Shown one piece after another: positions 1 through 55,739 of a DNA stretch of 55,739 bases. The notes beneath the pieces are model-generated. The model was not told the origin of the DNA. It saw nothing but the letters and a program-made list of their open reading frames with translations, and did no database searches. The stretch is from the sequence record ON470595. The stretch is one strand, 5' to 3'. Positions within the stretch are counted from its first letter, which is position 1, and each line of letters opens with the position of its first letter. The translations under genes and the position numbers were made by a program. The stretch is from Escherichia phage vB_EcoS-683R6.

Positions 1-614
1 TGCGGATTGAACGCAGCCGCAGCCTCCGTGCTGATCCCCGACAGCAACACGTCGGTTGTGACAATCAGTAAATTAGCCGTAAAGCCGCAACCTACGCCTG
101 CAATGGCGGCAAGTAAACCTGCAACTGGATGCCTGCCCACCGCCAGAAAAATTAGCGCACCCATCGGTGGCATGATCACTAACGCCGCATCGGAAGAAAT
201 GTGGCTGAAAAAAGCAATAAACAGCACCATATAACTGGCGTAGCGGGCATTAACATGCGATGCCATTTTAACCATTAGCGCTGGTAGTAAGCCGACGCGC
301 TCCGCCAGACCGGCACCTAAAACCAGCGCCAGGATCGCACCAAGTGGAGCAAAACCGCTAAAGTTTTTAATAACATTGGGTAAAAACCAGTGTAATCCTT
401 CCACACTGAGCAGGTTTTTCACCACCACCGGCGTACCATCGGTCGGGTTTTTTGCACTGACGCCAAAGGCCGACAAAATTGCCGTCGTCACCATGAGTAC
501 GATAATCAAATAGATAAAGAGCAAAAAAGGATGGGGAACCTTGTTACCAATTCTTTCGACCCAGCCATAGAGCTTCCCGGATTGGGAGGACGACGGTATG
601 GATGACATACTCAT
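1..614 (-). CDS. abgT: aminobenzoyl-glutamate transporter AbgT, N-terminal part; gene runs off the window start
   Basis: Reverse-strand translation from ATG at 612-614 reads MSMSSIPSSSQSGKLYGWVERIGNKVPHP..., hydrophobic membrane-protein-like; lies directly downstream of abgB as in the abgABT operon. Confidence 0.75.
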   Translation of the reverse strand, partial: MSMSSIPSSSQSGKLYGWVERIGNKVPHPFLLFIYLIIVLMVTTAILSAFGVSAKNPTDGTPVVVKNLLSVEGLHWFLPNVIKNFSGFAPLGAILALVLGAGLAERVGLLPALMVKMASHVNARYASYMVLFIAFFSHISSDAALVIMPPMGALIFLAVGRHPVAGLLAAIAGVGCGFTANLLIVTTDVLLSGISTEAAAAFNP

Positions 615-650
615 GGGCATTCCTCGTTTGTTGTGTTTGCGTTGTTGTTG

Positions 651-2096
651 TTATTTTAAAGGTGACGGTGTCACGTTTTTCGGGATAGGGCAGTGATACG
701 GTTGCGTGTCCGTAACTTGCTGATGCTCTTGTTGGCATTCTTGCAATAGCCCTGAATCAATGAAGAGATTAAGTGTGGTTGCTGCCATAGTTTTCGCCGC
801 CAGCAGCATTCCTTTATGAGCAATAGATGTTCGCCCCTGGCTAACCAGTTGCCACGTATGTAGCGGGGTACCAACGGCAAAGCAGGGGCTGAAACACTGG
901 GCAACAGGCAGTTTCCAACTGACGTCGCCGACATCAGTCGATGCCGCAAGCACGTTATCGGTGGCGGCATATGGAGCGACTTCATTCGCCAGTACCGTTT
1001 CACGATGACGTAGTGCAAAAGCCTTGCCGTTTTCGCCACCGGTTGCAGCGATATTATTCAGACTGTTTTGCCGATCGTTGGGGGTGAGCGTAGCCTGAAT
1101 TTGTTTCGCAAAAGCCAGTTCTTCGCAGTTCCATTCCGGGGTACCAAAATGGGATAGGGCTCGGTACATGGCATTTTCTAAGGTGCGATTCGGGAGATAA
1201 CTGGAACAGGCTTTGTCGAAGCGGCATTCAACCGTGGTTTCGGTCATCAATGCCGCACCTTCGGCGATTTTGGCGACCCGATCATAAATATGCTGCACAT
1301 CGGTCATTTCGGGGGCGCGGATAAGATAAAGCACTTCTGCCTGCGCCTGGACCACGTTGGGCGAGATCCCGCCGCTATCTGTGATGGCATAGTGTACGCG
1401 CGCTTTTTCAATAATATGTTCGTTGAGGAAGTTGGTGCCAGTGGTCATCAACGTTACGGCATCAAGGGCGCTGCGTCCCAAATGAGGGGAATTCGCGGCA
1501 TGTGCTGCGATCCCTTTAAAGCGCCATGATGCCTGAATGTTTGCCAGCGTGCGGGTATTGAACATACCGGCAAAGGCTTCCGGGTGCCAGGTGAGTGCCG
1601 CATCCACATCATCAAATACCCCCTCGCGGACCATGAACGTTTTACCCGAGCCGCCTTCTTCGCCAGGACAACCATAAAAGCGCACCGTGCCGCCTTGCCC
1701 ATATTGTTCCAGCCATTTCTTGACGGCTATTGCAGCGGCAAAGGCGGCGGTTCCCAGCAAATTGTGTCCGCAACCGTGACCATTTTCACCGGGCGTCGCG
1801 GATGTAGGTTGCGCGCAACTTGCTTGCTGACTTAAACCTGCCAGGGCGTCATATTCCCCCAGCAGGGCGATAACCGGTTTGCCTTGACCAAACGAAGCAA
1901 TAAAGGCATTTGGGATATTGCCTACGTTGCGGGTAACGGTGAAGCCTGCAGACTCCAGCGCCGAAGCCAGATGCTCCGCTGACCAGAACTCTTCAAAACG
2001 TGTTTCTGGATGATCCCAGATTTGATCGGCAATATCGGTATAACGTTGGCGATCGGCTTCAATCGCATCGTCGATAAAACGATAGATTTCCTGCAT
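651..2096 (-). CDS. abgB: p-aminobenzoyl-glutamate hydrolase subunit B (M20 peptidase family)
   Basis: 481-aa ORF MQEIYRFIDDAIEADRQRYTDIADQIWDHPE...; recognised as AbgB; 1-nt overlap with upstream abgA. Confidence 0.9.
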   Translation of the reverse strand: MQEIYRFIDDAIEADRQRYTDIADQIWDHPETRFEEFWSAEHLASALESAGFTVTRNVGNIPNAFIASFGQGKPVIALLGEYDALAGLSQQASCAQPTSATPGENGHGCGHNLLGTAAFAAAIAVKKWLEQYGQGGTVRFYGCPGEEGGSGKTFMVREGVFDDVDAALTWHPEAFAGMFNTRTLANIQASWRFKGIAAHAANSPHLGRSALDAVTLMTTGTNFLNEHIIEKARVHYAITDSGGISPNVVQAQAEVLYLIRAPEMTDVQHIYDRVAKIAEGAALMTETTVECRFDKACSSYLPNRTLENAMYRALSHFGTPEWNCEELAFAKQIQATLTPNDRQNSLNNIAATGGENGKAFALRHRETVLANEVAPYAATDNVLAASTDVGDVSWKLPVAQCFSPCFAVGTPLHTWQLVSQGRTSIAHKGMLLAAKTMAATTLNLFIDSGLLQECQQEHQQVTDTQPYHCPIPKNVTPSPLK

Positions 2097-3421
2097 CAGA
2101 TACCTCGCGTCCAGGGAAAATTGAGCGCGGTGCGCGCCAGCGTTTCGACGGCAATAGCGAGAACCTGCTCGTCAAAATCGAATTTTTCGTTGTGATGACC
2201 TGCCGCCAGCTGTGTGCCAAACACCACGTAGGAGGCTTGCCCTTGATGTTGCTGCACGCGGGCCATCATTAATGTGGCATCTTCGGAACCCGCAGGCGCT
2301 TCAACACGTTCAATGGCTTGATTGACCCCCGGGACCTGAGCTGCCTGACTTTGCAACCATGCGACCCATTGCGGCGAAGGAGAACTGGCGGTAGCTGCAC
2401 CCATCAGACGAGTTTCAACGCCGACACCATACATGGTTGCTGCGCCCTGAATCGCTTGTTGTGCACGTTCAAAAACATATTGATTAATGACGTCGCTGGC
2501 CCCGCGTGTTTCCACTTTCAGCAACGCTGAGGCGGGAACAACATTACGACCGCTTCCTGCCTGCATAACGCCCACGTTTACTCTGGAAGCGCCTTCGCTG
2601 TGCGGGGCGATTGCATGCAGTGCAAGAGTTGCTTGTGCTGCCGCCAACAAGGCATTGTGACCGTCTTCTGGTTTTGCGCCTGCGTGAGCGGCGGTCCCGG
2701 TGAAGTGCGCGTCAAATTTGGTGGTTGCCATAAAATTATCACTGCCGCACACCACGGTGCCCGCAGGTATGCCAGTGCCAATGTGCACGGCAGTAAAATA
2801 ATCAACATCATCCACTACACCTGCATCGACCATCGCCCGCGCGCCACGCGTACCTTCTTCTGCAGGTTGAAAAATCAGTTTGATGACGCCATGTAGTCCG
2901 GACTCGAACTGTTTAAGGGTATGCGCCAGCCCAAGTCCAATGGCGGTATGTCCATCATGACCACAGGCATGCATCATTCCGGCGTTACATGACGCAAAAC
3001 CGTCGCGGTAGGGGCGATGGCTGACATCCCGTTCTTCACTGAGATCCAGCGCGTCCATATCGACACGGAAAGCCATCACCGGACCGGGGCGACCGGTATC
3101 CAGGGTAGCGACGATGCCAGTGAAACCGCCTTCAAAAGCCGCAATCCATTGTTCTAGCGCACCCTGTTGACGAGCGCGCTCGAATTCGCGTTGTAGAGTG
3201 AATTCATCAGGTAATCCCATCCGGCTACTTTCATTAACTACTTCGCGGCCCAGCGCCAGTGAATAACCGAGCTGGTGCAATTCTTCCGCAACAAGGGTGG
3301 CAGTGCGGAATTCCACCCAGCCAGACTCTGCATAGTGGTGAAAATCACGTCGCCAGTGCGATAATTTTGGGGCAAGCGAATTAATAAATTGATTCAAAGA
3401 CTCCATAACCTTTCCCGTCAT
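2096..3421 (-). CDS. abgA: p-aminobenzoyl-glutamate hydrolase subunit A (M20 peptidase family)
   Basis: 441-aa ORF; metal-binding HxD/HACGHD-type motifs; position upstream of abgB. Confidence 0.9.
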   Translation of the reverse strand: MTGKVMESLNQFINSLAPKLSHWRRDFHHYAESGWVEFRTATLVAEELHQLGYSLALGREVVNESSRMGLPDEFTLQREFERARQQGALEQWIAAFEGGFTGIVATLDTGRPGPVMAFRVDMDALDLSEERDVSHRPYRDGFASCNAGMMHACGHDGHTAIGLGLAHTLKQFESGLHGVIKLIFQPAEEGTRGARAMVDAGVVDDVDYFTAVHIGTGIPAGTVVCGSDNFMATTKFDAHFTGTAAHAGAKPEDGHNALLAAAQATLALHAIAPHSEGASRVNVGVMQAGSGRNVVPASALLKVETRGASDVINQYVFERAQQAIQGAATMYGVGVETRLMGAATASSPSPQWVAWLQSQAAQVPGVNQAIERVEAPAGSEDATLMMARVQQHQGQASYVVFGTQLAAGHHNEKFDFDEQVLAIAVETLARTALNFPWTRGI

Positions 3422-3581
3422 CAGTAAAAAGTGTGACCCGGTTCACGTAGCGATAGTTTTTACTTATCACTAACTGATTTTTCACAGTTTTAACCGTTCA
3501 TAAATTACCCTGACACAATCATCTGCATTAAAGTAGATGCCAGTTTCTTTGGTCTGATAAATAACGGTTATCGGTGGCGTC

Positions 3582-4490
3582 ATGGCTTTTCAGGTAAAAA
3601 TTCATCAAATTCGGGCTTTTGTTGAAGTGGCTCGTCAGGGCAGCATTCGCGGAGCGAGCCGAATGTTGAATATGTCGCAACCGGCACTGAGTAAATCTAT
3701 TCAGGAGCTGGAAGAAGGGTTGGCGGCACAACTCTTTTTTCGCCGTAGTAAAGGCGTGACGTTAACTGATGCCGGCGAAAGTTTTTATCAGCACGCCAGT
3801 CTTATTCTTGAAGAGCTGCGCGCAGCGCAAGAGGATATTCGCCAACGACAAGGGCAACTAGCAGGGCAAATTAATATCGGCATGGGGGCCAGTATTTCCC
3901 GCAGTCTGATGCCAGCTGTCATATCTCGTTTTCATCAGCAGCATCCGCAGGTAAAAGTACGCATTATGGAAGGGCAACTGGTATCGATGATTAATGAATT
4001 GCGCCAGGGGGAACTGGATTTCACCATCAATACCTATTATCAGGGACCCTACGACCACGAATTTACTTTTGAGAAATTACTGGAAAAGCAATTCGCGATC
4101 TTTTGCCGCCCGGGACATCCCGCCATTGGTGCCCGTTCGATCAAACAGTTACTGGACTACAGCTGGACAATGCCGACGCCACACGGCAGCTACTACAAAC
4201 ACTTGAGTGAATTGCTTGACGATCAGGCGCAAACGCCACAGGTCGGCGTAGTCTGCGAGACGTTCTCAGCCTGTATCAGTCTGGTGGCAAAAAGCGATTT
4301 TCTCAGCATACTACCTGAAGAAATGGGCTGCGATCCCTTGCACGGACAGGGGCTGGTGATGTTGCCGGTTAGCGAAATTTTACCGAAAGCGACCTATTAT
4401 TTGATTCAGCGACGTGATAGTCGCCAGACACCACTGACCGCGTCATTAATCACGCAATTTCGGCGAGAATGCGGCTATCTGCAAAGTTAA
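3582..4490 (+). CDS. abgR: LysR-family transcriptional regulator AbgR
   Basis: 302-aa ORF with N-terminal LysR HTH (MSQPALSKSIQELEEGL), divergent from abgA. Confidence 0.9.
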   Translation: MAFQVKIHQIRAFVEVARQGSIRGASRMLNMSQPALSKSIQELEEGLAAQLFFRRSKGVTLTDAGESFYQHASLILEELRAAQEDIRQRQGQLAGQINIGMGASISRSLMPAVISRFHQQHPQVKVRIMEGQLVSMINELRQGELDFTINTYYQGPYDHEFTFEKLLEKQFAIFCRPGHPAIGARSIKQLLDYSWTMPTPHGSYYKHLSELLDDQAQTPQVGVVCETFSACISLVAKSDFLSILPEEMGCDPLHGQGLVMLPVSEILPKATYYLIQRRDSRQTPLTASLITQFRRECGYLQS

Positions 4491-4496
4491 AACTGC

Positions 4497-4593
4497 ATAA
4501 AAAAATAGAGTCTGTCGACATCCGCCAGACTCTACAGTACACACAGCAGTGCATCCTCGTCTTAAATCCGGCCTGGGGTCCTGGTGACCGGTG
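4497..4593 (-). ncRNA. mcaS: small RNA McaS (IsrA)
   Basis: Reverse strand matches remembered McaS 3' half (..GCACUGCUGUGUGUACUGUAGAGUCUGGCGGAUGUCGACAGACUCUAUUUUUUUAUG) with intrinsic terminator hairpin plus U-run; lies between abgR and smrA as in K-12. Ends approximate. Confidence 0.55.
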
Positions 4594-4662
4594 ACAGTGT
4601 TATAACGGTTTTACCCATCCGTTGCCAATTTTCTTCAGTGACAGATTTCACGAAAATATAAG

Positions 4663-5478
4663 TTAAATCATTTGTCTTGTGATTGCATAATCATGCATCG
4701 TTAATCGACGAGTAAATTTACCGGGCGAGTAGCCCGTTCGACGCTTAAACATATTGCCGAACGATTCAGCTGAGGCATAGCCCAGACGATGGGCAATTTT
4801 GGTCAACGAATATCCATCATCAAGAAGCGTCACTGCAGAAATAACGTGCATTTGCTGAACCCAGTGGCGAAATGTTAATCCCGTCTCTTTAACAAATAAG
4901 CGCATGAGTGTACGGCTACTGACGTTAATTTTATCCGCTAGATTATCCAATGTTGGCAGATACCCTTGGTTGTTTAGCAAATTCTCACAAAGCTGCTGTA
5001 GCCGCTCATCATTTGGCCAAGGGAGTTCAAGTGACATTTTCACCCCCATTTTTATTTCCTGAAGTATCAGTGTCTCGAGGGCTGAAAAACGTAACTGTTG
5101 TTTATCTGTGGTACTTTGCGACGGTGGAAGTTGGTTAATTGCAATTAGTAATTCCCTTAACAGGGGTGAAATACCCGTCATGAAGCAAACTTTTCCCAGC
5201 GTTTCACTTTCCGCTTCTGAAACCAGTACGGTTTTTAAAAGTACGTTGCCTGTCGCAACAAACTTATGCGGCATTTGTGGGGGCAGCCAAAGCGCGCTGC
5301 TGGCATGCACTAGCCAGACGCTTTCTCCAGCCCATACACGAACGACTCCTTCAGCCGGGTAAAGCAACTGGGCATAGAGATGTTTATGCCAGGGAACTGT
5401 ACCTCCATTCAGATGTTCCGAATCCAGTCCGATAATGTGATGCCCTGGTGATGCTTTGGGTTGCAGTGTGATTGTCAT
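4663..5478 (-). CDS. AraC/XylS-family transcriptional regulator (cupin-like N-terminus, C-terminal HTH)
   Basis: 271-aa ORF; C-terminal AraC signature (KIAHRLGYASAESFGNMFKRRTGYSPGKF); divergent from the efflux pair. Confidence 0.8.
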   Translation of the reverse strand: MTITLQPKASPGHHIIGLDSEHLNGGTVPWHKHLYAQLLYPAEGVVRVWAGESVWLVHASSALWLPPQMPHKFVATGNVLLKTVLVSEAESETLGKVCFMTGISPLLRELLIAINQLPPSQSTTDKQQLRFSALETLILQEIKMGVKMSLELPWPNDERLQQLCENLLNNQGYLPTLDNLADKINVSSRTLMRLFVKETGLTFRHWVQQMHVISAVTLLDDGYSLTKIAHRLGYASAESFGNMFKRRTGYSPGKFTRRLTMHDYAITRQMI

Positions 5479-5571
5479 TTACAGTAGGTATTTTGTCAGA
5501 AATCATCAAATAAGCCATGTTAAATTTTAAATATGACGAATGCAAGTTTCCGGATATATACGGTGTAAAGA

Positions 5572-6603
5572 GTGATGATAATTTCTAAAAAACAGCTTAT
5601 TGGGGTGGTAGCGATCGGTATTATTTTAGCTGGCGTTGTCTTTTTTATCTGGTGGGTAAGCACAGGAAGATTTATACAGACGACGGATGATGCTTACATT
5701 GGTGGTAATATCACCACGGTGGCAAGTAAAGTTTCTGGTTATATTTCTGCTATAGAGGTGCGCGATAATCAGAGCGTAAAAAAAGGCGATATTATCCTGC
5801 GTCTCGATGATCGGGATTATCGTGCAAATGTCGCCAGGCTTGAGGCAAAAATAAAAAGTAGCAAAGCCAATCTCGAAAGCATTCAAGCCACTATTGCGAT
5901 GCAGCAGTCGATAATTCAAAGTGCCAGTGAAACATGGCAGGCAGTAAAACATGAGGAGCAAAAGCGCCTGCGAGATACTGAACGTTATGAAAAACTCGCA
6001 CAATCAGCGGCAATATCGCAACAAATTATTGATAACGCCAGGTTTGACTACCAGCAGGTCGCAGCAAAGGAGCGCAAAGCCGCGAACGATTTCCTGGTGG
6101 AGAAGCAACGGCTGGCAGTTTTATCTGCTCAGGAAGAAAACGTACGTGCGAGTATCGAAGAAGTTCAGGCCGCTTTGACTCAGGCACTACTGGATCTGGA
6201 ATATACCCTTGTTCGTGCGCCGATTGATGGCATTGTCGCAAACCGCAGCGCCCATACAGGCAGTTGGGTGGAAGGCGGCACATCGTTAGTTTCACTTGTA
6301 CCAGTCAGTGAGTTGTGGGTTGATGCAAATTATAAAGAAAACCAAATAGCGGGAATGAAGCCAGGAATGAAGGCTGAGATCCGTGCTGATATTCTCAAAG
6401 GGGAAGTGTTTCACGGTCACATTGAAAGCCTTTCCCCAGCGACAGGAGCCAGTTTCAGCTTGATTCCGATAGAAAATGCCACTGGCAATTTCACCAAAAT
6501 TGTTCAGCGTGTCCCGGTACGGATTGCATTTGACGACGCAAAGGAATTAAAGCAACTTCTTCGCCCGGGACTGTCCGTCACCGTCAGTGTTGATGAGAGA
6601 TGA
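5572..6603 (+). CDS. HlyD/EmrA-family membrane fusion protein (efflux pump periplasmic adaptor)
   Basis: 343-aa ORF; N-terminal TM helix, coiled-coil middle, HlyD-like beta-barrel C-terminus (LVRAPIDGIV); 4-nt overlap with downstream transporter. Confidence 0.8.
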   Translation: MMIISKKQLIGVVAIGIILAGVVFFIWWVSTGRFIQTTDDAYIGGNITTVASKVSGYISAIEVRDNQSVKKGDIILRLDDRDYRANVARLEAKIKSSKANLESIQATIAMQQSIIQSASETWQAVKHEEQKRLRDTERYEKLAQSAAISQQIIDNARFDYQQVAAKERKAANDFLVEKQRLAVLSAQEENVRASIEEVQAALTQALLDLEYTLVRAPIDGIVANRSAHTGSWVEGGTSLVSLVPVSELWVDANYKENQIAGMKPGMKAEIRADILKGEVFHGHIESLSPATGASFSLIPIENATGNFTKIVQRVPVRIAFDDAKELKQLLRPGLSVTVSVDER

Positions 6604-8114
6604 TGTCTATGCGTAAACATATTGCTTTCGCCAGTATGTGTATGGGATTATTTATTGCTCAGCTTGATATTCAAATTGTATCGTCATCCCTAAATGAAAT
6701 AGGTGGTGGTCTGTCCGCAGGTAAAGACGAAATGGCCTGGCTTCAGACCAGCTATTTAATTGCTGAGATTATTGTTATTCCGCTCTCTGGGTGGCTGTCA
6801 CGGGTATTTTCCACTCGTTGGCTTTTTACTCTATCCGCGGGAATATTTACTTTAATGAGTATCGCGTGTGGACTTGCATGGAATATTCAGATCATGATTT
6901 TGTTTCGTGCTTTACAGGGAGCGGCTGGCGCATCCATGATCCCTTTAGTTTTCACGACGGCGTTTATTTATTACCAGGGTAAAGAGTTGGGGTTGGCTGC
7001 TGCGGTAGTCAGTGCGCTGGCCTCACTGTCACCGACGCTAGGGCCAACTCTGGGGGGCTGGATCACTGATAACCTCGACTGGCGATGGCTATTTTATATC
7101 AATATATTACCTGGCATATATTTAGTTTTGAGTATTCCTTTTCTGGTTAATTTTGATAAACCTGATCTCTCTTTACTGAAAGTTGCTGATTATCCGAGTA
7201 TTATCCTGTTGGCCATGACACTGGGATGTCTGGAATATACTCTTGAAGAAGGAGCGCGCTGGGGATGGCTGGATGATAATACTATTTTGCTGACATCAGT
7301 TCTGGCATTGGTGAGTTTTATTTTATTTGCTGCGCGTACACTTACAATATCCAATCCGATAATGGATCTTCATGCTTTTAAGGATAAAAATTTCACGCTG
7401 GGATGTTTTTTTTCTTTTTCTGGAGGGGTTGGGATATTCTCTACTGTATATTTAATACCTGTGTTTTTGGGGCAGGTTCGCGGATTAAATGCCGAAGAGA
7501 TAGGTTTTGCCGTTTGCACAACAGGTATTTTCCAGTTATTTTCTGTTCCCTTTTACTTCTGGTTAAGTAAAAAAATAAATCTGCGATGGCTGTTGATGGC
7601 GGGGCTGGGTGGATTTGTGTTTTCAATGTATCTTTTTACCCCTATAACCCACGAATGGGGATGGCAGGAGTTACTGTTTCCACAGGCAATTAGAGGGATT
7701 TCGCAGCAGTTTGCGATGGCCCCCATCGTAACATTAACGCTGGGAGGAATTCCAAAAGAACGGCTGAAGTTAGCCTCTGGTGTATTTAATTTAACACGTA
7801 ATCTTGGGGGCGCGATTGGTATTGCCCTGTGTGGCTCTATTCTCAATAATCGAACTAATTTTCATTTTTCGAGAATGGGTGAAAAAATGGTTTCTGTTCC
7901 CCATACGGTGAATGACTTCATTTCCAGAAGTGCTTTGTTTTTTGATCGCAGTGGAAGTGACCAGACATCGGAAATACTGGCTTCAACCAAATTATTGAGT
8001 CAATTGATGCTGAGGGAGGCGCAAACTATGGCATTTTCGGATACCTTTCTGCTAATCAGTGGTCTGTTATTTATCGCATTTTTGTTGGTTCCTGCTATGA
8101 ATAAATCATCCTGA
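6600..8114 (+). CDS. MFS transporter, EmrB/QacA-like (14-TM drug:H+ antiporter family)
   Basis: 504-aa strongly hydrophobic ORF, translationally coupled to the HlyD-like gene. Confidence 0.8.
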   Translation: MMSMRKHIAFASMCMGLFIAQLDIQIVSSSLNEIGGGLSAGKDEMAWLQTSYLIAEIIVIPLSGWLSRVFSTRWLFTLSAGIFTLMSIACGLAWNIQIMILFRALQGAAGASMIPLVFTTAFIYYQGKELGLAAAVVSALASLSPTLGPTLGGWITDNLDWRWLFYINILPGIYLVLSIPFLVNFDKPDLSLLKVADYPSIILLAMTLGCLEYTLEEGARWGWLDDNTILLTSVLALVSFILFAARTLTISNPIMDLHAFKDKNFTLGCFFSFSGGVGIFSTVYLIPVFLGQVRGLNAEEIGFAVCTTGIFQLFSVPFYFWLSKKINLRWLLMAGLGGFVFSMYLFTPITHEWGWQELLFPQAIRGISQQFAMAPIVTLTLGGIPKERLKLASGVFNLTRNLGGAIGIALCGSILNNRTNFHFSRMGEKMVSVPHTVNDFISRSALFFDRSGSDQTSEILASTKLLSQLMLREAQTMAFSDTFLLISGLLFIAFLLVPAMNKSS

Positions 8115-8308
8115 TCGGAGCCTGTGCTGAATTAAACTCGGGCTAAACTGTTCGATACTGCTAACAGGCTAGTATAAAATGCCCCGCCTGCGCAGATACT
8201 CACAGGTATGAAGTAGAGTATTGTTTCAATCTGTGAAGGGAACGATGCAGTAAGTATGAACAATTAACCCGTCTGAATCACGACGTGTGAAGGTGCATAG
8301 GAGGTTAC

Positions 8309-8872
8309 ATGAACCTTGACGACAAATCGCTGTTTCTTGACGCCATGGAAGATGTCCAGCCGCTGAAACGTGCTACAGATGTCCACTGGCATCCAACGCG
8401 TAACCAACGTGCGCCGCAGCGTATCGACACGCTGCAACTTGATAATTTCCTCACCACCGGATTTCTCGACATCATCCCGCTAAGTCAGCCGCTGGAGTTT
8501 CGGCGGGAAGGGTTGCAACATGGGGTGCTGGATAAGCTGCGCAGTGGTAAATATCCGCAACAGGCGAGCCTGAATCTTTTGCGCCAGCCGGTGGAAGAGT
8601 GCCGCAAAATGGTGTTCAGTTTCATTCAACAAGCCCTGGCGGATGGTTTGCGTAATGTGCTGATTATTCATGGTAAAGGGCGGGAAGATAAATCGCATGC
8701 CAATATTGTCCGCAGCTATGTGGCGCGCTGGTTGACCGAATTTGATGATGTCCAGGCATATTGTACCGCGCTACCGCATCATGGCGGCAGCGGGGCGTGT
8801 TACGTCGCACTACGTAAAACGGCACAGGCAAAGCAAGAAAACTGGGAGCGCCACGCTAAGCGCAGTCGTTGA
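8309..8872 (+). CDS. smrA: Smr-domain endonuclease SmrA (YdaL)
   Basis: 187-aa ORF; C-terminal Smr domain (LIIHGKGREDKSHANIVRSYVARWL). Confidence 0.85.
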   Translation: MNLDDKSLFLDAMEDVQPLKRATDVHWHPTRNQRAPQRIDTLQLDNFLTTGFLDIIPLSQPLEFRREGLQHGVLDKLRSGKYPQQASLNLLRQPVEECRKMVFSFIQQALADGLRNVLIIHGKGREDKSHANIVRSYVARWLTEFDDVQAYCTALPHHGGSGACYVALRKTAQAKQENWERHAKRSR

Positions 8873-8892
8873 TCTCGAGACGCATCCGCGGC

Positions 8893-10125
8893 TTATGCCG
8901 CCAGCACGCGGTTGCGTCCATCATTTTTCGCCCGATACAAAGCATCATCAACGCGTTTAAACAGTTCATCGATGCTTTCATTTCCTTCGTGATGCGCCAC
9001 ACCAATGCTGACGGTAAAGCGTGGTAAGCCCGAAATACTCACTTTTGCCACGCTTACGCGGATAGTTTCAGCCAGCGAAAGCGCGGTATCCAGTGGGGTT
9101 CTTGGTAGCAATAAGACAAACTCTTCGCCTCCCCAACGAAACACCAAATCGCCTTTGCGAGCGCAACTTTCGAGAGTGCGGGCGAGGGTGCATAACACCT
9201 CATCACCTTTAGAATGCCCATAGAGATCGTTAATGTGTTTAAAACGATCGGTGTCGATGAGCAATAAGCTGTAATCCTGAGCGATGGCGAGGTGCTGCAT
9301 TTGGCCTGGCTCGGTAATGTGATAAAACTGTCGCCGATTCAGTAATCCGGTCATCGCGTCATGGTGGGCAGCATGTTCCAGCTGCTCCTCCAGCCGTTTT
9401 TGCTCAGTAATATCATGCACAATACATAACATGAGCTTGTCGCCATAAATTTCAATCGGACCGGCATAGGTCTGCACATGACGAGTCGAACCATCCGCCA
9501 GTTTATGAACAAAATTCAAAGGCTTATGGCCACCGGGTAAATGCGAAATTTCATGCATGATAGGCATGACGCGTCGCCCGAGCATATTTATTTCCCAGGT
9601 ATGTTTCTGGCACATCGTTTCATGGTTATAGCCATAGAAATTGAGCGCGGCGAGGTTAGCATCAACGATTTGGCCATCTCGTGAGGGGTCAATCAACAAC
9701 ATTGGTGCAGAGTTAGTCAGAAAAAAGCGCGCATAAAAACCTTGTTTTTTGCGCTGATAATTTGCCGAGCGACTGGCTTTTAAACCCAGCGTTGCCGGTG
9801 CTTCGATACCTTCGAAAATAATCACCGGTTCTGCTTCTGTCAGCTTTCGCAAAACAAGCCGACAACTCAATGCTGTTTCCTCTTCATTGCGCTGAACGGT
9901 GAGGATTTCGATAATATCGTGTTGGTTTTGCAGATCGGAGAGGTATTTCGGCAGTTCTTTTTGTGAGGAGACGGAATAGGGACCGGTTCGTAGCTGACTA
10001 AACGTGAGGTCTTGCATCAACAGTCGCGCCGCGCTGTTGGCATAAATTAACTGTTCCTCAAAGGGCGAAACGATCCAGACAGGACTGGTGAGTAAGTCCA
10101 GGGTATTGAAGTTGTGCGTAATCAT
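8893..10125 (-). CDS. dgcM: diguanylate cyclase DgcM (YdaM), PAS-GGDEF
   Basis: GGEEF motif (RWGGEEFVLLL) and PAS region; start placed at internal Met (MITHNFNTLDL) matching the ~410-aa K-12 protein; the frame is open to 10185. Confidence 0.85.
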   Translation of the reverse strand: MITHNFNTLDLLTSPVWIVSPFEEQLIYANSAARLLMQDLTFSQLRTGPYSVSSQKELPKYLSDLQNQHDIIEILTVQRNEEETALSCRLVLRKLTEAEPVIIFEGIEAPATLGLKASRSANYQRKKQGFYARFFLTNSAPMLLIDPSRDGQIVDANLAALNFYGYNHETMCQKHTWEINMLGRRVMPIMHEISHLPGGHKPLNFVHKLADGSTRHVQTYAGPIEIYGDKLMLCIVHDITEQKRLEEQLEHAAHHDAMTGLLNRRQFYHITEPGQMQHLAIAQDYSLLLIDTDRFKHINDLYGHSKGDEVLCTLARTLESCARKGDLVFRWGGEEFVLLLPRTPLDTALSLAETIRVSVAKVSISGLPRFTVSIGVAHHEGNESIDELFKRVDDALYRAKNDGRNRVLAA

Positions 10126-10358
10126 TGAGATCCCGTTATTTTTATCAATTTTTGTTGCTATCCGATCGCAAAAAAGCCACGTCATATGATCAGATAATTC
10201 TGATAATGATAGACGCTATTTAACACTTCACACGGTTTGTATATGGAAAAGCATTTTGCTTTTTGTATTCAATTTAGACAGAATTTTATTAATCATTTCA
10301 GGGTAATGGGGTGATGAGATGTTGCGTAACAGGGCCAGAAGGCTAGACTACAAAATAA

Positions 10359-11363
<1,005 letters not shown>

Positions 11364-11409
11364 CAAAAGCAATTTTCCCGGATGTCTGTATACAAAAACG
11401 CCGCAAAGT

Positions 11410-11423
11410 TTGAGCGAAGTCAA
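11410..11423 (+). promoter_or_regulatory. FNR-box-like site TTGAGCGAAGTCAA, centred about 42 bp upstream of the fnrS start
   Basis: Matches TTGAT-N4-ATCAA consensus at 8 of 10 positions; class II spacing relative to the fnrS 5' end. Confidence 0.6.
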
Positions 11424-11458
11424 TAAACTCTCTACCCATTCAGGGCAATATCTCTCTT

Positions 11459-11580
11459 GCAGGTGAATGCAACGTCAAGCGATGGGCGTTGCGCTCCATA
11501 TTGTCTTACTTCCTTTTTTGAATTACTGCATAGCACAATTGATTCGTACGACGCCGACTTTGATGAGTCGGCTTTTTTTT
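11459..11580 (+). ncRNA. fnrS: FNR-regulated small RNA FnrS
   Basis: Sequence GCAGGTGAATGCAACGTCAAGCGATGGGCGTTGCGCTCCATATTGTC...GCCGACTTTGATGAGTCGGCTTTTTTTT matches remembered FnrS; ends in hairpin plus T8; between zntB and dbpA. Confidence 0.8.
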
Positions 11581-11840
11581 GCCTGTTATTTATCAGCGTC
11601 TACCCTTTAAGAGTCCACCCAATGACCGGAGGGAAATATGACGACACTTATTTATTTGCAAATTCCTGTCCCTGAACCGATTCCTGGCGATCCTGTTCCA
11701 GTGCCCGATCCGATCCCTCGTCCGCAACCCATGCCTGACCCACCACCCGATGAAGAACCGATTAAATTGTCGCATCGTGAGCGTAGATCTGCGAGGATAC
11801 GCGCCTGCTAACTTTGCGTCGATGACCACGAGAATAGATT

Positions 11841-13214
11841 GTGACCGCTTTTTCTACCCTGAATGTTTTGCCTCCCGCCCAACTCACGAACCTTAATGAG
11901 TTGGGTTATTTAACTATGACGCCGGTGCAGGCCGCCGCGCTTCCGGCGATCCTTGCCGGAAAAGATGTTCGCGTGCAGGCGAAAACCGGCAGCGGCAAAA
12001 CGGCGGCTTTTGGCCTCGGCTTGTTACAGCAAATTGATGCGTCGCTATTTCAAACCCAGGCTTTAGTGCTGTGTCCTACGCGTGAACTGGCGGATCAGGT
12101 GGCAGGTGAATTGCGTCGGTTGGCGCGTTTTCTGCCAAATACCAAAATTTTGACGTTGTGCGGTGGTCAACCGTTCGGTATGCAGCGTGATTCGTTGCAA
12201 CATGCGCCGCATATTATCGTGGCAACGCCGGGCCGTTTGTTGGATCATCTGCAAAAAGGCACGGTATCACTGGATGCGTTGAATACGCTGGTGATGGATG
12301 AGGCCGACCGCATGCTGGATATGGGATTTAGCGACGCCATTGATGATGTCATCCGTTTTGCGCCAGCATCTCGACAGACGCTTCTGTTTTCGGCAACCTG
12401 GCCGGAAGCCATCGCCGCAATCAGCGGACGAGTGCAACGCGATCCTTTAGCGATTGAAATTGACTCAACAGATGCTCTGCCACCTATTGAACAACAATTT
12501 TATGAGACATCCAGCAAAGGCAAAATTCCGTTGTTGCAACGGTTATTAAGTTTGCATCAGCCATCCTCTTGCGTGGTGTTTTGCAATACCAAAAAAGATT
12601 GCCAGGCTGTCTGCGACGCGCTGAATGAAGTAGGGCAAAGTGCATTGTCGTTACACGGCGATCTGGAGCAACGTGATCGCGATCAGACCCTGGTACGTTT
12701 TGCTAACGGTAGCGCCCGTGTACTGGTTGCGACTGATGTTGCTGCGCGAGGTCTGGATATTAAATCGCTTGAGCTGGTGGTGAACTTTGAGCTGGCGTGG
12801 GATCCTGAAGTTCATGTGCATCGCATCGGTCGTACAGCGCGTGCAGGAAATAGCGGTCTGGCGATCAGTTTCTGTGCCCCGGAAGAAGCACAGCGGGCCA
12901 ATATCATTTCTGACATGTTGCAGATAAAACTTAACTGGCAAACGCCGCCAGTTAATAGTTCTATTGTGCCGCTGGAAACCGAAATGGCAACGTTATGTAT
13001 CGATGGCGGGAAAAAAGCCAAAATGCGCCCGGGTGATGTATTAGGTGCGCTGACAGGAGATATCGGGCTTGATGGCGCAGATATTGGCAAAATCGCCGTG
13101 CATCCGGCGCATGTCTATGTCGCGGTGCGTCAGGCTGTTGCTCATAAAGCATGGAAACAGTTACAGGGCGGGAGGATTAAAGGAAAAACGTGCCGGGTGC
13201 GGTTATTAAAATAA
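11841..13214 (+). CDS. dbpA: ATP-dependent 23S rRNA-specific DEAD-box RNA helicase DbpA
   Basis: 457-aa ORF, GTG start; motifs AKTGSGKT (Walker A), DEAD (VMDEADRMLD), SAT, HRIGRTAR. Confidence 0.9.
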   Translation: MTAFSTLNVLPPAQLTNLNELGYLTMTPVQAAALPAILAGKDVRVQAKTGSGKTAAFGLGLLQQIDASLFQTQALVLCPTRELADQVAGELRRLARFLPNTKILTLCGGQPFGMQRDSLQHAPHIIVATPGRLLDHLQKGTVSLDALNTLVMDEADRMLDMGFSDAIDDVIRFAPASRQTLLFSATWPEAIAAISGRVQRDPLAIEIDSTDALPPIEQQFYETSSKGKIPLLQRLLSLHQPSSCVVFCNTKKDCQAVCDALNEVGQSALSLHGDLEQRDRDQTLVRFANGSARVLVATDVAARGLDIKSLELVVNFELAWDPEVHVHRIGRTARAGNSGLAISFCAPEEAQRANIISDMLQIKLNWQTPPVNSSIVPLETEMATLCIDGGKKAKMRPGDVLGALTGDIGLDGADIGKIAVHPAHVYVAVRQAVAHKAWKQLQGGRIKGKTCRVRLLK

Positions 13215-13249
13215 TGAAATGTTGAATTGCCGGGTGCAAGAGTAAACAT

Positions 13250-13335
13250 CTTCTTCGGCATTGCCGGATGTGTCGCTGACCGCGTCTTATCCGGCCTCCA
13301 TAAGAGTAGCCCGATACGCTTACGCATCGGGCGCT
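13250..13335. repeat. REP-like palindromic units in the dbpA-ttcA intergenic region
   Basis: TGCCGGATGTGTCGCTGACCGCGTCTTATCCGGCC resembles the REP consensus (GCCGGATG...CTTATCCGGCC); a second palindrome GCCCGATACGCTTACGCATCGGGC follows. Confidence 0.5.
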
Positions 13336-13342
13336 ATCCGGG

Positions 13343-14278
13343 TTATTTCACTTCAACCACATTCAGCCGTAACTCATCCAACTGATTTTCATCTTCTTCA
13401 GGCTGCCAACCTGCCGGTTGTAGAGGGATCTCTTCGCGATCAAACGCCAGATCACCCCCGTTAACCACTTCAGAACCGTGGGTAATGCCTTTGAAATCGA
13501 ACAGGTTGGTATCGCACAGATGCGACGGCACCACATTCTGCATCGCGCTGAACATCGTCTCGATACGCCCCGGATAACGTTTATCCCAGTCACGCAACAT
13601 GTCAGCAATCACCTGACGTTGCAGGTTAGGCTGTGAACCGCACAGGTTGCACGGAATAATCGGGAACGCTTTTGCATCGGCAAAGCGCTGAATATCTTTC
13701 TCGCGGCAGTAGGCCAGCGGGCGAATCACGATATGTTTGCCATCATCGCTCATCAGTTTCGGAGGCATACCTTTCATCTTGCCGCCGTAGAACATATTTA
13801 AGAACAACGTTTGCAGGATATCGTCACGATGGTGACCCAGCGCGATCTTCGTCGCTCCCAGTTCCGTTGCGGTACGATAAAGGATACCGCGACGAAGACG
13901 AGAACACAGTGAGCAAGTGGTTTTGCCCTCCGGAATCTTCTCTTTCACGATACCGTAAGTGTTCTCTTCAACAATCTTGTACTCAACGCCCAGCTTTTCA
14001 AGATACTCGGGCAGAACGTGTTCCGGGAAGCCCGGTTGCTTTTGATCGAGGTTAACAGCCACCAGCGAAAAATTGATTGGCGCGCTTTGCTGCAAATTGC
14101 GCAGAATTTCCAGCATGGTATAGCTGTCTTTACCCCCGGAGAGGCAAACCATGATGCGATCGCCTTCTTCAATCATATTGAAGTCAGCAATGGCTTCGCC
14201 CACGTTACGACGCAGACGTTTTTGTAATTTGTTCAGGTTGTATTGTTCTTTCTTTGTAATTTGTTGATTTTCTTTCAT
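13343..14278 (-). CDS. ttcA: tRNA 2-thiocytidine(32) synthetase TtcA
   Basis: 311-aa ORF; PP-loop SGGKDS and CxxC motifs ([17 protein letters not shown]). Confidence 0.9.
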
Positions 14279-14329
14279 TATTTCAGTTCTCTGGTACTAA
14301 ATGGGGCAAATTGGGGGCAAACTTTGCAA

Positions 14330-15565
14330 CTACGATAACCGCGCATTCAACATGGCTACCTGTTCGTCGTTCATGTCATCAATCCACATACCGTAAATTT
14401 CATACACCATCTGCGCAGTTTCATGCCCCATCTGGCTGGCTATAAACGCCGGGTTCGCTCCTGCCGTCAACAGCCAGCAGGCAAAAGTATGCCGCGTATG
14501 GTACGGATTACGGCGGCGAATACCAGCACGTTTTACTGCTGCATTCCATCTCGCACCCAAACTGCTTACCGAGTAATAAGGTTTCTGTTTTCCGTTACAC
14601 ACTCTGGGCATGAAAACAAAATGCAGTTTTTGCTTTTCGGTTCTGCCGTACTCCCGATGATAAAAAGTGATTTCGCTTTTGCGATGATGCCCGGTCAGTT
14701 TGTATTGCTCCTTCAGTGCTTCAAGAGCAGGCTGCAGTAGTGTTACTGTCCGGATCCCGGCATTTGTTTTTGGGGGACCGAACATATCAAGTATCGTCAG
14801 GTTTCTTCTGACATTCACTATTCCCTTTTCGAGATCCACATCCTCCCACGCCAGAGCTGCCAGTTCCCCGTGACGAAGTCCTGAGTAAACGGCAAATTTC
14901 CACAAGTTCTGGCTCTGTCCTTTTTCACTTTCCATTAATGCATTGAATTCTGTTTTAGATAACGGATCAGGCTTTATTCTGTTTCGCTGTAATTTTTTTA
15001 CTCCTTCAAATGGTTTGGTTGATATAAATCCCGACTGATACGCAAAACGCAACAGCGAACAGAGCAGGGCGATATAGTTATCAACTGTGCGCACGGTTCT
15101 TCCTTTTTTGTTGGATCTTGGATTATCCAGGTAAAGCGTTTCTCCATGCAGCAGTTCATTCCGGTAGATTAAGATATCGCTATAACGAATATGTGATATC
15201 GGGGTACTTTCACAAATTATTATTCTGAGTGTTTTTAATTGTGATTTCGTTTTCTTCATTGTGTTTGTTGTTAACTCTGTCTCTTTAATTTTTGTCCAGA
15301 TATCACAAAGTTCTCCGAACGTTTTTATGACTCTCGTTGTCACCATTTTTGCCCCAGTGCTGGACTGGGGAAAACGTCTTAAATACTCAAATTCACCGGA
15401 GTTTATTTCATGAACTATCAGCGATCTTAAATTTCCGGCCTTTTTAATATTACTGTTTGTAATCTCCCAGCCTTTTAATGTTTCCCGACATCGTTTTCCT
15501 CGAAACATGAACCAGATGCGAATGTATCTACCTCTAATCTCGACACCTGTTGGTAATTTAGACAT
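14330..15565 (-). CDS. intR: tyrosine-type site-specific integrase (Rac IntR-like)
   Basis: 411-aa ORF; C-terminal tyrosine-recombinase catalytic region (..HTRHTFACWLLTAGANPAFIASQMGHETAQMVYEIYG); adjacent to ttcA. Confidence 0.9.
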   Translation of the reverse strand: MSKLPTGVEIRGRYIRIWFMFRGKRCRETLKGWEITNSNIKKAGNLRSLIVHEINSGEFEYLRRFPQSSTGAKMVTTRVIKTFGELCDIWTKIKETELTTNTMKKTKSQLKTLRIIICESTPISHIRYSDILIYRNELLHGETLYLDNPRSNKKGRTVRTVDNYIALLCSLLRFAYQSGFISTKPFEGVKKLQRNRIKPDPLSKTEFNALMESEKGQSQNLWKFAVYSGLRHGELAALAWEDVDLEKGIVNVRRNLTILDMFGPPKTNAGIRTVTLLQPALEALKEQYKLTGHHRKSEITFYHREYGRTEKQKLHFVFMPRVCNGKQKPYYSVSSLGARWNAAVKRAGIRRRNPYHTRHTFACWLLTAGANPAFIASQMGHETAQMVYEIYGMWIDDMNDEQVAMLNARLS

Positions 15566-15566
15566 A

Positions 15567-15782
15567 TCATGAGTCTTTGATAAACTGATTTATCTTTGGA
15601 TAGTTGTACCAGATAATCCCTCGCTTACTGTCTGGCTTCCCTAAAGGAGATACTCGTTTGAAGTGGAAGCCTTCCACCCAACAGTTCTGGCGGTATGCTT
15701 CAATTTGTCTGGCCCCCAGACCAGTGCGAAGCATCAGGCCGTATTCAACCATCCACTCTTCATTAAAGATTACTTGTGCCAT
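15567..15782 (-). CDS. xisR: excisionase-like protein (YdaQ/XisR-like)
   Basis: [44 protein letters not shown]...; immediately upstream of int; an upstream in-frame start at 15806 is also possible. Confidence 0.75.
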
Positions 15783-15881
15783 CGCATCACCTCTGGCAGG
15801 CGCCAATGTTAGACTGAAATTGACGCCCGATGTTGATTATTAATAATCAGCTATGAAGTTTTAATTTGAATACAATGCAAT

Positions 15882-16142
15882 TCACGAGGACTGAAGTCTC
15901 TCGCAATTAAAATTTATCAGTTTTACTTTCTGCTCTCTGGAAACGGCTGCTTCTTTTTTACCTGAGAGCATTTTTTCGCATTCTGATTTCGTTAGTTTAG
16001 ATTTTGAATATCTTGTCCAGTTAGTAGGAGTGCCACCTTCCTTTTCAATAGTGGCGGTAATTTTATACATGAACACCTCCATTATTATTTCCAGTGGTTC
16101 GTTTATTCCATCTTTCGAGTGCTTCTTTTTCACTTCCACCAT
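15882..16142 (-). CDS. ydaC: Rac prophage protein YdaC-like (DUF1187)
   Basis: 86-aa ORF containing ..MYKITATIEKEGGTPTNWTRYSKSKLTKSECEKMLSGKKEAAVSREQKVKLINF; true start probably internal. Confidence 0.55.
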   Translation of the reverse strand: MVEVKKKHSKDGINEPLEIIMEVFMYKITATIEKEGGTPTNWTRYSKSKLTKSECEKMLSGKKEAAVSREQKVKLINFNCERLQSS

Positions 16143-16257
16143 AACCGGTTCGGGATTCGCATCCGTTACACTTCGCTCGGTAATATCCTGAAATGGCTTT
16201 CACCGTTACTGATGGACAACCACAAAATGGACATGGTTTAACATTGTCATATCTCAT
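16063..16257 (-). CDS. ralR: restriction alleviation protein RalR (Lar)
   Basis: MRYDNVKPCPFCGCPSVTVKAISGYYRAKCNGCESRTGYGGSEKEALERWNKRTTG; Cys4 zinc-ribbon; overlaps ydaC in another frame. Confidence 0.8.
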   Translation of the reverse strand: MRYDNVKPCPFCGCPSVTVKAISGYYRAKCNGCESRTGYGGSEKEALERWNKRTTGNNNGGVHV

Positions 16258-16313
16258 AATTTTTCTCATAAAAAATATTTCAAGTTGGCGGTGCATTACA
16301 CCGCCAGACTGAA

Positions 16314-17123
16314 TTATTCCTCTGAATTATCGATTACACTGTATTCCCCGGTTAATACAGAGGAATCTGCAGGATCGATTGTCAGTGGTTCCTTTTCATC
16401 CATTGATACTGCACGCTGGATCTCAATTGATACGGGCAGATATTTGAACAGGCGACGAATAGCTGTTTTCTTTGCCATTTCTTCCCAGTGAGTTACCCAC
16501 GGCCCGTTATTACCAGCTTTACTCTGGCTGCGCACCAGCTCAATCTGTCTGCGCGTCATAACTTCAAACTGAGTACCTCCGTCTTTCAGTCTTGCGACAG
16601 CATAGACGTGGGTAACCGGGGCATCTTCGTTTTCTCCTGGGCGGTGTATTAACTTTTCATCAAGGCCAAATTCGAAATTAAATTCGTCACCTTCACGGAC
16701 AACACGGGCTGACAGGCTGGCGATTTGACCTGAACGGCGAGCCAGATCAATCATGCCGCGATAGCCAATGATTAGCTGAACGTTTTTTTTACCGCTCTTT
16801 TCGTTTTTATTACCAAAAGGCAGTAAATATGCATGACCGAGGGCGCTACCTGGCTCAAGTCCGAGCTGTGAACACTGTACGATTGCACTGACAAAACTCA
16901 TAGTGTCACAGTTTCCTAACGCCGGAACTTTACGAATTTCTGTGGTGGCGATACGGATCATACGTTCAGCCGTCATATGGCGTGGAAGAGCTGCTGCCAG
17001 TTGCTCTTTCATTGATGGCTGGTTAATAAAACTAATCACGTCGTTATTTTTAATTGCTGCTGGTGCACGGTTTTCCTGAGTTTTTTGCAGATCGGCTTTT
17101 GCGATTGGTGGTTGCTTAGTCAT
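16314..17123 (-). CDS. recT: recombinase RecT (single-strand annealing protein)
   Basis: [65 protein letters not shown]... matches remembered RecT; start overlaps the recE stop. Confidence 0.9.
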
Positions 17124-19781
17124 TTGCATATTCCTTAGCCCAGCGGGGCAGTGATAACGTCTTAATAGCTGGCCATTCATCGGTATTGAGGCAGTCAGCC
17201 AGGGTTCGCAGATTGCGGTGATATTCCAGCTGACCTGCTAGTTTTGCTTCTTCGCCCATCATGAAAATTTCAACCGGATAACGTCCGCATTCAATAGTTG
17301 TGCTGGCAACCAGAAAAACGAAAGTTGGCTGCACTCCAAACTGTGCTTCATAACCGTCACTGTAGAATGCATCCTGAACGTGATAGCGGTAGTCGTAATA
17401 AGCGGTTTTGAATCGTTGAATATCCGCCGTAGTTTTCACGTCCATGATCCAGTGAAATTCAGGGATAATTTTGTCCGGACGGCACCGACACAAAATTCCT
17501 GTTTCAGGATCTTCCCAGTAAATTGATGATTCAGCGTGTCCGGCGCTTTCAACAAGCCATTGCCCCAGCGGCAAAGCCATAACGCTTTGATACATCAGTT
17601 CAATTTTCCGGCCTTCTTCCGCAGTGATAACCATTTTTCCTGTGCTTGCGCATTCCATCAGAAACGCTTTCTCTTCTTCTTTTCCGGCGTTTGTACGGCG
17701 GTTAAATTCAGGTGCTACGATAAAGCGGTTACTGAATTCTTCCGGTTCAAGTACCCGGCAGTGGAAAGCGGTTCCTAAATCGAGCGTTTTTGTCTTTGTG
17801 GTGTCCACGGGGGCATTTTTACGCCACAAATACAGTGCCGGAGTATCAGCAATGTCATCGAGCTGAGACTTACTGACACCGGGACCTGCGTGGTAATTCT
17901 CATTCGAAATTCCGTAATAAATACCTGGCTCTATGTCTTCTACGATTACGGGATCTGCGACTTCGCCAGTTTCATCACTGCAATCGCGATGCGGATCGCT
18001 GCCAGCATTCTCATTGTGCGGATGTTCAGCGCCTTCCATTTCCTCCGGATCATTTTCCTTAGCTTCAACCTGATTCTCTTCATCGAATGTTTCCTGGTTT
18101 GTTGCGTCGCCCATCACCGCACCACAGTCAGGGCAGTTATCCCCGCCAGTCTGGCCGCAGGCATTNNNNNNNNNNNNNNNNNNNNNNNTTCCGGTTCCTG
18201 TTGCACTACTGGCTCAGGTTGTTTCATATCCGGGCTGGTTTTTTCCGTTTCTGGCTGGTTCTGGTACACAGAATCGCGAGTCTGGATCCCCTTAACCCAT
18301 TTCGGATCGTTCGGGTCGCTAATTCCGTCAACAAATTCACCACGTGATGCAGCAAGCAATTTATCGGCATCGACAGGATTTTTTGATGGAATGTTTTTCC
18401 GAGCTTCATGGAGTTCTGCCCGCAGTTCCTGATATTTCGCATCAACAGAATTTACCTGTGACTGAGCATCCAGCGGCTGCGTGTCCTGATGATGTTTAGT
18501 TGCGTCCGGTTCCATTGTTTCAGCCTCTCCCTGTTCATCTGCCGTTGTTCCAGATGGTTGCAGTTTTTCTTCATCATCCTGTTTTCCTTCTTCTGTTACT
18601 CGCTGCGGCATCGGGGCAGAGGAGCGACCGCAGGCAATATCCACGATTTCCGGATCAGGGTTGGCATGATCGGTTTCAGTCAGTACTTTGTTCAGATATG
18701 CAGTGACGTGAGCGGGGATGACCTCGATCCCAATTGGTGCTTCTTTCACGGACGCAACCACGATGGCGCGGGAATAATCCAGCCCGCCAGGCATGGTGAT
18801 GAATTTGTCGCGGAAAACAGAAAAGGGCGGTTTATTTTCAGCGATAATTTCCTCAATGCGTTTAGCGTGTGCCGGATGAAGGTTATAGATGTCCACGTCC
18901 ATTGAACGGGCCAGTACGCCAGTGGCTATATCGCGCGCCAGTGACGTCAGATCGTGGACGAAACCTTCGCCGCGATCTGTGAGGTTCCCGCCGCCAGCAT
19001 TAGCACCGGAAGCCGTGCGAGTGATGCGTGAAACACGATTCCCTTTTCGCCATTCTTTTGTCAGAAGACCGCGATCAATGTGTTCGGTATCCAGCCAGGC
19101 TGAAATGAAATTCTTAAATTCATAGGGCTGATGTTTTTTAGTGATAGAGAAAACTGCCTTAATTGCATCAGTCAGGCGGAGCAGGGCGGCATTATCCAGA
19201 GTTGTCGGTTCTGCCATGCCGCGTATGGCCAACAGCAGATTCTGGACATAGCTGTTTTCCTGATCCATCTCAAGAGCAGTAATGTGTTCGCGTTGTTCTC
19301 GGGTGGCATGATGCAGGTATTTCCGATCCCCGGCCGCATACGTAAAAATGTGCAGAAGACGCTGTGTGAACCGCAAAGTGGCTACAGAGACTTCGCAATC
19401 CTGGCAATCCTCGTGGGCGTCTGCCTGCGCGTTTTCTTCCTGGCCTCCCGCCAGTTCGTTGGTTTCTTGAGCATTATCCTGGTGGTGAACGTCGTCTGGC
19501 GCTGCTCCCGGTTTTAGTTCCCATGTCATGGAGTCTTTGCTGAGTTGATAGCGTTCACTCCAGGTAAAATCGATCTCACCTTCAGGGGGAAGGTCATTAA
19601 CGACAGGAAAATTTGTGGCAACAGCTTTAAAATAGTTGCTCAGTTTTTTACCTGACTTAACGATCAGGTAGTCCAGAGTGGCACAGGTCGATTCAAAATC
19701 GTCGCTTGCCCACAGGACGACGTCAGGTTCACCGGATGATTTTTTCGCTTTCCGTAACAGGAAGAGTGGTTTTGTGCTCAT
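17116..19781 (-). CDS. recE: exodeoxyribonuclease VIII RecE; appears as a 555-aa and a 333-aa ORF joined at an ATGA overlap next to the 23-nt N run (18166-18188)
   Basis: C-terminal 333-aa ORF carries the exonuclease region (..[31 protein letters not shown]..); the acidic N-terminal 555-aa ORF ends 15 codons after the N run; span length is not a multiple of 3. Confidence 0.75.
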
Positions 19782-19882
19782 TGTTTTTTAACCTCAACTC
19801 AGATTAAAATTCGTTTTGTTCAGTGAATGATCTTGCCGGATACACACTGTTCATAGCCTGCGCCATACGCAGGCTATTTCTT

Positions 19883-20158
19883 TCAGATTTCACCTTTTAA
19901 TTTCATTGCAATTAGAGTTGCCAGAAATTCGGCTTTTTTTTCTGCGGGCAGATTCTTTCCGGTATGCACCAGGCACATTTTTTTGACACCTTCGTGAAGT
20001 GTTTTAACGTTGCCTGATGGACCGTCGATATCAACCACAGTGAATGGGGTTTCTTTATTTTCTGTTTTAATCACGTAGCCAATACGCTTTCCTTCCAGAT
20101 TAACCTCGTGAACAATGTCATCAGTAGTTACAACAGTGGCTTCATAACTGGTAATCAT
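19883..20158 (-). CDS. racC: Rac prophage protein RacC
   Basis: MITSYEATVVTTDDIVHEVNLEGKRIGYVIKTENKETPFTVVDIDGPSG... (91 aa from internal Met; frame open to 20206). Confidence 0.8.
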   Translation of the reverse strand: MITSYEATVVTTDDIVHEVNLEGKRIGYVIKTENKETPFTVVDIDGPSGNVKTLHEGVKKMCLVHTGKNLPAEKKAEFLATLIAMKLKGEI

Positions 20159-20232
20159 GTTTTTCTCCTTAATTAAGGTTGAGCGAATCCCTGCCATTGC
20201 TGGCATAAATTCAGTTTCGCATAGTCAGTTAA

Positions 20233-20403
20233 TTAAAGTTCGTGTGCCATCTGGTCTTTTTCGGCACAACTTTCACTACAATATTTTTTCATTTCCGTCG
20301 TTTGGATAACTCCACGCATGAAATGAAGTGGTCTTTTGATACTTTTGCTTTCTTCAATTTCTTTATTGCAAAGGTGGTAAGCACATTTTATTTTCTTAGT
20401 CAT
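20233..20403 (-). CDS. ydaE: small Cys-rich protein YdaE
   Basis: Hand translation of reverse strand: M(VM)TKKIKCAYHLCNKEIEESKSIKRPLHFMRGVIQTTEMKKYCSESCAEKDQMAHEL; about 56 aa, below the ORF-track cutoff; start overlaps the kilR stop. Confidence 0.6.
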   Translation of the reverse strand: MTKKIKCAYHLCNKEIEESKSIKRPLHFMRGVIQTTEMKKYCSESCAEKDQMAHEL

Positions 20404-20624
20404 CACCATGACTCCGCCTTTACAGGTAAACCATTACGACCGAGGAAGACTTTAATCATGCAGTCAGTAATGCATGTTTTTGTGGTCAGGTTACGAATAT
20501 AAAGTTTTCGCTTTTTAATATTGTTTGCCGAGGCAATATATGTCCGGCCTTCATGAAGAACATAGTCACCAGGAGTCACACACTGACGTGGTATTTCATC
20601 AGTTCCGAAGTGATGTGCAATCAT
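20403..20624 (-). CDS. kilR: killing protein KilR (FtsZ inhibitor)
   Basis: [73 protein letters not shown] matches remembered KilR (73 aa). Confidence 0.85.
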
Positions 20625-20804
20625 AATTATCTCCATTTTTACAAATGAACTTTGTTGATGCGGTGCCTGGTGCCTCCAGGTGACTGCAACCAGTTAACAA
20701 TTACAGTCGGCTTTCCCACCCAAACCAATAAGGACTAACATGACTTTTAACTGTGCCGCGTGCGCTTAGCCGCATTCACCGCATCACAAAATTCACTTTA
20801 AAAA

Positions 20805-20850
20805 GGGCGGGCATCAGTCGAACTTCAAGAAAAAACTGATGCCGCCAAGA
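20805..20850 (-). terminator. hairpin (GGCGGCATCAGT...ACTGATGCCCGCC) followed by CTTTTT on the reverse strand; possible leftward-operon terminator (tL-like)
   Basis: 12-bp near-perfect inverted repeat with 15-nt loop and downstream U-tract on the minus strand, between ydaF and kilR. Confidence 0.35.
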
Positions 20851-21044
20851 CTACACATAGCAGTGTTGTTATCCACAACCGGAGGCGCACTCCCACCATT
20901 TAAATTTAACAGACAAGACCGACTCTTTATGGATATCGGAAATGCGCCTTCGTGTTGTGCCCGGTTTTATTTCACCACCTCCGGGCTTTGGTGGTTTCTG
21001 CTATACCCCTACAGCGAGAATATTGAATTAATCCAAATAATGGA

Positions 21045-21197
21045 TTAGCAAGTATTTCTGGCAAGCCAGCGACGTGCGCCTGTTTCTGTTTTAAATGTTT
21101 TGCTTTTGGTATACGTCATAGCAGTGAACGTTCCATCTTGGTTAGGGAACACGCCGCACACCATGGATTCGTTATTGCCGAGGTCGATTTTTTGCAT
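21045..21197 (-). CDS. ydaF: small protein YdaF
   Basis: Hand translation: MQKIDLGNNESMVCGVFPNQDGTFTAMTYTKSKTFKTETGARRWLARNTC (50 aa), below the ORF-track cutoff. Confidence 0.6.
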   Translation of the reverse strand: MQKIDLGNNESMVCGVFPNQDGTFTAMTYTKSKTFKTETGARRWLARNTC

Positions 21198-21207
21198 TTT
21201 TCGCACC

Positions 21208-21342
21208 TCACATCTTGTTGTTGCGGATAGAGGCTTCTGCTTGCCAGAGATCCCAGTCGTTGCTACGTAAAGCCTGCACAGCCTGGCTGTAAGTGATACC
21301 GCAACAATCCATCAAATACTGAACTACTTCGTAATGCACCAT
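21208..21342 (-). CDS. ydaG: small protein YdaG
   Basis: Hand translation: MVHYEVVQYLMDCCGITYSQAVQALRSNDWDLWQAEASIRNNKM (44 aa). Confidence 0.55.
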   Translation of the reverse strand: MVHYEVVQYLMDCCGITYSQAVQALRSNDWDLWQAEASIRNNKM

Positions 21343-21504
21343 CTTATCTCTCCCCTTAACGCCGGGTGGCGGAACTAACTGCTGCACTGCAAAATTTGAA
21401 TCCCGCCGTCATGTTCATACGCCTCGGGCTGGCTACTTAACCCCTGACCACTGCCTGGTAACTCGAAGTATTGCCTGGCGTTCTGTGGGGCGGGGTGGGT
21501 GGTA

Positions 21505-21560
21505 TGCTGGAACTATAGGTAATGCCTAATTGATTGTCAATAGGCTATGCCTAATGTTTT
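21505..21560. promoter_or_regulatory. operator-like palindromic repeats (TAGGTAATGCCTAAT / CAATAGGCTATGCCTAATG) downstream of racR; OL-like
   Basis: Shares the ATTAGGC-N-GCCTAAT half-site motif with the racR-ydaS intergenic sites, in inverted orientation. Confidence 0.45.
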
Positions 21561-21650
21561 AAGCGTAACCTAATAGGTGATGGCGACTGGAGAAAGTGAT
21601 GGGGGGGTTAAATAACGGAATCCAGGAGTTTTCCGTCAGACCATATAAGT

Positions 21651-22127
21651 TTAAGTTCCAGTTTTTGTGATGTTCTGGCTTTTCCGTTCAGATTCTAGAG
21701 CTTTCAGATACTTACCCACTTTCATTTCCATCGCTGCTATGTAGGCGCGAACATCGTGGTCAACCCAATCTGGTTCTGTAGCATTTCCAGATAACAGGAA
21801 AGCTACAATCGCTCTTATTTCATCAGAGGCTGCTTGATAAAGGTTGTTTATATCTAAAAGTTCACTTTTTGTATCTGGATTGGTGGGGGTTGGTATGGGG
21901 TATTCGTTAAGCCCCCAATGCTCTGGACCAACAACATCAGCAAAGAAACGCCATAATTCTGGAAGTTTATCTTTACTTATGGAGCCTTTCTTAATCCAGT
22001 CATAGATTGATGGTGGTTGGACTTTGAAGTGGCGTGCGACCTCCGCCTTTGATTTGACGGATCCCGATGCGATTTTTTTGTTAATGGCCTGCTCTATCGC
22101 TCGGCCTAAGTCTTTACCACTAAGCAT
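21651..22127 (-). CDS. racR: prophage repressor RacR (CI-like HTH protein)
   Basis: 158-aa ORF with N-terminal HTH (KSKAEVARHFKVQPPSIYDWIKKG); divergent from ydaS. Confidence 0.85.
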   Translation of the reverse strand: MLSGKDLGRAIEQAINKKIASGSVKSKAEVARHFKVQPPSIYDWIKKGSISKDKLPELWRFFADVVGPEHWGLNEYPIPTPTNPDTKSELLDINNLYQAASDEIRAIVAFLLSGNATEPDWVDHDVRAYIAAMEMKVGKYLKALESERKSQNITKTGT

Positions 22128-22139
22128 TGCTTAATATTC

Positions 22140-22220
22140 TCCTATGCTCATTGCATTAGGCAATCCCTACTCTCATTGTATTAGGCATAGCCTATTGACA
22201 TTTGTATTAGGCGTCGCCTA
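22140..22220. promoter_or_regulatory. racR/ydaS divergent promoter-operator region with three ATTAGGC-containing palindromes (OR-like)
   Basis: CATTAGGCAATCCCTA, ATTAGGCATAGCCTATT and the perfect palindrome ATTAGGCGTCGCCTAAT lie in the 123-bp divergent intergenic region. Confidence 0.55.
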
Positions 22221-22250
22221 ATATCTCTGTGTGTTTTTGGAGTTCATTCG

Positions 22251-22547
22251 ATGAAAAAAGAGAACTATTCATTCAAGCAAGCTTGTGCTGTTGTCGGTGG
22301 GCAAACAGCAATGGCTAGGCTTTTAGGTGTATCACCTCCAAGCGTAAATCAATGGATCAAAGGGGTACGTCAATTGCCTGCCGAGAGATGTCCAGCAATT
22401 GAACGTGCAACAAGAGGTGAGGTGCTGTGCGAAGAACTTCGTCCTGATATTGACTGGTCATATTTACGACGTTCGGCATGTTGTTCGCAGAATATGTCAG
22501 TGAAGCAACTAAATGACAGTAACAAATCCTCATTTGATCATACCTGA
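22251..22547 (+). CDS. ydaS: Cro-like HTH protein YdaS
   Basis: 98-aa ORF MKKENYSFKQACAVVGGQTAMARLLGVSPPSVNQWIKG... (HTH); first gene rightward of the repressor. Confidence 0.85.
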   Translation: MKKENYSFKQACAVVGGQTAMARLLGVSPPSVNQWIKGVRQLPAERCPAIERATRGEVLCEELRPDIDWSYLRRSACCSQNMSVKQLNDSNKSSFDHT

Positions 22548-22569
22548 AACATCAAGAGGCAAATGATTC

Positions 22570-22992
22570 ATGAAAATCAAGCATGAGCACATCGAATCGG
22601 TGTTGTTTGCCCTGGCAGCCGAAAAAGGGCAGGCATGGGTAGCCAATGCAATTACTGAAGAATATCTGCGCCAGGGGGGCGGCGAATTGCCCCTGGTTCC
22701 AGGCAAGGACTGGAACAATCAGCAGAATATCTATCACCGTTGGTTGAAAGGTGAAACGAATGCGCAAAGGGAAAAAATTCAGAAGCTGATCCCAGCAATT
22801 CTGGCAATCCTTCCGCGCGAGCTGCGTCACCGACTCTGCATCTTCGATACCCTGGAACGCCGTGCATTACTGGCGGCGCAGGAAGCGTTAAGTACGGCAA
22901 TTGATGCGCATGATGATGCAGTCCAAGCCGTTTACCGGAAAGCGCATTTCAGCGGCGGCGGGTCTTCCGACGATTCTGTCATTGTTCATTAA
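22570..22992 (+). CDS. ydaT: Rac prophage protein YdaT (CII-position protein; toxic when derepressed)
   Basis: 140-aa ORF matching remembered YdaT length and position. Confidence 0.8.
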   Translation: MKIKHEHIESVLFALAAEKGQAWVANAITEEYLRQGGGELPLVPGKDWNNQQNIYHRWLKGETNAQREKIQKLIPAILAILPRELRHRLCIFDTLERRALLAAQEALSTAIDAHDDAVQAVYRKAHFSGGGSSDDSVIVH

Positions 22993-23004
22993 GCAAAAGT
23001 TTTC

Positions 23005-23862
23005 ATGCTGTTTGTGCTTATTCTAAGCCACCGGGCAGCATCATACGGGGCAATTATGGCCGCATTACCATACATGCAACTGTACATAGCTGATTACCTG
23101 GCTGACACCATGCATTTGTCAGCAGAGGAGCATGGTGCGTATTTGTTGCTGATGTTCAATTACTGGCAAACAGGAAAGCCAATACCTAAAAACAGGCTGG
23201 CAAAAATTGCCCGTCTGACTAACGAGCGATGGGCTGATGTTGAACCATCCTTGCAGGAGTTTTTTTGCGATAACGGCGAGGAATGGGTGCATCTTCGGAT
23301 TGCGGAAGATCTGGCATCAGTCAGGGAAAAATTAACCAAAAAATCAGCCGCAGGAAAAGCATCTGTTCAGGCCAGAAGAAGCAGAAAGGAAGCAGATGTT
23401 CAAACAAAACAAGAGAGAAATTTAACAGGTGTTCAAACAGATGTTGAAGTGGTGTTTGAACATGATGTCAACACAAAGGCAACTAATAAAGATACAGATA
23501 AAGATCTAAAAACAGATCCCCCCCTAAATCCCCCCCGGGGGAATCGAGGTGTCAAAAAGTTTGACCCTCTGGATATTGCTTTGCCGAACTGGATTTCTGT
23601 CTCGCTTTGGCGTGAGTGGGTTGAATTTCGCCAGGCATTGCGAAAACCGATTCGAACGGAGCAGGGCGCTAACGGGGCGATACGGGAGCTGGAAAAATTC
23701 CGCCAGCAGGGTTTTTCACCTGAGCAGGTGATTAGACACAGCATCGCCAATGAATACCAGGGCTTGTTCGCGCCGAAAGGTGTTCGACCTGAGACGTTAC
23801 TCCGACAGGTTAACACCGTCTCGTTACCGGATAGTGCGATCCCGCCAGGCTTCAGGGGGTAA
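23005..23862 (+). CDS. ydaU: replication initiation protein, O-like (YdaU)
   Basis: 285-aa ORF at the lambda O position, followed by a DnaC-like loader gene. Confidence 0.75.
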   Translation: MLFVLILSHRAASYGAIMAALPYMQLYIADYLADTMHLSAEEHGAYLLLMFNYWQTGKPIPKNRLAKIARLTNERWADVEPSLQEFFCDNGEEWVHLRIAEDLASVREKLTKKSAAGKASVQARRSRKEADVQTKQERNLTGVQTDVEVVFEHDVNTKATNKDTDKDLKTDPPLNPPRGNRGVKKFDPLDIALPNWISVSLWREWVEFRQALRKPIRTEQGANGAIRELEKFRQQGFSPEQVIRHSIANEYQGLFAPKGVRPETLLRQVNTVSLPDSAIPPGFRG

Positions 23863-23868
23863 CTGTCC

Positions 23869-24615
23869 ATGAAAAATATTGCGACAGGCGACGTTCTTGA
23901 ACGTATCCGCAGACTGGCCCCGTCACATGTAACCGCGCCATTCAAGACGGTAGCGGAGTGGCGCGAGTGGCAACTTTCCGAAGGCCAGAAACGTTGTGAG
24001 GAGATCAACCGTCAGAATCGTCAGTTGCGGGTGGAAAAAATTCTGAATCGCTCTGGCATCCAGCCATTGCACCGCAAATGCTCGTTTTCGAATTACCAGG
24101 TGCAGAACGAAGCGCAGCGATACGCGTTGAGTCAGGCGAAATCCATCGCTGATGAACTGATGACCGGGTGTACAAATTTTGCGTTCAGCGGAAAACCTGG
24201 TACCGGGAAGAACCACTTAGCGGCAGCTATCGGGAATCGCCTGCTGAAAGACGGTCAGACAGTGATTGTGGTTACCGTGGCTGATGTTATGAGTGCCCTG
24301 CACGCCAGCTATGACGATGGGCAGTCAGGCGAAAAATTTTTGCGGGAACTGTGCGAAGTGGATCTGCTGGTTCTTGATGAAATTGGCATTCAGCGCGAGA
24401 CAAAAAACGAGCAGGTGGTGCTGCACCAGATTGTTGATCGCCGGACAGCGTCGATGCGCAGCGTGGGGATGCTGACAAACCTGAACTATGAGGCCATGAA
24501 AACATTGCTCGGCGAGCGGATTATGGATCGCATGACCATGAACGGCGGACGCTGGGTGAATTTTAACTGGGAGAGCTGGCGTCCGAATGTCGTCCAGCCA
24601 GGAATTGCGAAGTGA
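23869..24615 (+). CDS. ydaV: DnaC/IstB-like AAA+ helicase loader (YdaV)
   Basis: 248-aa ORF; Walker [10 protein letters not shown], Walker B LLVLDEIG. Confidence 0.85.
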
Positions 24616-24637
24616 TTTTTACCGGGAGGAAATTTTA

Positions 24638-25423
24638 ATGGAGACTGTTTTTGACGCACTGAAAGCAATGGGAAAAGCCACGTCGGTAGAACTGGCTGCG
24701 CGACTTGATATCAGTCGTGAAGAGGTACTGAACNNNNNNNNNNNNNNNNNNNNNNNNNAGCTGTGGGAGCTGAAAAAGGCTGGTTTCGTTGATAAAAGCG
24801 TATACACCTGGCGTGTGGCTGATAACAACGTTCAGCAGGAACAGCCAGAGCAGGCAGAACCGCCGGAAGAAACCACCACGGCAACAGTCGCGAAAATTTC
24901 GGAGTGCGATTTAACTGCGACGATTGAACAACGTGGACCACAAACGGCGGATGAGTTGGCTACATGGTTCGGTACCACATCACGCAAAGTGGCTTCAACG
25001 CTGGCAATGGCAATCAGCAAAGGTCGTCTGATTCGCGTTAATCAGAACGGTAAATTTCGTTACTGCATACCGGGCGATAATTTACCAGCAAAGCCGAAAG
25101 CTGCATCGGTAACGGAAACTGATTTTAAAGCCTTTCCTCAGCCAGCAGATGTTGCGTTACCAGTACAGGAAGCTGCAACACAGGAAGATATTAAAACAGA
25201 AACTGTGGCGGACATTGTGCAGTCGCTGCCATCGTTTACTGAAACGCGAGCTGATGACCTGATTTTGCCATCGCTGCATATGGCAAACCGCGAACTGCGT
25301 CGGGCGAAAAATCATGTCCAGAAGTGGGAGCGAGTCTGCGCCGCGCTGCGGGAGCTGAACAAGCACCGGGATATTGTTCGACAGATTGCTGATTCTTCCC
25401 GCCGTGTTGTATCGGAAAAGTGA
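24638..25423 (+). CDS. ydaW: YdaW-like prophage protein (contains a 25-nt N run at 24734-24758)
   Basis: ORF with GGAGG RBS upstream of ATG 24638; N-terminal winged-helix-like region; reading frame appears preserved across the Ns. Confidence 0.6.
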
Positions 25424-25438
25424 TTGCCGGAGGCGCTT

Positions 25439-25870
25439 ATGGCAAAAGTATTTACACAAGAAGAGCGGGAAAAAATTAAAGGGCAGGTTGTTGAGCTAGT
25501 ACGCCGGAGTGGACGCGAGACGTTACGACAACTGGAGGCCAAGACAGGTGCGACAAGATATCTGATGAGCGTTCTCGCCAGAGAGCTGGTTGCCAGTGGC
25601 GATGTATACAACTCTGGTTACGGGTTATTCCCGTCTGAACAGGCTCGTAAGGACTGGCAAAATGCCCGCAAAAAACTATCCAGGGCAAAGGTGAAGAAAC
25701 CATCTGTGGTTGATCCGGACCTTATCTGGTCATTACCAGACGGAGAAATACGCCGCTACGACAGGCGTCTGAACATAATCTGTCGCGAGTGCCGGAAGAG
25801 TGAAGTTATGCAGCGTGTGCTGGCGTTTTATCAGAATGGTTTTCGAGAGAGGCTTGGAGATCAGGGATGA
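25439..25870 (+). CDS. hypothetical prophage protein (basic, about 143 aa)
   Basis: ORF with GGAGG RBS 7 nt upstream of ATG 25439; no recognisable motif. Confidence 0.5.
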   Translation: MAKVFTQEEREKIKGQVVELVRRSGRETLRQLEAKTGATRYLMSVLARELVASGDVYNSGYGLFPSEQARKDWQNARKKLSRAKVKKPSVVDPDLIWSLPDGEIRRYDRRLNIICRECRKSEVMQRVLAFYQNGFRERLGDQG

Positions 25871-26063
25871 ATAGAACGATGAAGGATGGAAGCTACATAT
25901 TCTCGGTACTAAGATTTATTTTTCTGACACAAAATGACCATTTGGCGTTACATAATCCCAAAAAAACGTATCAAAAATCTCAAAATGCGTTACGATTAGA
26001 GAGTATTTTGATTCTGCGTGCTCATTTTTTGATTGCTGTGGCTTTTTGTTGTGGGAGTGTTGA

Positions 26064-27218
26064 ATGGATTATTTATCAGAAGTGTTAAAAATCATTGAAG
26101 GTGCAACAAAGGCAAATGCTTCGATGGCTAGTAATTATGCTGGGTTGCTGGCAGATAAGCTCGAACAAAAAGGGGAGGTCAAGCAAGCCAGAATGATAAG
26201 AGAAAGGTTGCTTAGAGCTCCCCAGGCGTTGGCAGGAGCTCAAAGGGCTGGAGGTGGGATATCTCTGGGCTCATTACCGGTAGATATTGATAGTCGACTC
26301 AACACTGTTGATGTCAGTTATCCTAAATTAGACAGTTCAGAGATTTTTCTGCCTGCAGCAATCAGTACCCGTGTTGAAGAGTTTATCACTAATGTTCAAC
26401 GTTATGATGAGTTTGTTAAAGCTGATGCAGCATTGCCGAGTCGTATGCTCGTGTATGGAAAGCCAGGAACAGGTAAGACTATGTTATCTAAGTACATCGC
26501 TACCCGCTTAGATTTTCCACTTCTTACAGTGCGTTGCGATACTTTGATTAGTAGTTTATTGGGACAAACCAGCAAAAATCTTAGACAGGTTTTCGATTAT
26601 GTAATGCAGAGGCCATCAGTGCTTTTTTTAGACGAATTTGATGCTTTAGCTGGAGCAAGAGGTAATGAGAGAGATATAGGTGAGCTTCAGCGAGTTGTCA
26701 TTTCACTATTGCAGAATATGGATGCGGCATCAGAGGATACGGTAATTATTGCCTCAACTAACCATGAGCAACTTCTGGATCCTGCAATCTGGAGGCGATT
26801 TAGCTTCAGAATTCCAATGCCTCTGCCTGACATACATCAGAGAGAGTTAATTTGGAAAAATCGTTTAAAGAATATGATATGTAGCGATCTAGATTTAAGT
26901 GATTTATCAAGAAAATCGGAAGGATTATCCGGAGCAATAATTGAACAGGTGAGCTTGGATGCACGTAGGGATGCAGTTATTGAAGGTGCAAGTGTGATAA
27001 ATCACCATAAATTGTATAGGCGTTTGTATCTTGCTCAATCGCTTATGGAAGGTGTAAATTTAAGCACTTACGAAGATGAAATTCGTTGGTTACGTTCTAA
27101 AGATAAAAAATTATTTTCTATCAGAGTTCTTGCTAATTTGTACAAACTTACATCAAGAGTAATTTCAAACATTCTGAAGGAGTCAGGAGCATATGAGCAG
27201 AAGGGGTACACAGTTTAG
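26064..27218 (+). CDS. classical-clade AAA+ ATPase (candidate defence-module component)
   Basis: 384 aa; Walker A GKPGTGKT (about 26458-26481), Walker B VLFLDEFD, sensor-1 ASTN, SRH-like DPAIWRRFSF; AT-rich codon usage unlike flanking phage genes. Confidence 0.8.
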   Translation: MDYLSEVLKIIEGATKANASMASNYAGLLADKLEQKGEVKQARMIRERLLRAPQALAGAQRAGGGISLGSLPVDIDSRLNTVDVSYPKLDSSEIFLPAAISTRVEEFITNVQRYDEFVKADAALPSRMLVYGKPGTGKTMLSKYIATRLDFPLLTVRCDTLISSLLGQTSKNLRQVFDYVMQRPSVLFLDEFDALAGARGNERDIGELQRVVISLLQNMDAASEDTVIIASTNHEQLLDPAIWRRFSFRIPMPLPDIHQRELIWKNRLKNMICSDLDLSDLSRKSEGLSGAIIEQVSLDARRDAVIEGASVINHHKLYRRLYLAQSLMEGVNLSTYEDEIRWLRSKDKKLFSIRVLANLYKLTSRVISNILKESGAYEQKGYTV

Positions 27219-29457
27219 TAACGCAAAAGTTACAAACCCAATGTTAAGAATCCCTTTTTCCAGTAGTGACTTGGGTGCAATAGTAAACGCTGGCGGTGGG
27301 GCAAAGGTATTGGTTGATGTAACAGCCGAATATAGACAAGGGCTAGTAAGAAATTTAACAACCAGTAAACATTATTTAGAATCCAAACTTTCAGAGTACC
27401 CTGGAAGCTTGGGTACTTTGGTTTTCAAATTAAGAGACCAGGGAATAGCCAAAACGCATAGGCCGAACAAAATTGCTCAAGAGGCTGGATTGCAAAATGC
27501 CGGTCATGCCAAAATAGATGAAATGTTGGTTGCTGCTCATGCCGGCTGTTTTGACGTATTAGAGTCAGTCATTTTACATCGGAATATTAAAGCGATTTTG
27601 GCTAATCTAAGCGCGATTGAGCGCATTGAACCTTGGGATGAGAATAGGAAGGTTCCAGGAGGCACTGATGGTTTGTTTGAATCATCAAACATCCTTGTAC
27701 GACTATTTGAGTACACAGGTGAAGATGCAACTTACAACAACTATGAAAACGTTATTTCTATATTAGAACAACACGGAGTTAAATATGATGAGATTAGACA
27801 AAAATGTGGTCTTCCCTTATTAAGGATAATGGATTTATCCCCAAATGATAGATATATATTAGACATTCTCATTGATTACCCGGGTATAAGAACGTTAATT
27901 CCTGAACCAAAATATTCAGCATTCCCGGTTAGTGTAAGTGATTCTGTTGGCATTGAAACAAATAGCTTTCCCGTACCATCAGAAGAATTACCCATTGTTG
28001 CTGTATTTGACACTGGGGTAAGCCCCATCGCGGCAACAATTACTCCTTGGGTAGTGAGTAGGGAAACATACGTAATTCCTCCTGATACGAGTTATGAACA
28101 TGGGACTATGGTGTCTTCATTGATATCAGGCGCTCATTTTTTAAATGACAATCATCCATGGATTCCTGATACAAAATCTAAAATCCATGATGTTTGTGCC
28201 TTAGATGAAAATGGATCTTATATATCAGATTTAATTCTGAGGCTAGCAGATGCTGTAAATAAAAGACCAGATATAAAAGTCTGGAATTTGTCTTTGGGAG
28301 GCGGACCATGTAATGAGCAGACGTTTAGTGATTTTGCGATGGAGTTAGATCGGCTCAGCGATAAATTTGGTATTTTGTTTGTAGTTGCTGCAGGTAATTA
28401 TGTAGATGAACCTATACGTACATGGCCAAATCCTGATCCGCTTGGAGGTGCTGATTTAATTTCCTCTCCTGGAGAGTCAGTCCGAGCACTAACAGTTGGT
28501 TCAGTTTCTCATATGGAAGCTAATGATGCTTTAAGTGAAATTGGAACACCGACACCATATACTCGTCGTGGCCCTGGGCCTGTATTTACTCCAAAGCCAG
28601 ATATAATCCATGCTGGCGGTGGGGTTCATAGACCTTGGAATGTAGGAGCAAGCAGTTTAAAGGTCGTAGGGCCAGATAATAGGCTTTGCTCTAATTTTGG
28701 TACTAGTTTTGCTGCTCCAATTGTGGCAAGTTTAGCTGCGCATACATGGCAGAGAATAGCCACTAATACAGACTTTAATGTTTCACCATCATTGATTAAA
28801 GCATTATTAATTCATTCCGCTCAATTATCTTCTCCTGATTACTCGCCAAGTGAAAGACGCTATTTGGGAGCGGGAATTCCTAATGAAGTTATTGAGACCT
28901 TATATGATAGTGATGATAGGTTTACTCTGATTTTCCAAACATTCTTGGTTCCTGGGGTGAGGTGGAGAAAGGATAACTATCCCATACCATCGGCACTTAT
29001 TCAAAATGGAAAATTTAAAGGTGAGATTGTAATTACTGCTGCATATGCACCACCACTGAACCCTAATGCCGGCAGTGAATATGTTCGCGCGAACGTAGAG
29101 CTAAGTTTTGGCTTAATTGAGAATAATACTATAAAAGGAAAAGTGCCTATGGAAGGAGAAAACGGTCAATCTGGATATGAGAGAGCTCAAATTGAGCATG
29201 GTGGAAAGTGGTCACCAGTAAAAATTCATCGCAAGGCATTTAATAAAGGAATTACTTCGGGTAACTGGGCTCTTCAGGCTAAAACAACGTTGAGAGCGAA
29301 TGAACCGGCCTTAATGGAGCCTTTACCTGTAACTATTGTAGTAACTTTAAAATCATTAGATGGAAACACACAAGTTTATGCTGATGGCGTAAGAGCTTTA
29401 AATGCTAATAACTGGGCTCACTATCCATTGCCTGCTCGTGTGCCAGTTTCCGTATAA
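27193..29457 (+). CDS. subtilisin-like (S8 family) serine protease, multi-domain (candidate defence-module effector)
   Basis: 754 aa; catalytic triad in D-H-S order: AVFDTGVS (about 28006-28029), YEHGTMVSS (about 28093-28119), GTSFAAPIVA (about 28699-28728); overlaps the ATPase ORF by 26 nt (alternative ATG at 27238). Confidence 0.8.
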   Translation: MSRRGTQFSNAKVTNPMLRIPFSSSDLGAIVNAGGGAKVLVDVTAEYRQGLVRNLTTSKHYLESKLSEYPGSLGTLVFKLRDQGIAKTHRPNKIAQEAGLQNAGHAKIDEMLVAAHAGCFDVLESVILHRNIKAILANLSAIERIEPWDENRKVPGGTDGLFESSNILVRLFEYTGEDATYNNYENVISILEQHGVKYDEIRQKCGLPLLRIMDLSPNDRYILDILIDYPGIRTLIPEPKYSAFPVSVSDSVGIETNSFPVPSEELPIVAVFDTGVSPIAATITPWVVSRETYVIPPDTSYEHGTMVSSLISGAHFLNDNHPWIPDTKSKIHDVCALDENGSYISDLILRLADAVNKRPDIKVWNLSLGGGPCNEQTFSDFAMELDRLSDKFGILFVVAAGNYVDEPIRTWPNPDPLGGADLISSPGESVRALTVGSVSHMEANDALSEIGTPTPYTRRGPGPVFTPKPDIIHAGGGVHRPWNVGASSLKVVGPDNRLCSNFGTSFAAPIVASLAAHTWQRIATNTDFNVSPSLIKALLIHSAQLSSPDYSPSERRYLGAGIPNEVIETLYDSDDRFTLIFQTFLVPGVRWRKDNYPIPSALIQNGKFKGEIVITAAYAPPLNPNAGSEYVRANVELSFGLIENNTIKGKVPMEGENGQSGYERAQIEHGGKWSPVKIHRKAFNKGITSGNWALQAKTTLRANEPALMEPLPVTIVVTLKSLDGNTQVYADGVRALNANNWAHYPLPARVPVSV

Positions 29458-29471
29458 CAACTATATAAATC

Positions 29472-29500
29472 AAACCCGCTGTAGCGGGTTTGATTTATTT
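29472..29500 (+). terminator. intrinsic terminator immediately after the protease gene
   Basis: AAACCCGC-TGTA-GCGGGTTT hairpin followed by GATTTATTTG. Confidence 0.7.
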
Positions 29501-29870
29501 GTGGGTGTGTTTTATAAAAATACCGCCCATACACAACAAAATACAAAAAGTATTATAGATAAAAAAGGAACGTAATGTGCAGATTTGTTGTTTTCCATAT
29601 TTACTCACCTTAATATGATTAACCCTGATAGGGTTGTTATTTCAGCGGTTTTCAAATGAGATATTATGGTGATCTGGCAGATTTGCATAACATTAAAATT
29701 TAATTTGTTTAACCGCTTTTAATAATAAGCGTTGTTTGTATCCCAGCAATCTGTTTTTTGGTTTTTATTCCATTAAGGTGGGGCTTTACACTGGAGCCAG
29801 TTTATTTATACTTCATACGTCAGCCTGAACAACTGGCATCTGCTGCGCTGCGCCATCGAGAGATTAAGAA

Positions 29871-30470
29871 ATGGCGCATATACAACTGGTCAAACAAACC
29901 TCTTCCGGATTACTTCTCCCGGCGACGCCGGAGAGTTGTGATTTTCTGCATCAAATCAAAATAGGCGAGTGGATACACGCAGACTTTAAGCGTGTGCGTA
30001 ACTACGCATTCCACAAGCGTTTTTTCAAACTCCTGCAACTGGGATTCGATTACTGGACTCCGGTCGGTGGGGCGATCACGCCTCGCGAACGAGAACTGCT
30101 GTCTGGTTTCGTTGATTACCTGTGCGAATCAGTTGGTCGGGAACACACGCCAGCCCTGAGTGATGCCGCAGAGCAATATCTGAATACAGTTGCGACACGC
30201 AGAACCCGGGATACGGCATTGCTAAAGTCGTTTGAGGCTTTTCGCGAGTGGGTAACCATTCAGGCTGGATTTTACACCGAACATTTTTATCCGGACGGTA
30301 GCCGCGGGCGTCGGGCAAAATCTATCGCTTTTGCGAATATGGACGAAACCGAGTTTCAGCAGGTTTATAAATCTGTTCTGAATGTGCTGTGGAACTGGAT
30401 TCTGTTCCGTAAATTTTCCTCTCCGGAACAAGTCGAAAATGTGGCCGCGCAGCTGCTGGAGTTTGCGTAA
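29871..30470 (+). CDS. nin-region phage protein (DUF1367-like; identity uncertain)
   Basis: 199-aa ORF upstream of a YbcO-like gene, at the lambdoid nin position. Confidence 0.5.
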   Translation: MAHIQLVKQTSSGLLLPATPESCDFLHQIKIGEWIHADFKRVRNYAFHKRFFKLLQLGFDYWTPVGGAITPRERELLSGFVDYLCESVGREHTPALSDAAEQYLNTVATRRTRDTALLKSFEAFREWVTIQAGFYTEHFYPDGSRGRRAKSIAFANMDETEFQQVYKSVLNVLWNWILFRKFSSPEQVENVAAQLLEFA

Positions 30471-30760
30471 TGGTGGATTTACGTAAAGCGGCGCGGGGGC
30501 GGATGTGCACCGTCAGAATTCTTGGCTACTGCAATCACGATCCGGAAACGTCTGTGCTGGCGCATTACCGACTGGCGGGAACGTGCGGAACAGCGACAAA
30601 ACCACACGATATGCAGGCGGCGATTGCCTGTAGCTCATGCCACGATTTAATCGACGGGCGGGTAAAAACAAGCGATTACACCAAAGAAGATTTACGCCTG
30701 ATGCATGCAGAAGGTGTTTTTCGCACGCAAGAAATCTGGAGAAAGGAAGGTTATTTATGA
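30470..30760 (+). CDS. YbcO-like putative nuclease (DUF1364)
   Basis: 96-aa ORF MVDLRKAARGRMCTVRILGYCNHDPETSVLAHYRLAG..CSSCHD, resembling DLP12 YbcO; Cys/His cluster. Confidence 0.65.
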   Translation: MVDLRKAARGRMCTVRILGYCNHDPETSVLAHYRLAGTCGTATKPHDMQAAIACSSCHDLIDGRVKTSDYTKEDLRLMHAEGVFRTQEIWRKEGYL

Positions 30761-31299
30761 TTTACCCAACAAATACAGGCAAAAGCGGGGAACACCTTCG
30801 TCTCACCACGCTGGAAAGTGTCTGGATTCAGGGAAAACTGCGCATGTGGGGGCGCTGGTCGTATATTGGCGGCGGTAAGACGGGGAATATGTTCAACCAG
30901 TTGTTGGCCTCTAAAAAGCTGACAAAAACGGCAATTAACGAGGCGCTCCGGAGGATGAAAAAAGCAGGTCTGAACAAGTCTGAACTTGAGGCTTTTTTGC
31001 GGGATATGATTAACGGTAAGCAAAAGAGCTGGCTGGCGCATTGTACTGATGCAGAGGCGTTATGTATTGATCGGGTCATAAGTGAGGTGCTGGCAGAGCA
31101 TCCAGGATTGATTAGCGTCCTTCGGCAACGGTATGAGGGGCGGGGGATGACCAAACGCAAAATGGCTGAATTGCTAAATGATGCACACCCAGAGTGGTGT
31201 TTTAGCACATGCGAAAAGCGAATTGCTAATTGGTTGGCCGTTGCTGAGTATGCGCTATACATTCCCATGCGAGAATCATTCGCTCAAAAAACGGCTTGA
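30757..31299 (+). CDS. putative late-gene antiterminator (Q-position protein)
   Basis: 180-aa ORF overlapping the upstream stop; last gene before an AT-rich region, tRNAs and the lysis cassette; assignment is positional. Confidence 0.45.
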   Translation: MIYPTNTGKSGEHLRLTTLESVWIQGKLRMWGRWSYIGGGKTGNMFNQLLASKKLTKTAINEALRRMKKAGLNKSELEAFLRDMINGKQKSWLAHCTDAEALCIDRVISEVLAEHPGLISVLRQRYEGRGMTKRKMAELLNDAHPEWCFSTCEKRIANWLAVAEYALYIPMRESFAQKTA

Positions 31300-31384
31300 T
31301 TTTTTACGCATAAACTGCTTCAATTTTGCTACGCTTCGCAAAGCTGTATCGCGAGGCGAATCAAGCGCAATTAAACTTTAATAG

Positions 31385-31415
31385 AACCCGCCATCGAGCG
31401 GGTTTTGTTGTTTCT
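31385..31415 (+). terminator. hairpin (ACCCGC-CATCGA-GCGGGT) followed by TTTTGTTGTTTCTG downstream of the Q-position gene
   Basis: 6-bp GC-rich stem plus T-rich tract. Confidence 0.4.
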
Positions 31416-31652
31416 GTGGTGTGATATCAGAAACGACATTTAATCATCGCCTTCAAAATAAATTTATTTATATGTTGTTGTATATATTTTAAGTGAAAGT
31501 GAATTATTCACATAAAATAAAAACATATAAATAAATTTACATAACTTGACGCAAAGTGTTGTTGCGATTGGAATATTAAATCGTATTATCGAAAACGGTT
31601 CTGAGGGGGAACTCTTCTTTGCTCGGTGATATCGCTCCCCTGAAGAACCAAT

Positions 31653-31728
<76 letters not shown>

Positions 31729-31731
31729 TAT

Positions 31732-31806
<75 letters not shown>

Positions 31807-32164
31807 GAGAAACAAGCCTTATTGTATCGTGGCACTGGCGTATTTTTTATTACGTGGGGTGGGTTGTTTTAAAAAGACAATCCGTTCTCTGACTATGATT
31901 GGAGGTCGGTTGTAGTCACAGTGCTAATTTTTTTACGGCAGCAGAATGGTGCATTATCGGTGGAGATTTTGTATTTCCTGGCAGGGTCGGTGATGCATCA
32001 TTCTGGTGTTGTAAAAGCACCGCAGAGGTGTTCCTCAGTGCGAGGGTGGTTTAGATAGTGGTTTGGCGGGGAATCACAATATCTGTTGTAGAGATGGATA
32101 TTTCGGGAGGCACCCGACACCTCGATTCTTATTACAATAAAATGATTTATCTCATGCAGTGACC

Positions 32165-32191
32165 AACCGCCATATTTGGCGGTTTTTTTTA
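32165..32191 (+). terminator. strong intrinsic terminator upstream of the lysis genes (tR'-like)
   Basis: AACCGCCA-TATT-TGGCGGTT hairpin followed by T8. Confidence 0.7.
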
Positions 32192-32580
32192 TTCCTTCCT
32201 CAGGACAAAAAAAGACACGAGCATCCTGGAATACTCGTGGGACAAAGTCCTTTAGATAGCAATTTGCGAGAGGGTGAAAAAGTAGCGCGGTCGTCGGATT
32301 AAGACCGCGGGACAAAGTCCATGAAGAATAATAAGTATTGGCCCCCTTCTGGGGACATGTTCATACTACTAAGCTTCAGAAGTGGTTTAAATCATCAAAT
32401 TGACCTTAATTTTCGATAAGTCTTATTTCATTTCTTTGCGCCACATCTGGCGCGCATCAAATAACGCCACGCAAAGGGCATCTGCGGATGCCGGTGCTTT
32501 TGACGGGGTGTTTTTTACGGGCCGCTGGTGGCCATTTTTTGTTTCCATTACACAGCGCCCGCATCTGCGAGGTGGGGGTT

Positions 32581-32796
32581 ATGAAATCCATGGATAAGTT
32601 AACAACGGGTGTCGCCTATGGCACCTCCGCAGGCAGTGCTGGCTACTGGTTTTTACAGTTGCTCGATAGAGTAACTCCGTCACAGTGGGCTGCAATCGGT
32701 GTGCTGGGTAGTCTGGTATTTGGCCTGCTGACGTACCTGACAAACCTTTATTTCAAGATTAAAGAAGATAAGCGCAAGGCTGCGAGAGGTGAATAA
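32581..32796 (+). CDS. pinholin, phage 21 S21-like, with dual-start motif M-K-S-M
   Basis: [71 protein letters not shown] closely matches remembered S21 (71 aa). Confidence 0.85.
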
Positions 32797-33293
32797 TGCC
32801 TCCATCATTACGAAAAGCCGTTGCTGCTGCTATTGGTGGCGGAGCAATTGCTATAGCATCAGTGTTAATCACTGGCCCAAGTGGTAACGATGGTCTGGAA
32901 GGTGTCAGCTACATACCATATAAAGATATCGTTGGTGTATGGACTGTATGTCACGGACACACCGGAAAAGACATCATTCCCGGTAAAACGTATACCGAAG
33001 CAGAATGCAAAGCCCTCCTGAATAAAGACCTTGCCACGGTCGCCAGACAAATTAACCCGTACATCAAAGTCGATATACCGGAAACAACGCGCGGCGCTCT
33101 TTACTCATTCGTTTACAACGTGGGTGCTGGCAATTTCAGAACATCGACGCTTCTTCGCAAAATAAACCAGGGCGATATCAAAGGCGCATGTGATCAGCTA
33201 CGTCGCTGGACATATGCTGGCGGTAAGCAATGGAAAGGTCTCATGACTCGTCGTGAGATTGAGCGTGAAATCTGTTTGTGGGGTCAGCAATGA
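32796..33293 (+). CDS. SAR endolysin (R21-like lysozyme with N-terminal signal-anchor-release domain)
   Basis: 165 aa; N-terminal Gly/Ala-rich weakly hydrophobic SAR segment ([20 protein letters not shown]); lysozyme-like body; follows the pinholin. Confidence 0.85.
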
Positions 33294-33754
33294 ACAGAGT
33301 AACCGCGATTATCTCCGCTCTGGTTATCTGCATCGTCGTCTGCCTGTCATGGGCTGTTAATCATTACCGTGATAACGCCATCGCCTACAAAGAACAGCGC
33401 GACAAAAATGCCAGAGAACTGAAGCTGGCGAACGCGGCAATTACTGACATGCAGATGCGTCAGCGTGATGTTGCTGCGCTCGATGCAAAATACACGAAGG
33501 AGTTAGCTGATGCGAAAGCTGAAAATGATGCTCTGCGTGATGATGTTGCCGCTGGTCGTCGTCGGTTGCACATCAAAGCAGTCTGTCAGTCAGTGCGTGA
33601 AGCCACCACCGCCTCCGGCGTGGATAATGCAGCCTCCCCCCGACTGGCAGACACCGCTGAACGGGATTATTTCACCCTCCGGGAACGACTGGTAATGATG
33701 CAGGCCCAACTTGAAGGTGCTCAGCAATACATAACCGAGCAGTGTTTAAAGTAA
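33278..33754 (+). CDS. i-spanin Rz
   Basis: 158 aa; N-terminal TM helix then coiled-coil-rich periplasmic region; overlaps the endolysin end. Confidence 0.8.
33510..33695 (+). CDS. o-spanin Rz1 (lipoprotein) embedded in the +1 frame of Rz
   Basis: 61 aa; lipobox LVVVGC; proline-rich ([15 protein letters not shown]); lies entirely within Rz. Confidence 0.8.
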
Positions 33755-33891
33755 AATCTTAACTACAATATGATTCATTTTGATGATTGTTTCATAAGGA
33801 ACAGTGAAGTAAGATCTAAGAGGAGTTAAATTTTATACAGTATAATCATAATATTGCAGCAAGGTGGTTATAATTGAAAGAATATTTAGAT

Positions 33892-35349
33892 ATGAATACA
33901 TCTCATGTAAGAGTTGTTACTCATATGTGTGGGTTCCTGGTTTGGCTCTATAGTCTTTCAATGTTGCCACCAATGGTTGTAGCATTGTTTTATAAAGAAA
34001 AAAGCCTGTTCGTTTTCTTTATAACTTTCGTTATATTTTTTTGCATTGGTGGCGGAGCGTGGTATACAACTAAGAAATCTGGCATTCAATTACGTACCCG
34101 TGATGGGTTTATTATAATTGTAATGTTTTGGATTTTGTTTTCTGTTATTAGTGCATTCCCTTTATGGATTGACTCAGAACTTAATTTAACGTTCATTGAT
34201 GCTCTGTTTGAAGGGGTTTCTGGAATAACAACAACAGGAGCAACTGTAATTGATGATGTTAGTTCATTACCTCGGGCATATTTGTACTATCGGTCACAGT
34301 TAAATTTTATAGGTGGTTTAGGAGTTATTGTTCTGGCGGTTGCTGTATTGCCATTATTGGGTATTGGTGGTGCAAAGCTTTATCAGTCAGAAATGCCGGG
34401 GCCATTTAAGGATGACAAACTCACTCCCCGCCTGGCCGATACGTCACGGACACTGTGGATAACTTATTCTTTATTAGGTATTGCTTGTATTGTCTGTTAT
34501 AGACTTGCAGGAATGCCTTTGTTTGATGCTATTTGTCACGGGATTTCCACAGTTTCGCTTGGTGGTTTCTCAACTCATAGCGAGAGTATCGGATATTTTA
34601 ATAACTATTTGGTTGAGCTGGTGGCTGGTTCTTTTTCCCTGCTATCGGCTTTCAACTTCACTCTTTGGTATATTGTTATTAGCAGGAAAACGATAAAACC
34701 TTTAATCAGAGATATTGAACTTCGTTTCTTTCTGTTAATAGCCTTAGGGGTGATCATTGTTACCTCTTTCCAGGTCTGGCATATAGGTATGTATGACTTG
34801 CATGGAAGTTTTATTCATTCGTTTTTTCTTGCCAGCTCCATGCTCACTGATAATGGTTTAGCTACGCAGGATTATGCAAGTTGGCCCACGCACACGATAG
34901 TGTTTTTGCTGTTGTCAAGTTTCTTTGGGGGATGTATAGGTTCAACTTGTGGTGGAATTAAGTCACTTCGATTTCTTATACTTTTCAAACAAAGCAAACA
35001 CGAGATAAATCAGCTTTCTCATCCCAGAGCGTTGTTGAGTGTAAATGTAGGAGGGAAGATAGTTACAGATCGTGTAATGAGGTCTGTATGGAGTTTCTTT
35101 TTTCTTTATACTCTCTTCACGGTGTTTTTTATACTGGTGTTAAATGGTATGGGATATGATTTTCTTACATCATTTGCAACAGTGGCTGCATGTATTAATA
35201 ATATGGGATTAGGTTTTGGGGCTACTGCATCGTCATTCGGAGTGCTTAATGACATTGCAAAATGTTTAATGTGCATAGCTATGATTCTTGGTCGCCTTGA
35301 AATTTATCCTGTTATTATATTGTTTTCAGGTTTTTTTTGGCGCTCCTAA
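33892..35349 (+). CDS. trkG: potassium uptake protein TrkG (TrkH family)
   Basis: MNTSHVRVVTHMCGFLVWLYSLSMLPPMVVALFYKEKSLFVFF... matches remembered TrkG; very AT-rich. Confidence 0.9.
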   Translation: MNTSHVRVVTHMCGFLVWLYSLSMLPPMVVALFYKEKSLFVFFITFVIFFCIGGGAWYTTKKSGIQLRTRDGFIIIVMFWILFSVISAFPLWIDSELNLTFIDALFEGVSGITTTGATVIDDVSSLPRAYLYYRSQLNFIGGLGVIVLAVAVLPLLGIGGAKLYQSEMPGPFKDDKLTPRLADTSRTLWITYSLLGIACIVCYRLAGMPLFDAICHGISTVSLGGFSTHSESIGYFNNYLVELVAGSFSLLSAFNFTLWYIVISRKTIKPLIRDIELRFFLLIALGVIIVTSFQVWHIGMYDLHGSFIHSFFLASSMLTDNGLATQDYASWPTHTIVFLLLSSFFGGCIGSTCGGIKSLRFLILFKQSKHEINQLSHPRALLSVNVGGKIVTDRVMRSVWSFFFLYTLFTVFFILVLNGMGYDFLTSFATVAACINNMGLGFGATASSFGVLNDIAKCLMCIAMILGRLEIYPVIILFSGFFWRS

Positions 35350-35486
35350 TATATGGCTGATTTATAATTGTGAGTTTAATATTATGTTGACTCACTCATT
35401 GATCCAATACCTAACTTTACCAGCAACCCCTCCGTCCCCAGTAGCACTGGCTGCTGGGGTGCGTTTTATTCATAAAGCAAGGCTGT

Positions 35487-36278
35487 ATGAGCGAGAAATT
35501 AAAGATAGTCTATCGCCCATTACAAGAATTGTCACCGTATGCGCACAACGCCAGGACGCACAGCCCTGAGCAGGTGGCACAACTGGTAGAAAGTATTAAG
35601 CAATTCGGCTGGACTAATCCGGTGCTGATTGACGAAAAGGGCGAAATTATTGCGGGTCACGGTCGTGTTATGGCGGCTGAAATGCTCAAAATGGATTCTG
35701 TTCCGGTCATTGTTCTGTCTGGCCTGACGGATGAGCAGAAAAAGGCGTACCGCCTGGCAGATAATCGCCTGCCGATGAATGCTGGCTGGGATGAAGATCT
35801 GTTGCGGATGGAGCTGTCGGACCTAATCAATGCTGATTTTGATGTCTCCCTGACAGGCTTCATCCCGACAGAAATTGATGAACTGTTGACGGATGTTTTG
35901 CCCGGTACAGGAAATGAGGAGGAGCCGTATACGACGAAAATTGATACGCCTGTTTATGAGCCGTCGGGCGGTAAACCGGATATCAGTGAACTGTACGACG
36001 ATACGAAAACTCAGGAGCTGATCAGCCGGATACGTTCGGCGTCCCTTGAGCCTGATATTGAGAAATTCCTCCTGTGTGCGGCAGAACGTCACACGGTGTT
36101 TAATTTCAGCAGAATTGCGGACTATTACGCTCACGCCCCCTCTGAAATTCAGTGTTTTTTCGAGGAGTCGGCGCTGGTGATCATTGATTATCAGCAGGCT
36201 ATTGAAAATGGATTTGTCCGGATGACGCAGCGCATGGTGGAGATCATGCATGGTGGTGAGGAGGAGGAATATGCGTGA
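35487..36278 (+). CDS. ynaK: ParB-like nuclease domain protein (YnaK-like)
   Basis: 263 aa; ParB N-terminal-domain motif (IAGHGRVMAA); acidic C-terminus. Confidence 0.65.
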   Translation: MSEKLKIVYRPLQELSPYAHNARTHSPEQVAQLVESIKQFGWTNPVLIDEKGEIIAGHGRVMAAEMLKMDSVPVIVLSGLTDEQKKAYRLADNRLPMNAGWDEDLLRMELSDLINADFDVSLTGFIPTEIDELLTDVLPGTGNEEEPYTTKIDTPVYEPSGGKPDISELYDDTKTQELISRIRSASLEPDIEKFLLCAAERHTVFNFSRIADYYAHAPSEIQCFFEESALVIIDYQQAIENGFVRMTQRMVEIMHGGEEEEYA

Positions 36279-37203
36279 TGATTTTTGCGCCTTTATTCTG
36301 ACTCACGGGCGACCGGACAAAGTTCTGACTTACCGGACGTTGCGTCGTGCTGGCTATACCGGGAAAATTTTTATCGTTGTTGATGATGAAGATAAGACAC
36401 GGAATCAGTACATGGCTGAATTTGGTGAACAGGTGCTGGTGTTTTCCAAAGCCGATATCGCCAGTCGTTTTGACGAAGCCGATAATTTCTGTGACCGCCG
36501 CTCAATTTTTTACGCCCGTAATGCCTGTTTCGACCTGGCAAAACTGGTCGGGTGTAAATACTTCATTCAGCTCGATGATGATTATCACGAGTTCCAGTTT
36601 CGGGTGGATCGCAACTATGACCAGGCCTATTTTCCGATAAGGAAACTGGATGCGATCCTTTCTGAAATGCTGGCGTACTACGAATCAATACCTGCTCTTT
36701 CCATCGCTATGTCGCAGGGCGGGGATTTTCTTGGTGACAATGGCGGCCATGCTTCGTGGGTGAAACGCAAGGCAATGAACAGCTTTATCTGTTCGGTTGA
36801 TCGACCGTTCTCATTCATGGGGCGCATTAACGAGGATGTGAATACGTACACGAATCTCGGTCGCTGTGGTGAATTGTTTATGACGATCGGTGCTGTCCAG
36901 TTAGGGCAGAAACAGACGCAGAAAAACAGCGGCGGAATGACCGAGCTGTATCTGGATTCCGGAACCTACGTTAAAAGTTTTTACTCCGTCATGTATGCGC
37001 CGTCGTGCGTAAAAATCTCACTGATGGGTGCCAGCCATAAACGCATTCACCATCAGGTCACCTGGAACAACGCTGCAGTAAAAATCCTTCACGAAAAATA
37101 CAGGAAGAAGACACCCTGCATATCAATGGGGGTGACAAATGATTCCGTATTCGAAAGTCGAGTCTCTGGCAGCGTGCCGGATGACTGCACAACAAATCGC
37201 TGA
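36271..37203 (+). CDS. hypothetical prophage protein at the YdaY position; possible nucleotide-sugar-transferase-like fold (speculative)
   Basis: Strong RBS GAGGAGGAGGAA before ATG 36271; acidic DxD-like motif (IQLDDDYHEF); no firm family assignment. Confidence 0.5.
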   Translation: MRDDFCAFILTHGRPDKVLTYRTLRRAGYTGKIFIVVDDEDKTRNQYMAEFGEQVLVFSKADIASRFDEADNFCDRRSIFYARNACFDLAKLVGCKYFIQLDDDYHEFQFRVDRNYDQAYFPIRKLDAILSEMLAYYESIPALSIAMSQGGDFLGDNGGHASWVKRKAMNSFICSVDRPFSFMGRINEDVNTYTNLGRCGELFMTIGAVQLGQKQTQKNSGGMTELYLDSGTYVKSFYSVMYAPSCVKISLMGASHKRIHHQVTWNNAAVKILHEKYRKKTPCISMGVTNDSVFESRVSGSVPDDCTTNR

Positions 37204-37390
37204 CGTTCTGGATGTTGATCTGAACCGACTGAAAGAAAATCGGGAAGCAATGACAGATTTTTATGCGGCCATCCGTAAGGGCAGAGCGAAAGGTGAAGCC
37301 GAGTTACGAGCGGCATTGTTTAAGCTTGCCAGAAAAGGGGATGCCTTTGCTCTGCGCGAACTACTCAGGGTGGATAAAAATCAGGACTAA
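37139..37390 (+). CDS. small phage protein upstream of terminase (83 aa)
   Basis: ORF with helical/HTH-like character; function not assigned. Confidence 0.4.
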   Translation: MIPYSKVESLAACRMTAQQIADVLDVDLNRLKENREAMTDFYAAIRKGRAKGEAELRAALFKLARKGDAFALRELLRVDKNQD

Positions 37391-37393
37391 CTG

Positions 37394-38488
37394 ATGAGCA
37401 GACCGGACTGGGGGGCGTTGCAGCAGGAGTATATTGCTGAATACACCCGCTCCGGTATATCTCCGGTGGCATGGTGTGAAGCAAGGGGACTGAATTACGC
37501 AACAGCCCGTCGTTACATCAAAAAAACTCCGAAAAATGCGCAGACAGAAATGTGCAAAACTGCGCAAAAAAGTGCGCAGAAAAAATCTGCGCAGACTGCA
37601 CAAAAGCGGAACGAAAAATCTCAGGAAAAAAAGCCAGTATTCGATGCGGGCCTGAATGAGGGCGACGCGGAGGAATTTTCGTTCTGTCCCGATGAATTCG
37701 GCATTTCTGACCAGCAGGCTAAGTTTGCGATGCTTGTTGCTCAGGGTAAAAAGCCGACAGAGGCGTACCGACTAGCCGGTTATGAGGGGCAAGGTGCGAC
37801 AGCTAACAGCAACGCCAGTCGTATGCTTAGAAATGCCAGGGTTTTTCGCGCTATCAGCTACTTCCGCAATCAGTACCAGAAACGCTATACCGCAGACCTG
37901 GATTTACTAGTGAGTCAGTTGATGGCTATTGTCCTGGCCGACCCCAATCAGCTTGCACAATTTCGCCGTGTTAACTGCCGTTATTGCTGGGGCGAGAATC
38001 ATCTCTACCAGTGGCGCGATATAGCAGAATTCGACAAGGCAGCGGCGCAGGCTTCCAGAGATGGCAAACCCGAACCGGAATATGGAGGCCTCGGCTTTGT
38101 TGATAACGCCATACCCAATCCGGACTGCCCGAAGTGCTGCGGTGAGGGAACGGGACAGCTTTATATGGCTGATACCACTCTGCTTGATGGGGATGCGCGG
38201 CAATTATATGCAGGGGCAAAATTCGGAAAATTCGGCGTTGAGATCCTGCTGGAGGATAAGGCTGCCGCCCGGCGTGAATTGTTGCGTTTGCTTTCTGCTG
38301 GCGGGGATTTATGTGCAGATAAGCGGCTACAGGAACTGGAAATTGAACGGCGCAGAATGGAAAACCAGAAGCTGCGCAAAGAGATCGAAACGGTGGAAGA
38401 TAATGAACATCCCCAGCCTGTGGCGATCAATATTAATGTGGTTGATGCCAGAGTAAGGAGTGATGAAGATGATCTCTCCGACGCTTAA
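37394..38488 (+). CDS. putative terminase small subunit (DNA-recognition component)
   Basis: 364 aa; N-terminal HTH-like region; precedes and overlaps the large terminase gene. Confidence 0.55.
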   Translation: MSRPDWGALQQEYIAEYTRSGISPVAWCEARGLNYATARRYIKKTPKNAQTEMCKTAQKSAQKKSAQTAQKRNEKSQEKKPVFDAGLNEGDAEEFSFCPDEFGISDQQAKFAMLVAQGKKPTEAYRLAGYEGQGATANSNASRMLRNARVFRAISYFRNQYQKRYTADLDLLVSQLMAIVLADPNQLAQFRRVNCRYCWGENHLYQWRDIAEFDKAAAQASRDGKPEPEYGGLGFVDNAIPNPDCPKCCGEGTGQLYMADTTLLDGDARQLYAGAKFGKFGVEILLEDKAAARRELLRLLSAGGDLCADKRLQELEIERRRMENQKLRKEIETVEDNEHPQPVAININVVDARVRSDEDDLSDA

Positions 38489-39770
38489 TGTGCCTCAGGC
38501 GCGATTTCTTTCAATGCCCCATAAATTTAAAGCCTATATTGCTGGTTTTGGCTCGGGCAAAACATGGGTTGGGTGTGGCGGCATATGCAAGGGGATTTGG
38601 GAGCATCCAGGTATAAATCAGGGATATTTTGCGCCAACGTATCCCCAAATTCGCGATATTTTTTACCCTACAGTGGAAGAAGTTGCTGCTGACTGGGGAT
38701 TGAACGTAAAAATTAATGAGGGAAATAAAGAGGTTCACTTTTATTACGGACGCCAGTATCGGGGAACCACTATCTGCAGATCGATGGAGAAGCCACAAAC
38801 GATCGTCGGTTTCAAAATTGGTAATGCGTTGGTGGATGAACTGGACATTTTGCCGAAGGAAAAAGCCAGAACGGCGTGGCGCAAGATAATTGCGCGTATG
38901 CGTTATAAGATTGATGGACTTCGCAACGGTATTGACGTTACAACCACGCCGGAAGGATTCAAATTTGTCTACGAGCAGTTTGTTAAAGCCGTGCGTGAAA
39001 AAACAGAGCTGGCCTCACTGTATGGTCTGGTGCAGGCATCTACTTTCGATAATGAAAAGAACCTGCCAGCAGATTACATTCCTTCGCTTCTTGAATCATA
39101 CCCTCCAGAGCTGATTAAAGCCTATCTGCGAGGACAGTTTACTAACCTGACAAGTGGTACTGTTTACCATCAGTTTGACCGGAAACTGAATAATTGCGAA
39201 GAAGTGGAGCAGCCAGGGGAGCCGATTTATATTGGGATGGATTTTAACGTTGGAAAGATGGCGGGAATCGTCCATGTGCTGCGTTTGGGGCTTCCATGTG
39301 CGGTAACTGAAATCATCAATGCCTACGATACGCCGGATATGATCCGCATCATTAAAGAACGCTTCTGGCTGTATGATGGGAATGATTACCGGAAAGTGAG
39401 GGAAATTTATATTTATCCAGATGCTTCCGGGGATTCCAGAAAATCAAGTAACGCAAGTACGACGGATATAGCCCAGCTTAAGCAGGCTGGTTTTAACGTT
39501 GTGGTGAACAGCTCGAACCCGCCAGTAAAAGATCGCGTTAACTCAATGAATGCAATGTTCTGCAATGCCAATGGTGAGCGTCGCTATAAAGTTAATGTGA
39601 AGCGTTGCCCGTTATATGCCGAATCTCTGGAGCAACAGGTCTGGGATGAGAAGGGGGAGCCTGATAAAAAATCTGGCAATGATCACCCGAATGATGCCGG
39701 AGGTTATTTCATCGTTAAGCAATTCCCTATTGTCAAACCGACCGGAAGAGTCACATCACTTCGGATTTAA
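38460..39770 (+). CDS. terminase large subunit (ATPase/nuclease)
   Basis: 436 aa; Walker A-like AGFGSGKT near the N-terminus; position before the portal gene. Confidence 0.8.
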   Translation: MMKMISPTLNVPQARFLSMPHKFKAYIAGFGSGKTWVGCGGICKGIWEHPGINQGYFAPTYPQIRDIFYPTVEEVAADWGLNVKINEGNKEVHFYYGRQYRGTTICRSMEKPQTIVGFKIGNALVDELDILPKEKARTAWRKIIARMRYKIDGLRNGIDVTTTPEGFKFVYEQFVKAVREKTELASLYGLVQASTFDNEKNLPADYIPSLLESYPPELIKAYLRGQFTNLTSGTVYHQFDRKLNNCEEVEQPGEPIYIGMDFNVGKMAGIVHVLRLGLPCAVTEIINAYDTPDMIRIIKERFWLYDGNDYRKVREIYIYPDASGDSRKSSNASTTDIAQLKQAGFNVVVNSSNPPVKDRVNSMNAMFCNANGERRYKVNVKRCPLYAESLEQQVWDEKGEPDKKSGNDHPNDAGGYFIVKQFPIVKPTGRVTSLRI

Positions 39771-39772
39771 TT

Positions 39773-41179
39773 ATGGCTGATATATCAACACCCAACCTCG
39801 ACTATAACGATATGCTGGAGGCGTGGGATATTAACGACGCACTGATGGGCGGTACGCTTGAAATGCGCAGGCAGGGGGAAAATTATCTCCCAAAATGGCC
39901 TAACGAAGATGAAGACGCTTATAAAAAACGCCTGTCTGTGGCTACGCTACTTCCTGTGTATGAAGAAAGCATCAAGCAAAATATTGGGCGCATATTTGCA
40001 GAGCCGACAGTATTGAGTGAGGAAACGCCGGCAAAAATCAGGGAATATGCAGAAAATATCGACATGGAGGGAAGCCGACTGGATGTGTGGGCGCAGCAAT
40101 TTTTCAGCCTCGCATTTCAGTATGGTGTGGCACATGCGCTGGTGGACTATCCACGAACGGATATGAAAGAGATTCGGACAAAAGCCGATGAAAACGCGGC
40201 CGGTAGTCGTCCGTACGTTACGATGCTGAATCCACGCCAGGTTATTGGATGGAAATCGAAAGTTGAAAAAGGGAAAGTTGTTCTCACTGATTTGCGTATA
40301 AAAGAGGTCATCATTATTGATGGTGATGATTTCGGGCAGAAGAAGGTGGAGCAGATCCGCCATATTATGCCCCGTCGAGTTGAAATTTATCGACGTAGCG
40401 AAGGCACTAATGGCGAATCTGTCTGGACGCTTCATGAGTCATGGAATACCAGCCGTGATGATATTCCTCTGGTAACACTGTACACGAAGAAAACAGGATT
40501 TATGCGTGGTACACCGCCATTGCTTAATCTTGGCTTGCTGAATATCAAGCACTGGCAAAGCCAGAGCGAGCAGGACAATATTCTTCATGTTGCCCGCGTT
40601 CCATTGCTGGTGGCCTACGGGCTGGACAGGAATGAAGAACTGACGGTTGGTGCATCCACCGCTACGATTTTTGAGGACAGAACAAAAAATGGCCTCGAAT
40701 ATGTTGAACATAGTGGCGCAGCGATAGAATCTGGCGAAACATCACTTGAGAAGCTGGAAAATCAGATGCGTCATGCCGGCGCTAAACTTCTGCGTGCTGA
40801 AAATACATCCACCAAATCTGTTGATCAGACTAATGAAGAGCGAATGCAGGAAAACTCGCCGCTTTATACAATGGCGAACTCCCTCGAAGATGCCCTCGAT
40901 AATATTCTCCAGATAATGGCGGAATGGATCGGAGAGAGTTGCGGTGGCAATGTGGATGTGCGCACTGAACTGGATGTATCTGCCCAGGTGTTTGACTCAT
41001 CCTCCGCGCTGGCTGTTCAGTCATTGCGTCAGGGCGGTGATATACGTCAGATTGATGCGATTCGGGTGTTGCAGGCGTTGAAATTTATCGATCAGGATTC
41101 CCGTCCAGAGGAAGTGATCGATGAATTAAAAAATCAGAGTGTAATGCTGATGGAAATCAATGATGCAAACCGTGAATGA
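39773..41179 (+). CDS. portal protein
   Basis: 468 aa ORF between terminase and head-morphogenesis genes. Confidence 0.7.
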   Translation: MADISTPNLDYNDMLEAWDINDALMGGTLEMRRQGENYLPKWPNEDEDAYKKRLSVATLLPVYEESIKQNIGRIFAEPTVLSEETPAKIREYAENIDMEGSRLDVWAQQFFSLAFQYGVAHALVDYPRTDMKEIRTKADENAAGSRPYVTMLNPRQVIGWKSKVEKGKVVLTDLRIKEVIIIDGDDFGQKKVEQIRHIMPRRVEIYRRSEGTNGESVWTLHESWNTSRDDIPLVTLYTKKTGFMRGTPPLLNLGLLNIKHWQSQSEQDNILHVARVPLLVAYGLDRNEELTVGASTATIFEDRTKNGLEYVEHSGAAIESGETSLEKLENQMRHAGAKLLRAENTSTKSVDQTNEERMQENSPLYTMANSLEDALDNILQIMAEWIGESCGGNVDVRTELDVSAQVFDSSSALAVQSLRQGGDIRQIDAIRVLQALKFIDQDSRPEEVIDELKNQSVMLMEINDANRE

Positions 41180-42275
41180 ACGGCTGCGTGATGAATCAAT
41201 TGCTCATGCAGTCTGGATATCCCGCTATAGCACTGGCGTGGCTGCCAGAATGGTGAAAATACTGAATGACAGCGATGCGGAACTTACTGCTCGCCTGCTG
41301 ATAGCACTGGACAGCCTCGATCCAGGTAGTTTTACCGTTAAGCGCCTGGAGTCACTTCTGGCGAGCGTCAGAGAGGTTAACCGCACTGCTATTAACAGCA
41401 TGTTTACCAGTCTCTCCGGAGAGCTGAACGAGCTGGCAATTTATGAGGCTGGTTATCAGTTAAGTCTGTTTGATTCTATGCTACCTGATTTTGTTGCTGA
41501 TGTTCACCCTCTGGTTGGTATCTCTCCTGATGCACTTTATGCCGCTGCAATGGCGCGACCATTTCAGGGACGACTGCTCAGTGAGTGGGCCTCAGATCTT
41601 GAGGCGGATCGGCTCAGACGCATAACAAATACAGTGCGTCAGGGTTTTTTGCTGGGGGATACCAATGAGCAGATCGCAAGAAAAATTCGGGGACATGTCA
41701 GTAAGGGATTTCAGGATGGTGCATTGCAGATGAGCCGGGCTAATGCGGCCAGCATTGCAAAAACAGCGGTTGGACATCTTGCTGCTACTGCCCGTGAGAG
41801 TTTTGCCAGCGCGAATAATGATTTGATTAAGGGTAAGCAATGGTTATCAACGCTTGATAATCGTACTACGCCACAATGTCGAATCAGGGATCGCCTCAAA
41901 TATACGCTGAATAATAAACCTGTAGGTCACAGCGTGCCTTATTTGCAGGGGCCGGGAAAAATTCATTTCTGCTGCCGCTCAACGGAAACGTTCATTCTGA
42001 AATCAGCGAAGGAACTGGGTATTGATGTTCGCGATATTTCCCCGGCTGAGCGGGCCAGCATGGATGGCGTGGTGGCCGGAGATACAACCTACAGGGAATG
42101 GTTTTTGCGTCAGCCTTACACCAGACAAAAACAGATTGTGGGGGAAACCCGAGCAAAGCTGATTCGGGATGGTGGTATGTCGCCAGATGAATTTTACACC
42201 GATAAAGGCGAATGGCTGACGCTGAAGCAGCTCCGTGAGCGTGATGCACAGGTATTCAGAAAAGCAGGGATTTAA
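41160..42275 (+). CDS. head morphogenesis protein (Mu F / SPP1 gp7-like)
   Basis: 371 aa; position after the portal gene; overlapping start. Confidence 0.65.
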   Translation: MMQTVNERLRDESIAHAVWISRYSTGVAARMVKILNDSDAELTARLLIALDSLDPGSFTVKRLESLLASVREVNRTAINSMFTSLSGELNELAIYEAGYQLSLFDSMLPDFVADVHPLVGISPDALYAAAMARPFQGRLLSEWASDLEADRLRRITNTVRQGFLLGDTNEQIARKIRGHVSKGFQDGALQMSRANAASIAKTAVGHLAATARESFASANNDLIKGKQWLSTLDNRTTPQCRIRDRLKYTLNNKPVGHSVPYLQGPGKIHFCCRSTETFILKSAKELGIDVRDISPAERASMDGVVAGDTTYREWFLRQPYTRQKQIVGETRAKLIRDGGMSPDEFYTDKGEWLTLKQLRERDAQVFRKAGI

Positions 42276-42294
42276 ATAAATCATTTATTACAAC

Positions 42295-42320
42295 AGGCTA
42301 CCTTCGGGTGGCCTTTTTTA
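42295..42320 (+). terminator. UUCG-tetraloop hairpin plus T6 between head-morphogenesis and scaffold genes
   Basis: AGGCTACC-TTCG-GGTGGCCT followed by TTTTTT. Confidence 0.5.
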
Positions 42321-42379
42321 TTGCTGCGATCCGGATGGTGAGCAGCGTAACTGTCGGAAGACTTAAACCAGGTACTAAT

Positions 42380-43144
42380 ATGAAACTGAAAACGGTCGAG
42401 ATTAACGGAAAACAATACGCAGAAATTGATACTGCTGGCCTGCCAGTTTATGTGCACGACGATGGTAAAGAAATTGGCTTCGATGCACCGCTGGCGACAA
42501 AAAAAATTACAGAGCTTAATAGCGAGGCAAAAAATCATCGCCTGGCTAAAGAAGCTGCAGAGGAAAAACTGGCTAAGTTTGCCGCTATCGAAGACCCGAA
42601 GAAGGCGATCGAGGCACTGGAAATGCTGTCAAAAATCGACCAGAAAAAGCTGCTCGATGCGGGACAGGTTGACCAGGTTAAGGCAGAAATTACGAAAAAT
42701 TTTCAGCAGCAATTAGATGAAGAAAAGCAACGCTCTCAGATGCTGGAGAAGCAGCTTTACGATTCTATGATTGGCGGTAGTTTTGCGGGTTCAAAATATA
42801 TTGCCGATAAAATTGCGATCCCGGCAGATTTATTACAATCACGCTTCGGGCAGGCATTCAAAGTGGAAGAAGGGAGGATCGTTGCTTATGACGCTTCCGG
42901 CAACAAAATTTATTCCCGCGCGAAGCCTGGCGAACTGGCGCAGTTTGATGAGGCGCTGGAGTTCCTTGTCGAAAATTACCCTCAGAAAGACTACATCCTG
43001 AAAGCCAGTGGCAACAATGGCGGCGGCTCCCGTCCGACACAGCATGATATTGGTCAGAAAACGATGAAACGCTCTGCTTTTGATGCACTGGATGTTGCAG
43101 GTAAGCAAAACGCATTGAAAGACGGTATCACAATCGTTGATTAA
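42380..43144 (+). CDS. putative scaffold protein
   Basis: About 254 aa from ATG 42380; charged, coiled-coil-like; directly upstream of the major capsid gene. Confidence 0.55.
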   Translation: MKLKTVEINGKQYAEIDTAGLPVYVHDDGKEIGFDAPLATKKITELNSEAKNHRLAKEAAEEKLAKFAAIEDPKKAIEALEMLSKIDQKKLLDAGQVDQVKAEITKNFQQQLDEEKQRSQMLEKQLYDSMIGGSFAGSKYIADKIAIPADLLQSRFGQAFKVEEGRIVAYDASGNKIYSRAKPGELAQFDEALEFLVENYPQKDYILKASGNNGGGSRPTQHDIGQKTMKRSAFDALDVAGKQNALKDGITIVD

Positions 43145-43242
43145 CACATTTGTCAGCTTCCGGATGGGAGCTGGTGTCAGGGCTGGATAGCTCATTACTC
43201 CATCTATTCACAATTACGCAAATTTTTAAGGAATATTTAATT

Positions 43243-44382
43243 ATGGCTGGAAATACCCTGACCGGGTTGATCCCGACTATTTATACCGCCCTGGATGTTG
43301 TATCCCGTGAGCAGGTAGGTTTTATCCCTGCGGTAGCAAAAAACGCAAAAGCTGACGCCGCAGCAAAAGATCAGACGGTAACCGCGCCAGTTGCGCCTGA
43401 GGCGAAAACCGAAGATATCGTACCGGGGCCGTCAGCTCCGAATACCGGTGATCAAAATATTGGCACTGTTGATGTAAAAATTACTAAATCCAAAATGGCA
43501 CCGGTTAAATGGAATGGTGAAGAACAACTGGCTCTTGGTCCTTCAGGGACTTACAACACCATTCTGGCTGATCAGTTCAAGCAGGCTTTTCGCGCCCTTG
43601 CAAACGAGGTTGAGGCTGATCTTGGTGCGTTGTATTTCGGTGCTTCCCGCGCCGTGGGAACCGCAGGGACAACGCCGTTTGGTGTTAAAGATGATCTTTC
43701 TGATGCTGCTCTGGCTCGTCAGGTTCTGGAGGATAACGGCGCACCGACAACCGATCTGCAGATGGTGCTTGGCTCCACTGCCATTGCTAATTTGCGCGGA
43801 AAACAGTCTGTATTGTTTAAAGTGAATGAATCCGGCACTGAACAGCTACTGCGTGAGGGCGTGTTGGGGCGTCTGGAGGGATTCAATATTCACAGTTCGG
43901 CAGGTGTGAAACGAGCGCCAAAGGTTGCTGCAACTGGTTATCTCGTGAATGGAGAGAAAAAAGAAGGCGATGTTCTTATTTCCATTGATACTGGTTCGGG
44001 GAGTATTTCTGCAGGTCAGATTGTTACGTTCGCTGGTGATCCGAATCAGTATGTTGTGGCAGCAGCGACCAGCAATCTGATTACTCTTGCAGCGCCCGGA
44101 CTGCGTCAGGATCTGGCCGATGATACTGCCATCACAGTTGTTGGGGCCTTTACTGCAAATATGGCGTTTGATCGCAACGCGTTTCTGCTGGCATCCCGTA
44201 CTCCGGCAATGCCGGAAGGTGGCGATAATGCTGATGATGTAATGAATGTTACGGACCCGATTTCAGGGATTACGTTCCAGATTGCACTGTATCGTCAGTA
44301 TCGCCAGGTGCGCTATGAAGTTGGACTGGCATGGGGTGTTTCATCAGTGAAGCCGGCACATGGTTGTCTGATTCTTGGTTAA
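43243..44382 (+). CDS. major capsid protein
   Basis: About 379 aa from ATG 43243 (AAGGA RBS); followed by a strong hairpin terminator, typical of major capsid genes. Confidence 0.7.
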   Translation: MAGNTLTGLIPTIYTALDVVSREQVGFIPAVAKNAKADAAAKDQTVTAPVAPEAKTEDIVPGPSAPNTGDQNIGTVDVKITKSKMAPVKWNGEEQLALGPSGTYNTILADQFKQAFRALANEVEADLGALYFGASRAVGTAGTTPFGVKDDLSDAALARQVLEDNGAPTTDLQMVLGSTAIANLRGKQSVLFKVNESGTEQLLREGVLGRLEGFNIHSSAGVKRAPKVAATGYLVNGEKKEGDVLISIDTGSGSISAGQIVTFAGDPNQYVVAAATSNLITLAAPGLRQDLADDTAITVVGAFTANMAFDRNAFLLASRTPAMPEGGDNADDVMNVTDPISGITFQIALYRQYRQVRYEVGLAWGVSSVKPAHGCLILG

Positions 44383-44392
44383 ACATTCAAAC

Positions 44393-44413
44393 GGGGCTTC
44401 GGCCCCATTTTTA
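44393..44413 (+). terminator. UUCG-tetraloop hairpin plus T-tract after the capsid gene
   Basis: GGGGC-TTCG-GCCCC followed by ATTTTTA. Confidence 0.55.
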
Positions 44414-44423
44414 ATGGGGGGCA

Positions 44424-44600
44424 TATGGCCGGATTAACTAAAGAGCAAAGAGCACAGCGTGAAGCCGCACAAAAAACGCAAATTGAGTTAGTGGTTATGG
44501 TGACCGATTATCAGATGTTTCCCGGCGCACCAACTATCGCTAATGTTCATCCTGATGAAGTTGACAACTGGAAGGCTATGGGCTGGAAAACTCAGGAGTA
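44424..44600 (+). CDS. small phage protein (58 aa)
   Basis: Hand translation: MAGLTKEQRAQREAAQKTQIELVVMVTDYQMFPGAPTIANVHPDEVDNWKAMGWKTQE; fills the gap between the capsid gene and the next ORF. Confidence 0.4.
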
Positions 44601-44604
44601 ACAC

Positions 44605-45000
44605 ATGATCACTTACGTGACCTGTGATGACGTTGATAATGCGTTTGGGAACGCCTGGACGAGTGAGAACGCTAAAAATAAAGCTGTTTTAATGGCTAAT
44701 GCCTGGCTTAATGGCTTCAACCTGAAAATTAACCCATCCCGTATTCCGGAAGAGGTAAAACTTGCGGGAGCATATGCAGCCAGAATTGCCTCATTTGGTA
44801 AGTTGTTTCAGCAGAAAAATGATTCTGGCGTTGTTATCAGTAAAGCCGTGTCGGCTGACGGGGTCAGTGTATCGAAATCATTTTCTGAGTTGCCAGCAAA
44901 CAGCACTGCATTGCTTGAACCCGATTTACAGCTTGCGATAGCACTGCTGAAACCGTACGGACTTAGTCGCTCACAAGTCAGGGTTGTGAGGGGGGGATAA
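44605..45000 (+). CDS. head-tail connector / head completion protein
   Basis: 131-aa ORF in the head-tail joining block; abutting neighbours. Confidence 0.5.
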   Translation: MITYVTCDDVDNAFGNAWTSENAKNKAVLMANAWLNGFNLKINPSRIPEEVKLAGAYAARIASFGKLFQQKNDSGVVISKAVSADGVSVSKSFSELPANSTALLEPDLQLAIALLKPYGLSRSQVRVVRGG

Positions 45001-45383
45001 TGGGGCTTCGTGAAGAGATTCAGTCAGAGGTTGCCGCTGCTTTTGATGAGGATTTAGCGGACGCCGTGAGTGATTTTTCTGGTTATTACGTTACGCACCG
45101 GCACTGGGATCCTGTGACGGAAACTGGCGGCGAATCCACCGCAATCTATACCGGGCGAGGCGTGTTGACACGTTATAAGCTGGGCAGAATTGATGGGATT
45201 AATATTTTGCATGGTGACCTTAAATTAACCGCTCTGGTATGCGAGGTTACGGATAAACCAGCTGTCGACCATATTATTGAGATTTATGATCCTGTATCAA
45301 GGCAGTTACAACGATACGAGGTAATTACAGCAAGTTTAGATCCTTCCGCATCAGTTTACTCTATCCAGTTAAGGAGAGCGTAA
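45000..45383 (+). CDS. head-tail adaptor protein
   Basis: 127-aa ORF, ATGA-type overlap with upstream gene. Confidence 0.5.
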   Translation: MGLREEIQSEVAAAFDEDLADAVSDFSGYYVTHRHWDPVTETGGESTAIYTGRGVLTRYKLGRIDGINILHGDLKLTALVCEVTDKPAVDHIIEIYDPVSRQLQRYEVITASLDPSASVYSIQLRRA

Positions 45384-45764
45384 ATGGCAAAGGCATGGGA
45401 TATAGAACCGTCAATATTTGCCGGGATGATTGAGGAAGATGTAGGGCTGAAGATTCGCTACATCGCTATGCAGATTCTTACTGCTATTGATATTGCTGCT
45501 CCGGTTGATACCGGACGTTTCAGAAATAACAACCTGGTGTCGTTACAGCATCCCGATTTTGGTATATCTGATAACGTGGATCCGAACGGTACGATTGCTG
45601 TTCAGCGTGGGATCGGGGTTATTTCGAAAGCTGCAAATTACGGGGTTATTTATATCCAGAATAACCTTCCTTATGCAGAGGCTCTTGAAAACGGTCATTC
45701 ACAACAAGCGCCAACTGGCGTGTATGCCAACGCTTTTTATGGTGTTTTACAGGCTTACAAATGA
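45384..45764 (+). CDS. tail component (head-tail joining block)
   Basis: 126-aa ORF, tightly packed. Confidence 0.5.
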   Translation: MAKAWDIEPSIFAGMIEEDVGLKIRYIAMQILTAIDIAAPVDTGRFRNNNLVSLQHPDFGISDNVDPNGTIAVQRGIGVISKAANYGVIYIQNNLPYAEALENGHSQQAPTGVYANAFYGVLQAYK

Positions 45765-46153
45765 AGTTTACTGAAATCAGAAATACGGTTATTTCCAGAA
45801 TGACGGCACAGACGATTATTGATGGAAAAGACGTATTGTATCCGAACGGGCCAACGTTCGATCCTTCCGGTAAGTTAATCTGGGCGCGGTTAAGTAATAT
45901 TCCCGGGCAGGCTGGGGTTAATGAAATTGGCGCGGGGCCGGTTGTTTATCGCACGGGGATAATCATTATTCAGTTATTTGTCCCCGCAGGTTCTGGTTCA
46001 AAACTCATTACTGAGACAGCCGATAAATTGCGGGAACTGTTTGAGTTTCAGGATGACGATCGTCTCAGTTACCAGGCTGTTTCCTCAATAGCCGTCGGCG
46101 AAAAGAATGGCTGGTTCCAGCTTAATCTTCAAATTCCATATCGCGCGCTCTAG
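45761..46153 (+). CDS. tail completion / tail terminator protein
   Basis: 130-aa ORF directly before the major tail gene. Confidence 0.5.
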   Translation: MKFTEIRNTVISRMTAQTIIDGKDVLYPNGPTFDPSGKLIWARLSNIPGQAGVNEIGAGPVVYRTGIIIIQLFVPAGSGSKLITETADKLRELFEFQDDDRLSYQAVSSIAVGEKNGWFQLNLQIPYRAL

Positions 46154-46179
46154 CGCAATTAATGACATAGGAGGCTTCT

Positions 46180-47142
46180 GTGAGTTCAGGTGCAAAGGTT
46201 ATCTCGGCATTTATCCGGGAGACAGTTGCAGGCACTACGCCAGCAAGTGGTGACTGGAGTTTATTAAAACGCACAAGCTGGGGAGTAAAACCCACCCAGA
46301 ATAAAGGCGAAAATAATGAGATTGGTGGCTCCCGGATGGCTCAGGGGGCGACGCCTGGCACTGTGGATGTCGGCGGTGATGTTGGTACCAAATTTCGCTG
46401 GGGTCAACATGATGATTTTCTTGCATCCTGTTTCGGCGCGGAATGGTCAGGCGATTCTCTGACAATGGGGAATGAGCGAATAACATTTTCTCTGGCGACC
46501 TATGCGTCCGATGTCGGAATTGCCTCTGTCGTCAGAGGAGCGCAGGTTGGCTCATGGAAAATGCAGATCCCTAACGACGGCGATATTACAGCGACCGTAA
46601 CCTTTGCCGGGCTGGGCTGGGAAACAAAGGCCGATGATACGAATTTTATCAAAGGCAAACCTGTGGATAGTGCAGGAAAGTTACGCTATTCGTTTAAGGA
46701 GGTTTCAGCAGTAAGCCTGAATGGTGTTGCCGGAGGTAACGGTTTTTGTATCGACAGTTTTGATATTCAGTTCGATAACAAACTCCAGACACAGCGTTGT
46801 ATCGGGACTGGCTCGCCTTATGCAGGAGCAAATATTCCGACTACTTTTACACCGTCCGGTACGGTGACGCTTTCATGGTCTAAAGCCGCGTGGGAAATCT
46901 GGAGTAAAACACTGACTGGAGAAACAGTTCCGTTCAGCTTCACGCTTTCGAATGGAGAGGGGGCATACACTTTCAGTTTCCCGAAGGTTCAGGTGTCAGG
47001 TGAATGGCCTGATGGGGGTAATACTGACATTATCCAGGTTCAATTGAGCATTACCGCAGCAGATGAAGCACCTACGATAACCAGAAAAAAATGCTCCCCG
47101 ACTGCCGTGATCGCAAAAGCCAGTGCTGATGCGATTAGTTGA
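46180..47142 (+). CDS. major tail tube protein
   Basis: 320-aa ORF (GTG start) preceding the G/GT chaperone pair and tape measure gene. Confidence 0.65.
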   Translation: MSSGAKVISAFIRETVAGTTPASGDWSLLKRTSWGVKPTQNKGENNEIGGSRMAQGATPGTVDVGGDVGTKFRWGQHDDFLASCFGAEWSGDSLTMGNERITFSLATYASDVGIASVVRGAQVGSWKMQIPNDGDITATVTFAGLGWETKADDTNFIKGKPVDSAGKLRYSFKEVSAVSLNGVAGGNGFCIDSFDIQFDNKLQTQRCIGTGSPYAGANIPTTFTPSGTVTLSWSKAAWEIWSKTLTGETVPFSFTLSNGEGAYTFSFPKVQVSGEWPDGGNTDIIQVQLSITAADEAPTITRKKCSPTAVIAKASADAIS

Positions 47143-47190
47143 TTTTCCGTTATTCCCCCTGTGGTACTGCACTACAGGGGGACGCATTGA

Positions 47191-47652
47191 ATGAGGTTAT
47201 GGATGTTTATTCTTAATCAGAAAATTATCATCGGTGGAGAACGCTGGTTTACGCCAATGAAGGACTTAAAACCTGTAGACGGGTTAAAACTGTTGGTGGC
47301 AAGCAGCGATAACGATCAGTATCGCTCCCGTAATGCATTAATCCGTCGTCACATTGAGAAAATGGATGCCAGTTTGCACGTCGGAACGAAGGAGTTTGAT
47401 ATTTCAAAGGTTTCCGAGGTAGATTCTGTTGATGATTTACTCATTGATAATGCTGCTCGTTATCTGCTGAAAGACTGGAAAGGGGTTGGTGAACTGGTTA
47501 ATGGTGCTGAGGTTGCACTGGAATATACGCCAGAACGAGGGATCGCGCTGCTTAAGCAGAATCCAGAGTTGTACTGGCAGATCCTTGCAGAAGCAGCCAG
47601 CATCGCCCAGGGTAAAGAGCAGCAGAAGCAGGATACGATAAAAAAGCCATAG
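47191..47652 (+). CDS. tail assembly chaperone, gpG-like
   Basis: 153-aa ORF ending just after an A_AAA_AAG slippery heptamer; position between major tail and tape measure genes. Confidence 0.7.
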   Translation: MRLWMFILNQKIIIGGERWFTPMKDLKPVDGLKLLVASSDNDQYRSRNALIRRHIEKMDASLHVGTKEFDISKVSEVDSVDDLLIDNAARYLLKDWKGVGELVNGAEVALEYTPERGIALLKQNPELYWQILAEAASIAQGKEQQKQDTIKKP

Positions 47653-47960
47653 CCGCCCAGCGGTGGTTATCGGAGTTCGGGGGAGAAAGGGGGGAAAAGG
47701 CAAGATGGAAGCGAGAAAAACTCAGGTTGCCACCGATACCGGAACCAGAAATAGACCCGGTGCTTAAGGAATTGTTGTACGCCTATTCGGTAATATCCCG
47801 TGCCCGACGTTATGCTGGAATGACCGGGGTGCCTTTGCCTTTATCTCTGACAGAGATAAATGAATATTTAGCCACTCATCCGGTATTGATTGAGCGCGAT
47901 GAGTTTGAAGCAGTGATCTTTGCACTGGATGACCAGTATTTTCAGGATCAGTGTGTGTAG
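47640..47960 (+). CDS. -1 frame extension producing a gpGT-like fusion chaperone (programmed frameshift at 47640-47646)
   Basis: The -1 frame is open from the heptamer through the 47727-47960 ORF with no stop (KKAIAAQRWLSEFGGERGEKARWKREKLRLPPIPEPE...). Confidence 0.6.
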   Translation, partial: KKAIAAQRWLSEFGGERGEKARWKREKLRLPPIPEPEIDPVLKELLYAYSVISRARRYAGMTGVPLPLSLTEINEYLATHPVLIERDEFEAVIFALDDQYFQDQCV

Positions 47961-48081
47961 TTGTTAATTACGTACACTCTGTTACAGAGATGTGATGGTG
48001 TCTTTAATTAAATCGATGATGCTCCTGGAGAAAAGCATTGCGTGGCCTCGTAATCGCTATATCTACTATTATGTCGCCTGA

Positions 48082-48107
48082 AACCCACTTCGGTGGGCTT
48101 TTTGTTG
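48082..48107 (+). terminator. UUCG-tetraloop hairpin plus T-tract upstream of the tape measure gene
   Basis: CCCAC-TTCG-GTGGG followed by CTTTTTGTTG. Confidence 0.4.
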
Positions 48108-48123
48108 TCTGGAGTTTTAATAA

Positions 48124-51100
48124 ATGGCAGAGCAAACCTCGCGTCTCGCAATAATTATTGATAGCACTGGAGCAAAAAATAATGCTGACAATCTGACCTC
48201 CTCATTAGTCAAAATGACGCAGGCCGGGGAAACTGCTGCAAATAGCGCAGGGAAAGTGACTAAGGCAACAGAAGATGAGAAGAACGCGCTCGCAAAATTA
48301 AAAGTAGCTATTGATCCAGTTGGTGCCGCAATTGATACTGTCGGTCGACGCTATTCTGAATTAAAGAAATTTTTCGATAAAGGGCTTATTGATAAAGAAG
48401 AATATGAATTTCTTGTCCGTAAACTTAATGAAACCACAGAGGAATTGAGCGGGGTTGCGCAAGCGCAGAGAGAAGCCGAGAAGGCCGGAAAACTTGCTGC
48501 CGCCCAGCAGGAAGCGCAGGCTCAGGCCTTTCAAAGAATGCTGGACAAGATCGACCCTCTGGCTGCGGCGCTAAGAAATCTTGAACAACAGCAGGATGAA
48601 CTTAATGCTGCGTTTGCATCCGGGAAAATAAATGGTTCTCAGTTTGAGAATTATAGCCGAAAAATACAGGAAACACGGCGAGAGCTTACCGGAGAGGCTC
48701 AGGCAGAGCGAGAAGCAGCAAAAGCGCATGATGAACAGGTTGCTGCTTTGCAACGTCTGATTGCTCAACTTGACCCTGTCGGAACTGCTTTTAATCGTCT
48801 GGTAGAACAACAGAAACAGCTCAATGAAGCAAAAGCTAAGGGGATGCTCTCTCCTGAAATGTATGAGGAACTTTCTGGAAAACTTCGTGCTATGCGGAGT
48901 GAGCTTGAGGTTACTCAATCTCAATTAAGCAAAACCGGAATGTCGGCAAAACAAACGGCTTTTGCTATGCGCATGTTGCCTGCACAAATGACGGATATTG
49001 TTGTTGGGTTGTCCACTGGTCAGTCGCCTTTTATGGTGTTAATGCAGCAGGGCGGCCAGCTAAAAGATATGTTCGGTGGGATTGGCCCGGCGATCAAAGG
49101 TGTTGGTTCTTATGTGCTGGGATTAATTAATCCTTTTACCCTGGCCGCAGCAGCCGTTGGCGTCTTAGGGCTGGCTTACTATAAAGGCTCTCAGGAGCAG
49201 GACGAATTTAATAAATCTCTTATTCTTACCGGAAATCAGTTGGGGACAACCAGCGGGCAATTGGCCGATATAGCTCAACGTGCCGGGAATGCGGCTGATT
49301 CGACAACTGGCGCTGCGGCGGCAGTATTAAACCAGCTTGTGCGTTCGGGAAAGGTAGCGAGCAGTTCGCTGGAGCAAGTGACGACAGCGATAGTAAAAAC
49401 GAGCGAAGTAACAGGAATATCAACCGAACAACTGGTTAATGACTTCAATGAAATTGCAAAGGATCCTGTCAGTGCCATATCAAAACTTAATGATCAGTAC
49501 CATTTTCTGACAATTGCGACTTATAACCAGATTAAGGCGCTACAGGATGAAGGGAACCAGCAGGAGGCCGCCCGCATTGCGACAGAAGCATACTCATCCT
49601 CAATGATCCAGCGCACCAACCAGATTAAAGAAAATCTTGGTTATCTTGAGACTGCATGGAAAGCTGTCGCAGACTCCGCAAAATGGGCATGGGATTCCAT
49701 GCTGGACATTGGCCGTGAGGCCTCCCTTGATCAAAAAATCTCAGATGTTCTCCGTCAAATTGATGAAATAGAAAAAAATACCCGACCCGGAGTTTTCGGG
49801 TTAGGTGGCATTGGAGATGGCGGAGCTCAAAATAAAAGGCTGGCACGATTAAAGCAGCAATTGGGCGTACTTCAAGCAGAAAAAATTGCTCAGGACGTCC
49901 TAAATTCATCAATAAACGATTACAACAAGCGACAACAGGAAGGAATTGAACTCAGACAGAGAGCAGATGCCTTTTCAAAACAATATCAGACCCGGGAGCA
50001 GCAGAGAGCTAGTGAACTTGCAAAACTGGAAAAGCTAAAGAGTCAGTATTCAAAGGAAGAATATAATAATTTTATCGCTCAAATAAATGAGCGTTATAAA
50101 GATCCAAAGCAACCAAAGGCGAAAGGTTATTCGGATGATGCTGCCCAACGAATGATTGATCATCTGAATCAACAGAATGCGTTACTAAGTTCACAAACTG
50201 AATTAACCGTTAAATTAAGTTCCTCTGAACAGGAACTGGTTAAGTGGCGTCAGCAGATTGCCGACCTGGAGTCACGACCGTCATCGAAATTAACCCAGGA
50301 TCAGAAATCGCTTCTCTTACACCGGGAAGAAATAACCGCGTTGATGGAGAAAAATGTTGCGATTGAAAAAAATAACAGGCTAATCAAGGAATCCGCCGAA
50401 ATAGCTGCATGGCGTGATTTATTGCAGGCTTCGATTGATAATCGTCAACAGGGGTATGATATTCAGATTGCTGGTTATGGGGTTGGCGATAAAAATCAGC
50501 AACGCCAGCAGGAATTACTGCGGATTGAACGTGAATATAACAATCAGCGTCTGCAACTTGAACGTGACTATGCAGATAAATCCCGTGGGATGTCAAATCA
50601 TGTTTTTCAGGAGAAAATGTAGGCTCTGAATGATGCTCTGGAACGAGAAAAAGAAATTGTCAGACAGAAAAACGAGCAGCTCGATATTCAGGCAGGAGAC
50701 TGGGTTAGTGGTGCCTCCCAGGGATTCAATAACTGGCTGGATGACACTAAGGATATCAGTGAGCAGATAAAATCAACCACGACTCAGATGTTTGATGGAA
50801 TGACCGATGCGCTGGGTGATTTTGTCACGACAGGCAAGGCAAATTTTCGTTCTTTCGCTACTTCCGTGATTTCGGATCTTAGTCGAATAGCATTAAAGGC
50901 TTCAATTACTGGGATTTTCGACAGCATTAGTAACAGTTCTTCGGGGGGGATTTTAGGAACTATCGGGAGTGCTATTAGTAAATTTATTCCGAATGCAAAG
51001 GGCGGTGTTTATGAGTCTCCGTCATTGAACACGTATTCGAACGGTATTTATGATTCCCCGCAATTTTTTGCTTTTGCAAAAGGGGCTGGTGTTTTTGGTG

Positions 51101-51357
51101 AGGCTGGTCCGGAAGCCATTATGCCATTAACACGAACATCCGATGGTTCTCTTGGTGTCAGAGCTATTAATAGTAAAAGTGGTAATGGAGGCGGAGATAT
51201 TACCTATGCCCCTGTATACCAAATCACTATTCAAAATGACGGCCAGAATGGAGAGATTGGCCCTCAGGCAATAAAAGCACTTATGGGGATGGTTGATCAG
51301 CGGGTGCAGGGCAATCTGTTAAATATGCGACGTGATGGGGGAATGTTAAGTGGCTAA
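48124..51357 (+). CDS. H: tail tape measure protein (lambda gpH-like) interrupted by a single in-frame TAG at 50620-50622
   Basis: 832-aa ORF and downstream 189-aa ORF are in the same frame with no other stop; coiled-coil-rich N-terminus; C-terminal region ..[27 protein letters not shown].. Confidence 0.8.
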
Positions 51358-51688
51358 TACGGAAGAATTTCACTGGTTACCAGAGGATGGAATGAAAACA
51401 GAAAATAAACCATCGATAAAAACTGTAAGATTTGGCGATGGTTATGAGCAACGAAGTCCAAATGGACTTAATCATTCTCTGCGCGTTTTCACCTGTGATT
51501 TCAAAGTTGAGGCGAATGAACGTGATTCATTTGAAAAATTTTTAGCCCGGCATGAAGGCTATAAATCTTTTTTTTGGCGCCCGCCTGGTATTAACAGAAA
51601 AATCAGAGTGGTGTGTCGAACGTGGTCAGCGACAGAACATATCACCTATACCGATTTTTCGTGTCAGTTTGACGAAGTGGTGATCTGA
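51350..51688 (+). CDS. M: minor tail protein M (lambda gpM-like)
   Basis: 112 aa [35 protein letters not shown].. matches remembered lambda M. Confidence 0.85.
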   Translation: MANTEEFHWLPEDGMKTENKPSIKTVRFGDGYEQRSPNGLNHSLRVFTCDFKVEANERDSFEKFLARHEGYKSFFWRPPGINRKIRVVCRTWSATEHITYTDFSCQFDEVVI

Positions 51689-52386
51689 TGCAGGACATAC
51701 AACAGGAAACGCTGAATGAATGCATTCGTGCGGAGCAGTCGGCCAGCGTGGTGCTCTGGGAAATCGACCTGACCGAGGTAGGCGGGGATCGCTACTTTTT
51801 CTGCAATGAGCAGAACGAGAAAGGAGAGTCTGTCACCTGGCAGAGTCGGCAGTATCAGGCCTATCCCATTCAGGGGAGTGGATTTGAGATGAACGGCAAA
51901 GGTGCCAGTGCAAGGCCAACGCTGAAAGTCTCTAATCTGCACGGCATGGTCACCGGGATGGCGGAAGACCTGCAGAGTCTGGTCGGCGGAACGGTGGTCA
52001 GGCGTAAGGTTTACGCCCGTTTTCTGGATGCGGTGAACTTCGTCAACGGAAACAGTGACGCCGATCCGGAGCAGGAGGTGATCAGCCGCTGGCGTATTGA
52101 GCAGTGCAGCGAACTGAGCGCGGTCAGTGCCTCCTTTGTACTGTCCACGCCGACGGAAACGGACGGCGCTGTTTTTCCGGGGCGCATCATGCTTGCTAAT
52201 ACCTGCACCTGGACCTATCGCGGTGATGAGTGCGGTTATCACGGTCCGGCGGTCGCGGATGAATATGACCAGCCGACATCCGAAATCACGAAGGATAAAT
52301 GCAGCAAATGCCTGAGTGGCTGTAAGTTCCGCAATAATGTCGGCAACTTTGGCGGCTTCCTTTCCATTAACAAACTTTCGCAGTAA
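51688..52386 (+). CDS. L: minor tail protein L (lambda gpL-like)
   Basis: 232 aa; C-terminal Cys cluster (CSKCLSGCKFRNN); position after M. Confidence 0.85.
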   Translation: MQDIQQETLNECIRAEQSASVVLWEIDLTEVGGDRYFFCNEQNEKGESVTWQSRQYQAYPIQGSGFEMNGKGASARPTLKVSNLHGMVTGMAEDLQSLVGGTVVRRKVYARFLDAVNFVNGNSDADPEQEVISRWRIEQCSELSAVSASFVLSTPTETDGAVFPGRIMLANTCTWTYRGDECGYHGPAVADEYDQPTSEITKDKCSKCLSGCKFRNNVGNFGGFLSINKLSQ

Positions 52387-52391
52387 ATCCC

Positions 52392-53086
52392 ATGACAGAG
52401 ACAGAATCAGCGATTCTGGCGCACGCCCGGCGATGTGCGCCAGCGGAGTCGTGCGGCTTCGTGGTGAGAACGTCGGAAGGGGAAAGATATTTTCCCTGCG
52501 TGAATATCTCCGGTGAGCCGGAGGAGTATTTCCGGATGTCGCCGGAGGACTGGCTGCGGGCAGAGATGCAGGGTGAGATTGTGGCGCTGGTCCACAGCCA
52601 CCCCGGTGGTATGCCCTGGCTGAGTGAGACCGACCGGCGGCTGCAGGTGCAGAGTGATTTGCCGTGGTGGCTGGTTTGCCGGGGAGCGATTCACAAGTTC
52701 CGCTGTGTGCCACATCTTTCCGGGCGGCGCTTTGAGCACGGGGTGACGGACTGTTACACGCTGTTCCGGGATGCTTACCATCTGGCGGGNNNNNNNNNNN
52801 NNNNNNNNNNNNNNNNNNNNNNNNNNNNNNNNNNNNNNNNNNNNNNGCGGCGCAGCCGGGCGATGTGCTGCTGTGCTGTTTTGGTTCATCGGTGCCGAAT
52901 CATGCCGCCATTTACTGTGGTGACAGCGAGCTGCTGCACCATATTCCTGAACAACTGAGTAAACGAGAGAGGTACACCGACAAATGGCAGCGACGCACAC
53001 ACTCCCTCTGGCGTCACCGGGCATGGCACGCATCTGCCTTTACGGGGATTTACAACGATTTGGCCGCCGCATCGACCTTCGAGTGA
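52392..53086 (+). CDS. K: tail assembly protein K (lambda gpK-like, JAMM/NlpC-P60 type); contains a 57-nt N run at 52790-52846
   Basis: N-terminal part MTETESAILAHARRCAPAESCGFVVRT.. with HSHPGG motif; C-terminal part in the 52865-53086 ORF; frame shifts across the Ns. Confidence 0.8.
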
Positions 53087-53631
53087 AAACGGGGTCCGAA
53101 GCCATCCGGGCGCTGGCCATGCAGATCCCGGCGTTTCGTCAGAAACTGAGCGACGGCTGGTATCAGGTACGCATTGCCGGGCGTGATGCAGGTGAAACTG
53201 AATTATCAGCCCGTCTTAATGAACCGCTGGCAAATGGTGCCGTGATCCACATTGTGCCGCGTCTGGCGGGAGCCAAAAGTGGCGGTCTTTTTCAGGCTGT
53301 GCTGGGGGCGGCGCTGATTGCGGTGGCATGGTGGAACCCTGCAGGTTGGTTGGGGGCTGCCGCAATTACAGGAATGTATGGTGCGGGGGCCAGTATGGTG
53401 CTCGGTGGTGTGGCGCAGATGCTGGCACCGAAAGCCAGAACTCCCCGTACACAGACAACGGATAACGGCAAACAGAACACCTATTTCTCCTCACTGGATA
53501 ACATGGTTGCCCAGGGCAATGTTCTGCCGGTTCTGTACGGTGAAATGCGCGTGGGGTCACGGGTGATTTCGCAGGAGATCAGCACGGCAGATGAAGGAGA
53601 TGGTGGTCAGGTTGTGGTGATTGGTCGTTGA
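52984..53631 (+). CDS. I: tail assembly protein I (lambda gpI-like)
   Basis: MAATHTLPLASPGMARICLYGDLQRFGRRIDLRVKTG.. matches remembered lambda I; overlaps the K 3' end. Confidence 0.85.
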   Translation: MAATHTLPLASPGMARICLYGDLQRFGRRIDLRVKTGSEAIRALAMQIPAFRQKLSDGWYQVRIAGRDAGETELSARLNEPLANGAVIHIVPRLAGAKSGGLFQAVLGAALIAVAWWNPAGWLGAAAITGMYGAGASMVLGGVAQMLAPKARTPRTQTTDNGKQNTYFSSLDNMVAQGNVLPVLYGEMRVGSRVISQEISTADEGDGGQVVVIGR

Positions 53632-53691
53632 TGCAGAATGTTTTGTGTGAAACCGCCTCAGGGCGGTTTTGTCGTTTCTGGAGCGTGAGGA

Positions 53692-55739
53692 ATGGGTAAA
53701 GGCAGNNNNNNNNNNTCCCGCGCGAAGCGAAGGACAACCTGAAATCATCCCAGATGCTGAGCGTGATAGACGCCATCAGTGAAGGGCCGATTGAAGGTCC
53801 GGTGGATGGATTAAAAAGCGTGCTGCTGAACAGTACGCCGGTGCTGGACAGTGAGGGGAATACCAATATCTCCGGCGTCACGGTGGTGTTCCGGGCAGGT
53901 GAGCAGGAGCAGTCACCGCCGGAGGGATTTGAATCCTCCGGTTCCGAGACGGTGCTGGGTACGGAAGTGAAATATGAAACGCCGATCACCCGGACCATCA
54001 CGTCGGCAAACATCGACCGTCTGCGCTTTACCTTCGGTGTACAGGCACTGGTGGAAACCACCTCAAAGGGAGACAGGAATCCGTCGGAAGTCCGCCTGCT
54101 GGTTCAGATACAGCGTAACGGTGGCTGGGTGACGGAAAAAGACATCACCATTAAAGGCAAAACCACCTCACAGTATCTGGCATCGGTGGTGGTGGGTAAC
54201 CTGCCGCCGCGCCCGTTTAATATCCGGATGCGCAGGATGACGCCGGACAGCACCACAGACCAGCTGCAGAACAAAACGCTCTGGTCGTCATACACCGAGA
54301 TCATCGATGTGAAACAGTGCTACCCGAACACGGCACTGGTCGGCGTACAGGTGGACTCGGAGCAGTTCGGCAGCCAGCAGGTGAGCCGTAATTATCATCT
54401 TCGCGGGCGCATTCTGCAGGTGCCGTCGAACTATAACCCGCAGACGCGACAATACAGCGGTATCTGGGACGGAACGTTAAAACCAGCATACAGCAACAAC
54501 ATGGCCTGGTGTCTGTGGGATATGCTGACCCACCCGCGCTACGGCATGGGGAAACGTCTTGGTGCGGCGGATGTGGACAAATGGGCGCTGTATGTCATCG
54601 GCCAGTACTGCGACCAGTCAGTGCCGGACGGCTTTGGCGGCACGGAGCCGCGCATCACCTGTAATGCGTACCTGACCACACAGCGCAAGGCGTGGGATGT
54701 GCTCAGTGATTTCTGCTCGGCGATGCGCTGTATGCCGGTATGGAACGGGCAGACGCTGACGTTCGTGCAGGACCGACCGTCGGATAAGGTGTGGACCTAT
54801 AACCGCAGTAATGTGGTGATGCCGGATGATGGCGCGCCGTTCCGCTACAGCTTCAGCGCCCTGAAGGACCGCCATAATGCCGTTGAGGTGAACTGGATTG
54901 ACCCGAACAACGGCTGGGAGACGGCGACAGAGCTTGTTGAAGATACGCAGGCCATTGCCCGTTACGGTCGTAATGTCACGAAGATGGATGCCTTTGGCTG
55001 TACCAGCCGGGGGCAGGCACACCGCGCCGGGCTGTGGCTGATTAAAACGGAACTGCTGGAAACGCAGACCGTGGATTTCAGCGTGGGCGCAGAAGGGCTT
55101 CGCCATGTGCCGGGCGATGTTATTGAAATCTGCGATGATGACTATGCCGGTATCAGCACCGGTGGTCGCGTGTTGGCGGTGAACAGCCAGACCCGGACGC
55201 TGACGCTCGACCGTGAAATCACGCTGCCATCCTCCGGTACCACGCTGATAAGCCTGGTTGACGGAAGTGGCAATCCGGTCAGCGTGGAGGTTCAGTCCGT
55301 CACCGACGGACTTAAGGTGAAAGTGAATCGGGTTCCTGACGGCGTTGCAGAATACAGTGTGTGGGGGCTGAAGTTGCCGACGTTGCGTCAGCGCCTGTTC
55401 CGCTGTGTGAGTATCCGTGAGAACGATGACGGCACGTATGCCATCACTGCCGTGCAGCATGTACCGGAAAAAGAAGCCATCGTGGATAACGGGGCGCACT
55501 TTGACGGCGACCAGAGCGGCACGGTGAATGGTGTCACGCCGCCAGCGGTGCAGCACCTGACCGCCGAAGTCACCGCAGACAGCGGGGAATACCAGGTGCT
55601 GGCGCGCTGGGATACGCCGAAGGTGGTGAAGGGCGTGAGCTTTATGCTTCGCCTGACCGTGGCAGCGGATGACGGCAGTGAGCGGCTGGTCAGCACGGCC
55701 CGGACGACGGAAACCACATACCGCTTCACGCAACTGGCG
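53692..55739 (+). CDS. J: host specificity / central tail fibre protein J (lambda gpJ-like), 5' part; contains a 10-nt N run at 53706-53715; runs off the window end
   Basis: Translation ..REAKDNLKSSQMLSVIDAISEGPIEGPVDGLKSVLLNSTPVLDSEGNTNISGVTVVFRAGEQEQ.. is near-identical to remembered lambda J. Confidence 0.9.

Follow-up and report, generated by a model that had tools for sequence, protein, structure and literature searches.

Tripartite MFS pumps are one source of the intrinsic tolerance that bacteria show towards bile, fatty acids, uncouplers and some antibiotics. In EmrAB-TolC of E. coli K-12 (emrA b2685, emrB b2686; structures 8zal and 8zar), the gene of a periplasmic adaptor is followed by that of a DHA2 permease; likewise, systems of the EmrKY, VceAB and FarAB type consist of a DHA2 permease and an adaptor that work with an outer-membrane channel, and they export bile salts, uncouplers and fatty acids. 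EmrKY is regulated by EvgAS, VceAB by the TetR-type protein VceR and FarAB by the MarR-type protein FarR, all of which differ from the regulator of the locus described here. In this locus an adaptor gene also precedes the gene of a DHA2 permease, and a divergent gene of the AraC/XylS family lies beside them; together they form a block that was probably acquired horizontally as a three-gene accessory efflux module. It is a real but ordinary module of this kind, an uncharacterised member of an already known type, and a literature search found no description of it or of its insertion between mcaS and smrA.

The locus is contained in a stretch of 55,739 nucleotides from Escherichia phage vB_EcoS-683R6 (sequence record ON470595), here called the window, and comprises the following features (positions in the window):

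3582-4490: abgR, left flank
4497-4592, minus strand: mcaS sRNA (Rfam RF00115, 113.5 bits), left flank, outside the block
4663-5478, minus strand: AraC/XylS-family regulator, 271 aa, with an N-terminal cupin/AraC_binding domain and a C-terminal double HTH
4663-4698, minus strand: 36-bp stretch outside the mapped block, encoding the last 11 residues of the regulator (MHDYAITRQMI) and its stop
4699-8298: accessory block, 3,600 bp, with the regulator core, control region, adaptor, pump and 184-bp tail
5479-5571: putative divergent control region, 93 bp, between the regulator and the adaptor-pump operon
5572-6603, plus strand: periplasmic adaptor (membrane fusion protein), 342/343 aa, with an N-terminal TM anchor at residues 9-27
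6600-8114, plus strand: DHA2-family MFS efflux permease, 504 aa, intact, matching TIGR00711
8115-8298: non-coding tail of the block, 184 bp, directly upstream of smrA in place of its native upstream region
8309-8872, plus strand: smrA (NCBIfam SmrA equivalog, 253 bits against a cut-off of 180), right flank, outside the block

An earlier note on this DNA had stated that nothing separates these flanks in K-12, and this was correct, given that abgR (b1339), mcaS (b4426) and smrA (b1340) are adjacent in MG1655. The note had also rightly placed an AraC gene on the minus strand and, divergent from it, an HlyD-type adaptor gene overlapping an MFS gene by 4 nt. The span that it gave to the block, 4663-8114, corresponds to the bounds of the ORFs and not to those of the insertion, which runs from 4699 to 8298. 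These ends were mapped by aligning the window to a K-12-type genome (L001), in which only 3400-4698 and 8299-9000 align, with 111 unrelated bp between them; ST131-type and E. ruysiae loci have the same junctions and are collinear across both. The regulator, the adaptor and the pump are the only ORFs within the block. Its GC content is 0.441 and the GC3 of its genes 0.39-0.43, as compared with GC and GC3 of 0.495 and 0.508 for abgR and of 0.535 and 0.564 for smrA (GC3 of 0.50-0.56 in the flanks), in agreement with the AT-richness noticed before. Thus, neither of the two findings that the note had named as fatal to its reading was obtained: the triad is absent from K-12-type genomes, and in both GC and GC3 it is clearly lower than the core genes on either side. 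Other parts of the window are still richer in AT (the block ranks 44 of 261 among the 3.6-kb windows), because a Rac-type prophage fills the remainder. Strain variability and compositional deviation are its only island-like traits, and it is better called an islet; it lacks the marks of a classical island or mobile element, since no integrase, IS or transposase was found in it and no terminal direct or inverted repeats were found at 4699 and 8298. There are thus no mobility genes or terminal repeats to account for the mode of insertion. An Rfam scan detected no RNA element inside the block, the sole match being mcaS.

The three proteins match their families with scores far above what chance would give. 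Both domains of the regulator are those of the AraC/XylS family, with Pfam scores of 78 bits for HTH_18 (cut-off 33.6), 34.9 for AraC_binding (21.1) and 29.7 for Cupin_2 (27.2), and the scores with all NCBIfam named equivalogs (AraC, RhaS, MarA, Rob and others) stay below the cut-offs. In the orthologous regulators the last residue is the one aligned with position 260 of the E. coli protein; the E. coli ORF now runs past the end of the block into the 36 bp at 4663-4698, which are common to K-12-type genomes, there in a diverged form. The 93 bp upstream of the regulator probably act as the control region of the locus; they contain stretches conserved with the Citrobacter-type triads, such as ATCATCAnAnAAGnCATGnTAAnTTTT, TGCAA and ACGGT, and promoter-like hexamers are found at 5478-5506 on the plus strand.

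The ORF of the adaptor opens at 5572 (343 aa), and PGAP uses the ATG at 5575 (342 aa). A single N-terminal TM segment detected by hydropathy, a score of 132.6 bits with TIGR01730 (cut-off 94.9), and matches above the cut-offs to the Pfam domains HlyD_D23, HlyD_3, Biotin_lipoyl_2 and CusB_dom_1 place this protein in the periplasmic adaptor/membrane fusion superfamily. Its stop codon (6601-6603) and the start codon of the pump (6600-6602) overlap as ATGA (4 nt), by which the two genes are translationally coupled. The pump belongs to the DHA2/EmrB subfamily, as revealed by a TIGR00711 score of 405.2 bits (cut-off 230.2, E 4e-121) in which residues 9-496 cover positions 3-480 of the 485 in the model, i.e., its full length; the Pfam MFS_1 domain is matched with 138.7 bits. 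The number of peaks in a crude Kyte-Doolittle scan varied from 10 to 17 with the threshold, and the predicted 14-TMS topology is supported indirectly by the alignment with EmrB, which runs end to end. The antiporter motif C, GPxxGG in TM5, is present as LGPTLGGW (residues 146-153), aligned with CGPILGGY of EmrB.

The term EmrAB-like, used in the earlier note, is appropriate for the architecture and for the DHA2 family; it does not hold as a statement of orthology. 'Resistance island', which the note offered as one possibility, is unproven. The pump is 28% identical to K-12 EmrB over 493 aa and scores 219.1 bits with the EmrB model NF000391, below the cut-off of 925. The adaptor is 31% identical to K-12 EmrA, and its scores are 267.7 bits with the EmrA/EmrK model TIGR00998 (cut-off 390.8) and 208 bits with the EmrA equivalog NF011715 (cut-off 563), both also below the cut-offs. 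The closest solved structures are EmrB 8zal for the pump (E 7e-56) and EmrA 8zar for the adaptor (E 1e-43). Judged from these sequence comparisons, the two proteins are distant paralogs of EmrB and EmrA and not their orthologs.

In a survey of 5,426 complete E. coli genomes, the K-12-type junction was detected in 3,839 (the block is absent in 71%), and some of the block in 1,458, about a quarter of the total (roughly 27%), so that the strain variability proposed previously is confirmed. At least 80% of the block is present in 1,317 genomes, and the arrangement of the window, with abgR intact, in only 314. The block is single-copy in every carrier and always occupies the same chromosomal site, 1,456 of the 1,458 copies being on records labelled as chromosome. 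ST131-type and APEC O1-type genomes are among the carriers, and E. ruysiae has the block at the same site. Plasmid carriage was considered and rejected, given that a tblastn search of PLSDB gave only mislabelled or doubtful E. coli records and relatives, the latter with at most 63% identity and located on megaplasmids of soil bacteria.

The polarity of this difference was established using three outgroups from beyond Escherichia, namely Salmonella, C. koseri and C. rodentium. These outgroups have ogt-smrA and no block. The 111 bp of the K-12-type genomes align over approximately 82 nt with the outgroup smrA upstream region; in contrast, the 184-bp tail of the carriers has no similarity to either, and alignment with the outgroups starts only 10 nt before the smrA ATG. 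The K-12-type upstream region is therefore ancestral, and these alignments show that a derived insertion, the block, replaced it; the same junctions in all the carriers examined indicate a single insertion event. Conversely, if the block were ancestral to Escherichia and the K-12-type state had arisen through deletion, one would expect to find it, as is the case, at a single site in E. ruysiae, ST131-type and APEC O1-type genomes, and the 36 bp kept by K-12-type genomes, which code for the regulator C-terminus in carriers, could pass for a gene remnant. A deletion, however, cannot produce homology between the 111 bp and Salmonella or Citrobacter; moreover, the 36 bp lie past the end of the orthologous regulators, the composition looks foreign, and the dS of the block is 3-5 times lower than that of the flanks in most comparisons, all of which make this explanation highly improbable. 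The view that the 36 bp are a remnant of the regulator gene, and hence a sign of deletion, is overruled by what lies upstream of smrA in the outgroups. The coincidence of the left junction with the stop of the orthologs was discarded as proof of insertion, since homology ends at the stop under either model. Between the window and ST131-type copies dS is 0.005-0.03 for the block and 0.06-0.10 for the flanks in most comparisons, with the exception of one carrier (L005) whose flanks are as similar as the block; in the comparison with E. ruysiae the values are 0.08-0.16 and 0.34-0.73, respectively. Because synonymous divergence of the block is below that of its flanks, the inserted block has probably moved from one Escherichia lineage to another through recombination within the core DNA on either side. 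A different question is whether the module is a decaying, non-functional relic. This is what RefSeq annotation implies, as the MFS gene is flagged as a 'frameshifted' pseudogene in 15 of 15 sampled genomes, and it would agree with the absence of the block from most genomes and with the true lesions observed in some lineages: an IS1 insertion, a 199-bp adaptor-pump deletion, remnants of 49% and 17%, and, in Shigella-type loci, an insertion plus a 1-nt deletion. These lesions, present in several lineages, indicate that the module is dispensable. Nevertheless, on direct translation the window and 11 of 12 full-coverage carriers showed all three ORFs without interruption, and dN/dS of the block genes is 0-0.27, somewhat above that of the flanking genes; most carriers thus have intact copies of the genes, and purifying selection acts on them. 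A frameshift in the MFS gene of the window was looked for and rejected: the 504-aa ORF is intact and aligns gapless with the 505-aa orthologs (full length and with 82% identity in the case of Citrobacter). The feature drawn by PGAP stops at window position 8055, precisely where a truncated 484-aa Shigella-type allele has its stop codon; a truncated reference of that type, with the flag as its artefact, is therefore the best explanation. A relic is consequently very unlikely.

By analogy with EmrAB-TolC, the pump and the adaptor would assemble with chromosomal TolC into a tripartite proton-driven exporter. The existence of adaptor-MFS fusion proteins of 866-867 aa among the 61-62% relatives supports the physical partnership of the two proteins; no gene of an outer-membrane factor was found in the block or beside any of the relatives examined. 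The regulator would bind a small-molecule inducer, probably a pump substrate or a related compound, and would activate the divergent adaptor-pump promoter. Amphipathic or hydrophobic toxic compounds, e.g., uncouplers, bile salts and fatty acids, are the likely substrates. The substrate class, the inducer and the role of TolC are all suggested by distant paralogs (28-31% identity). Given that AT-rich foreign DNA is often silenced by H-NS, the module may be silent under laboratory conditions.

A narrower role has also been considered, in which the pump would be a dedicated exporter of an endogenous or niche metabolite or signal, sensed by the AraC regulator, and would not participate in xenobiotic or multidrug efflux. 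MFS-plus-adaptor systems with narrow physiological substrates exist, and a ligand-sensing AraC-cupin regulator suggests a specific inducer. In addition, the genes of relatives with 62% identity share an operon with those of a ketoacyl synthase and an HxlR regulator, hinting at specialised roles in this wider clade, and the pump is far below the cut-offs of the NCBIfam acquired-resistance exception models (QacA/B, Tet, Lmr, FexA/B, QepA and others), with 44-125 bits against 800-1075. On the other hand, no biosynthetic or catabolic genes accompany the triad, and its neighbours vary in every context, as would be the case for a self-contained detoxification module. The triad occurs in other Enterobacteriaceae with approximately 82% identity (pump) in unrelated contexts, and one pump of 505 aa (P0014) recurs without change in at least three of them, each time beside the same genes for an AraC protein of 262 aa and an adaptor of 343/344 aa; the context differs in each host, and no conserved neighbour hints at a substrate. 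A dedicated exporter is therefore unlikely. The name 'HlyD family secretion protein', and weak matches to TIGR01843 (85.5 bits) and to bacteriocin accessory models would be in line with a block devoted to type I secretion or bacteriocin export; however, these matches are under their cut-offs (208.65 bits for TIGR01843), the partner is an MFS permease where an ABC transporter would be needed, a substrate gene is lacking, and no anti-phage defence family (PADLOC) was matched. A role of this sort is effectively refuted by the domain content and retains next to no probability; efflux of toxic compounds is the reading preferred here.

The insertion may also have consequences for its neighbours. The right junction (8298|8299) is 10 nt upstream of the smrA ATG, and in the 184-bp tail no plus-strand terminator was predicted and no significant fold was found (z -0.5); a promoter-like site is located at 8152-8180. 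Since the native upstream region has been cut to 10 nt and no terminator is predicted, smrA, which encodes a DNA endonuclease, may be co-transcribed with the efflux operon in carriers, under the control of an AraC-type sensor. At the other end, mcaS follows the regulator gene in the same orientation, 70 nt beyond its stop, and ST131-type, E. ruysiae and Shigella-type carriers likewise have an intact mcaS; McaS is a biofilm and motility sRNA. Transcription of the regulator gene, for which no terminator is predicted, may read into the mcaS promoter. That the block has rewired both smrA and mcaS, and that its pump has been overlooked in resistance or niche fitness, is taken together an unlikely proposal.

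An extra, sensor-controlled putative pump in about a quarter of E. coli is a candidate for lineage-specific differences in fitness and tolerance. The lineages that carry it include the extraintestinal pathogens ST131 and APEC O1, and not laboratory K-12; under the unlikely proposal above, the pump could add unnoticed to the intrinsic resistance or niche fitness of such pathogenic lineages, because the mistaken pseudogene flag has hidden it from protein-based RefSeq analyses. If the flag is general, pangenome, GWAS and resistome analyses based on RefSeq proteins would miss the transporter. Nothing in the locus is conceptually new, and it is a clean example of an insertion that swaps the promoter of a neighbour and lengthens the frame of the incoming regulator beyond the end of its orthologs.

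Comparison with the known systems reveals different degrees of relatedness. EmrAB-TolC shares with the block an adaptor with an N-terminal membrane anchor, and neither locus has its own outer-membrane factor gene. The alignments are near full length (pump residues 12-497 with EmrB 18-495, adaptor residues 16-340 with EmrA 31-346), and no other PDB entries match better. In contrast, emrAB is regulated by the MarR-type protein MprA/EmrR, encoded upstream in the same direction, whereas the regulator of the block is a divergently encoded AraC/XylS-cupin protein; emrAB is core and the block is accessory and AT-rich, and the adaptor of the block is 48 aa shorter than EmrA. The operon of Raoultella, Kosakonia and Enterobacter, with the order HxlR-adaptor-DHA2-ketoacyl synthase, encodes a pump that is approximately 62% identical and belongs to the same wider clade; nonetheless, it has an HxlR regulator and an extra FabB/F-like ketoacyl synthase gene, and its genes are not orthologs of those in the block. 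The triads of Citrobacter, Kluyvera, Hafnia, Pluralibacter and Salmonella (subsp. salamae and others) have the same genes in the same order and orientation as the block, with pumps approximately 82% and regulators 78-79% identical to those of E. coli, and with common motifs in the control region. They differ in that they are located at unrelated chromosomal sites, their regulators have 262 aa and do not have the 11-residue tail, and their GC content is approximately 48%, as compared with 44% for the block.

In E. coli K-12 MG1655 the genes abgR (b1339), mcaS (b4426) and smrA (b1340) are adjacent, as stated in the earlier note, and alignment of the window with a K-12-type genome delimits a block of 3,600 bp (4699-8298), where K-12-type genomes contain an unrelated stretch of 111 bp. 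The region is flanked by abgR, smrA and dgcM, and the three open reading frames lie at exactly the position given in that note; mcaS is listed with them:

4497-4592, minus strand: mcaS, in the left flank
4663-5478, minus strand: AraC/XylS regulator of 271 aa (N-terminus, AraC_binding/cupin domain; C-terminus, HTH_18 domain)
5572-6603, plus strand: periplasmic adaptor of 343 aa from a GTG codon, assigned by family and domain profiles and hydropathy
6600-8114, plus strand: DHA2 MFS permease (pump) of 504 aa (TIGR00711, 405 bits; cut-off 230)

The regulator reached no named equivalog in a search of the NCBIfam profiles. The adaptor, which has 342 residues if begun at the ATG at 5575 (the choice of the annotation pipeline PGAP), shows a single N-terminal transmembrane segment (residues 9-27), and its stop codon overlaps the start of the pump gene in the sequence ATGA. 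The block is AT-rich, as had been proposed, with a GC content of 0.441 and a GC3 of 0.39-0.43 versus 0.50-0.56 in six flanking core genes. The remainder of the window is likewise AT-rich because of a Rac-type prophage (approx. 14330 to at least 49240), integrated beside ttcA, that includes intR, xisR, ralR, recET, kilR, racR, ydaSTUV, and P22-like capsid and tail genes; nowhere in the window is the AT content higher than at its IteA/IteS anti-phage pair (approx. 26060-29460). The near-identical genome KTa008 carries an IS200/IS605 element in the small terminase gene that is absent from the window (near 38100).

In a set of 5,426 complete genomes of E. coli, the K-12-type junction is present in 3,839, and the block is found whole or in part in 1,458, of which 1,317 retain 80% or more. 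Every carrier has a single copy; identity to the window is 99% or higher for 1,408 copies, and 1,456 of the 1,458 are on records labelled chromosome. Of the few copies on 'plasmid' records, one is on a 4.9-Mb record that is clearly a chromosome under the wrong label; an E. coli record of 252 kb matched the block in five pieces, and in PLSDB the three genes were not plasmid-borne. The arrangement of the window, with an intact abgR beside the block, is found in only 314 genomes; the majority of the remaining carriers, ST131 and APEC O1 among them, have lost the abg operon except for remnants, and homology to the window resumes at 4277. E. ruysiae has the block at the identical site, with the same junctions and abg breakpoint. 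Of the abg genes, abgT, abgB, abgA and the greater part of abgR are missing from most block carriers (ST131-type and APEC O1-type) and from E. ruysiae, as seen in loci L003, L005, L006 and L008; the abgR-3'/mcaS segment of these genomes shares only 84-86% identity with the window.

No integrase, IS element or terminal repeat was found at the ends of the block by inspection of ORF content and a repeat check. K-12-type genomes keep a diverged copy of window 4663-4698, the 36 bp that encode the final 11 residues and the stop codon of the regulator, and this at first suggested that a deletion had left part of the gene behind. In other genera the orthologous regulators (262 aa) stop exactly at the residue aligned with residue 260 of the E. 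coli protein, so these 36 bp lie beyond their end; this coincidence does not discriminate between the two models, since homology to distant orthologs ends at the stop codon either way. The deletion reading was overturned by the region upstream of smrA in outgroups. Salmonella, C. koseri and C. rodentium show the order fnr-ogt-smrA, with neither abg genes nor block, and their smrA upstream region aligns with the 111 bp of K-12-type genomes over approx. 82 nt, whereas the 184 bp of carriers (8115-8298) align with it only from 10 nt before the smrA ATG. Therefore, the block-less state is ancestral, and the block is an insertion that replaced the native upstream region of smrA. At the left junction the incoming regulator gene has lost its own stop codon and has a 1-nt deletion a few codons earlier, and the ORF now terminates in sequence outside the block that is common to K-12-type genomes.

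The nearest relatives outside Escherichia are 505-aa pumps with 80-83% identity in Citrobacter, Kluyvera, Hafnia, Pluralibacter, Salmonella and other genera. One of these pump sequences, P0014, was found in three or more unrelated genomic settings, each time beside the same regulator and adaptor genes, which indicates that the triad moves as a unit. Copies of the block within Escherichia differ less from one another than the surrounding DNA does: dS values against ST131-type copies are 0.005-0.03 for the block and 0.06-0.10 for the flanks in most comparisons (in carrier L005 the flanks are as similar as the block), and against E. ruysiae 0.08-0.16 and 0.34-0.73, respectively. A single insertion is suggested by the low block dS and the identical junctions; it would then have spread by homologous recombination in the flanks. 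Two GTDB representatives, labelled Shigella flexneri SFBU1023 and E. coli ECMA0423 (L009 and L010), have a block 99% identical to that of the window; their smrA, dgcM and zntB, which show indels, reach only 86-90% identity with any of the E. coli examined and 75-83% with E. ruysiae, and could represent an imported divergent allele or an assembly-quality problem.

RefSeq/PGAP marks the pump gene as a 'frameshifted' pseudogene in all 15 carriers sampled among complete genomes, a mis-annotation that hides the pump from protein-based analyses. When translated directly, the window yields an intact ORF of 504 aa, which aligns without gaps with the 505-aa orthologs; 11 of 12 full-coverage carriers likewise have an intact ORF. 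The PGAP feature has 1,456 nt, equivalent to window 6600-8055. Shigella-type alleles have a 1-nt deletion near window 8040 that yields a 484-aa protein lacking the last transmembrane helix, and because the PGAP feature ends at 8055, exactly at the stop of this allele, the best explanation for the flag is an artefact due to a truncated Shigella-type reference protein. Genuine lesions were found in some carriers. ETEC6334 has lost one T from the T8 run at 7399-7406, which truncates the pump ORF to 284 aa and may reflect either a true slippage event or an error in sequencing; AF34 has an IS1 insertion in the module; a class with 95% coverage has an adaptor-pump deletion; larger deletions leave 49% or 17% of the block; and Shigella-type loci add a 1.7-kb insertion in the adaptor gene to the 1-nt pump deletion. 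The dN/dS values of the module are 0-0.27. The module, which is associated with ST131-type and APEC O1-type lineages, is thus maintained in most carriers yet dispensable.

Between the right junction and the smrA ATG there are only 10 nt, and smrA of carriers has accordingly lost the upstream sequence that Salmonella and Citrobacter conserve (TTAyTGGAAA...GTAAaCCGTTGTyGG...GGTTATgATA). From the pump gene to smrA (8115-8308) the plus strand has no predicted terminator; hence smrA may be co-transcribed with the pump, and it is possibly rewired in carriers. On the left, the regulator gene and mcaS share a strand, with the end of the regulator gene 70 nt upstream of mcaS; no terminator was predicted in the interval (4592-4698), which contains a CRP-like site, cGTGAaatctgTCACt. 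Read-through from the regulator into the mcaS promoter, or promoter interference at mcaS, is possible.

The earlier note is supported in observation and interpretation alike, and the feature is real but ordinary: a new, uncharacterised accessory module for regulated MFS tripartite efflux, of a well-known kind of system. A search of the accessible literature gave no description of the module or of the insertion. A 93-bp region with motifs common to orthologous triads separates the regulator gene from the divergent adaptor-pump operon; the regulator would most simply be an inducer-sensing activator of that operon. A physical partnership of adaptor and pump is supported by the fusion proteins that occur among relatives with 61-62% identity. 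In Raoultella/Kosakonia-type loci (L039, L040 and L041) pumps with 62% identity belong to an operon of HxlR, adaptor, pump and a FabB/F-like ketoacyl synthase, and in some such genomes adaptor and pump are fused in one protein of approx. 867 aa; speculatively, pump and spare synthase could form a self-contained resistance module against ketoacyl-synthase inhibitors.

The closest characterised system to the adaptor-pump pair is EmrAB-TolC. By analogy, the permease would be a proton-driven inner-membrane pump coupled via the adaptor to TolC; no outer-membrane factor gene was found in the block or adjoining any relative examined. The best PDB matches are EmrB for the pump (E 7e-56) and EmrA for the adaptor (E 1e-43), with near full-length alignments. 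The term 'EmrAB-like' used previously holds for architecture and DHA2 family only: identity is just 28% and 31%, respectively, and neither protein attains the curated cut-offs for EmrB, EmrA and EmrA/EmrK. The two proteins are paralogs of EmrB and EmrA, not orthologs.

Follow-up and report, generated by a model that had tools for sequence, protein, structure and literature searches.

Probable undeleted counterpart of the K-12 Rac remnant at ttcA, with an amber codon in its tape-measure gene

The window (the whole stretch of 55,739 nucleotides analysed, from record ON470595, Escherichia phage vB_EcoS-683R6) contains, from position 14229 to its end, a prophage integrated in the 5' end of ttcA, which is the Rac site (Table 1). 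Its left boundary had been placed at 14279 in the initial annotation, but the molecular edge falls within ttcA, at the att core (14229-14254). The attL repeat lies within the first codons of that gene (13343-14278, minus strand). A blastn-short comparison with the right end in NZ_CP032145 and with K-12 ttcC located the repeat, and the attR sequence, which is outside the window, is identical in both. ttcC is the displaced 5' fragment of ttcA at the Rac-family site, and there is a single attL/attR pair at ttcA/ttcC. Near-identical genomes place the right end, which was to be sought beyond the window, about 10.4 kb past the window end, following the rest of J, lom, fibre fragments and sitABCD. 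A 26-bp attP is annotated at the same place in Rac-SA53, and the IntR tyrosine integrase would have inserted the prophage into the 26-bp core.

Table 1. Features of the prophage, in window coordinates
Feature	Position	Strand	Basis or remark
attL	14229-14271	.	43-nt imperfect repeat with attR; 26-nt identical core 14229-14254
intR tyrosine integrase	14330-15565	-	RefSeq annotation, identical protein; 98% nt to K-12
xisR excisionase	15567-15782	-	RefSeq annotation, identical protein; 98% nt to K-12
DUF1187/rcbA-like gene, ralR toxin	15882-16257	-	RefSeq annotation, identical proteins
RalA antitoxin sRNA	15886-16064	+	Rfam RF02694, 220 bits
recT	16314-17123	-	RefSeq annotation, K-12 alignment
recE	17116-19781	-	RefSeq annotation, K-12 alignment; N run 18166-18188
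racC-like gene, ydaE, kilR, ydaF, ydaG	19883-21342	-	RefSeq annotation, K-12 alignment
racR repressor	21651-22127	-	Immunity region, 97% nt to K-12
ydaS	22251-22547	+	Immunity region, 97% nt to K-12
ydaT	22570-22992	+	Immunity region, 97% nt to K-12
ydaU (DUF1376), ydaV (DnaC/IstB-like ATPase), full-length DUF1627 (ydaW), DUF977	23005-25870	+	RefSeq annotation
IetA/IetS (IteA/IteS) anti-phage ATPase and S8 protease pair	26064-29457	+	NCBIfam, PADLOC
NinB-like (DUF1367), DUF1364/YbcO-like nuclease, Q-like antiterminator	29871-31299	+	phrog_319, phrog_131, phrog_753, E 1e-80
Q-like antiterminator (DUF1133)	30757-31299	+	
tRNA-Thr(TGT), tRNA-Gly(TCC)	31653-31806	+	ARAGORN, Rfam
Lysis cassette: holin essD, endolysin rrrD, Rz, Rz1	32581-33754	+	RefSeq annotation, identical proteins
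Rz	33290-33754	+	93% identical to lambda Rz
Rz1, embedded in Rz	33510-33695	+	Matches lambda Rz1 at 56/61 positions
trkG potassium transporter	33892-35349	+	99.7% nt to K-12 trkG; NCBIfam TrkH family
Full-length ParB/Srx-domain protein, TAGT-family glycosyltransferase-like protein, 69-aa ORF	35487-37390	+	PHROGs, Pfam PF20691
Head module: terS, terL, portal, Mu-F-like protein, scaffold, coat	37394-44382	+	PHROGs, Pfam
58-aa ORF, Ad1 adaptor, Hc1 head closure, tail completion/Neck1, tail terminator, tail tube	44425-47142	+	PHROGs
Tail assembly chaperone G (K-12 ydaY)	47191-47652	+	phrog_313 tail assembly chaperone, phrog_1189 for G/GT
Tape-measure gene (1077 codons)	48124-51357	+	Amber TAG 50620-50622
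M	51350-51688	+	42% to lambda M (BLASTP)
L	51688-52386	+	93.5% to lambda L (BLASTP)
K	52392-53086	+	96% to lambda K (BLASTP); N run 52790-52846
I	52984-53631	+	79% to lambda I (BLASTP)
J	from 53692	+	N run 53706-53715; leaves window at codon 684 of 1159

The genes follow the lambdoid order of int/xis, recombination, immunity, replication, nin/Q, lysis, head and tail. On the left, int-xis is followed by recET/ralR/kilR, the racR-ydaS/T immunity region, ydaU/V replication, the IetAS cargo and the NinB/Q-like genes; in the middle come the two tRNAs, holin-endolysin-Rz/Rz1, the trkG cargo, ParB-TAGT, terS/terL, portal, Mu-F-like protein, scaffold and P22-type coat; and on the right lie the connectors, tube, G/GT with its slippery site, the tape measure and M-L-K-I-J. 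The early region is collinear with that of K-12 Rac (intR, xisR, ralR, recT, recE, racC, ydaE, kilR, ydaF/G, racR and ydaS/T/U/V) at 95.5-98% nucleotide identity, which agrees with the earlier remark that it matches the Rac gene set closely; the RalA sRNA is present as well. The exceptions are the part of recE at 19077-19484, which does not align to K-12, and sieB, which is missing, with 47 bp at 21019-21066 standing in place of 555 bp in K-12. Promoter-like sites diverge in the immunity region (22195-22224 on the plus strand and 21540-21512 on the minus strand), and a Pfam search matched no recognisable cleavage domain in RacR.

The nin/Q-like region, the two tRNAs and the full lysis cassette noted previously were all located (29871-33754). 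The cargo in the nin region is an adjacent AAA ATPase and S8 peptidase, both of which match the IetAS family models (NCBIfam 526.6 and 1043.4 bits against cut-offs of 510 and 900; PADLOC E 9e-143 for IetA and 8e-301 for IetS). The holin has 71 residues, the endolysin a hydrophobic N-terminus, and trkG is a moron separating the lysis genes from the packaging genes, beyond which lies the full-length ParB/Srx-domain gene of which K-12 ynaK is a 5' stump. The terminase, portal and capsid genes mentioned earlier are likewise present; the head families are Terminase_6N/6C, a DUF4055 portal, a Mu-F-like head morphogenesis protein, a DUF6651 scaffold and a P22-coat-family major capsid protein, with no protease gene in the module (37394-44382). 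All head proteins are full length and identical to RefSeq proteins, and by these families the head is of the P22-coat/T4-terminase type. In the tail, the tube protein belongs to Pfam Phage_tube_2, and GT is predicted to arise by a -1 frameshift at the slippery A AAA AAG (47640-47646, in the G frame), the -1 ORF ending at 47960, so that a G/GT pair of the lambda type lies upstream of the tape measure.

Four N runs interrupt the window, in recE, K, J and the DUF1627 gene (ydaW; 24734-24758), and depart from the reference length, so the frames of these four genes can be checked only in 99.9%-identical genomes. They are verified in those genomes, and the other proteins of the window, apart from the tape measure, are full length and identical to RefSeq proteins. 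One of these genomes has a RefSeq annotation in which every module is named and the sole pseudogene in the window range is the tape measure.

Alignment to K-12 Rac (NC_000913.3, 1411899-1434958) gave five collinear blocks at 95.5-99.7% nucleotide identity with clean junctions. Besides the integration site and att repeat, K-12 Rac shares the racR/ydaS/ydaT immunity region, trkG and the stumps of ynaK, ydaY and tmpR, but it has three internal deletions of 8,198, 11,560 and 8,471 bp. The first (left edge 25111) covers the ydaW 3' end, DUF977, IetAS, the NinB/Q-like genes, the tRNAs, holin, endolysin and the Rz 5' end; the second (left edge 35740) runs from the 3' end of ParB to the tail tube, inclusive, and takes in the 5' end of G; and the third starts at about codon 312 of the tape measure and removes everything up to and including J, as well as the 5' end of lom. 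K-12 also has IS5 in lomR, has sieB, and carries stfR-tfaR-pinR-ynaE in its right arm, a place taken in this lineage by fibre fragments and sitABCD. Since the blocks are collinear and the three gaps clean, K-12 Rac is, on the evidence of this alignment, a deletion derivative of the undeleted Rac architecture, and the description of the present element as far more complete than K-12 Rac is borne out by the 8.2, 11.6 and 8.5 kb that K-12 lacks. The element is thus very probably a Rac-family prophage of a temperate lambdoid siphovirus, about 51.9 kb long, and the undeleted counterpart of the Rac remnant in K-12; positions 14229-55739 of the window hold its left 80% or so.

The initial annotation also described the element as a mosaic, with Rac-type early genes and a lambda-type tail. 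Aligned to lambda, the DNA is similar only in Rz and L-K-I-J (~92%) and not elsewhere; these patches show past exchange. At the protein level, Rz/Rz1 (93%) and the tail-tip proteins L, K, I and J (79-97%) resemble those of lambda, and the statement that J is near-identical over its visible part holds (97.4% for residues 1-684), whereas its C-terminal receptor-binding part is 61.6% identical. The overall lambdoid gene order and the G/GT frameshift logic are also shared, but there is no detectable similarity in integrase, recombination, immunity, replication, Q, holin/endolysin, terminase, portal, capsid or connectors. G, GT, the tube, the terminator and all head proteins had no lambda BLASTP match at E<=1e-3; among the lambda shaft proteins Z, U, V, G, T and H only H was matched at that threshold (28%), M being 42% identical, and the functional analogues in the shaft were assigned by PHROGs only. 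No BLASTP homologues were found of a lambda-type head (Nu1/A terminase, B portal, C protease, D decoration, E capsid). The tail is therefore lambda-like in the sequence of L-K-I-J, whereas its shaft, although it has a G/GT slippery site, is so in gene order only.

That a lambda-type tail module was recently joined to a Rac-type early region would explain why L, K, I and the visible J are so much closer to lambda than their neighbours H and M, and other prophages with Rac early genes (Sp10, Rac-SA53) do carry unrelated late modules. Such a recombinant is nevertheless improbable. K-12 Rac keeps late stumps in the same order (rzpR/rzoR, trkG, ynaK, ydaY, tmpR/ynaA, lomR), those within the window being 98.5-99.7% identical and lom, compared in a near-identical genome, 90-94%; ydaY (G), tmpR/ynaA (the 5' third of H) and lom, at 94-98.5%, belong to the tail module itself. 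With the clean junctions in K-12, this order argues that the tail is ancestral to Rac and not a graft, and a lambda-tail graft of the whole module is contradicted by the same stumps. Neither the shaft nor the head is similar to lambda in sequence, and the exchange is confined to the tail-tip patch and either predates the K-12 deletions or is common to the lineage. What stands of the mosaic is thus the lambda-like L-K-I-J and Rz.

Complete Rac-like phages are already known, namely KingRac, Sp10/CP-933R and Rac-SA53. KingRac, a complete Rac-related prophage at ttcA, is reported to be lambdoid and 46,834 bp long, against about 51.9 kb here; it reportedly gave tailed particles after mitomycin C and, in the mouse gut, took the place of the defective Rac of K-12 (Frazao et al. 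2019; PMC6731689). The rac-like prophages of O157 at ttcA are active, and Sp10/CP-933R of E. coli O157:H7 resembles the present element in its site, its int-xis-recET-kilR left arm and its ydaU/V-type replication genes (PMC4632033), but has another repressor/cro, tRNAs for Ile and Arg, no trkG, a prohead protease in the head and a tail tip only 72-79% identical in nucleotides. Rac-SA53 (KU052037) shares the ttcA attachment core and, in patches at 83-95% nucleotide identity, the Rac-type early region, but it carries LT-IIa toxin genes and baseplate-type late genes and shares no head/tail module apart from a terS patch.

The prophage is of an ordinary E. coli kind that has already been described, being 99.9% identical to those in many complete genomes: its early half has this identity to at least 15 complete genomes, 78 genomes cover at least 80% of that half, and this head/tail module is present in 13% of complete E. 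coli genomes. The N runs, which suggest a draft or masked source, and the bacterial-type cargo (trkG, sitABCD, IetAS) might suggest an assembly chimera or two adjacent or nested elements read as one. This can hardly be so, as the same continuous arrangement occurs in many closed genomes, which contradict such a reading, there is one attL/attR pair, and the integrase and the modules for immunity, replication, lysis, head and tail each occur once.

The amber alluded to in the initial annotation is real: codon 833 of the tape-measure gene has changed from CAG to TAG, which PGAP reports as an 'internal stop'. Relatives with an intact tape measure have CAG at this codon, and the gene is intact in NZ_CP021207. 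The exact 91-mer containing the amber occurs in 32 of the 712 genomes that carry the gene, the other ~680 having at least one mismatch in the 91 nt around the codon. Given the rarity of the allele and the CAG of the relatives, the amber looks like a recent, lineage-specific inactivation. An intact prophage would have all its late genes open, and here the tape measure is not; the side-tail-fibre locus beyond the window is also fragmentary in the nearest complete genomes. The description as largely complete stands for gene content but has to be qualified for these two loci.

By analogy with established lambdoid biology, lysogeny would be held by RacR, and derepression would bring YdaS/T expression, excision by Xis/Int and replication through YdaU/V. 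Q-type antitermination would give one long late transcript that spans the tRNAs and the genes for lysis, head and tail, and the head would assemble on its scaffold without a protease. The 51.9 kb, sitABCD included, might or might not be too much for the capsid. Where the host has no suppressor, excision, replication, lysis and probably the filling of heads should still take place, but no functional tails should form, so that the stop probably blocks the production of infectious particles and the element would be a very recently inactivated prophage and not a live phage.

A fully functional, inducible phage would require that the amber is suppressed or read through, or that the truncated 832-residue tape measure with a downstream product suffices. 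A supE-type suppressor restores Gln at a TAG derived from CAG and would do so here. The remaining called late genes are all intact, the amber allele persists in 32 complete genomes, and the related KingRac makes particles (PMC6731689). Against this, most carriers differ in the 91-mer and the two relatives inspected have CAG in an intact gene, which argues for a mutation specific to this lineage and against a conserved recoding site. E. coli from nature is generally sup0, the two prophage tRNAs read Thr and Gly codons and neither has a suppressor anticodon, and lambda H amber mutants are non-viable unless suppressed; full function is therefore unlikely.

Inactivation, then, remains the preferred reading of the amber. 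More speculative, and improbable, is the idea that the stop was selected as a 'grounding' and is not simple decay. If so, a successful clone would have kept a Rac intact in all other respects, with the cargo (IetAS, TrkG, SitABCD, RalR, KilR) along with excision, lysis and head while losing infectivity, and the element might be a domesticated module for tail-less DNA packaging or altruistic lysis, or be rescued by the tails of a co-resident lambdoid prophage. A separate suggestion, equally improbable, is that phage DNA might be glycosylated, or marked in some other way, by the ParB-TAGT pair that lies upstream of the terminase genes.

Aligned by blastn with the Rac region of E. coli K-12 (NC_000913 1407000-1440000), the prophage of the window resolves into five collinear blocks of 95.5-99.7% identity, and three stretches are absent from K-12, so that the element is far fuller than the cryptic K-12 prophage. 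The first two deletions left clean junctions sharing two to four bases, while at the third ~38 bp of K-12 remain unaligned to the reference. The five blocks and three missing stretches argue that K-12 Rac is a deletion derivative of this architecture, descended from a ~50-kb phage through three internal deletions, and that the present lineage is the one carrying the 'true' Rac late region. By the same alignment, several K-12 'y-genes', for which full-length forms are now supplied, are stumps: ydaW of a DUF1627 gene, ynaK of a ParB/Srx-domain gene, ydaY of tail chaperone G, and ynaA/tmpR of the tape-measure gene. Conversely, K-12 Rac differs from this element in having sieB, an IS5 in lomR, and a different right arm (stfR-tfaR-pinR-ynaE) at the place where NZ_CP032145, a near-identical complete genome, has fibre fragments and sitABCD.

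Positions in the window of host, prophage and K-12 deletion features
Feature	Position	Content
Host chromosome	1-14278	genes from the abgR side through zntB, FnrS, dbpA and ttcA
Host sRNA genes McaS, FnrS	4497-4592; 11459-11576	left flank; ordinary chromosomal features
att repeat	14229-14271	43 nt, imperfect; 26-nt identical core; within first codons of ttcA
N runs	18166-18188; 24734-24758; 52790-52846; 53706-53715	in recE, DUF1627, K, J; 23, 25, 57, 10 N vs 9, 1, 106, 14 nt in a 99.9% identical genome
recE segment	19077-19484	~400 bp
Segment at sieB place	21019-21066	47 bp
K-12 deletion 1	25112-33309	8,198 bp; ydaW/DUF1627 3' part, DUF977, IetAS, NinB-like, DUF1364, Q-like, two tRNAs, holin, endolysin, Rz start
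IetA/IetS	26064-29457	GC down to ~0.39-0.40
NinB-like protein		PHROGs/Pfam/NCBIfam
Q-like antiterminator		phrog_753, E 1e-79
Terminator-like hairpins	31379-31410; 32165-32184	
tRNAs		Thr(TGT), Gly(TCC)
Lysis genes		71-aa holin; endolysin with hydrophobic N-terminus; Rz; embedded Rz1
ParB/Srx and glycosyltransferase genes	35487-37203	the latter PF20691, E 7.6e-35
K-12 deletion 2	35741-47300	11,560 bp; ParB-domain gene ynaK 3' part to tail tube, ydaY start
Head		terS; terL (Terminase_6N/6C); DUF4055 portal; Mu-F-like head protein; scaffold; P22-coat-family capsid protein
Connectors and tail		Ad1, Hc1, tail completion protein, tail terminator, tube, chaperone, tape measure, M
G frame	47191-47652	ends ...ATA AAA AAG CCA TAG
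G/GT heptamer	47640	A AAA AAG; -1 frame open until 47960
Hairpin, T-run	48075-48110	cccacttcggtgggcttttt
Tape-measure gene	48124-51357	1077 codons
Tape-measure TAG	50620-50622	codon 833
K-12 deletion 3		8,471 bp; tape-measure gene from ~codon 312 through M, L, K, I, J into lom
Right arm beyond window	L002 2848-11095 (NZ_CP032145 beyond the window end)	stf and tfa fragments, alternative fibre-domain genes, sitABCD
Order beyond window end		rest of J, lom, fragmentary side-fibre locus, sitDCBA, attR

The DNA of the window is E. coli chromosome. From ttcA onward, numerous closed E. coli genomes have prophages 99.9% identical to it (21.7 kb compared), at least 80% of that stretch being covered in 78 genomes, one of which (NZ_CP032145, strain 15.TR.026_OXA) served as an annotated stand-in. 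The two differ by 9+1+16 mismatches over 43.6 kb, N runs excepted, and all called proteins clear of the N runs are full length and identical to their counterparts there. Since the N lengths differ from the underlying sequence, reading frames of the window across these runs are meaningless; the recE, DUF1627, K and J genes are open in near-identical genomes. A second copy of the att repeat lies at the ttcC fragment adjoining uspF in both NZ_CP032145 and K-12, and because the repeat recurs there, the element in NZ_CP032145 measures ~51.9 kb, of which the window holds the left ~41.5 kb. The start at 14279 proposed in the initial annotation is near the prophage junction, though it overshoots the exact molecular position by ~25-50 bp on the right. 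An arrangement of tandem prophages, or a chimera, is ruled out by the continuous order in many closed genomes and the single att pair. In the right arm of NZ_CP032145, two fragments, stf N-terminal and tfa C-terminal, are marked as pseudogenes, alternative fibre-domain genes are present, and the sitABCD iron/manganese transporter operon forms a cargo just inside attR.

Gene assignments were confirmed with PHROGs, Pfam and NCBIfam, and the overall picture of a Rac-site prophage with a nin/Q-like region, two tRNAs, lysis genes, terminase, portal, capsid and tail holds; there is no protease gene in the head module. The holin and endolysin presumably belong to the phage-21 pinholin/SAR-endolysin type. 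In the G/GT pair the heptamer is correctly phased. A hairpin followed by a T-run separates the GT stop from the tape-measure start within the late operon; the block in which it falls is common to this element and K-12 Rac (98.5% nucleotide identity).

The initial annotation regarded the element as a mosaic of a Rac-type early region and a lambda-like tail, an interpretation correct in the main, although it misattributes the origin of the tail and makes the likeness to lambda too great. At the nucleotide level this likeness extends to Rz (93%) and L-K-I-J (about 92%) and no further. Among the proteins, identity is 93.5% for L, 96% for K, 79% for I and 82.7% for J overall, Rz1 agrees with lambda at 56 of 61 positions, and M and H reach 42% and 28%; the other proteins have no match to lambda at E<=1e-3. 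The tail is of lambda type in its organisation and tip, but not in the remainder. The near-identity claimed for the visible part of J was borne out (residues 1-684, 97.4%). The C-terminal 475 residues, which lie beyond the window, are 61.6% identical, and this divergence suggests that receptor specificity may differ from that of lambda.

The tape-measure gene contains an in-frame amber codon, where the relative ON470614 has CAG in a gene otherwise of the same length. Where genomes share this very amber allele, PGAP annotates an 'internal stop'; in one differing by a single base it calls the 1077-aa protein intact. Searched with a 91-nt probe that has the codon at its centre, 712 of 5,426 complete genomes gave matches, exact in only 32 and 1-4 bases off in 355. 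This low proportion of exact matches indicates that the stop is lineage-specific and, together with the CAG and intact gene in the relatives inspected, rules out a conserved recoding site. The prophage tRNAs are likewise ruled out as amber suppressors by their anticodons. By analogy with the established genetics of lambda H amber mutants, a tape measure lacking its C-terminal 245 residues should prevent tails from assembling in a sup0 host; suppression of the supE type would put the wild-type Gln back.

A developmental programme can be proposed from lambdoid biology. RacR would repress the divergent ydaS/T operon, the racR-ydaS gap being flanked by promoter-like sites, and derepression would let Xis and Int excise the prophage at the ttcA core and set off replication that depends on YdaU/YdaV. 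The Q-like protein would allow transcription begun downstream of its gene to pass both terminator-like hairpins and continue through the tRNAs, lysis genes, trkG and morphogenesis genes. Heads would be assembled on the scaffold and filled by a T4-type terminase, and tails would grow from the L-K-I-J tip with the help of the G/GT chaperones, at which step the amber should halt assembly.

Several further features of the early region and cargo may be recorded. Within the 8.2 kb lost from K-12, the nin region encodes the AAA-ATPase and S8-protease anti-phage pair IetA/IetS (IteA/IteS at NCBI), identified via NCBIfam and PADLOC; a literature search for IteA/IteS found no papers. The superinfection exclusion gene sieB is absent, whereas K-12 Rac, Sp10 and ON470614 have a sieB of ~0.5-0.6 kb at the corresponding place. 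One segment of recE does not align to the recE of K-12, Sp10 or ON470614, and the protein has 883 residues in a near-identical genome versus 866 in K-12. The terminase genes are immediately preceded by one for a full-length ParB/Srx-domain protein and then one for a TET-associated-glycosyltransferase-family protein, with no TET/JBP partner present; any role of the pair in modifying or packaging DNA is hypothetical.

The late region is common. The 11.6-kb head-to-tube stretch absent from K-12 is covered to at least 80% in 706 of 5,426 complete genomes, for the most part with identities of 95% and above, so that about 13% of the complete E. coli genomes have the head/tail module. At ttcA sits also KingRac, a Rac-related prophage of 46.8 kb, which makes tailed particles and displaced K-12 Rac in the mouse gut (PMC6731689); Sp10 and Rac-SA53, also at ttcA, share the Rac early arm and have unrelated late modules. 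GenBank 'phage' entries such as vB_EcoS-606R9 and vB_EcoS-666R9 are up to 100% identical to the element, but they are partial records of 20-38 kb, and the sole paper found to name them deals, by its title and abstract, with phages located in clinical-isolate genomes. For these reasons the entries appear to be in-silico prophage calls from such genomes and not virions, and are discounted as evidence of particles. The element belongs to a common prophage family that has already been described, and has been inactivated recently; there is little new in it as such, complete Rac-like prophages at ttcA being documented and KingRac among them shown to be active. It has modest reference value as a base-by-base record of the origin of K-12 Rac, with short microhomologies at the first two junctions, and as a natural case of a prophage one nonsense codon short of intact that carries IetAS defence and TrkG transport cargo, with SitABCD as well in near-identical genomes. 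Two other database entries (records ON032529 and PP818812) bear host labels that seem surprising for Rac-type DNA of E. coli: across the whole late half 'Salmonella phage SPF_0923' shows 98.2% identity, and 'Actinobacillus phage vB_Apl-pPE4' has Rac early genes at 92% identity.

Follow-up and report, generated by a model that had tools for sequence, protein, structure and literature searches.

Two clusters of the RacR operator motif flank racR in a Rac-type prophage of E. coli, the left one as a putative operator

The racR gene is flanked on both sides by clusters of one inverted-repeat motif. The two clusters very probably represent the OR and the putative OL of an immunity region of the lambda type, with RacR acting at both. 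The right cluster, in the spacer between racR and ydaS, is the already published RacR operator, and nothing in this half is new. The left cluster lies downstream of racR and is a putative RacR operator that would occlude a predicted leftward early promoter; this reading is supported by the sequence, by comparison with other genera and by published transcriptomes. An earlier note on this DNA had likened the layout to two operator clusters flanking a CI-like repressor gene. The likeness is supported by a predicted left promoter, by a weight matrix trained on the right-hand sites, by conservation and by published transcriptomics.

The region around racR in the window (the whole 55.7-kb stretch of DNA analyzed) is identified as a Rac-type prophage of E. 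coli. Many E. coli chromosomes match positions 21300–22600 with 100% identity and have racR, ydaS and ydaT there by RefSeq annotation, and this 1.3-kb segment is found at ≥80% in 1085 of 5426 complete genomes. Comparison with Rac of K-12 MG1655 shows 22 differing positions across an 881-bp aligned stretch (21380–22260). To the left of racR, minus-strand open reading frames run from position 21387 down to 14330 (integrase), with ydaG followed by ydaF, kilR, recE, recT and int. The coordinates of the features are given in Table 1.

Table 1. Genes, promoters, operator sites and hairpin in the racR region (positions in the window; mismatches are to ATTAGGCNNNGCCTAAT)
Feature	Sequence	Position	Strand	Description and basis
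ydaG		21208..21342	-	ORF and K-12 annotation; first gene after the predicted leftward promoter
Predicted leftward early promoter (PL analogue)	TTGACA (21540..21535), 17-nt spacer, TATAGT (21517..21512)	21512..21540	-	predicted from promoter hexamers
Left cluster		21514–21574	.	two good sites and one weak site
OL1-like site	TATAGGTAATGCCTAAT	21514..21530	.	3 mismatches; covers spacer and -10 of the leftward promoter
OL2-like site	AATAGGCTATGCCTAAT	21539..21555	.	1 mismatch; adjoins and overlaps -35 of the leftward promoter
OL3-like site (possible, weak)	TTTAAGCGTAACCTAAT	21558..21574	.	3 mismatches; 10.9 bits, third-best non-training match
Candidate racR terminator hairpin		21613..21638	-	just after the racR stop; 8-pair stem followed by UAUUU; MFE and centroid folds
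racR		21651..22127	-	ORF, 158-aa repressor, between the two clusters; RefSeq 'DNA-binding transcriptional repressor RacR'
Right cluster		22119–22222	.	four sites; the published RacR operator
O3	ACTAAGCATTGCTTAAT	22119..22135	.	over the racR start codon (CAT 22125–22127); motif match and PMC9638921
Right-hand site	ATTAGGCAATCCCTACT	22155..22171	.	2 mismatches; in 25-nt direct repeat; among the 'four inverted repeats' of later papers
O2	ATTAGGCATAGCCTATT	22180..22196	.	1 mismatch; adjoins PydaS -35; arm of 21-nt inverted repeat
PydaS (PR analogue)	TTGACA, 18-nt spacer, TAATAT	22195..22224	+	promoter scan 10/12
O1	ATTAGGCGTCGCCTAAT	22206..22222	.	0 mismatches, perfect palindrome; between and over PydaS -35/-10
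ydaS		22251..22547	+	ORF, Cro-type, divergent from racR; Pfam YdaS_toxin 2.9e-31, P22_Cro 3.6e-09

Distribution of the motif around racR

The heptamer GCCTAAT/ATTAGGC occurs six times in the window, where 6.97 copies are expected by chance. All six copies are located within positions 21524–21555 and 22155–22222, on both sides of racR, and the probability that six random positions fall within 698 bp is P ~2e-9. The shorter TTAGGC/GCCTAA is found nine times, and seven of these are in the segment 21500–22230, where 0.12 are expected. A search with the 17-mer ATTAGGCNNNGCCTAAT, with up to three mismatches allowed, yields eight matches in the window compared with 1.96 expected; seven of the eight are the left-hand (21514, 21539, 21558) and right-hand (22119, 22155, 22180, 22206) sites. 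The densest 100-bp span has four matches and the densest 750-bp span has seven, whereas the maximum in 500 dinucleotide-preserving shuffles is two. The proposal of the earlier note that racR is bracketed by copies of an operator motif is borne out by these counts, i.e., by all six heptamers and seven of the eight near-matches. A similar half-site frequency elsewhere in the window, which that note had named as the outcome that would speak against it, is clearly absent.

The two clusters are approximately 640–690 bp apart. They share a perfect 21-nt inverted repeat (positions 21535–21555 and 22180–22200), the arms of which are on either side of racR and separated by 624 nt. A weight matrix was trained only on the four right-hand sites and then scored over the 55.7-kb window. 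The best three non-training positions are 21539 (23.4 bits), 21514 (13.7 bits) and 21558, i.e., the three sites of the left cluster, and the next best score is 9.1 bits. The shuffles, together with the recovery of the left sites by the right-trained matrix, exclude a chance origin of the clustering. One outlying match at 25940 (three mismatches, 9.1 bits) is isolated and was taken as a chance occurrence.

The strings that were originally quoted are located at 21516–21530 (TAGGTAATGCCTAAT), 21538–21556 (CAATAGGCTATGCCTAATG) and 22206–22222 (ATTAGGCGTCGCCTAAT). A similar pair of palindromes had been described about 100 bp past the 3' end of racR, and it is present there, with the left pair ending 96 nt beyond the racR stop codon. 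The description of the intergenic region as having three palindromes, one of them perfect, holds for the strings themselves but is incomplete, as a fourth site lies over the racR start codon. The perfect palindrome ATTAGGCGTCGCCTAAT is found in the window but extends 2 nt beyond the end that was described for it, and its K-12 form, GTTAGGCGTCGCCTAAT, is symmetric over 15 nt only.

The right cluster and the putative left operator

The right cluster has been characterized in detail by others. Krishnamurthi et al. 2017 (PMC5700373) described three GCCTAA/TTAGGC repeats in the 123-bp spacer and found that RacR binds the spacer (EMSA, ChIP-qPCR) and represses a ydaS promoter fusion. Wisniewska et al. 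2022 (PMC9638921) mapped PydaS by primer extension and -10 mutagenesis and reported three racR promoters. DNase I footprints in the same work led to an ATTAGGC monomer site and to operators O1–O3 of the form (T/A)TAGGC-n3-GCCTA(T/A). O1 coincides with the ydaST promoter, in the region that is protected at the lowest RacR concentration, and O3, given as 5'-ACTAAGCATTGCTTAATATTCTC-3', is over the racR ATG. The binding substrates spanned -186 to +85 around the racR start codon, i.e., the region upstream of racR; the right-hand site at 22180 is inside the intergenic region that was footprinted with RacR. Later papers (PMC11014345 and likewise PMC11879457) refer to four inverted repeats in the racR-ydaS spacer and to an octameric RacR, the octamer being determined by size-exclusion chromatography in PMC11014345. 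The right-hand site at 22155 lies within a 25-nt direct repeat (22141–22165 and 22166–22190). The suggestion that the intergenic palindromes are RacR binding sites is therefore confirmed for the right cluster by published EMSA, ChIP-qPCR and DNase I footprinting. A comparison of the spacer with that of K-12 shows substitutions at 11 of 123 positions, none of them in a core hexamer (P = 0.008).

As in lambdoid immunity regions, the repressor gene is divergent from a cro-type gene and the multi-site spacer between them overlaps a promoter. The RacR protein shows only a weak match, to HTH_17, in Pfam. There is no Pfam match to Peptidase_S24, the autocleavage domain of lambda CI and LexA-type repressors. 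RacR is CI-like in action, yet it is outside the S24 repressor family.

On the left side, a second cluster of the same motif overlaps a predicted early promoter that is directed away from the repressor gene. The minus-strand sequence of this cluster reads ATTAGGCATAGCCTA-TTGACA-ATCA-ATTAGGCATTACC-TATAGT. The predicted promoter matches the sigma-70 consensus at 11 of 12 positions and is the best match in 21000–22700; the mapped PydaS matches at 10 of 12. The predicted start is near position 21505, which corresponds to K-12 coordinate 1,419,619 on the minus strand. One copy of the motif adjoins the -35 hexamer and shares its first two bases, and the other occupies the spacer and extends over the -10 hexamer. 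PydaS with O2 and O1 shows this arrangement in mirrored form, and the left promoter faces away from racR, toward ydaG-ydaF-kilR-recET-xis-int.

The left sites fit the same consensus as the published operators O1–O3, although to different degrees. The OL2-like site fits in full; it is the exact reverse complement of the right-hand O2, is part of the 21-nt inverted repeat and is unchanged in K-12. The OL1-like site has one core mismatch (TAGGT where the consensus has TAGGC). It is the second-best non-training matrix match in the window and is also unchanged in K-12. The OL3-like site fits in one half only, and one of its core bases differs in K-12 (21561 A>G). Confidence in this third site is low because it has no clear counterpart in the other genera compared.

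Leftward expression, relatives in other genera and alternative readings

Published transcriptomes show the genes to the left of racR to be under RacR control. On RacR depletion, RNA-seq revealed increases of 40- to 70-fold for ydaG, ydaF, ydaE, kilR and racC, and of about 100-fold for xisR and intR; recET is likewise derepressed. In a 2026 CRISPRi preprint, Cascade was positioned at +3 or +58 of racR and the racR transcript was reduced 20- or 11-fold, yet ydaG, kilR, recET, xisR and intR were derepressed despite the Cascade block in racR. Read-through from the racR promoters is thus ruled out as the source of the leftward transcripts. What is required is a separate leftward promoter that lies beyond the block and is repressed by RacR, and the predicted promoter fits this position. 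A published sieB-ydaU deletion, in which racR and the predicted leftward promoter are lost and kilR is retained, is viable, in agreement with a kilR promoter inside the deleted segment. The leftward derepression could be partly indirect, through YdaS/YdaT, prophage excision or lost Rho termination.

Rho and NusG have been reported to silence kil via a terminator inside racR. This raises the alternative that the leftward genes are silenced chiefly by Rho/NusG, while the left sites serve mainly for YdaS/YdaT, as a loop anchor or as a roadblock. The predicted leftward transcript begins with 40 C-rich nt (19 C, 5 G) that resemble a Rho loading site, a property that is not kept in the other genera compared, and PaaR2 and YdaS both act at the PL of prophage CP-933P. 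We consider this alternative improbable. The left sites match the footprint-defined RacR motif and are positioned exactly on the -35 and -10 hexamers, the classic geometry of promoter occlusion, and the leftward genes rise as RacR falls even with transcription through racR blocked. The other roles are compatible with RacR repression and not mutually exclusive with it, and Rho/NusG termination is compatible with an additional layer of silencing alongside a RacR-repressed promoter.

Repression of a left promoter by RacR is further supported by relatives in other genera. The RacR protein was scanned against one genome per species. Relatives with 56–75% identity were found in Mixta, Morganella, Klebsiella, Proteus, Pigmentiphaga and Achromobacter, and the upstream operator cluster is present in all of them. 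Two motif copies exactly 25 bp apart are found downstream of the repressor gene in Mixta, Morganella, Proteus, Pigmentiphaga and Achromobacter, and E. ruysiae and E. coli also have a 25-bp-spaced site pair on a promoter downstream of racR. The left layout in the relatives is site-TTGACA-8 nt-site-TAATAT, directed away from the repressor gene; the -10 hexamer is TAATAT in most relatives and TACTAT in Achromobacter, compared with TATAGT in E. coli. The isolated Klebsiella phage KpF5 has the same pair with TAATAT approximately 1.4 kb past the repressor gene, and an inserted DUF450 gene and a terminator are located in between. Two Pseudomonas phages have a diverged left pair 2.2–2.7 kb past the repressor gene; in the other relatives the left module is from about 65 nt to about 1.4 kb past it. 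In the Klebsiella sp. R390 locus the right-hand sites are present, but the 2.5 kb examined contain no left pair.

An alignment of seven left regions shows that only the half-sites and the promoter hexamers are invariant and that the flanks are unalignable. The OL2 core, TAGGC...GCCTATTGAC, is invariant over seven loci from six genera, and an equivalent of OL1 is found 25 bp from OL2 in seven distant loci. A change of operator specificity that covaries at both clusters was not found in these relatives, and ATTAGGC-type half-sites are kept down to approximately 50% N-terminal identity. The Pseudomonas phages have AGCTAAT-type right halves on both sides, which is only a hint of covarying specificity. 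In the Pigmentiphaga repressor the first 77 residues are 75% identical to RacR and are combined with a Peptidase_S24 domain (E=3.7e-15), with the same operators. A classical CI-type repressor is thus served by the same DNA-binding module and operator layout. Together, the RacR-type DNA-binding domain and its operator/promoter module represent a portable unit in prophages and phages of several genera, which pairs with either a RacR-type or an S24-type C-terminal domain.

These comparisons bear on whether the left cluster is a non-functional relic, i.e., a part of the right operator that was copied through recombination or gene conversion while the prophage decayed. In its favor, Rac is cryptic in K-12, and the perfect identity of the 21-nt arm to the right-hand site would be expected if the copying were recent. 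However, other genera and an isolated phage also have the module, although its flanks are unrelated, its spacer bases differ and its distance from the repressor gene varies, and it is always accompanied by an outward promoter. The left and right sites of the relatives differ in detail yet conform to the consensus, a pattern that points to selection and not to a recent copy. As the leftward genes are also under RacR control, a relic is very unlikely.

It is more unlikely still that the palindromes downstream of racR represent RNA hairpins that terminate or stabilize the racR transcript. The racR 3' region folds somewhat better than shuffled sequences (z = -2.6), and a terminator scan flags a 5-pair stem at 21541–21553, but this stem is on the plus strand, opposite racR. 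On the racR strand, the operator palindromes form A/T-rich stems of 5–7 pairs with 3-nt loops and are not followed by a U-run, and they do not have the form of an intrinsic terminator. A better hairpin with UAUUU is located nearer the stop codon (Table 1); the strict terminator scan did not pick it up. The left palindromes were accordingly rejected as the racR terminator, and the hairpin reading leaves the identical motif upstream of racR and the promoter hexamers unexplained. Rfam gave no match in or near the region. That the perfect 21-nt arms around a single gene are the terminal repeats of a small mobile cassette carrying racR can be dismissed, as the arms are found nowhere else in the window and each holds a promoter -35 and a repressor site, the left module in relatives is as far as 2.7 kb away and separated by other genes, and the K-12 arms already differ by one base.

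Proposed mechanism and comparison with known immunity regions

A mechanism can be proposed in which RacR acts at both clusters. RacR dimers on the four right-hand inverted repeats shut PydaS and regulate the promoters of racR itself; this right part is experimentally established in the literature. On the left sites RacR would block RNA polymerase at the leftward promoter, and this would silence the early operon ydaG-ydaF-kilR-ydaE-racC-recE-recT-ralR-xis-int. The Cro analogue YdaS probably acts at these sites too, as has been shown for the related prophage CP-933P. Since RacR forms an octamer and the clusters are ~640–690 bp apart, bridging of OL and OR may occur: one octamer, or paired tetramers, may join the two, with a loop that encloses only racR, as with lambda CI. 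We infer such looping by analogy with lambda CI and with PaaR2 of CP-933P. For the authors of PMC11014345 the four right-hand repeats suffice to explain the RacR octamer, and the data can therefore be accounted for without looping. The complete model, i.e., a loop of ~650 bp around racR together with direct repression of the left promoter that keeps kilR, recET, ralR, xis and int silent, is put forward as a tentative one, for which the odds may be somewhat unfavorable. If it is true, the loop would be much tighter than that of lambda, and the control by RacR of excision genes 6–7 kb away would be explained. The model would then also offer a candidate location for the classical sbcA point mutations that switch on recE.

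Recent work on Rac presents RacR as the repressor of ydaS-ydaT. The control of the distant kilR, recET, xisR and intR has been noted without a mechanism, and the silencing of kilR has been assigned to Rho/NusG. There is no mention of sites downstream of racR, of a leftward promoter or of looping in PMC5700373, PMC9638921, PMC11014345 and PMC11879457, or in the Jobling letter and its reply, the KilR, LysN and Rho papers and the 2026 CRISPRi preprint. Genome-wide data on RacR binding were not found in the literature search. In the papers searched the left cluster is apparently undescribed; the older literature on Rac immunity, kil and sbcA may contain an earlier description. A RacR-controlled leftward promoter would connect RacR directly with kilR, recET and xis-int, a link that has been missing, and would complete the lambda-like wiring of the most widespread cryptic prophage of E. 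coli. The RacR octamer could then also be interpreted as a bridge between OL and OR. The exact sites and K-12 coordinates given here allow simple tests. A left half is an expected feature of a lambdoid immunity region and textbook biology, and the gain is a modest one, in completeness and not in concept.

Rac is like lambda OL/OR in several respects. The repressor gene and a cro-type gene diverge from an operator of several sites, and the motif recurs past the repressor operon in a second cluster, on an early promoter that is directed leftward and is a predicted one in Rac. Sites lie over the -35 and -10 hexamers, the repressor is octameric and the racR transcript is leaderless like that of cI. 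There are also differences. The Rac motif, ATTAGGC-N3-GCCTAAT, is unrelated to that of lambda, and RacR lacks the Peptidase_S24 autocleavage domain and has a C-terminal fold unlike that of CI. Rac has four right-hand sites and two good left-hand sites. The distance from OL to OR is ~0.65 kb in Rac compared with ~2.3 kb in lambda, and the enclosed DNA in Rac is the repressor gene only. In addition, YdaS is reported not to repress racR (PMC9638921).

Prophage CP-933P of E. coli O157:H7 (PMC8630535) has a Rac-like immunity region with ydaS-ydaT and an octameric repressor, PaaR2, that also lacks S24. Its operators are located in the intergenic region (PR933P/PRM933P), with a second set, OL1-3, on PL933P, and the -35 and -10 hexamers of PL match those of PR. 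In reporter assays PL is repressed by both PaaR2 and YdaS (PMC8630535). CP-933P differs from Rac in its operator consensus, which consists of GTTTAGTAA palindromes, and in the paaA2-parE2 toxin-antitoxin pair that lies between the repressor gene and PL. The left operator of CP-933P has been tested experimentally, whereas that of Rac is predicted from sequence. The layout in Rac would work like lambda OL/OR, and its closest known counterpart is the one in CP-933P.

Operator number and divergence in the racR-ydaS spacer

The Rac prophages of E. coli and E. ruysiae carry four operators on the right-hand side, between racR and the divergent ydaS gene, at spacings of 26, 25 and 36 bp, whereas the RacR-type loci of other genera carry three at spacings of 25 and 35 bp. 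The window also has a direct repeat of 25 nt units (76% identity) in this region, and one operator unit is carried with it. From the repeat, and from the presence of four sites versus three in other genera, the extra operator unit in Rac seems to have been acquired by tandem duplication. Divergence from E. coli K-12 is 8.9% in the racR-ydaS spacer, 1.3% in racR and 1.9% in the ydaG-racR spacer. The substitutions in the racR-ydaS spacer are located between the operator cores.

Coordinates of features in the window
Feature	Position	Strand
McaS sRNA gene	4497	
FnrS sRNA gene	11459	
RalA sRNA gene	15886	
N runs	18166-18188, 24734-24758, 52790-52846, 53706-53715	
kilR-ydaF interval	20636-21045	
Leader, initial 40 nt of predicted leftward transcript	21466-21505	minus
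Hairpin then UAUUU (candidate racR terminator)	21613-21638	minus
racR	21651-22127	minus
racR-ydaS spacer	22128-22250	
Direct repeat	22141-22165 / 22166-22190	
tRNA genes	31653-31803	
Series of large ORFs	33874-50622	plus

RacR relatives at other loci

The repressor encoded at positions 2501-3406 of the Pigmentiphaga daeguensis locus (L010) is 301 aa in length; residues 1–77 are 75% identical to RacR and are fused to a Peptidase_S24 domain. It is a domain-swapped RacR relative. ATTAGGC operators are present on each side of the gene, as in Rac, and the left pair is separated from it by approximately 1.2 kb of other ORFs. A further racR locus, 99% identical to that of E. coli Rac, is on a 5.2-kb contig (JARKOR010000130.1) labeled as a 'Candidatus Nanosynbacter' metagenome-assembled genome; this contig is most likely mis-binned E. 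coli sequence.

The racR 3' side and the predicted leftward leader

The hairpin is 13 nt past the racR stop codon, between racR and the left operator, and represents a candidate terminator of racR. The leader is strongly C-rich, with 19 C and 5 G, and in composition resembles a Rho loading site, a possible link to the reported Rho/NusG silencing of kilR. Conservation of the C-rich leader was examined in other genera and was not found.

Content of the prophage

The window is broken up by four short N runs (115 bases in total), one of them within recE and one directly past ydaV. In K-12, the DNA between kilR and ydaF contains sieB, on the plus strand, together with the gene for the kilS sRNA. 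The interval in the window is only about 400 bp and has a single plus-strand ORF of 69 aa, thus sieB appears to be truncated or absent. A pair of adjacent tRNA genes is located downstream of the replication genes, as is a long series of large plus-strand ORFs. With these, the Rac-type prophage of the window, which may be intact, is much fuller than the 23-kb Rac remnant of K-12.

Follow-up and report, generated by a model that had tools for sequence, protein, structure and literature searches.

Genes and features of the locus

The window analyzed here is the whole stretch of 55,739 nucleotides (ON470595). The element carrying the locus is a Rac-type lambdoid prophage integrated at ttcA in E. 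coli. The locus occupies the slot between the replication genes (ydaU, ydaV, DUF1627, and lygF) and the nin/Q-like genes (DUF1367, DUF1364, and DUF1133). Its features are as follows.

25439–25870, plus strand: DUF977/lygF gene (Pfam DUF977, 2e-28; RefSeq), the last backbone gene before the insert
25835–25941, plus strand: left junction segment, seen in the E. coli cassette only, comprising the replaced lygF tail and the leader start
25942–26063, plus strand: travelling part of the leader, with the candidate promoter and the 5' UTR
25960–25996, plus strand: conserved leader core, candidate ietAS promoter (A-tract, -35-like hexamer, 17-nt spacer, -10-like hexamer)
26064–27218, plus strand: ietA (iteA), AAA+ ATPase of 384 aa, the antitoxin partner according to the literature
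27193–29457, plus strand: ietS (iteS), S8 subtilase of 754 aa, the toxin/effector according to the literature
29465–29498, plus strand: intrinsic-terminator hairpin with a U-rich tail, the cassette end and right-hand recombination junction
29473–29848, plus strand: AT-rich non-coding backbone module outside the insert, which follows hok in ietAS-less prophages

ietA lies directly upstream of ietS on the same strand with a 26-nt overlap, and every homologous locus examined has this layout. Upstream of ietA there is a gap of 193 bp (25871–26063), and ietS is followed by one of 413 bp (29458–29870), or about 370 bp from the hairpin end. Neighboring phage genes are spaced by 15, -1, and -4 bp. The GC content is 0.352 in the leader, 0.400 in ietA, 0.402 in ietS, and 0.349 in the trailer, while it is 0.48–0.53 in the flanking genes. 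GC3 is 0.32 in ietA and 0.27 in ietS, compared with 0.46–0.61 in the flanking genes. The region 25835–29472 has a GC content of 0.40; only 1.2% of the 3,638-bp windows in the 55.7-kb sequence are equally AT-rich, and at this window size the GC minimum of the sequence falls within the ietA-ietS pair. Homologous cassettes are also AT-rich relative to their flanks in the three loci with adequate flanking sequence (L025, L026, and L028); in L007 this holds for the left flank. These values agree with an earlier reading made from the sequence alone (the sequence-only reading), which had described an AT-rich pair between flanks of higher GC content and tighter packing.

Identity of the pair

The two proteins match PADLOC IetA (8.9e-143) and PADLOC IetS (8.3e-301). 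Against the NCBIfam equivalog models, IetA scores 526.6 bits with IteA (NF042959; cut-off 510) over residues 1–367 of the 367-position model, and IetS scores 1043.4 bits with IteS (NF042956; cut-off 900), with model positions 1–747 covered. RefSeq gives the names iteA and iteS to these proteins in an E. coli genome that is 100% identical over 25000–30600. The Asp-His-Ser triad of IetS (D273, H303, and S505) and the oxyanion residue N402 are invariant across 62 homologues. In the translation of IetA, Walker A (G132–T139, GKPGTGKT), Walker B (D190–E191, LFLDEF), and the arginine fingers (R244–R245, WRRF) can be read. PDB sequence searches found no solved structure for IetA or IetS, and tblastn of IetS against phages gave two matches only, with 26% identity.

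As judged from protein sequence, the ATPase-protease pair is a system described before, the IetAS (IteAS) toxin-antitoxin/anti-phage system. As an anti-phage system, IetAS is credited to Gao et al. 2020. An earlier study took E. coli ietAS from ECOR52 for cloning and pointed out its prophage location (10.1101/2022.08.21.504612). The sequence-only reading had left the pair unnamed; its known name is IetAS/IteAS. The finding is real but ordinary, and it has little weight as a discovery: the system was named, its families were modelled in NCBIfam and PADLOC, the genes were annotated in RefSeq, and the location in E. coli prophages was in the literature, all before this analysis.

Junctions of the insert

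Alignment with relatives lacking the insert defines both junctions. Homology to five related prophages ends at 25834, and the final 12 codons of lygF (25835–25870) are unlike those of all ietAS-less relatives. The left break is between 25834 and 25835, inside the 3' end of lygF, and not at its stop codon, where the sequence-only reading had placed it. Homology to ietAS-less prophages restarts at 29473, within the hairpin, as the hok terminator. The insert therefore corresponds to about 25835–29490 rather than 25871–29870, and the former right boundary at 29870 is wrong. The approximately 370 bp after the protease gene are AT-rich and non-coding, as had been stated, and no CDS is annotated there in three genomes. 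From the hairpin on, however, roughly 375 bp (29473–29848) are prophage backbone and not part of the insert, being 86–94% identical to the DNA downstream of hok in two related prophages (L005 and L006). A strong promoter-like site at 29785–29812 (TTTACA-16-TATACT) has the top plus-strand PWM score in the window.

Related prophages (L002–L006) contain other cargo and hok in the same slot. In the five ietAS-less relatives examined, the slot ends with hok. In the ietAS version hok is absent, and the DNA from the hok terminator onward is kept.

Leader and terminator

The hairpin at 29465–29498 has a 15-bp stem and a 4-nt loop (-26 kcal/mol; z = -6.35 against shuffles). The sequence AACCCGC-N4-GCGGGTT has a single occurrence in the window, where chance would give 0.01. 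In six contexts a conserved hairpin follows ietS, and the Morganella copy shows a C-G pair changed to U-A, which is compensatory. The protease gene is followed by its own hairpin and T-tract terminator, which recurs with ietAS.

The leader was compared among six cassettes (E. coli, Citrobacter, Klebsiella, Morganella, and two IMG/VR prophage contigs), the coding DNA of which is 69–81% identical. The segment 25835–25941 has no match in ietAS-less relatives or in the Citrobacter, Klebsiella, and Morganella cassettes, and only 8% of its columns are invariant. Homology to the Citrobacter cassette begins at 25942, and that to L026 and L028 begins at 25959. The core consists of a UP-element-like A-tract (25960–25966), GTATCA (25968–25973), 17 nt, and TACGAT (25991–25996). 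In its 30-nt part (25967–25996), 22 of the 30 positions are invariant in the six cassettes, which is in the top 3% of 30-nt windows. The promoter geometry is kept in all six: A-tract, hexamer, 17 nt, and TAC(G/A)AT, with T1, A2, A5, and T6 invariant. In IMG/VR, the leader motif is confined to contigs with ietA. Since the leader core and the hairpin are common to six diverged cassettes, both travel with ietAS, and the leader was rightly assigned to the cassette, its 30-nt core recurring with ietAS across genera and genomic contexts. In the Salmonella cassette, whose IetS is 54% identical, an A-tract, GCTACA, 17 nt, and TACAAT are visible by eye; a search of this locus for the leader motif with up to 3 mismatches did not find it. 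The leader of the Pseudomonas cassette has no convincing relation to the leader core.

Promoter prediction in 25871–26063 by two sigma-70 scans, one based on the consensus and the other on a PWM, found no good promoter, and what the leader offers is a conserved weak candidate. Its PWM score is in the top 0.3% of positions, and the candidate is considered weak because this score is only 3.97. Independent transcription of ietAS, which the sequence-only reading had expected, is plausible, and both the ietAS promoter and expression in the lysogen are putative. The core at 25967–25996 may be a dedicated control element travelling with ietAS across Enterobacterales. It may be a UP-element-dependent weak promoter that doubles as an autoregulatory or infection-responsive operator.

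The 193 bp before ietA are non-coding as well as AT-rich, in agreement with the earlier description. A 73-aa ORF across the leader (25867–26088) has no match in Pfam, NCBIfam, or PADLOC and is missing from RefSeq; its first half is unconserved, and in other cassettes indels interrupt the frame. It was therefore rejected as a gene. An Rfam search of the whole window at gathering thresholds assigned neither the leader nor the trailer to any RNA family, and a search of 25700–30000 at E-values up to 1 gave only sub-threshold NrrF and Leu-leader matches, on the hairpin. The folded putative 5' UTR is not unusual in structure (z -0.24).

Distribution

Of 5,426 complete E. coli genomes, 78 have the pair and about 4,670 have its flanks. 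All 78 copies are single-copy, chromosomal, and at least 99.6% identical, and this identity points to a single acquisition in recent times. In E. coli the pair always has one lygF allele and one downstream module as its neighbors. Citrobacter, Klebsiella, and two IMG/VR contigs have copies with 69–81% identity, placed behind the replication genes of lambdoid prophages of other kinds. The Morganella cassette lies between icd and a prophage integrase, the Salmonella cassette adjoins proA, and the Pseudomonas cassette is in a defence-island-like context. Megablast searches with the insert gave no match in plasmids and no record carrying the insert among deposited phage genomes, and a scan of genome contigs added one locus only.

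The pair is not a core gene pair conserved in all related prophages. The deviant GC and GC3, the rarity of the pair compared with its flanks, and the presence of other genes in the slot of relatives indicate that it is accessory, horizontally acquired cargo, as the sequence-only reading had proposed. The diverged copies in other genera and contexts show that the cassette moves as a unit.

Origin and function of the cassette

The best explanation of the locus as a whole, in which we have high confidence, is an IetAS cassette that is swapped-in cargo of a Rac-type lambdoid prophage slot in E. coli. The mobile unit is about 25942–29498, comprising the leader core, a UTR of about 60 nt, ietA, ietS, and the hairpin terminator, with ietS translationally coupled to ietA via the overlap. 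It arrived by recombination and replaced the usual small genes of the slot and the hok toxin gene. The left crossover is placed in the last lygF codons, and the right crossover in the terminator hairpin, the stem of which is almost identical to that of the hok terminator of related prophages. The likeness between the ietAS and hok stems could be a coincidence between two common terminators, in which case it would not mark the crossover. Homologous exchange has since carried the block 23826–29848 into two or more lambdoid backbones, namely Rac-type and Qin/DicB-type.

It can be speculated that the near-identical stems after ietS and hok (AACCCGC-N4-GCGGGTT) may serve as crossover points for cargo swapping. 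If this is true, the post-replication slot would be a hotspot of defence and toxin-antitoxin genes with a recognizable junction signature. The literature searched contains no description of the Rac/Qin post-replication slot as a defence hotspot. Taken together, the reading of the leader core as a control element and that of the terminator stems as crossover points are tentative and rather doubtful.

Studies of homologues assign the toxin role to IetS and the antitoxin role to IetA, with no anti-phage mechanism established so far (PMC13069673; PMC8562856). Defence by ietHAS requires protease activity (PMC13069673). The ietAS of B. cereus acts by abortive infection, triggered by the SPbeta protein YosG, and was functional when cloned with its native promoter (10.1101/2022.08.27.505566). 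ECOR52 ietAS, an allele that may differ from that of the window, alone gave limited protection against a 29-phage panel and showed synergy with Zorya II (10.1101/2022.08.21.504612).

For the E. coli pair, a weak constitutive promoter would provide low ietAS expression in the lysogen. IetA would keep IetS, a cytoplasmic subtilisin-like protease, inactive. A phage protein produced on infection would lift the restraint, and the freed IetS would cleave cellular or phage proteins, such that the infected cell halts growth before progeny release. The same toxin-antitoxin logic would also punish prophage loss. In E. coli, H-NS often silences foreign DNA that is AT-rich, and expression of ietAS in the lysogen is therefore not assured. 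As no terminator-like site separates lygF from ietA, transcription of the early-right operon could read into the pair.

This last point, together with the co-orientation of the pair with ydaS-lygF and the lack of a good sigma-70 match in the leader, would fit ietAS having no promoter of its own and being expressed by read-through only after induction, with the leader core being an operator or an RNA element. Such a situation is improbable, because the promoter geometry is kept in six cassettes, with a better -10 (TACAAT) in Salmonella, and because the cassettes of Morganella and Salmonella are outside phage operons. Besides, a toxin-antitoxin or defence module silent in the lysogen would protect nothing, and the B. 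cereus homologue worked with its native promoter (10.1101/2022.08.27.505566). Far less credible, to the point of being negligible, is that AT-richness does not mark an insertion and that the pair is an old core component whose composition reflects functional constraint. The constant association with one lygF allele and one downstream module within E. coli is compatible with it; it is refuted by the presence of the pair in only 78 of about 4,670 flank-bearing genomes and by the sharp homology breaks at 25834 and 29473. The near-identity of these copies and the diverged copies in unrelated contexts also speak against it.

The pair might also be mainly an addiction module that stabilizes the prophage by post-segregational killing in place of a hok/sok-type system, with defence being secondary. 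This is unlikely, though less so than read-through. The earliest description of IetAS, as cited in PMC13069673 and PMC8562856, is of a toxin-antitoxin system for plasmid stability on pTiC58, ietAS occupies a slot that ends in hok in the five relatives, and the protection by E. coli ietAS alone was limited (10.1101/2022.08.21.504612). On the other hand, IetAS homologues protect against phages via abortive infection (10.1101/2022.08.21.504612; 10.1101/2022.08.27.505566), and a chromosomal prophage is seldom lost by segregation. Both roles could be combined, and the analysis does not tell them apart.

The precise cassette limits (about 25942–29498) help to clone the E. coli system with its native control regions, and a conserved candidate promoter is now at hand for testing. 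ietAS displaced hok in a variable slot common to Rac- and Qin-type prophages, and this slot could be mined for more cargo.

Comparison with known systems

Lambdoid morons and the cargo of prophage hotspots (P2/P4, PMC9122126; BstA, PMC8585504) likewise have deviant composition and occupy a fixed variable slot. The likeness to morons includes flanking by conserved phage genes and an own terminator; an own promoter would be a further shared trait. The slot of the window, by contrast, is at the post-replication (ren/nin) position of Rac/Qin-type prophages. The hok/sok type I loci of Rac/Qin-like prophages are located at the right end of the same slot, and their stem AACCCGC/GCGGGTT matches the one after ietS. 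They encode a small membrane toxin and an antisense RNA without protein homology to IetAS, and the hok CDS is absent from the slot in the window.

TA132/133 of Mycoplasma (AAA-ATPase/subtilisin-like) has the same two-gene architecture, and is likened to the pair by architecture alone (PMC8562856). Its ATPase gene is dispensable without the protease gene and essential with it, and toxicity was neutralized in E. coli (PMC8562856). It is chromosomal in Mollicutes and without phage context. ietHAS (Liu-DS4) shares the IetA/IetS core and is a three-gene variant with an SNF2 helicase (PMC13069673), while the pair in the window has no adjacent helicase gene, its neighbors being lygF upstream and DUF1367 downstream.

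IetA/IetS of Agrobacterium pTiC58 is likewise an AAA+ antitoxin and an S8 toxin that stabilize a mobile element (Yamamoto et al. 2009, as cited in PMC13069673 and PMC8562856). That system is a plasmid-borne, distant relative, while the pair here is prophage-borne. The S8 proteins of Agrobacterium/Rhizobium plasmids are approximately 27% identical to IetS over residues 260–736 only, and the N-terminal 260 aa are missing. With IetAS/IteAS (Gao et al. 2020), gene order, overlap, and catalytic residues agree, and there is no difference at the protein level. To that system the present analysis adds the anatomy of the cassette, with its conserved leader core and terminator, both of its junctions in the Rac-type prophage, and hok as the gene that it replaced.

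The IetAS Pair and Its Prophage

The ATPase-protease pair is the known, already annotated IetAS defence system. Pfam matches in the pair are AAA and Peptidase_S8 domains, and PADLOC assigns IetA (8.9e-143) and IetS (8.3e-301). Both proteins match NCBIfam equivalogs over the full length, IteA with 526.6 bits (cut-off 510) and IteS with 1043 bits (cut-off 900). E. coli strain 144 (NZ_CP023364) is 100% identical over 25000–30600 of the window, and RefSeq already names the two genes there iteA and iteS. The following features are referred to below.

26064–27218: ietA, 384 aa
27193–29457: ietS, 754 aa, overlapping ietA by 26 nt
25871–26063: leader, 193 bp, GC 0.352
29465–29498: hairpin after ietS, 15-bp stem, 4-nt loop and U-rich tail
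29473–29848: backbone module, GC 0.348
30757–31299: Q-like antiterminator gene (DUF1133)
31653–31728: tRNA-Thr (tgt)
31732–31806: tRNA-Gly (tcc)
33892–35349: trkG, potassium transporter gene
15886–16064: RalA antitoxin RNA adjoining ralR in the prophage (Rfam)
11459–11576: host sRNA FnrS, outside the prophage (Rfam)
4497–4592, minus strand: host sRNA McaS, outside the prophage (Rfam)

The window runs from abgT through ttcA into a complete-looking Rac-type lambdoid prophage. This carries intR, xisR, ralR, recT, recE, kilR, racR, ydaS, ydaT, ydaU and ydaV, followed by lysis genes, trkG and genes of the head and tail. The two tRNA genes are inside the prophage, shortly after the Q-like antiterminator gene. 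With trkG, the prophage has a second region of AT-rich cargo; over the 5' third of this gene GC falls to 0.32 in 400-bp windows, as measured up to 34999. A 24-nt indel separates the window from strain 144 left of about 24640 (region ~23000–24640), and ydaV is at 23869–24615 in the window and at 23893–24639 when mapped from the RefSeq record of strain 144. In strain 144 RefSeq describes ydaU as frameshifted; in the window it is an intact ORF of 285 aa (23005–23862).

Insertion and Its Junctions

Among 5,426 complete E. coli genomes, the flanks match in about 4,670 and the pair is present in only 78, so the pair is not a conserved core component of these prophages. All 78 carriers have one chromosomal copy, with identity of at least 99.6%. 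It was not found in plasmids or in deposited phage genomes.

In five related prophages without ietAS, the slot between lygF (DUF977), the last backbone gene before the insert, and the nin-like genes is occupied by other genes. These are a KilA-N protein, an HTH protein, a trio of DUF262 protein, AAA ATPase and hypothetical protein, and several small ORFs. In all five, a hok gene closes the slot on the right. The trio fills the slot in L005 1–2144 (NZ_CM135829.1, a record labelled DH5alpha), and it looks like another defence-type cargo set.

Alignment to these relatives placed the junctions. Homology to all five ends at 25834, 36 nt before the stop codon of lygF, and resumes at 29473, 29511, 29848 or 29871, depending on the relative. 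In two of them (L005 and L006), the stretch 29473–29848 comes after hok and begins with the hok terminator, AACCCGC-TTCG-GCGGGTT. This makes the AT-rich trailer a backbone module in its own right, outside the insert. The sequence-only reading of the pair as acquired cargo with a leader and terminator of its own is largely right, except that its right boundary at 29870 took in this module and that independent transcription is only probable. The insert proper spans about 25835–29490. Compared with the relatives, the ietAS version (25835–29472) has lost hok but retained the DNA that starts at the hok terminator, indicating that one toxin-antitoxin module replaced another.

Within E. coli, two backbones contain the block 23826–29848, which consists of ydaV, DUF1627, lygF, ietAS and the backbone module. 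One is Rac-type (recET, kilR, DUF1367/1364/1133 genes and trkG), and the other is Qin/DicB-type (dicB, ydfC, DUF968, RusA and Q). Such mosaic exchange is usual among lambdoid prophages.

Composition, Leader and Terminator

The pair had also been described as AT-rich and more loosely packed than its neighbours, and computation bears this out. GC is 0.40 for both genes, with GC3 of 0.32 (ietA) and 0.27 (ietS), against GC of 0.48–0.53 and GC3 of 0.46–0.61 in the flanking phage genes. Just 1.2% of windows of the same length reach or exceed this AT content, and the GC minimum falls within the pair. The flanking phage genes are spaced by 15, −1 and −4 bp, and the gap between ietS and the DUF1367 gene (from 29871) is 413 bp with GC 0.349. 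Leader and trailer are non-coding, as proposed. The sole ORF across the leader, of 73 aa, has no family match, is unannotated and is not conserved. The hairpin noted after ietS is confirmed and folds at −26 kcal/mol (z = −6.35).

Diverged copies of ietAS, with 69–81% nucleotide identity, are seen in a Citrobacter MAG, in three IMG/VR prophage contigs (L025, L026 and L028), in Klebsiella and in Morganella. In Citrobacter, Klebsiella and IMG/VR, lambdoid prophages with differing replication modules have the cassette after their replication genes. In Morganella it is flanked by icd and a prophage integrase. In Salmonella a copy (IetS 54% identical) adjoins proA, and the neighbours of a Pseudomonas copy are other defence-like genes. 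Cassette GC in the three IMG/VR contigs (0.41–0.42) is under that of both flanks (0.47–0.54); in another diverged locus, L007, it is under the left flank only, the 456-bp right flank being about equal (0.425). A dinI-like gene follows ietAS in Citrobacter, Klebsiella and one IMG/VR prophage (L007 8330–8615, L025 8750–8983 and L053 8497–8658), and that of L007 has a perfect LexA-box-like palindrome, TACTGTATAAATATACAGTA, upstream.

A leader core, CGTATCAAnAAT...AT(G/C)CGTTACGAT, at 25967–25996 of the window, is common to six cassettes. Its invariant positions are 22 of 30, versus 52–56% of columns in coding DNA and only 8% and 17% in the leader around it. Among 2.9 million IMG/VR contigs, the motif is confined to those with ietA. 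Five of the six cassettes have the hairpin AAACCCGC-N4-GCGGGTTT after ietS, and in Morganella it is preserved by a compensatory change, CCCGT/ACGGG. This conservation indicates that leader core and hairpin both belong to the mobile unit, in agreement with the initial proposal.

Candidate Promoters

A consensus promoter scan of the leader found none. The conserved candidate, GTATCA and TACGAT separated by 17 nt, ranks only in the top 0.3% of positions in a position-weight scan. T1, A2, A5 and T6 of its −10-like hexamer are invariant, the 17-nt spacing is retained, and an A-tract is placed where an UP element is expected. This geometry recurs in the distant Salmonella cassette, where the hexamer is a better one, TACAAT. 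The cassette also occurs outside phage operons. Taken together, ietAS probably has its own, weak promoter here.

The backbone module is AT-rich, non-coding and conserved, and comes after hok in prophages without ietAS. The best sigma-70-like site on the plus strand of the whole window, TTTACA-16-TATACT, is located in it at 29785–29812, 59 bp before the DUF1367 gene. It might allow transcription to resume past the terminator, into the nin/Q-like genes. On the minus strand, a promoter-like TGCACA-18-TATAAT (29581 to 29552) is directed at the hairpin (29498–29465); an RNA of ~85 nt, antisense to the first part of the module, could arise from it. Rfam gave nothing significant for 29581–29465 on the minus strand, the best match being NrrF (E = 0.05, well under the gathering score).

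Comparison with Known IetAS Systems

D273, H303, N402 and S505 of IetS are invariant in 62 homologues (50–84% identical). The predicted structure of IetS (pLDDT 86, pTM 0.89) consists of N-terminal beta-alpha-beta-beta-alpha-beta modules (~residues 74–147 and 167–237), the S8 domain and a C-terminal beta-sandwich. IetA has Walker A (G132–T139), Walker B (D190–E191), sensor N233 and R244–R245. By our own reading, its pore-loop position is L-L-G instead of aromatic-hydrophobic-Gly. Its nearest solved relatives are p97/Cdc48 D2 domains.

IetS is probably a latent cytoplasmic protease restrained by an IetA hexamer. A phage protein would upset this restraint, and proteolysis would then arrest the infected cell. 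The overlap of ietA and ietS would maintain the antitoxin supply, and the terminator would keep cassette transcription in the lysogen out of the downstream nin/Q-like genes.

In published work IetS acts as the toxin and IetA as its antitoxin, an ietA mutant being unobtainable with ietS present (PMC13069673; PMC8562856). Defence requires protease activity, and the anti-phage mechanism "remains unknown" (PMC13069673; PMC8562856). E. coli ietAS gives weak protection alone and synergy with Zorya II, and its prophage location has been noted (10.1101/2022.08.21.504612). For a homologue from B. cereus, the mode of action is abortive infection, and one SPbeta protein, YosG, activates it (10.1101/2022.08.27.505566).

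Follow-up and report, generated by a model that had tools for sequence, protein, structure and literature searches.

The IetAS system was originally described on pTiC58 as a plasmid-stabilising toxin-antitoxin (TA) pair in which a protease is the toxin and an ATPase is the antitoxin (Yamamoto et al. 2009, as cited in PMC13069673). The same source credits IetAS with anti-phage defence that requires protease activity (Gao 2020, cited in PMC13069673). For homologues of these proteins, the activities of both IetA and IetS are reported to be necessary for defence, and a mutated ietA of the variant system ietHAS could not be cloned (PMC13069673). The sgiAT genes of SGI1 have been tested in E. coli, where toxicity of the protease shows within 30 min and is relieved by the ATPase. 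In the presence of an IncA/C plasmid these genes help to maintain SGI1, and sgiAT under its own promoter gives no post-segregational killing (PMC5006074). An IetAS system from B. cereus causes abortive infection that is triggered by SPbeta yosG (10.1101/2022.08.27.505566). In E. coli, IetAS is typically prophage-borne, and single systems including ietAS gave only limited activity against a 29-phage panel in the study of Wu et al. on ECOR52 (10.1101/2022.08.21.504612). The molecular mechanism of anti-phage activity by IetAS is reported to be unknown (PMC13069673; PMC9958689).

The window analysed here is the whole stretch of 55,739 nucleotides from Escherichia phage vB_EcoS-683R6 (record ON470595). 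It carries an ATPase gene and a protease gene that very probably constitute a canonical IetAS system (spelled IteA/IteS by NCBI), a two-gene, TA-type anti-phage module that sits as a moron in a Rac-like E. coli prophage. The first gene, iteA (ietA; positions 26064 to 27218, plus strand), codes for a 384-amino-acid AAA+ ATPase, and the second, iteS (ietS; 27193 to 29457, plus strand), codes for a 754-amino-acid S8 subtilase. These two co-directional ORFs overlap by 26 nt, with coordinates exactly as given in a first-pass annotation of this DNA, and the RefSeq annotation of an identical record has the same ORF boundaries.

That annotation proposed Pfam and defence-system profile searches as a check on both proteins, and Pfam, PADLOC and NCBIfam profiles returned matches. 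IetA matches Pfam AAA (PF00004, 2.6e-30), the PADLOC IetA model (PDLC02196, 8.9e-143, covering 1-374 of 374) and the NCBIfam IteA equivalog (NF042959, covering 1-367 of 367), the last with a score of 526.6 bits that passes the cut-off of 510 by a narrow margin. IetS matches Peptidase_S8 (PF00082, 4.6e-26, residues 268-544), the PADLOC IetS model over its full length (PDLC02197, 8.3e-301) and the NCBIfam IteS equivalog (NF042956, 1043.4 bits against a cut-off of 900, covering 1-747 of 747). RefSeq annotates loci with DNA 100% identical to the module as iteA/iteS, and among 5426 complete E. coli genomes 78 carry the module at 99% identity or higher, in each case on the chromosome. PHROG families also exist for both proteins. 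The pair is an already named system that is curated by PADLOC and NCBIfam and annotated by RefSeq, and it is not new. The earlier statement that the genes match no named defence system was mistaken, as both proteins give full-length matches above curated cut-offs. A literature search found no paper naming WP_000385105 or WP_001551050. A CBASS-associated TRIP13/Pch2 ATPase was also considered for the first gene and rejected: TRIP13 models reach only 2.4e-16 versus 8.9e-143 for IetA, and the neighbours here are DUF977 and IetS rather than HORMA and CD-NTase genes.

The ATG of iteA at 26064 is preceded by the Shine-Dalgarno sequence GGGAG, and the ATG of iteS at 27193 is preceded by GAAGGAG/AGGAG. 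No Shine-Dalgarno sequence was seen for an alternative IetS start at Met17. IetA and IetS are produced from one translationally coupled transcript, and a single terminator located after iteS serves both genes. The terminator scan and RNA folding place this intrinsic-terminator-like hairpin and its T-rich tail at 29465 to 29507 on the plus strand. The 15-bp stem (29465-29498, core CCCGC-TGTA-GCGGG) starts 8 nt past the iteS stop codon. Its RNA fold has a predicted energy of -26 kcal/mol (z = -7.0) that was equalled by none of 200 shuffles, and the tail and 3' arm of the hairpin belong to prophage backbone that also occurs in another prophage (L002).

The first-pass annotation had credited the pair with its own leader as well as its own terminator, and a leader of 193 nt is indeed present upstream of iteA (25871 to 26063, plus strand). 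The proximal ~125 nt of the leader include two GCGTTAC repeats and are kept in a Citrobacter locus (L007), with long identical runs in the alignment. No sigma-70 consensus promoter was found in the leader, where the sole candidate is a weak one (GACACA-19-CATAAT). The one ORF found upstream here, orf73, lacks conservation and probably does not encode a protein.

The locus resides in a Rac-like E. coli prophage that carries intR/xisR, is integrated next to ttcA and is excisable. A DnaC/IstB-like gene and DUF977 lie upstream of the pair, and DUF1367, YbcO and a DUF1133/antiterminator-Q-like gene lie downstream. These flanking genes agree with the earlier placement of the pair, with the replication genes on one side and the nin/Q region on the other. 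Homology junctions and a drop in GC content delimit a cargo segment of ~3.65 kb that holds IetAS (25835 to 29483, plus strand). On the left, homology to the DUF977 genes of other prophages stops near 25834, and on the right, homology to prophage L002, which carries different cargo, restarts near 29484 with 95% identity. GC content falls to ~0.40 across the segment and is 0.40 in both genes versus 0.49 upstream and 0.47 downstream. The AT-richness of the pair remarked on earlier is borne out by these values, except that AT-rich DNA downstream belongs to the prophage backbone. This downstream stretch (29484-29870) is common to a prophage with other cargo and lies outside the module.

The slot after the DUF977 gene contains different cargo in five other prophages, including a DUF262+AAA+hypothetical set and a C5-methyltransferase+ATPase set, which supports the suspicion that this is a cargo site. 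The locus is a clean example of lambdoid prophages swapping defence cargo at the slot after DUF977, with junctions at ~25835 and 29484.

The A-then-S adjacency is kept in four diverged relatives. Amino acid identities to IetA and IetS, respectively, are 91% and 84% for a relative from Citrobacter, about 59% and 57% for two from Pseudomonas, and 53% and 52% for one on an Acidovorax plasmid. The Acidovorax copy adjoins a Shedu nuclease and is located between IS21 copies. Co-occurrence of the two genes in prophages or defence islands had been named as a useful check, and the pair is indeed kept together in relatives and occupies a prophage slot here, while the copy of one relative lies beside Shedu.

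By analogy with the described homologues, the IetS protein of this allele would probably be toxic and neutralised by IetA, and the allele would probably confer protease-dependent phage resistance. The original proposal for this locus was a role in abortive infection or exclusion, with the ATPase either gating the protease or feeding it. Because IetAS homologues defend against phage and the Bacillus homologue aborts infection, the defence part of this proposal seems well placed. Gating fits the genetics of the homologues, whereas feeding is without support. From the TA, defence and abortive-infection data on IetAS homologues, therefore, a defence module with an ATPase that gates a protease is supported.

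In the mechanism that we propose, IetS would be the toxic effector, a cytoplasmic S8 serine protease that IetA keeps harmless in the uninfected cell. When phage infect, IetS would be freed from this control by one of their proteins or by a disturbance that they cause, whether IetA itself is diverted or inactivated or the IetA-IetS complex is the point of attack. The freed IetS would cut cellular and/or phage proteins, and the infected cell would stop growth or die before phage release. Such abortive infection would protect the lysogen population and hence the prophage. Expression of the module from the repressed prophage is an assumption of this scheme. We infer both how IetA might restrain IetS and what IetS might cleave. 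Most likely, IetA would act on a zymogen-like IetS by holding or remodelling its N-terminal modules, so that the active site is kept blocked and no substrate is fed.

The module might instead be mainly an addiction system that stabilises the prophage through post-segregational killing, with phage defence secondary or absent for this allele. The residence of the locus in an excisable prophage with intR/xisR would suit such a role, as would the first description of IetAS as a plasmid-stabilising TA pair (as cited in PMC13069673), the effect of sgiAT on SGI1 maintenance with an IncA/C plasmid (PMC5006074) and the limited anti-phage activity of single systems in Wu et al. (10.1101/2022.08.21.504612). 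However, post-segregational killing is precisely what sgiAT failed to produce under its own promoter (PMC5006074), a homologue has an abortive-infection phenotype (10.1101/2022.08.27.505566), and other prophages carry defence-type cargo in the same slot. Furthermore, the anti-phage label that NCBI and PADLOC give the family rests on experimental work. We consider a mainly addictive function to be possible but rather unlikely, and addiction and defence roles are in any case not exclusive.

Turning to the ATPase of the proposed defence module, all IetA motifs listed in the first-pass annotation are present. These are Walker A (GKPGTGKT, aa 132-139, nt 26457-26480), Walker B (LFLDEFD, aa 187-193, nt 26622-26642) and an SRH with RR fingers (DPAIWRRF, aa 239-246, nt 26778-26801). 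The IetA relatives compared retain the Walker A Lys, the DE of Walker B and the RR fingers. The best PDB match is p97 D2 (1e-53), the best matches as a group are p97/Cdc48 D2, PAN and FtsH, and the alignment with p97 D1/D2 covers Walker A/B, sensor 1 and the SRH with its arginine fingers. The ~100-aa N-domain has no match to any Pfam family, even at E<=10. Pore loop 1 (SLLG, nt 26553-26564) reads L165-L166-G167 in IetA versus W-F-G in p97 D2 and L-A-G in p97 D1, and five IetA sequences, the most distant of them at 53% identity, all read SSLLGQTS at this point. The aromatic-hydrophobic-Gly form of this loop, which provides substrate grip, is absent from IetA. The earlier description of IetA as an unfoldase-type ATPase is right about the classical-clade AAA motifs, but the unfoldase reading is insecure because the aromatic residue of pore loop 1 is missing.

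This loop also bears on the idea that IetA is a substrate-feeding unfoldase for IetS, such that the two proteins form an ATP-dependent machine like ClpXP or PAN-proteasome that degrades specific phage proteins. Placement of IetA in the classical AAA clade alongside p97/Cdc48 D2, PAN and FtsH is what such a machine would call for, and the translational coupling of the genes and the reported need for both activities in homologues (PMC13069673) are in keeping with it. In addition to the L-L-G loop, two observations make the idea improbable. Homologous IetS is toxic alone and is relieved by IetA, which is the opposite of what an obligate activator would do (PMC13069673, PMC5006074), and the fold predicted for IetS is a monomer-type subtilase with accessory domains rather than a self-compartmentalising chamber.

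The protease, IetS, carries all three motifs of the D-H-S subtilase triad that were recognised earlier. These are AVFDTGV with Asp273 (aa 270-276, nt 28000-28020), HGTMVSS with His303 (aa 303-309, nt 28099-28119) and GTSFAAP with Ser505 (aa 503-509, nt 28699-28719). Together with the oxyanion residue Asn402 (nt 28396-28398), these catalytic residues (D273, H303, N402 and S505) are invariant across 82 homologues. The flanks of ~267 N-terminal and ~210 C-terminal residues have no Pfam match at E<=10, in line with the absence of recognisable motifs reported earlier.

Structure prediction, which had been suggested for these flanks, gave an AlphaFold2 model of IetS with a pLDDT of 85.9 and a pTM of 0.89. 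The predicted domains are an N-terminal region (1-~260), the S8 core (268-~570) and a beta-sandwich (~575-740). The N-terminal region is modelled as two beta-alpha-beta-beta-alpha-beta modules (74-147 and 167-242) that appear propeptide-like. For residues 167-242, this propeptide-like role is proposed from the order of predicted secondary structures and from alignment lengths. In this model, IetS resembles a pro-subtilase that has not been processed: propeptide-like ferredoxin-fold modules come first, then the S8 core, and finally a beta-sandwich at the C-terminus.

The N-terminus of IetS (MSRRGTQFSNAKVTNPMLRIPFSS) has no hydrophobic core in a hydropathy test, which was used here rather than SignalP. 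Neither IetA nor IetS has a hydrophobic N-terminus or a 19-residue window above 1.6 on the Kyte-Doolittle scale, and no signal or TM segment was found by this measure; the IetS maximum of 1.48 falls at the catalytic Asp strand. Judged by its sequence, IetS is cytoplasmic, and the hydropathy check for a signal peptide speaks against a secreted protease. Although S8 proteases are commonly secreted and there are weak NCBIfam side matches to mycosin and EccA of type VII secretion, a role unrelated to defence is scarcely credible for the pair, be it as a subtilase (secreted or housekeeping) served by its own chaperone or as a protease of phage morphogenesis, given that neither protein has a signal peptide or TM segment by hydropathy, that the type VII matches are far below cut-offs (27.7 vs 278 bits and 24 vs 466), that the genes belong to the early region, a long way from those for the head, and that both the IetA and IetS equivalog cut-offs are passed.

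A more specific form of the gating model can be offered tentatively, although we would not bet on it. IetS might be a cytoplasmic zymogen whose two ferredoxin-fold N-modules serve as tethered propeptides, and IetA might be an ATP-dependent clamp or remodeller that docks these modules over the active site, rather than a processive unfoldase. This arrangement is compatible with, but not established by, the architecture predicted for IetS, the conservation of the L-L-G loop and the TA genetics in the literature. If it is true, a phage trigger would displace IetA and lead to self-processing of IetS and indiscriminate proteolysis. For a prophage, one switch would then be both a defence and an addiction device. 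The regulatory logic would also be new for AAA+/protease pairs, in that the ATPase would be a brake and not a feeder. Two new but modest details, the pro-subtilase layout predicted for IetS and the conservation of a non-aromatic pore loop in IetA, provide testable hypotheses for how an AAA+ ATPase might act as antitoxin to a protease.

Several known systems can be compared with this pair. IetA has Walker A/B, sensor 1, an SRH with Arg fingers and a lid domain in common with p97/Cdc48 D2, PAN and FtsH, but it has a single AAA module and a unique ~100-aa N-domain. It also differs from classical-clade unfoldases in having L-L-G rather than aromatic-hydrophobic-Gly in pore loop 1, and RR rather than R-P-G-R fingers. 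For the IetS model, the best structural matches are Tk-SP (3afg), KP-43 (1wmd) and pro-subtilisin E (3whi). As in these pro-subtilases, the S8 core of IetS is predicted to be preceded by a beta-alpha-beta-beta-alpha-beta module and followed by a beta-sandwich. However, they are secreted and self-processing, whereas IetS would be cytoplasmic and controlled by a partner ATPase, and IetS possesses one more N-terminal module as well as a long helix and is only 17-22% identical to them.

The IetAS variant ietHAS (Liu-DS4), which includes an SNF2 helicase, has the IetA and IetS components in common with this pair and shows protease-dependent defence with an antitoxin-like IetA (PMC13069673). It requires the third gene ietH, whereas no helicase gene adjoins the pair here. 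IetA/IetS of pTiC58 and SgiA/SgiT of SGI1 are likewise operons of mobile elements in which the gene for an AAA+ ATPase antitoxin precedes that for a subtilisin-like toxin. The elements in question are a plasmid and an integrative island instead of a prophage, and both systems have been described as serving to maintain their elements and not to defend against phage. The SGI1 and pTiC58 proteins are 50% (A) and 36% (S) identical to each other, Agrobacterium plasmid S8 matches to IetS here reach only ~27% identity over the core, and the SGI1 genes are 20 bp apart whereas those here overlap by 26 nt. The IetAS/IteAS system of Gao et al. (2020) has the same gene order, sizes, domain content and catalytic motifs as this pair, with no detectable difference, and the pair is a member of that system.

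The module comprises two co-directional genes on the plus strand, iteA (also ietA; 26064-27218), which codes for the 384-residue AAA+ ATPase IetA, and iteS (also ietS; 27193-29457), which codes for the 754-residue S8 protease IetS. A six-frame ORF list confirms the 26-nt overlap between them that the first-pass annotation had described. An internal start at Met17 of IetS would abolish this overlap, but it was rejected because inspection of the sequence revealed no Shine-Dalgarno element before that codon, and a good one precedes the ATG at 27193. The ATG of iteA is likewise preceded by a Shine-Dalgarno element, and thus the overlap is real.

All of the motifs quoted in the first-pass annotation lie at the expected places, including Walker A (residues 132-139), Walker B (187-193) and DPAIWRRF (239-246) of IetA, and the Asp (270-276), His (303-309) and Ser (503-509) boxes of IetS. 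The profile searches it had proposed identify both families, wherein IetA matches Pfam AAA (PF00004, 2.6e-30) and IetS matches Peptidase_S8 (PF00082, 4.6e-26) over residues 268-544. No Pfam family matches the IetA N-domain (the first ~100 residues) or either flank of the IetS protease domain, even at E-values up to 10.

The pair had been said to match no named system, and this is incorrect. The PADLOC search that had been suggested yields full-length matches to the IetA model (8.9e-143, 1-374 of 374) and to the IetS model (8.3e-301, residues 12-753 against model positions 3-748 of 749). The scores of 526.6 bits for IteA and 1043.4 bits for IteS, as NCBI spells these names, exceed the curated cut-offs of the NCBIfam equivalogs 'anti-phage ATPase IteA' (510 bits) and 'S8 family anti-phage peptidase IteS' (900 bits). 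Among 5426 complete E. coli genomes, 78 carry the 3394-bp segment at 99% identity or more; every copy is single and chromosomal, and the matching loci are already labelled iteA and iteS in RefSeq. Thus, judged from these matches, the pair is an ordinary, already annotated member of IetAS, a named and curated defence family. Readings as a TRIP13/CBASS component or as a type VII mycosin/EccA pair were rejected on score and context.

Strain ECOR52, the source of the ietAS tested by Wu et al., is absent among the 60 matches listed of the 78 genomes, and a literature search with both RefSeq protein accessions found no paper. In two of the 78 genomes, H124 (NZ_CP038505.1) and H127 (NZ_AP040205.1), iteS is annotated as an 'S8 family peptidase' plus a 'hypothetical protein' on DNA that is ~100% identical, which suggests a point disruption of iteS with iteA intact.

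The host element is, from its gene order, a Rac-like lambdoid prophage. In L001, a record identical to the window, the order is ttcA, intR-xisR-ralR-recT-recE-kilR-racR-ydaS-ydaT-ydaU-ydaV-DUF1627-DUF977 and iteA-iteS, followed by DUF1367-YbcO(DUF1364)-DUF1133, tRNA-Thr, tRNA-Gly, lysis genes, trkG, terminase and head/tail genes. The DUF1133 gene has a weak match to antiterminator Q. A DUF977 gene is present in 4169 of the 5426 E. coli genomes, and the slot that follows it holds different cargo in all five other prophages sampled: DUF262, AAA ATPase, hypothetical protein and Hok genes; QueH and HokD; a C5 DNA methyltransferase and an ATP-binding protein; an alpha/beta hydrolase; or small ORFs. 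This diversity supports the earlier description of a classic cargo site, and the slot is, by this comparison, a cargo-exchange hotspot of Rac-like and lambdoid prophages. Homology to the sampled prophages ends near 25834 and resumes in one of them (L002) at 29484 with 95% identity, which places the cargo segment at about 25835-29483. The AT-rich stretch at 29484-29870 belongs to the prophage backbone.

Several further features of these prophages and of the window were recorded. The DUF262, AAA ATPase and hypothetical protein trio (L002, 6622-9825) and the pair of C5-methyltransferase and 660-residue ATP-binding protein (L004, 6841-9856) resemble defence systems, either uncharacterised or of another type. 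In the Rac-like prophages L002, L004 and L006, sieB is annotated between kilR and ydaF; the corresponding position in L001 (14463-15004; window about 20526-21067) is an unannotated gap of ~540 bp that is AT-rich in the window. Rfam matches lie at 4497-4592 (minus strand) and at 11459-11576, 15886-16064 and 31653-31806 (plus strand), and Rfam places McaS and FnrS sRNAs in the chromosomal flank, the RalA antitoxin sRNA opposite ralR, and tRNA-Thr(TGT) and tRNA-Gly(TCC) downstream of the Q-like gene. Runs of masked bases occur at 18166-18188, 24734-24758, 52790-52846 and 53706-53715, the second of which falls within the DUF1627 gene, shortly before the module, so that the translated protein has X residues.

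The two genes have 40% GC, compared with 49% upstream and 47% downstream, which bears out the AT-richness noted previously. The module had also been credited with its own leader and terminator. A 15-bp hairpin with a T-rich tail begins 8 nt past the iteS stop codon (-26 kcal/mol, z = -7.0 by RNA folding), and the right cargo junction falls within it. A leader is also present; however, no consensus sigma-70 promoter was found in it upstream of iteA. The ~125 nt before iteA (25938-26063) are strongly conserved between E. coli and Citrobacter and contain two GCGTTAC repeats spaced by ~45 nt, a candidate operator or promoter element for the module.

The leader is filled by a 73-codon ORF (25867-26088, plus strand) whose start overlaps the DUF977 stop codon (ATGA), whose final 25 nt extend into iteA, and whose product matches phrog_9743 over its full length (1.5e-55). 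We rejected this ORF as a conserved third gene because its Citrobacter counterpart is interrupted and has diverged to 44% identity, far below the two module proteins, and because it is absent from the Pseudomonas and Acidovorax loci and is not annotated in RefSeq. It probably reflects a recurrent annotation error in a leader that does not code for protein.

The same gene order, with iteA immediately ahead of iteS, recurs in a Citrobacter contig (amino acid identities of 91% for IetA and 84% for IetS), two Pseudomonas genomes (about 59% and 57%) and an Acidovorax plasmid (53% and 52%). The plasmid copy, on p1-T1 of Acidovorax sp. T1 (L010, 5839-10423), has genes for a Shedu immune nuclease and an integrase as neighbours, and identical copies of IS21 stand at both ends of the segment. 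This layout has the look of a small, composite defence islet carried by a mobilisable plasmid. A scan of species-representative genomes returned three close loci only, since a single-protein query reaches only close relatives. A protein search recovered 297 IetS homologues at E-values of 1e-20 or lower, many named IteS, from Enterobacterales, Pseudomonas, Burkholderia, Comamonas and others. An 82-sequence alignment shows D273, H303, N402 and S505 of IetS to be invariant, along with many positions in the two flanks. PHROGs contains full-length families for the two proteins. The module DNA has no megablast match in 50,697 phage records, which yield at the protein level only distant S8 proteases (22-26% identity), and so the module is seen in prophages of bacterial genomes rather than among the deposited genomes of phages.

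A confident AlphaFold2 model of IetS, derived from the 82-sequence alignment (pLDDT 85.9, pTM 0.89), predicts a long N-terminal helix and two beta-alpha-beta-beta-alpha-beta modules (residues 74-147 and 167-242), then the S8 core and a C-terminal beta-sandwich (about 575-740). The predicted fold suggests that IetS resembles an unprocessed zymogen. A search of the PDB by sequence found no deposited IetS structure, only generic subtilases at about 1e-5. Together with the hydropathy and pore-loop features described below, this anatomy, which is relevant to mechanism, is the new, if modest, part of the analysis.

Work on homologues has demonstrated toxicity, its neutralisation, defence, a protease requirement, and abortive infection in response to a phage trigger. 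The protease of the SGI1 homologue is toxic in E. coli within 30 minutes and is counteracted by its ATPase (PMC5006074), and in ietHAS, a helicase-containing variant, mutated ietA resisted cloning (PMC13069673). Protease activity is critical for IetAS defence, as PMC13069673 relates, citing Gao 2020. B. cereus IetAS gives an abortive-infection phenotype, and SPbeta yosG triggers its toxicity (10.1101/2022.08.27.505566). The ietAS cloned from ECOR52, which is located in integrated elements such as prophages, has limited activity alone (10.1101/2022.08.21.504612).

The module is most likely a toxin-antitoxin-type abortive-infection device. IetA would be synthesised first from a translationally coupled message and would restrain IetS in an ATP-dependent manner, probably by way of the N-terminal modules that resemble propeptides. 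A phage product would lift this restraint, and freed IetS would cleave cellular and/or phage proteins, thereby aborting the infection. We infer the transfer of homologue behaviour to the present allele, the mode of restraint and the substrates. Judged from the homologues, the first-pass proposal of an abortive-infection or exclusion module with an ATPase controlling a protease was correctly reasoned.

The pair might instead serve mainly to addict the host to the prophage, a possible but less probable role that is compatible with defence and does not exclude it. The original description of IetAS was of a toxin-antitoxin that stabilises plasmids, with a serine protease toxin and an ATPase antitoxin, according to PMC13069673, which cites Yamamoto 2009. 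It is distinctly unlikely that IetA feeds substrates to IetS in an ATP-dependent protease machine. The ATPase module does align with p97 D1 and D2 (1e-53), PAN and FtsH, as the label 'unfoldase-type' would suggest. However, pore loop 1 reads S-L-L-G (residues 164-167; 26553-26564) and lacks an aromatic residue, with L-L-G where p97 D2 has W-F-G, and RR stands in place of RPGR at the arginine fingers. Five IetA sequences, the most distant at 53% identity, share both features unchanged, and thus the unfoldase assignment is not secure. The feeder arrangement is disfavoured by this loop and by the toxin-antitoxin genetics. A secreted or morphogenetic protease, the former named at the outset as a reading that would count against defence, is rejected as very improbable. 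The secreted reading fails on score and context; hydropathy reveals no signal-like or membrane-spanning segment in either protein, and both are therefore predicted to be cytoplasmic, which removes that objection to defence.

The pair belongs to a system whose anti-phage mechanism is described as unknown in PMC13069673. Its lasting interest lies in that mechanism and in a predicted architecture that suggests how an AAA+ ATPase might act as antitoxin to a protease.

Follow-up and report, generated by a model that had tools for sequence, protein, structure and literature searches.

The overlap between a YdaY-like gene and the open frame that follows it in a Rac-like prophage of Escherichia coli very probably carries, to judge from its sequence and those of its relatives, a genuine programmed -1 ribosomal frameshift site of the G/GT type, as in the tail assembly chaperones of long-tailed phages. 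All the features by which a G/GT pair can be recognized from sequence are present: the gene pair has the right position, the second frame overlaps the first in the -1 phase with neither a start codon nor a ribosome-binding site of its own, a slippery heptamer stands in phase within the overlap, and the arrangement is conserved.

Genomic context and anatomy of the G-T overlap

The window, i.e., the whole stretch of 55,739 nucleotides that was analyzed (record ON470595, Escherichia phage vB_EcoS-683R6), is E. coli chromosome together with a Rac-like prophage. Rfam recovers the chromosomal sRNAs FnrS (11459-11576) and McaS (4497-4592, minus strand) as well as the antitoxin RNA RalA (15886-16064), a marker of Rac; with ARAGORN, two adjacent prophage tRNAs are found at 31653-31806. 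The late genes run in the order P22-type capsid, head-tail genes, tail terminator, tube, G, T, tape measure, gpM-like and gpL-like, and the last of these is followed by a C40 peptidase, a tail assembly protein and J. The tube gene (Table 1) is likewise called "phage tail tube protein" by PGAP in a 100%-identical record. The G/T pair, standing between the tube and tape measure genes, thus occupies the slot of the G/GT pair in lambda-like tails (PMC5009743). A gap of 163 nt separates the T stop from the start of the tape measure gene; in it, and hence inside the late tail operon, there is a terminator-like hairpin at 48084-48107 (CCCACTTCGGTGGG, a UUCG loop, then CTTTTTGTTG); the Klebsiella and Pseudomonas relatives have extra small genes at the position of this hairpin.

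Table 1. Coordinates of the tail genes and of the elements of the predicted frameshift site in the window
Feature	Position	Strand	Remarks
Tail tube (major tail) protein gene, immediately upstream of G	46180..47142	+	Pfam Phage_tube_2, E 1.4e-31
G-type tail assembly chaperone ORF, YdaY family	47203..47652	+	PHROG 313; 149 aa, 16.9 kDa
Slippery heptamer A_AAA_AAG, predicted -1 shift site	47640..47646	+	In phase; conserved
T segment, -1-frame extension, 104 codons + stop, predicted to be read only after the shift	47646..47960	+	Open -1 frame
Predicted GT fusion	join(47203..47646,47646..47960)	+	252 aa, 28.8 kDa
Hairpin directly 3' of the heptamer, 11 bp, one bulge, CAGC loop	47647..47673	+	dG -14.2 kcal/mol
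Tape measure protein gene	48124..51357	+	Pfam TMP_2, TMP_4, Tape_meas_lam_C

On direct reading, the 0 frame at the 3' end of G is ...CAG GAT ACG ATA AAA AAG CCA TAG, and the first-pass annotation was right in ending the G-like ORF at 47652, the stop being TAG 47650-47652. AAA 47641-47643 and AAG 47644-47646 are both codons of this frame, which puts the heptamer in X_XXY_YYZ phase, as tandem -1 slippage requires; codon reading thus upholds the earlier claim that A AAA AAG at 47640-47646 is correctly phased. The -1 frame has a stop at 47613-47615 and is then open from 47616 to TAG 47958-47960, so that, as had been proposed, the heptamer and the ORF listed at 47727-47960 belong to one uninterrupted frame; re-examination for a -1-frame stop between 47646 and 47727, which the first-pass annotation had named as counter-evidence, found none. 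G and T overlap by 37 nt, and A_AAA_AAG is the sole canonical slippery motif inside the overlap. No ATG, GTG or TTG occurs in the -1 frame between 47616 and 47727, the TTG at 47727 being its first start-like codon, hence the entry at 47727-47960 in the ORF list. That TTG is merely the first start-like codon rather than a real start.

The heptamer alone is not rare, with 28 copies of AAAAAAG on both strands of the window versus 17.9 expected. Each copy was checked for its phase and for how far the 0 frame before it and the -1 frame after it stay open. Only the copy at 47640 closes a long ORF in the correct phase, with 150 open codons before it and the stop 3 codons on, and leads into a 106-codon -1 extension. 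The only other in-phase A_AAA_AAG within a long ORF is at 37627-37633, in a terminase small subunit-like gene (37394-38488), where a -1 shift would hit a stop after 10 codons; this copy is probably incidental.

G and the predicted GT fusion as tail assembly chaperones

The conserved start of G is likely ATG 47203 rather than the upstream alternative ATG 47191, as it is preceded by GAGG 6 nt upstream and its M1 is invariant across 34 homologues. The protein matches PHROG 313, "tail assembly chaperone", with an E-value of 1e-46 over profile positions 15-149 of 258; Pfam and NCBIfam do not recognize it. AlphaFold modeled G with low confidence only (pLDDT 61); the best matches of this model in BFVD are tail-assembly or tape-measure chaperones from many siphophages (E from 1.8e-4, TM 0.4-0.5), several of them 230-270 aa long, i.e., the length of a fusion product. 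A PDB fold search with the same low-confidence model singled out no chaperone, and a search of PDB sequences with the family profile gave only noise (E >= 0.18). Taking homology or fold as the measure, the upstream protein is a tail assembly chaperone. PGAP starts "ydaY" at TTG 47293 (119 aa), which matches the truncated K-12 gene; the intact prophage ydaY is thus mis-started in RefSeq records, its full-length form beginning at the conserved ATG given above and having 149 aa. Two further proteins (P0016 and P0038) have the C-terminal two thirds of YdaY joined to a terminase-small-subunit-like or ParB-like N-terminus; they seem to mark the junctions of deletions in decayed Rac-like prophages, as ynaK-ydaY does in K-12.

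In conceptual translation, the junction of the predicted fusion reads ...QDTIKK followed by AIAAQRWLSEFGG...QCV, the part after the shift beginning AIAAQRWLSEF. Its Glu-C junction peptide would be QQKQDTIKKAIAAQRWLSE, and the diagnostic tryptic peptide AIAAQR or KAIAAQR. The predicted fusion matches PHROG 313 with an E-value of 1.8e-51 over profile positions 20-245 of 258 and outscores G alone. This extension of the match from positions 15-149 to 20-245 suggests that the family profile already includes joined G-T products. T alone matches PHROG 1189 (phrog_1189) with an E-value of 5.6e-36. When G, T and the fusion were scanned against Pfam at E <= 0.01, T gave a sub-threshold match to Phage_TAC_18 (20 bits vs a cutoff of 27) that was repeated across four lineages.

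Evolutionary conservation of the -1 arrangement

The comparison covered 97 loci drawn from the window, annotated phages, genomes and IMG/VR contigs; the genome_contigs scan gave only 8 loci, and a scan of viral contigs with the Erwinia fusion yielded no relatives. T lies in the -1 frame relative to G at 95 of the 97 loci, the two exceptions being one with a 2-nt indel after the stop (L017) and one with an N in its sequence (L018). AAAAAAG is invariant in E. coli and Salmonella, in Citrobacter (~79% identity), and in Klebsiella and the bat-faeces siphovirus Flyfo (~66%), while among the enterobacterial relatives the 0-frame stop is found 10, 28, 82 or 112 nt past the heptamer start. Since the heptamer is invariant while the stop moves, it is the shift site, not the stop, that is conserved. 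Among 11 representatives, none of the three wobble positions of the heptamer codons (ATA or GTA, AAA, AAG) varies; in the preceding G codons of the same representatives 22 of 27 do. In seven IMG/VR loci (L077 and 6 similar ones), the G stop TAG has become TTG at the position homologous to 47651, lengthening G by 34 codons; they have a second change, TTA to ATA, at the hairpin partner position (homologous to 47668), and their heptamer is unaltered.

The strongest single sequence result comes from the 81 nt that lead from the heptamer to TTG 47727 (47646-47726), in which the variable sites number 9/8/23 at positions 1/2/3 of the -1-frame codons, and in which relatives below ~80% identity keep 19-22 of 27 residues in the -1 frame vs 7-10 of 26 in the other frames. 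This periodicity and the residue identity together indicate that the stretch is translated in the -1 frame. As it contains no start codon in that frame, ribosomes could enter it only out of the G frame, somewhere in the 37 nt of overlap, and the heptamer is the sole slippery motif there. An alternative is that T is an independent small gene starting at TTG 47727 or GTG 47760, with the heptamer being incidental. PGAP does place a 66-aa hypothetical protein at 47760-47960, similar small ORFs are present in phage records, and the Pseudomonas relatives have an ATG at the position aligned with 47727. Yet the 27 codons before 47727, for which the -1 frame offers no start codon from 47616 onward, are conserved as protein with -1-frame periodicity, no Shine-Dalgarno sequence was found before 47727 or 47760 in the sequence, the wobble positions of the heptamer are frozen, and the fusion lengthens the PHROG 313 match. 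We regard an independent T gene as very unlikely in the face of these observations, as against entry into T by a shift from G.

Among more distant relatives, the site reads GCA AAG TAA in Erwinia phage Gungnir39, and the Pseudomonas phiPSA1-like branch (32% identity) has CTG GAA AAG, i.e., G_GAA_AAG, in 23 of the 23 loci examined. Several Pseudomonas-branch loci have a -1-frame stop just 9-12 nt upstream of the site, so that any shift there would be confined to the site or to the positions just after it. What is invariant throughout is A_AAG, in 21 distinct sequences and the 23 Pseudomonas-branch loci, including Erwinia. Within the chaperone family, it might be that only the A-site half (A_AAG, read by tRNA-Lys) is fixed, with the P-site half and the stimulators turning over, a proposal that we advance rather tentatively. 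The same variants are pertinent to another way in which the fusion might be made, namely slippage of RNA polymerase along the run of six A's during transcription. Runs of A can cause such slippage (PMC3711429); however, the reported programmed cases involve runs of 8-9 or more A or T (PMC3711429), against 6 here, the invariant G at heptamer position 7 is left unexplained by transcriptional slippage, and the arrangement is kept by relatives with just 3-4 A's (GCAAAG, GGAAAAG), which suits slippage of tRNA-Lys rather than of polymerase. A transcriptional origin of the fusion thus seems highly improbable next to a shift on the ribosome.

When the reconstructed fusions of five lineages (67-32% identity) are aligned, the alignment is continuous through the G-T junction. 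The two-frame layout might in principle be that of a single ORF decayed by a frameshift mutation, or a chance juxtaposition, in a prophage that has at least one inactivating mutation (an amber in its tape measure gene) and in a family in which in-frame fused variants exist, i.e., P0001 and L017. These fused variants, however, are rare one-offs that stem from a 35-nt deletion and a 2-nt indel, respectively, whereas the -1 layout is the rule at 95 of 97 loci in several genera and in the 23 Pseudomonas-branch loci; moreover, both frames are under purifying selection. Decay or chance is accordingly an exceedingly remote prospect. The -1 arrangement and the predicted shift site are conserved in relatives from 99% to 32% identity. 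As for the deletion behind P0001, a 10-nt direct repeat, GCAGAAGCAG, at 47587-47596 and 47622-47631 flanks a 35-nt segment, and loss of 35 nt between the two copies explains the 240-aa in-frame G-T fusion of this one E. coli contig, which is, by its reading frame, a natural "GT-only" allele.

Downstream structure and other potential stimulators

The hairpin that begins directly after the heptamer, with a spacer of 0 nt, has a z-score of -3.7, with 0 of 200 shuffles as stable, and the portion of it beginning 3-5 nt past the heptamer still reaches -8.0 to -9.9 kcal/mol. In a 45-nt or 84-nt context it is not significant. Across 21 distinct sequences, a conserved downstream structure is essentially lacking, with 62% of cells paired and an RNAalifold energy of -2.2 kcal/mol. 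The single apparent compensatory change, that of L077, is unused in the minimum-energy fold of L077 and was set aside. The hairpin is thus a possible stimulator specific to the E. coli lineage, and is not conserved outside it.

Two other candidates were considered. AGGA at 47630-47633 is Shine-Dalgarno-like, and as an upstream element of the dnaX kind it seems too close to the heptamer, being only 6 nt upstream of it, and is absent in the Flyfo, Erwinia and Pseudomonas relatives. Phage tRNAs as modifiers of the shift were ruled out, as the two tRNAs of the window are Thr(TGT) and Gly(TCC), neither Lys nor Ile.

Parallels with known frameshifting systems

Frameshifting between G and T is widely conserved among long-tailed phages (PMC5009743), and the system in lambda has been worked out by Levin et al. 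1993 and Xu et al. 2004, 2013 and 2014 (summarised in PMC5009743). The prophage pair shares with lambda G/GT its slot, flanked by the major tail and tape measure genes, a -1 shift predicted near the end of G with an A-site AAG decoded by tRNA-Lys, and a T extension of like size that lacks a start of its own; the downstream tail genes are also M-, L-, K-, I- and J-like. It differs in its heptamer, A_AAA_AAG vs G_GGA_AAG in lambda, and in its P22-like head genes, and neither G nor T nor the fusion matches a lambda G or T family in Pfam, Phage_TAC_18 being the only, sub-threshold, hit. The proposal in the first-pass annotation of the G/GT fusion chaperone of lambda-like tails therefore stands with respect to gene order and mechanism, but not with respect to the lambda G and T protein families.

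A closer parallel for the heptamer is seen in the ECs1801-type (HK97-like) chaperones of E. coli prophages, a true A_AAA_AAG case (cluster A_AAA_AAG_25; Sharma et al. 2014, PMC4066793) for which 6-7% frameshifting was measured as GeneTack cluster 10 (PMC4066793, PMC3711429). In both systems, which are both of E. coli prophages, the identical heptamer comes right before the stop, with AGA_AAA_AAG_TAG in Sakai Sp9 and ATA_AAA_AAG_CCA_TAG here, and a -1 extension of about 100 residues follows. The chaperones themselves are unrelated in sequence, BLASTP giving no alignment at E <= 100, and the family profile did not find the HK97 chaperone 2OB9 among PDB sequences. The YdaY-type family is absent from the clusters in the supplementary tables of PMC4066793, in which "ydaY" occurs 0 times.

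The same heptamer is used by the gamma/tau shift of E. coli dnaX, with which tRNA-Lys slippage is presumably shared; tandem -1 slippage of tRNA-Lys on A_AAA_AAG takes place in dnaX and many IS elements (PMC5009743, PMC3711429). However, dnaX shifts at ~50% with two strong stimulators, an upstream Shine-Dalgarno sequence and a downstream stem-loop, and yields a shorter product, whereas the product would be longer here. The dnaX signal has its Shine-Dalgarno sequence ~10 nt upstream and a conserved stem-loop 5-8 nt downstream, in contrast to the AGGA at 6 nt and the unconserved hairpin at a 0-nt spacer of the prophage.

Proposed mechanism and efficiency

What we infer of the slip itself, of how often it occurs and of the parts played by G and GT can be pictured as follows. 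Most ribosomes starting at ATG 47203 would read through ATA AAA AAG CCA to the TAG at 47650 and release the 149-aa G. In a small fraction, with AAA in the P site and AAG in the A site, both tRNA-Lys would slip back by one base and re-pair on AAA AAA, after which reading would resume at GCC (47646-47648) in the -1 frame and go on through 47960. The resulting GT of 252 aa would have all of G but its last residue, followed by a T domain of 104 residues. If the proteins act as in lambda, the tape measure protein would be coated by G and by the G portion of GT, and the T domain would recruit the tube protein.

In E. coli reporters, A_AAA_AAG and G_GGA_AAG give 0.29% vs 0.28% shifting with no stimulator, 4.3% vs 3.8% with the IS911 stimulator and 39% vs 43% with the IS3 pseudoknot (PMC4066793). 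A_AAA_AAG is strongly avoided in the shift phase in E. coli genes (z -10.1; PMC4066793), and among tetramers A_AAG shifts most readily, reaching 5.6% with a pseudoknot (PMC4066793 tables S2 and S3). With reporter values so near those of G_GGA_AAG, with the avoidance of the heptamer and with the best tetramer within it, low-level shifting of the kind that the lambda model calls for, with a G:GT ratio of ~30:1 (PMC5009743), is plausible. The efficiency is probably between a fraction of a percent and a few percent.

Implications for annotation and for the chaperone family

The tail region is 100% identical to prophages of many E. coli genomes, with a match in 1075 of 5426 complete E. coli genomes. 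In public records the region is annotated as "protein YdaY" with a hypothetical ORF or a gap, and in phage records as two hypothetical proteins; none of the database records examined carries a slippage annotation for the YdaY-type family, and literature searches on ydaY with frameshifting and on the Rac prophage with tail assembly chaperones found nothing relevant. In K-12 MG1655 (NC_000913.3), the truncated ydaY retains the heptamer at 1425968-1425974, and an intact 104-codon T frame (1425968-1426285 region), which bears no annotation, lies between ydaY and ynaA, a remnant of the tape measure gene.

In the window, the tape measure gene has a single in-frame amber at 50620-50622, codon 833 of 1078, by a CAG to TAG change relative to Salmonella phage SPF_0923, whose gene is intact and 98% identical; in the identical copy from E. 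coli, PGAP flags a pseudogene ("internal stop"). The tail module of this prophage is therefore probably defective, making no tails without a suppressor, and because of the amber the intact frameshift signal may be idle here.

The site is an ordinary, previously unannotated case of the well-known G/GT slip in long-tailed phages. The main value of recognizing it is in annotation, where it allows the right join() feature to be entered for intact members of the group, prophages and phages alike; the understanding of frameshifting or of tail assembly is unchanged. If all the variants among the relatives do shift, i.e., A_AAA_AAG, GCA_AAG by a stop and the non-canonical G_GAA_AAG, they would make up a natural series on what heptamer and context are needed for low-level G/GT frameshifting. 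Finally, recognition of the site gives ydaY, a gene of "unknown function", a role as the remnant of a tail assembly chaperone.
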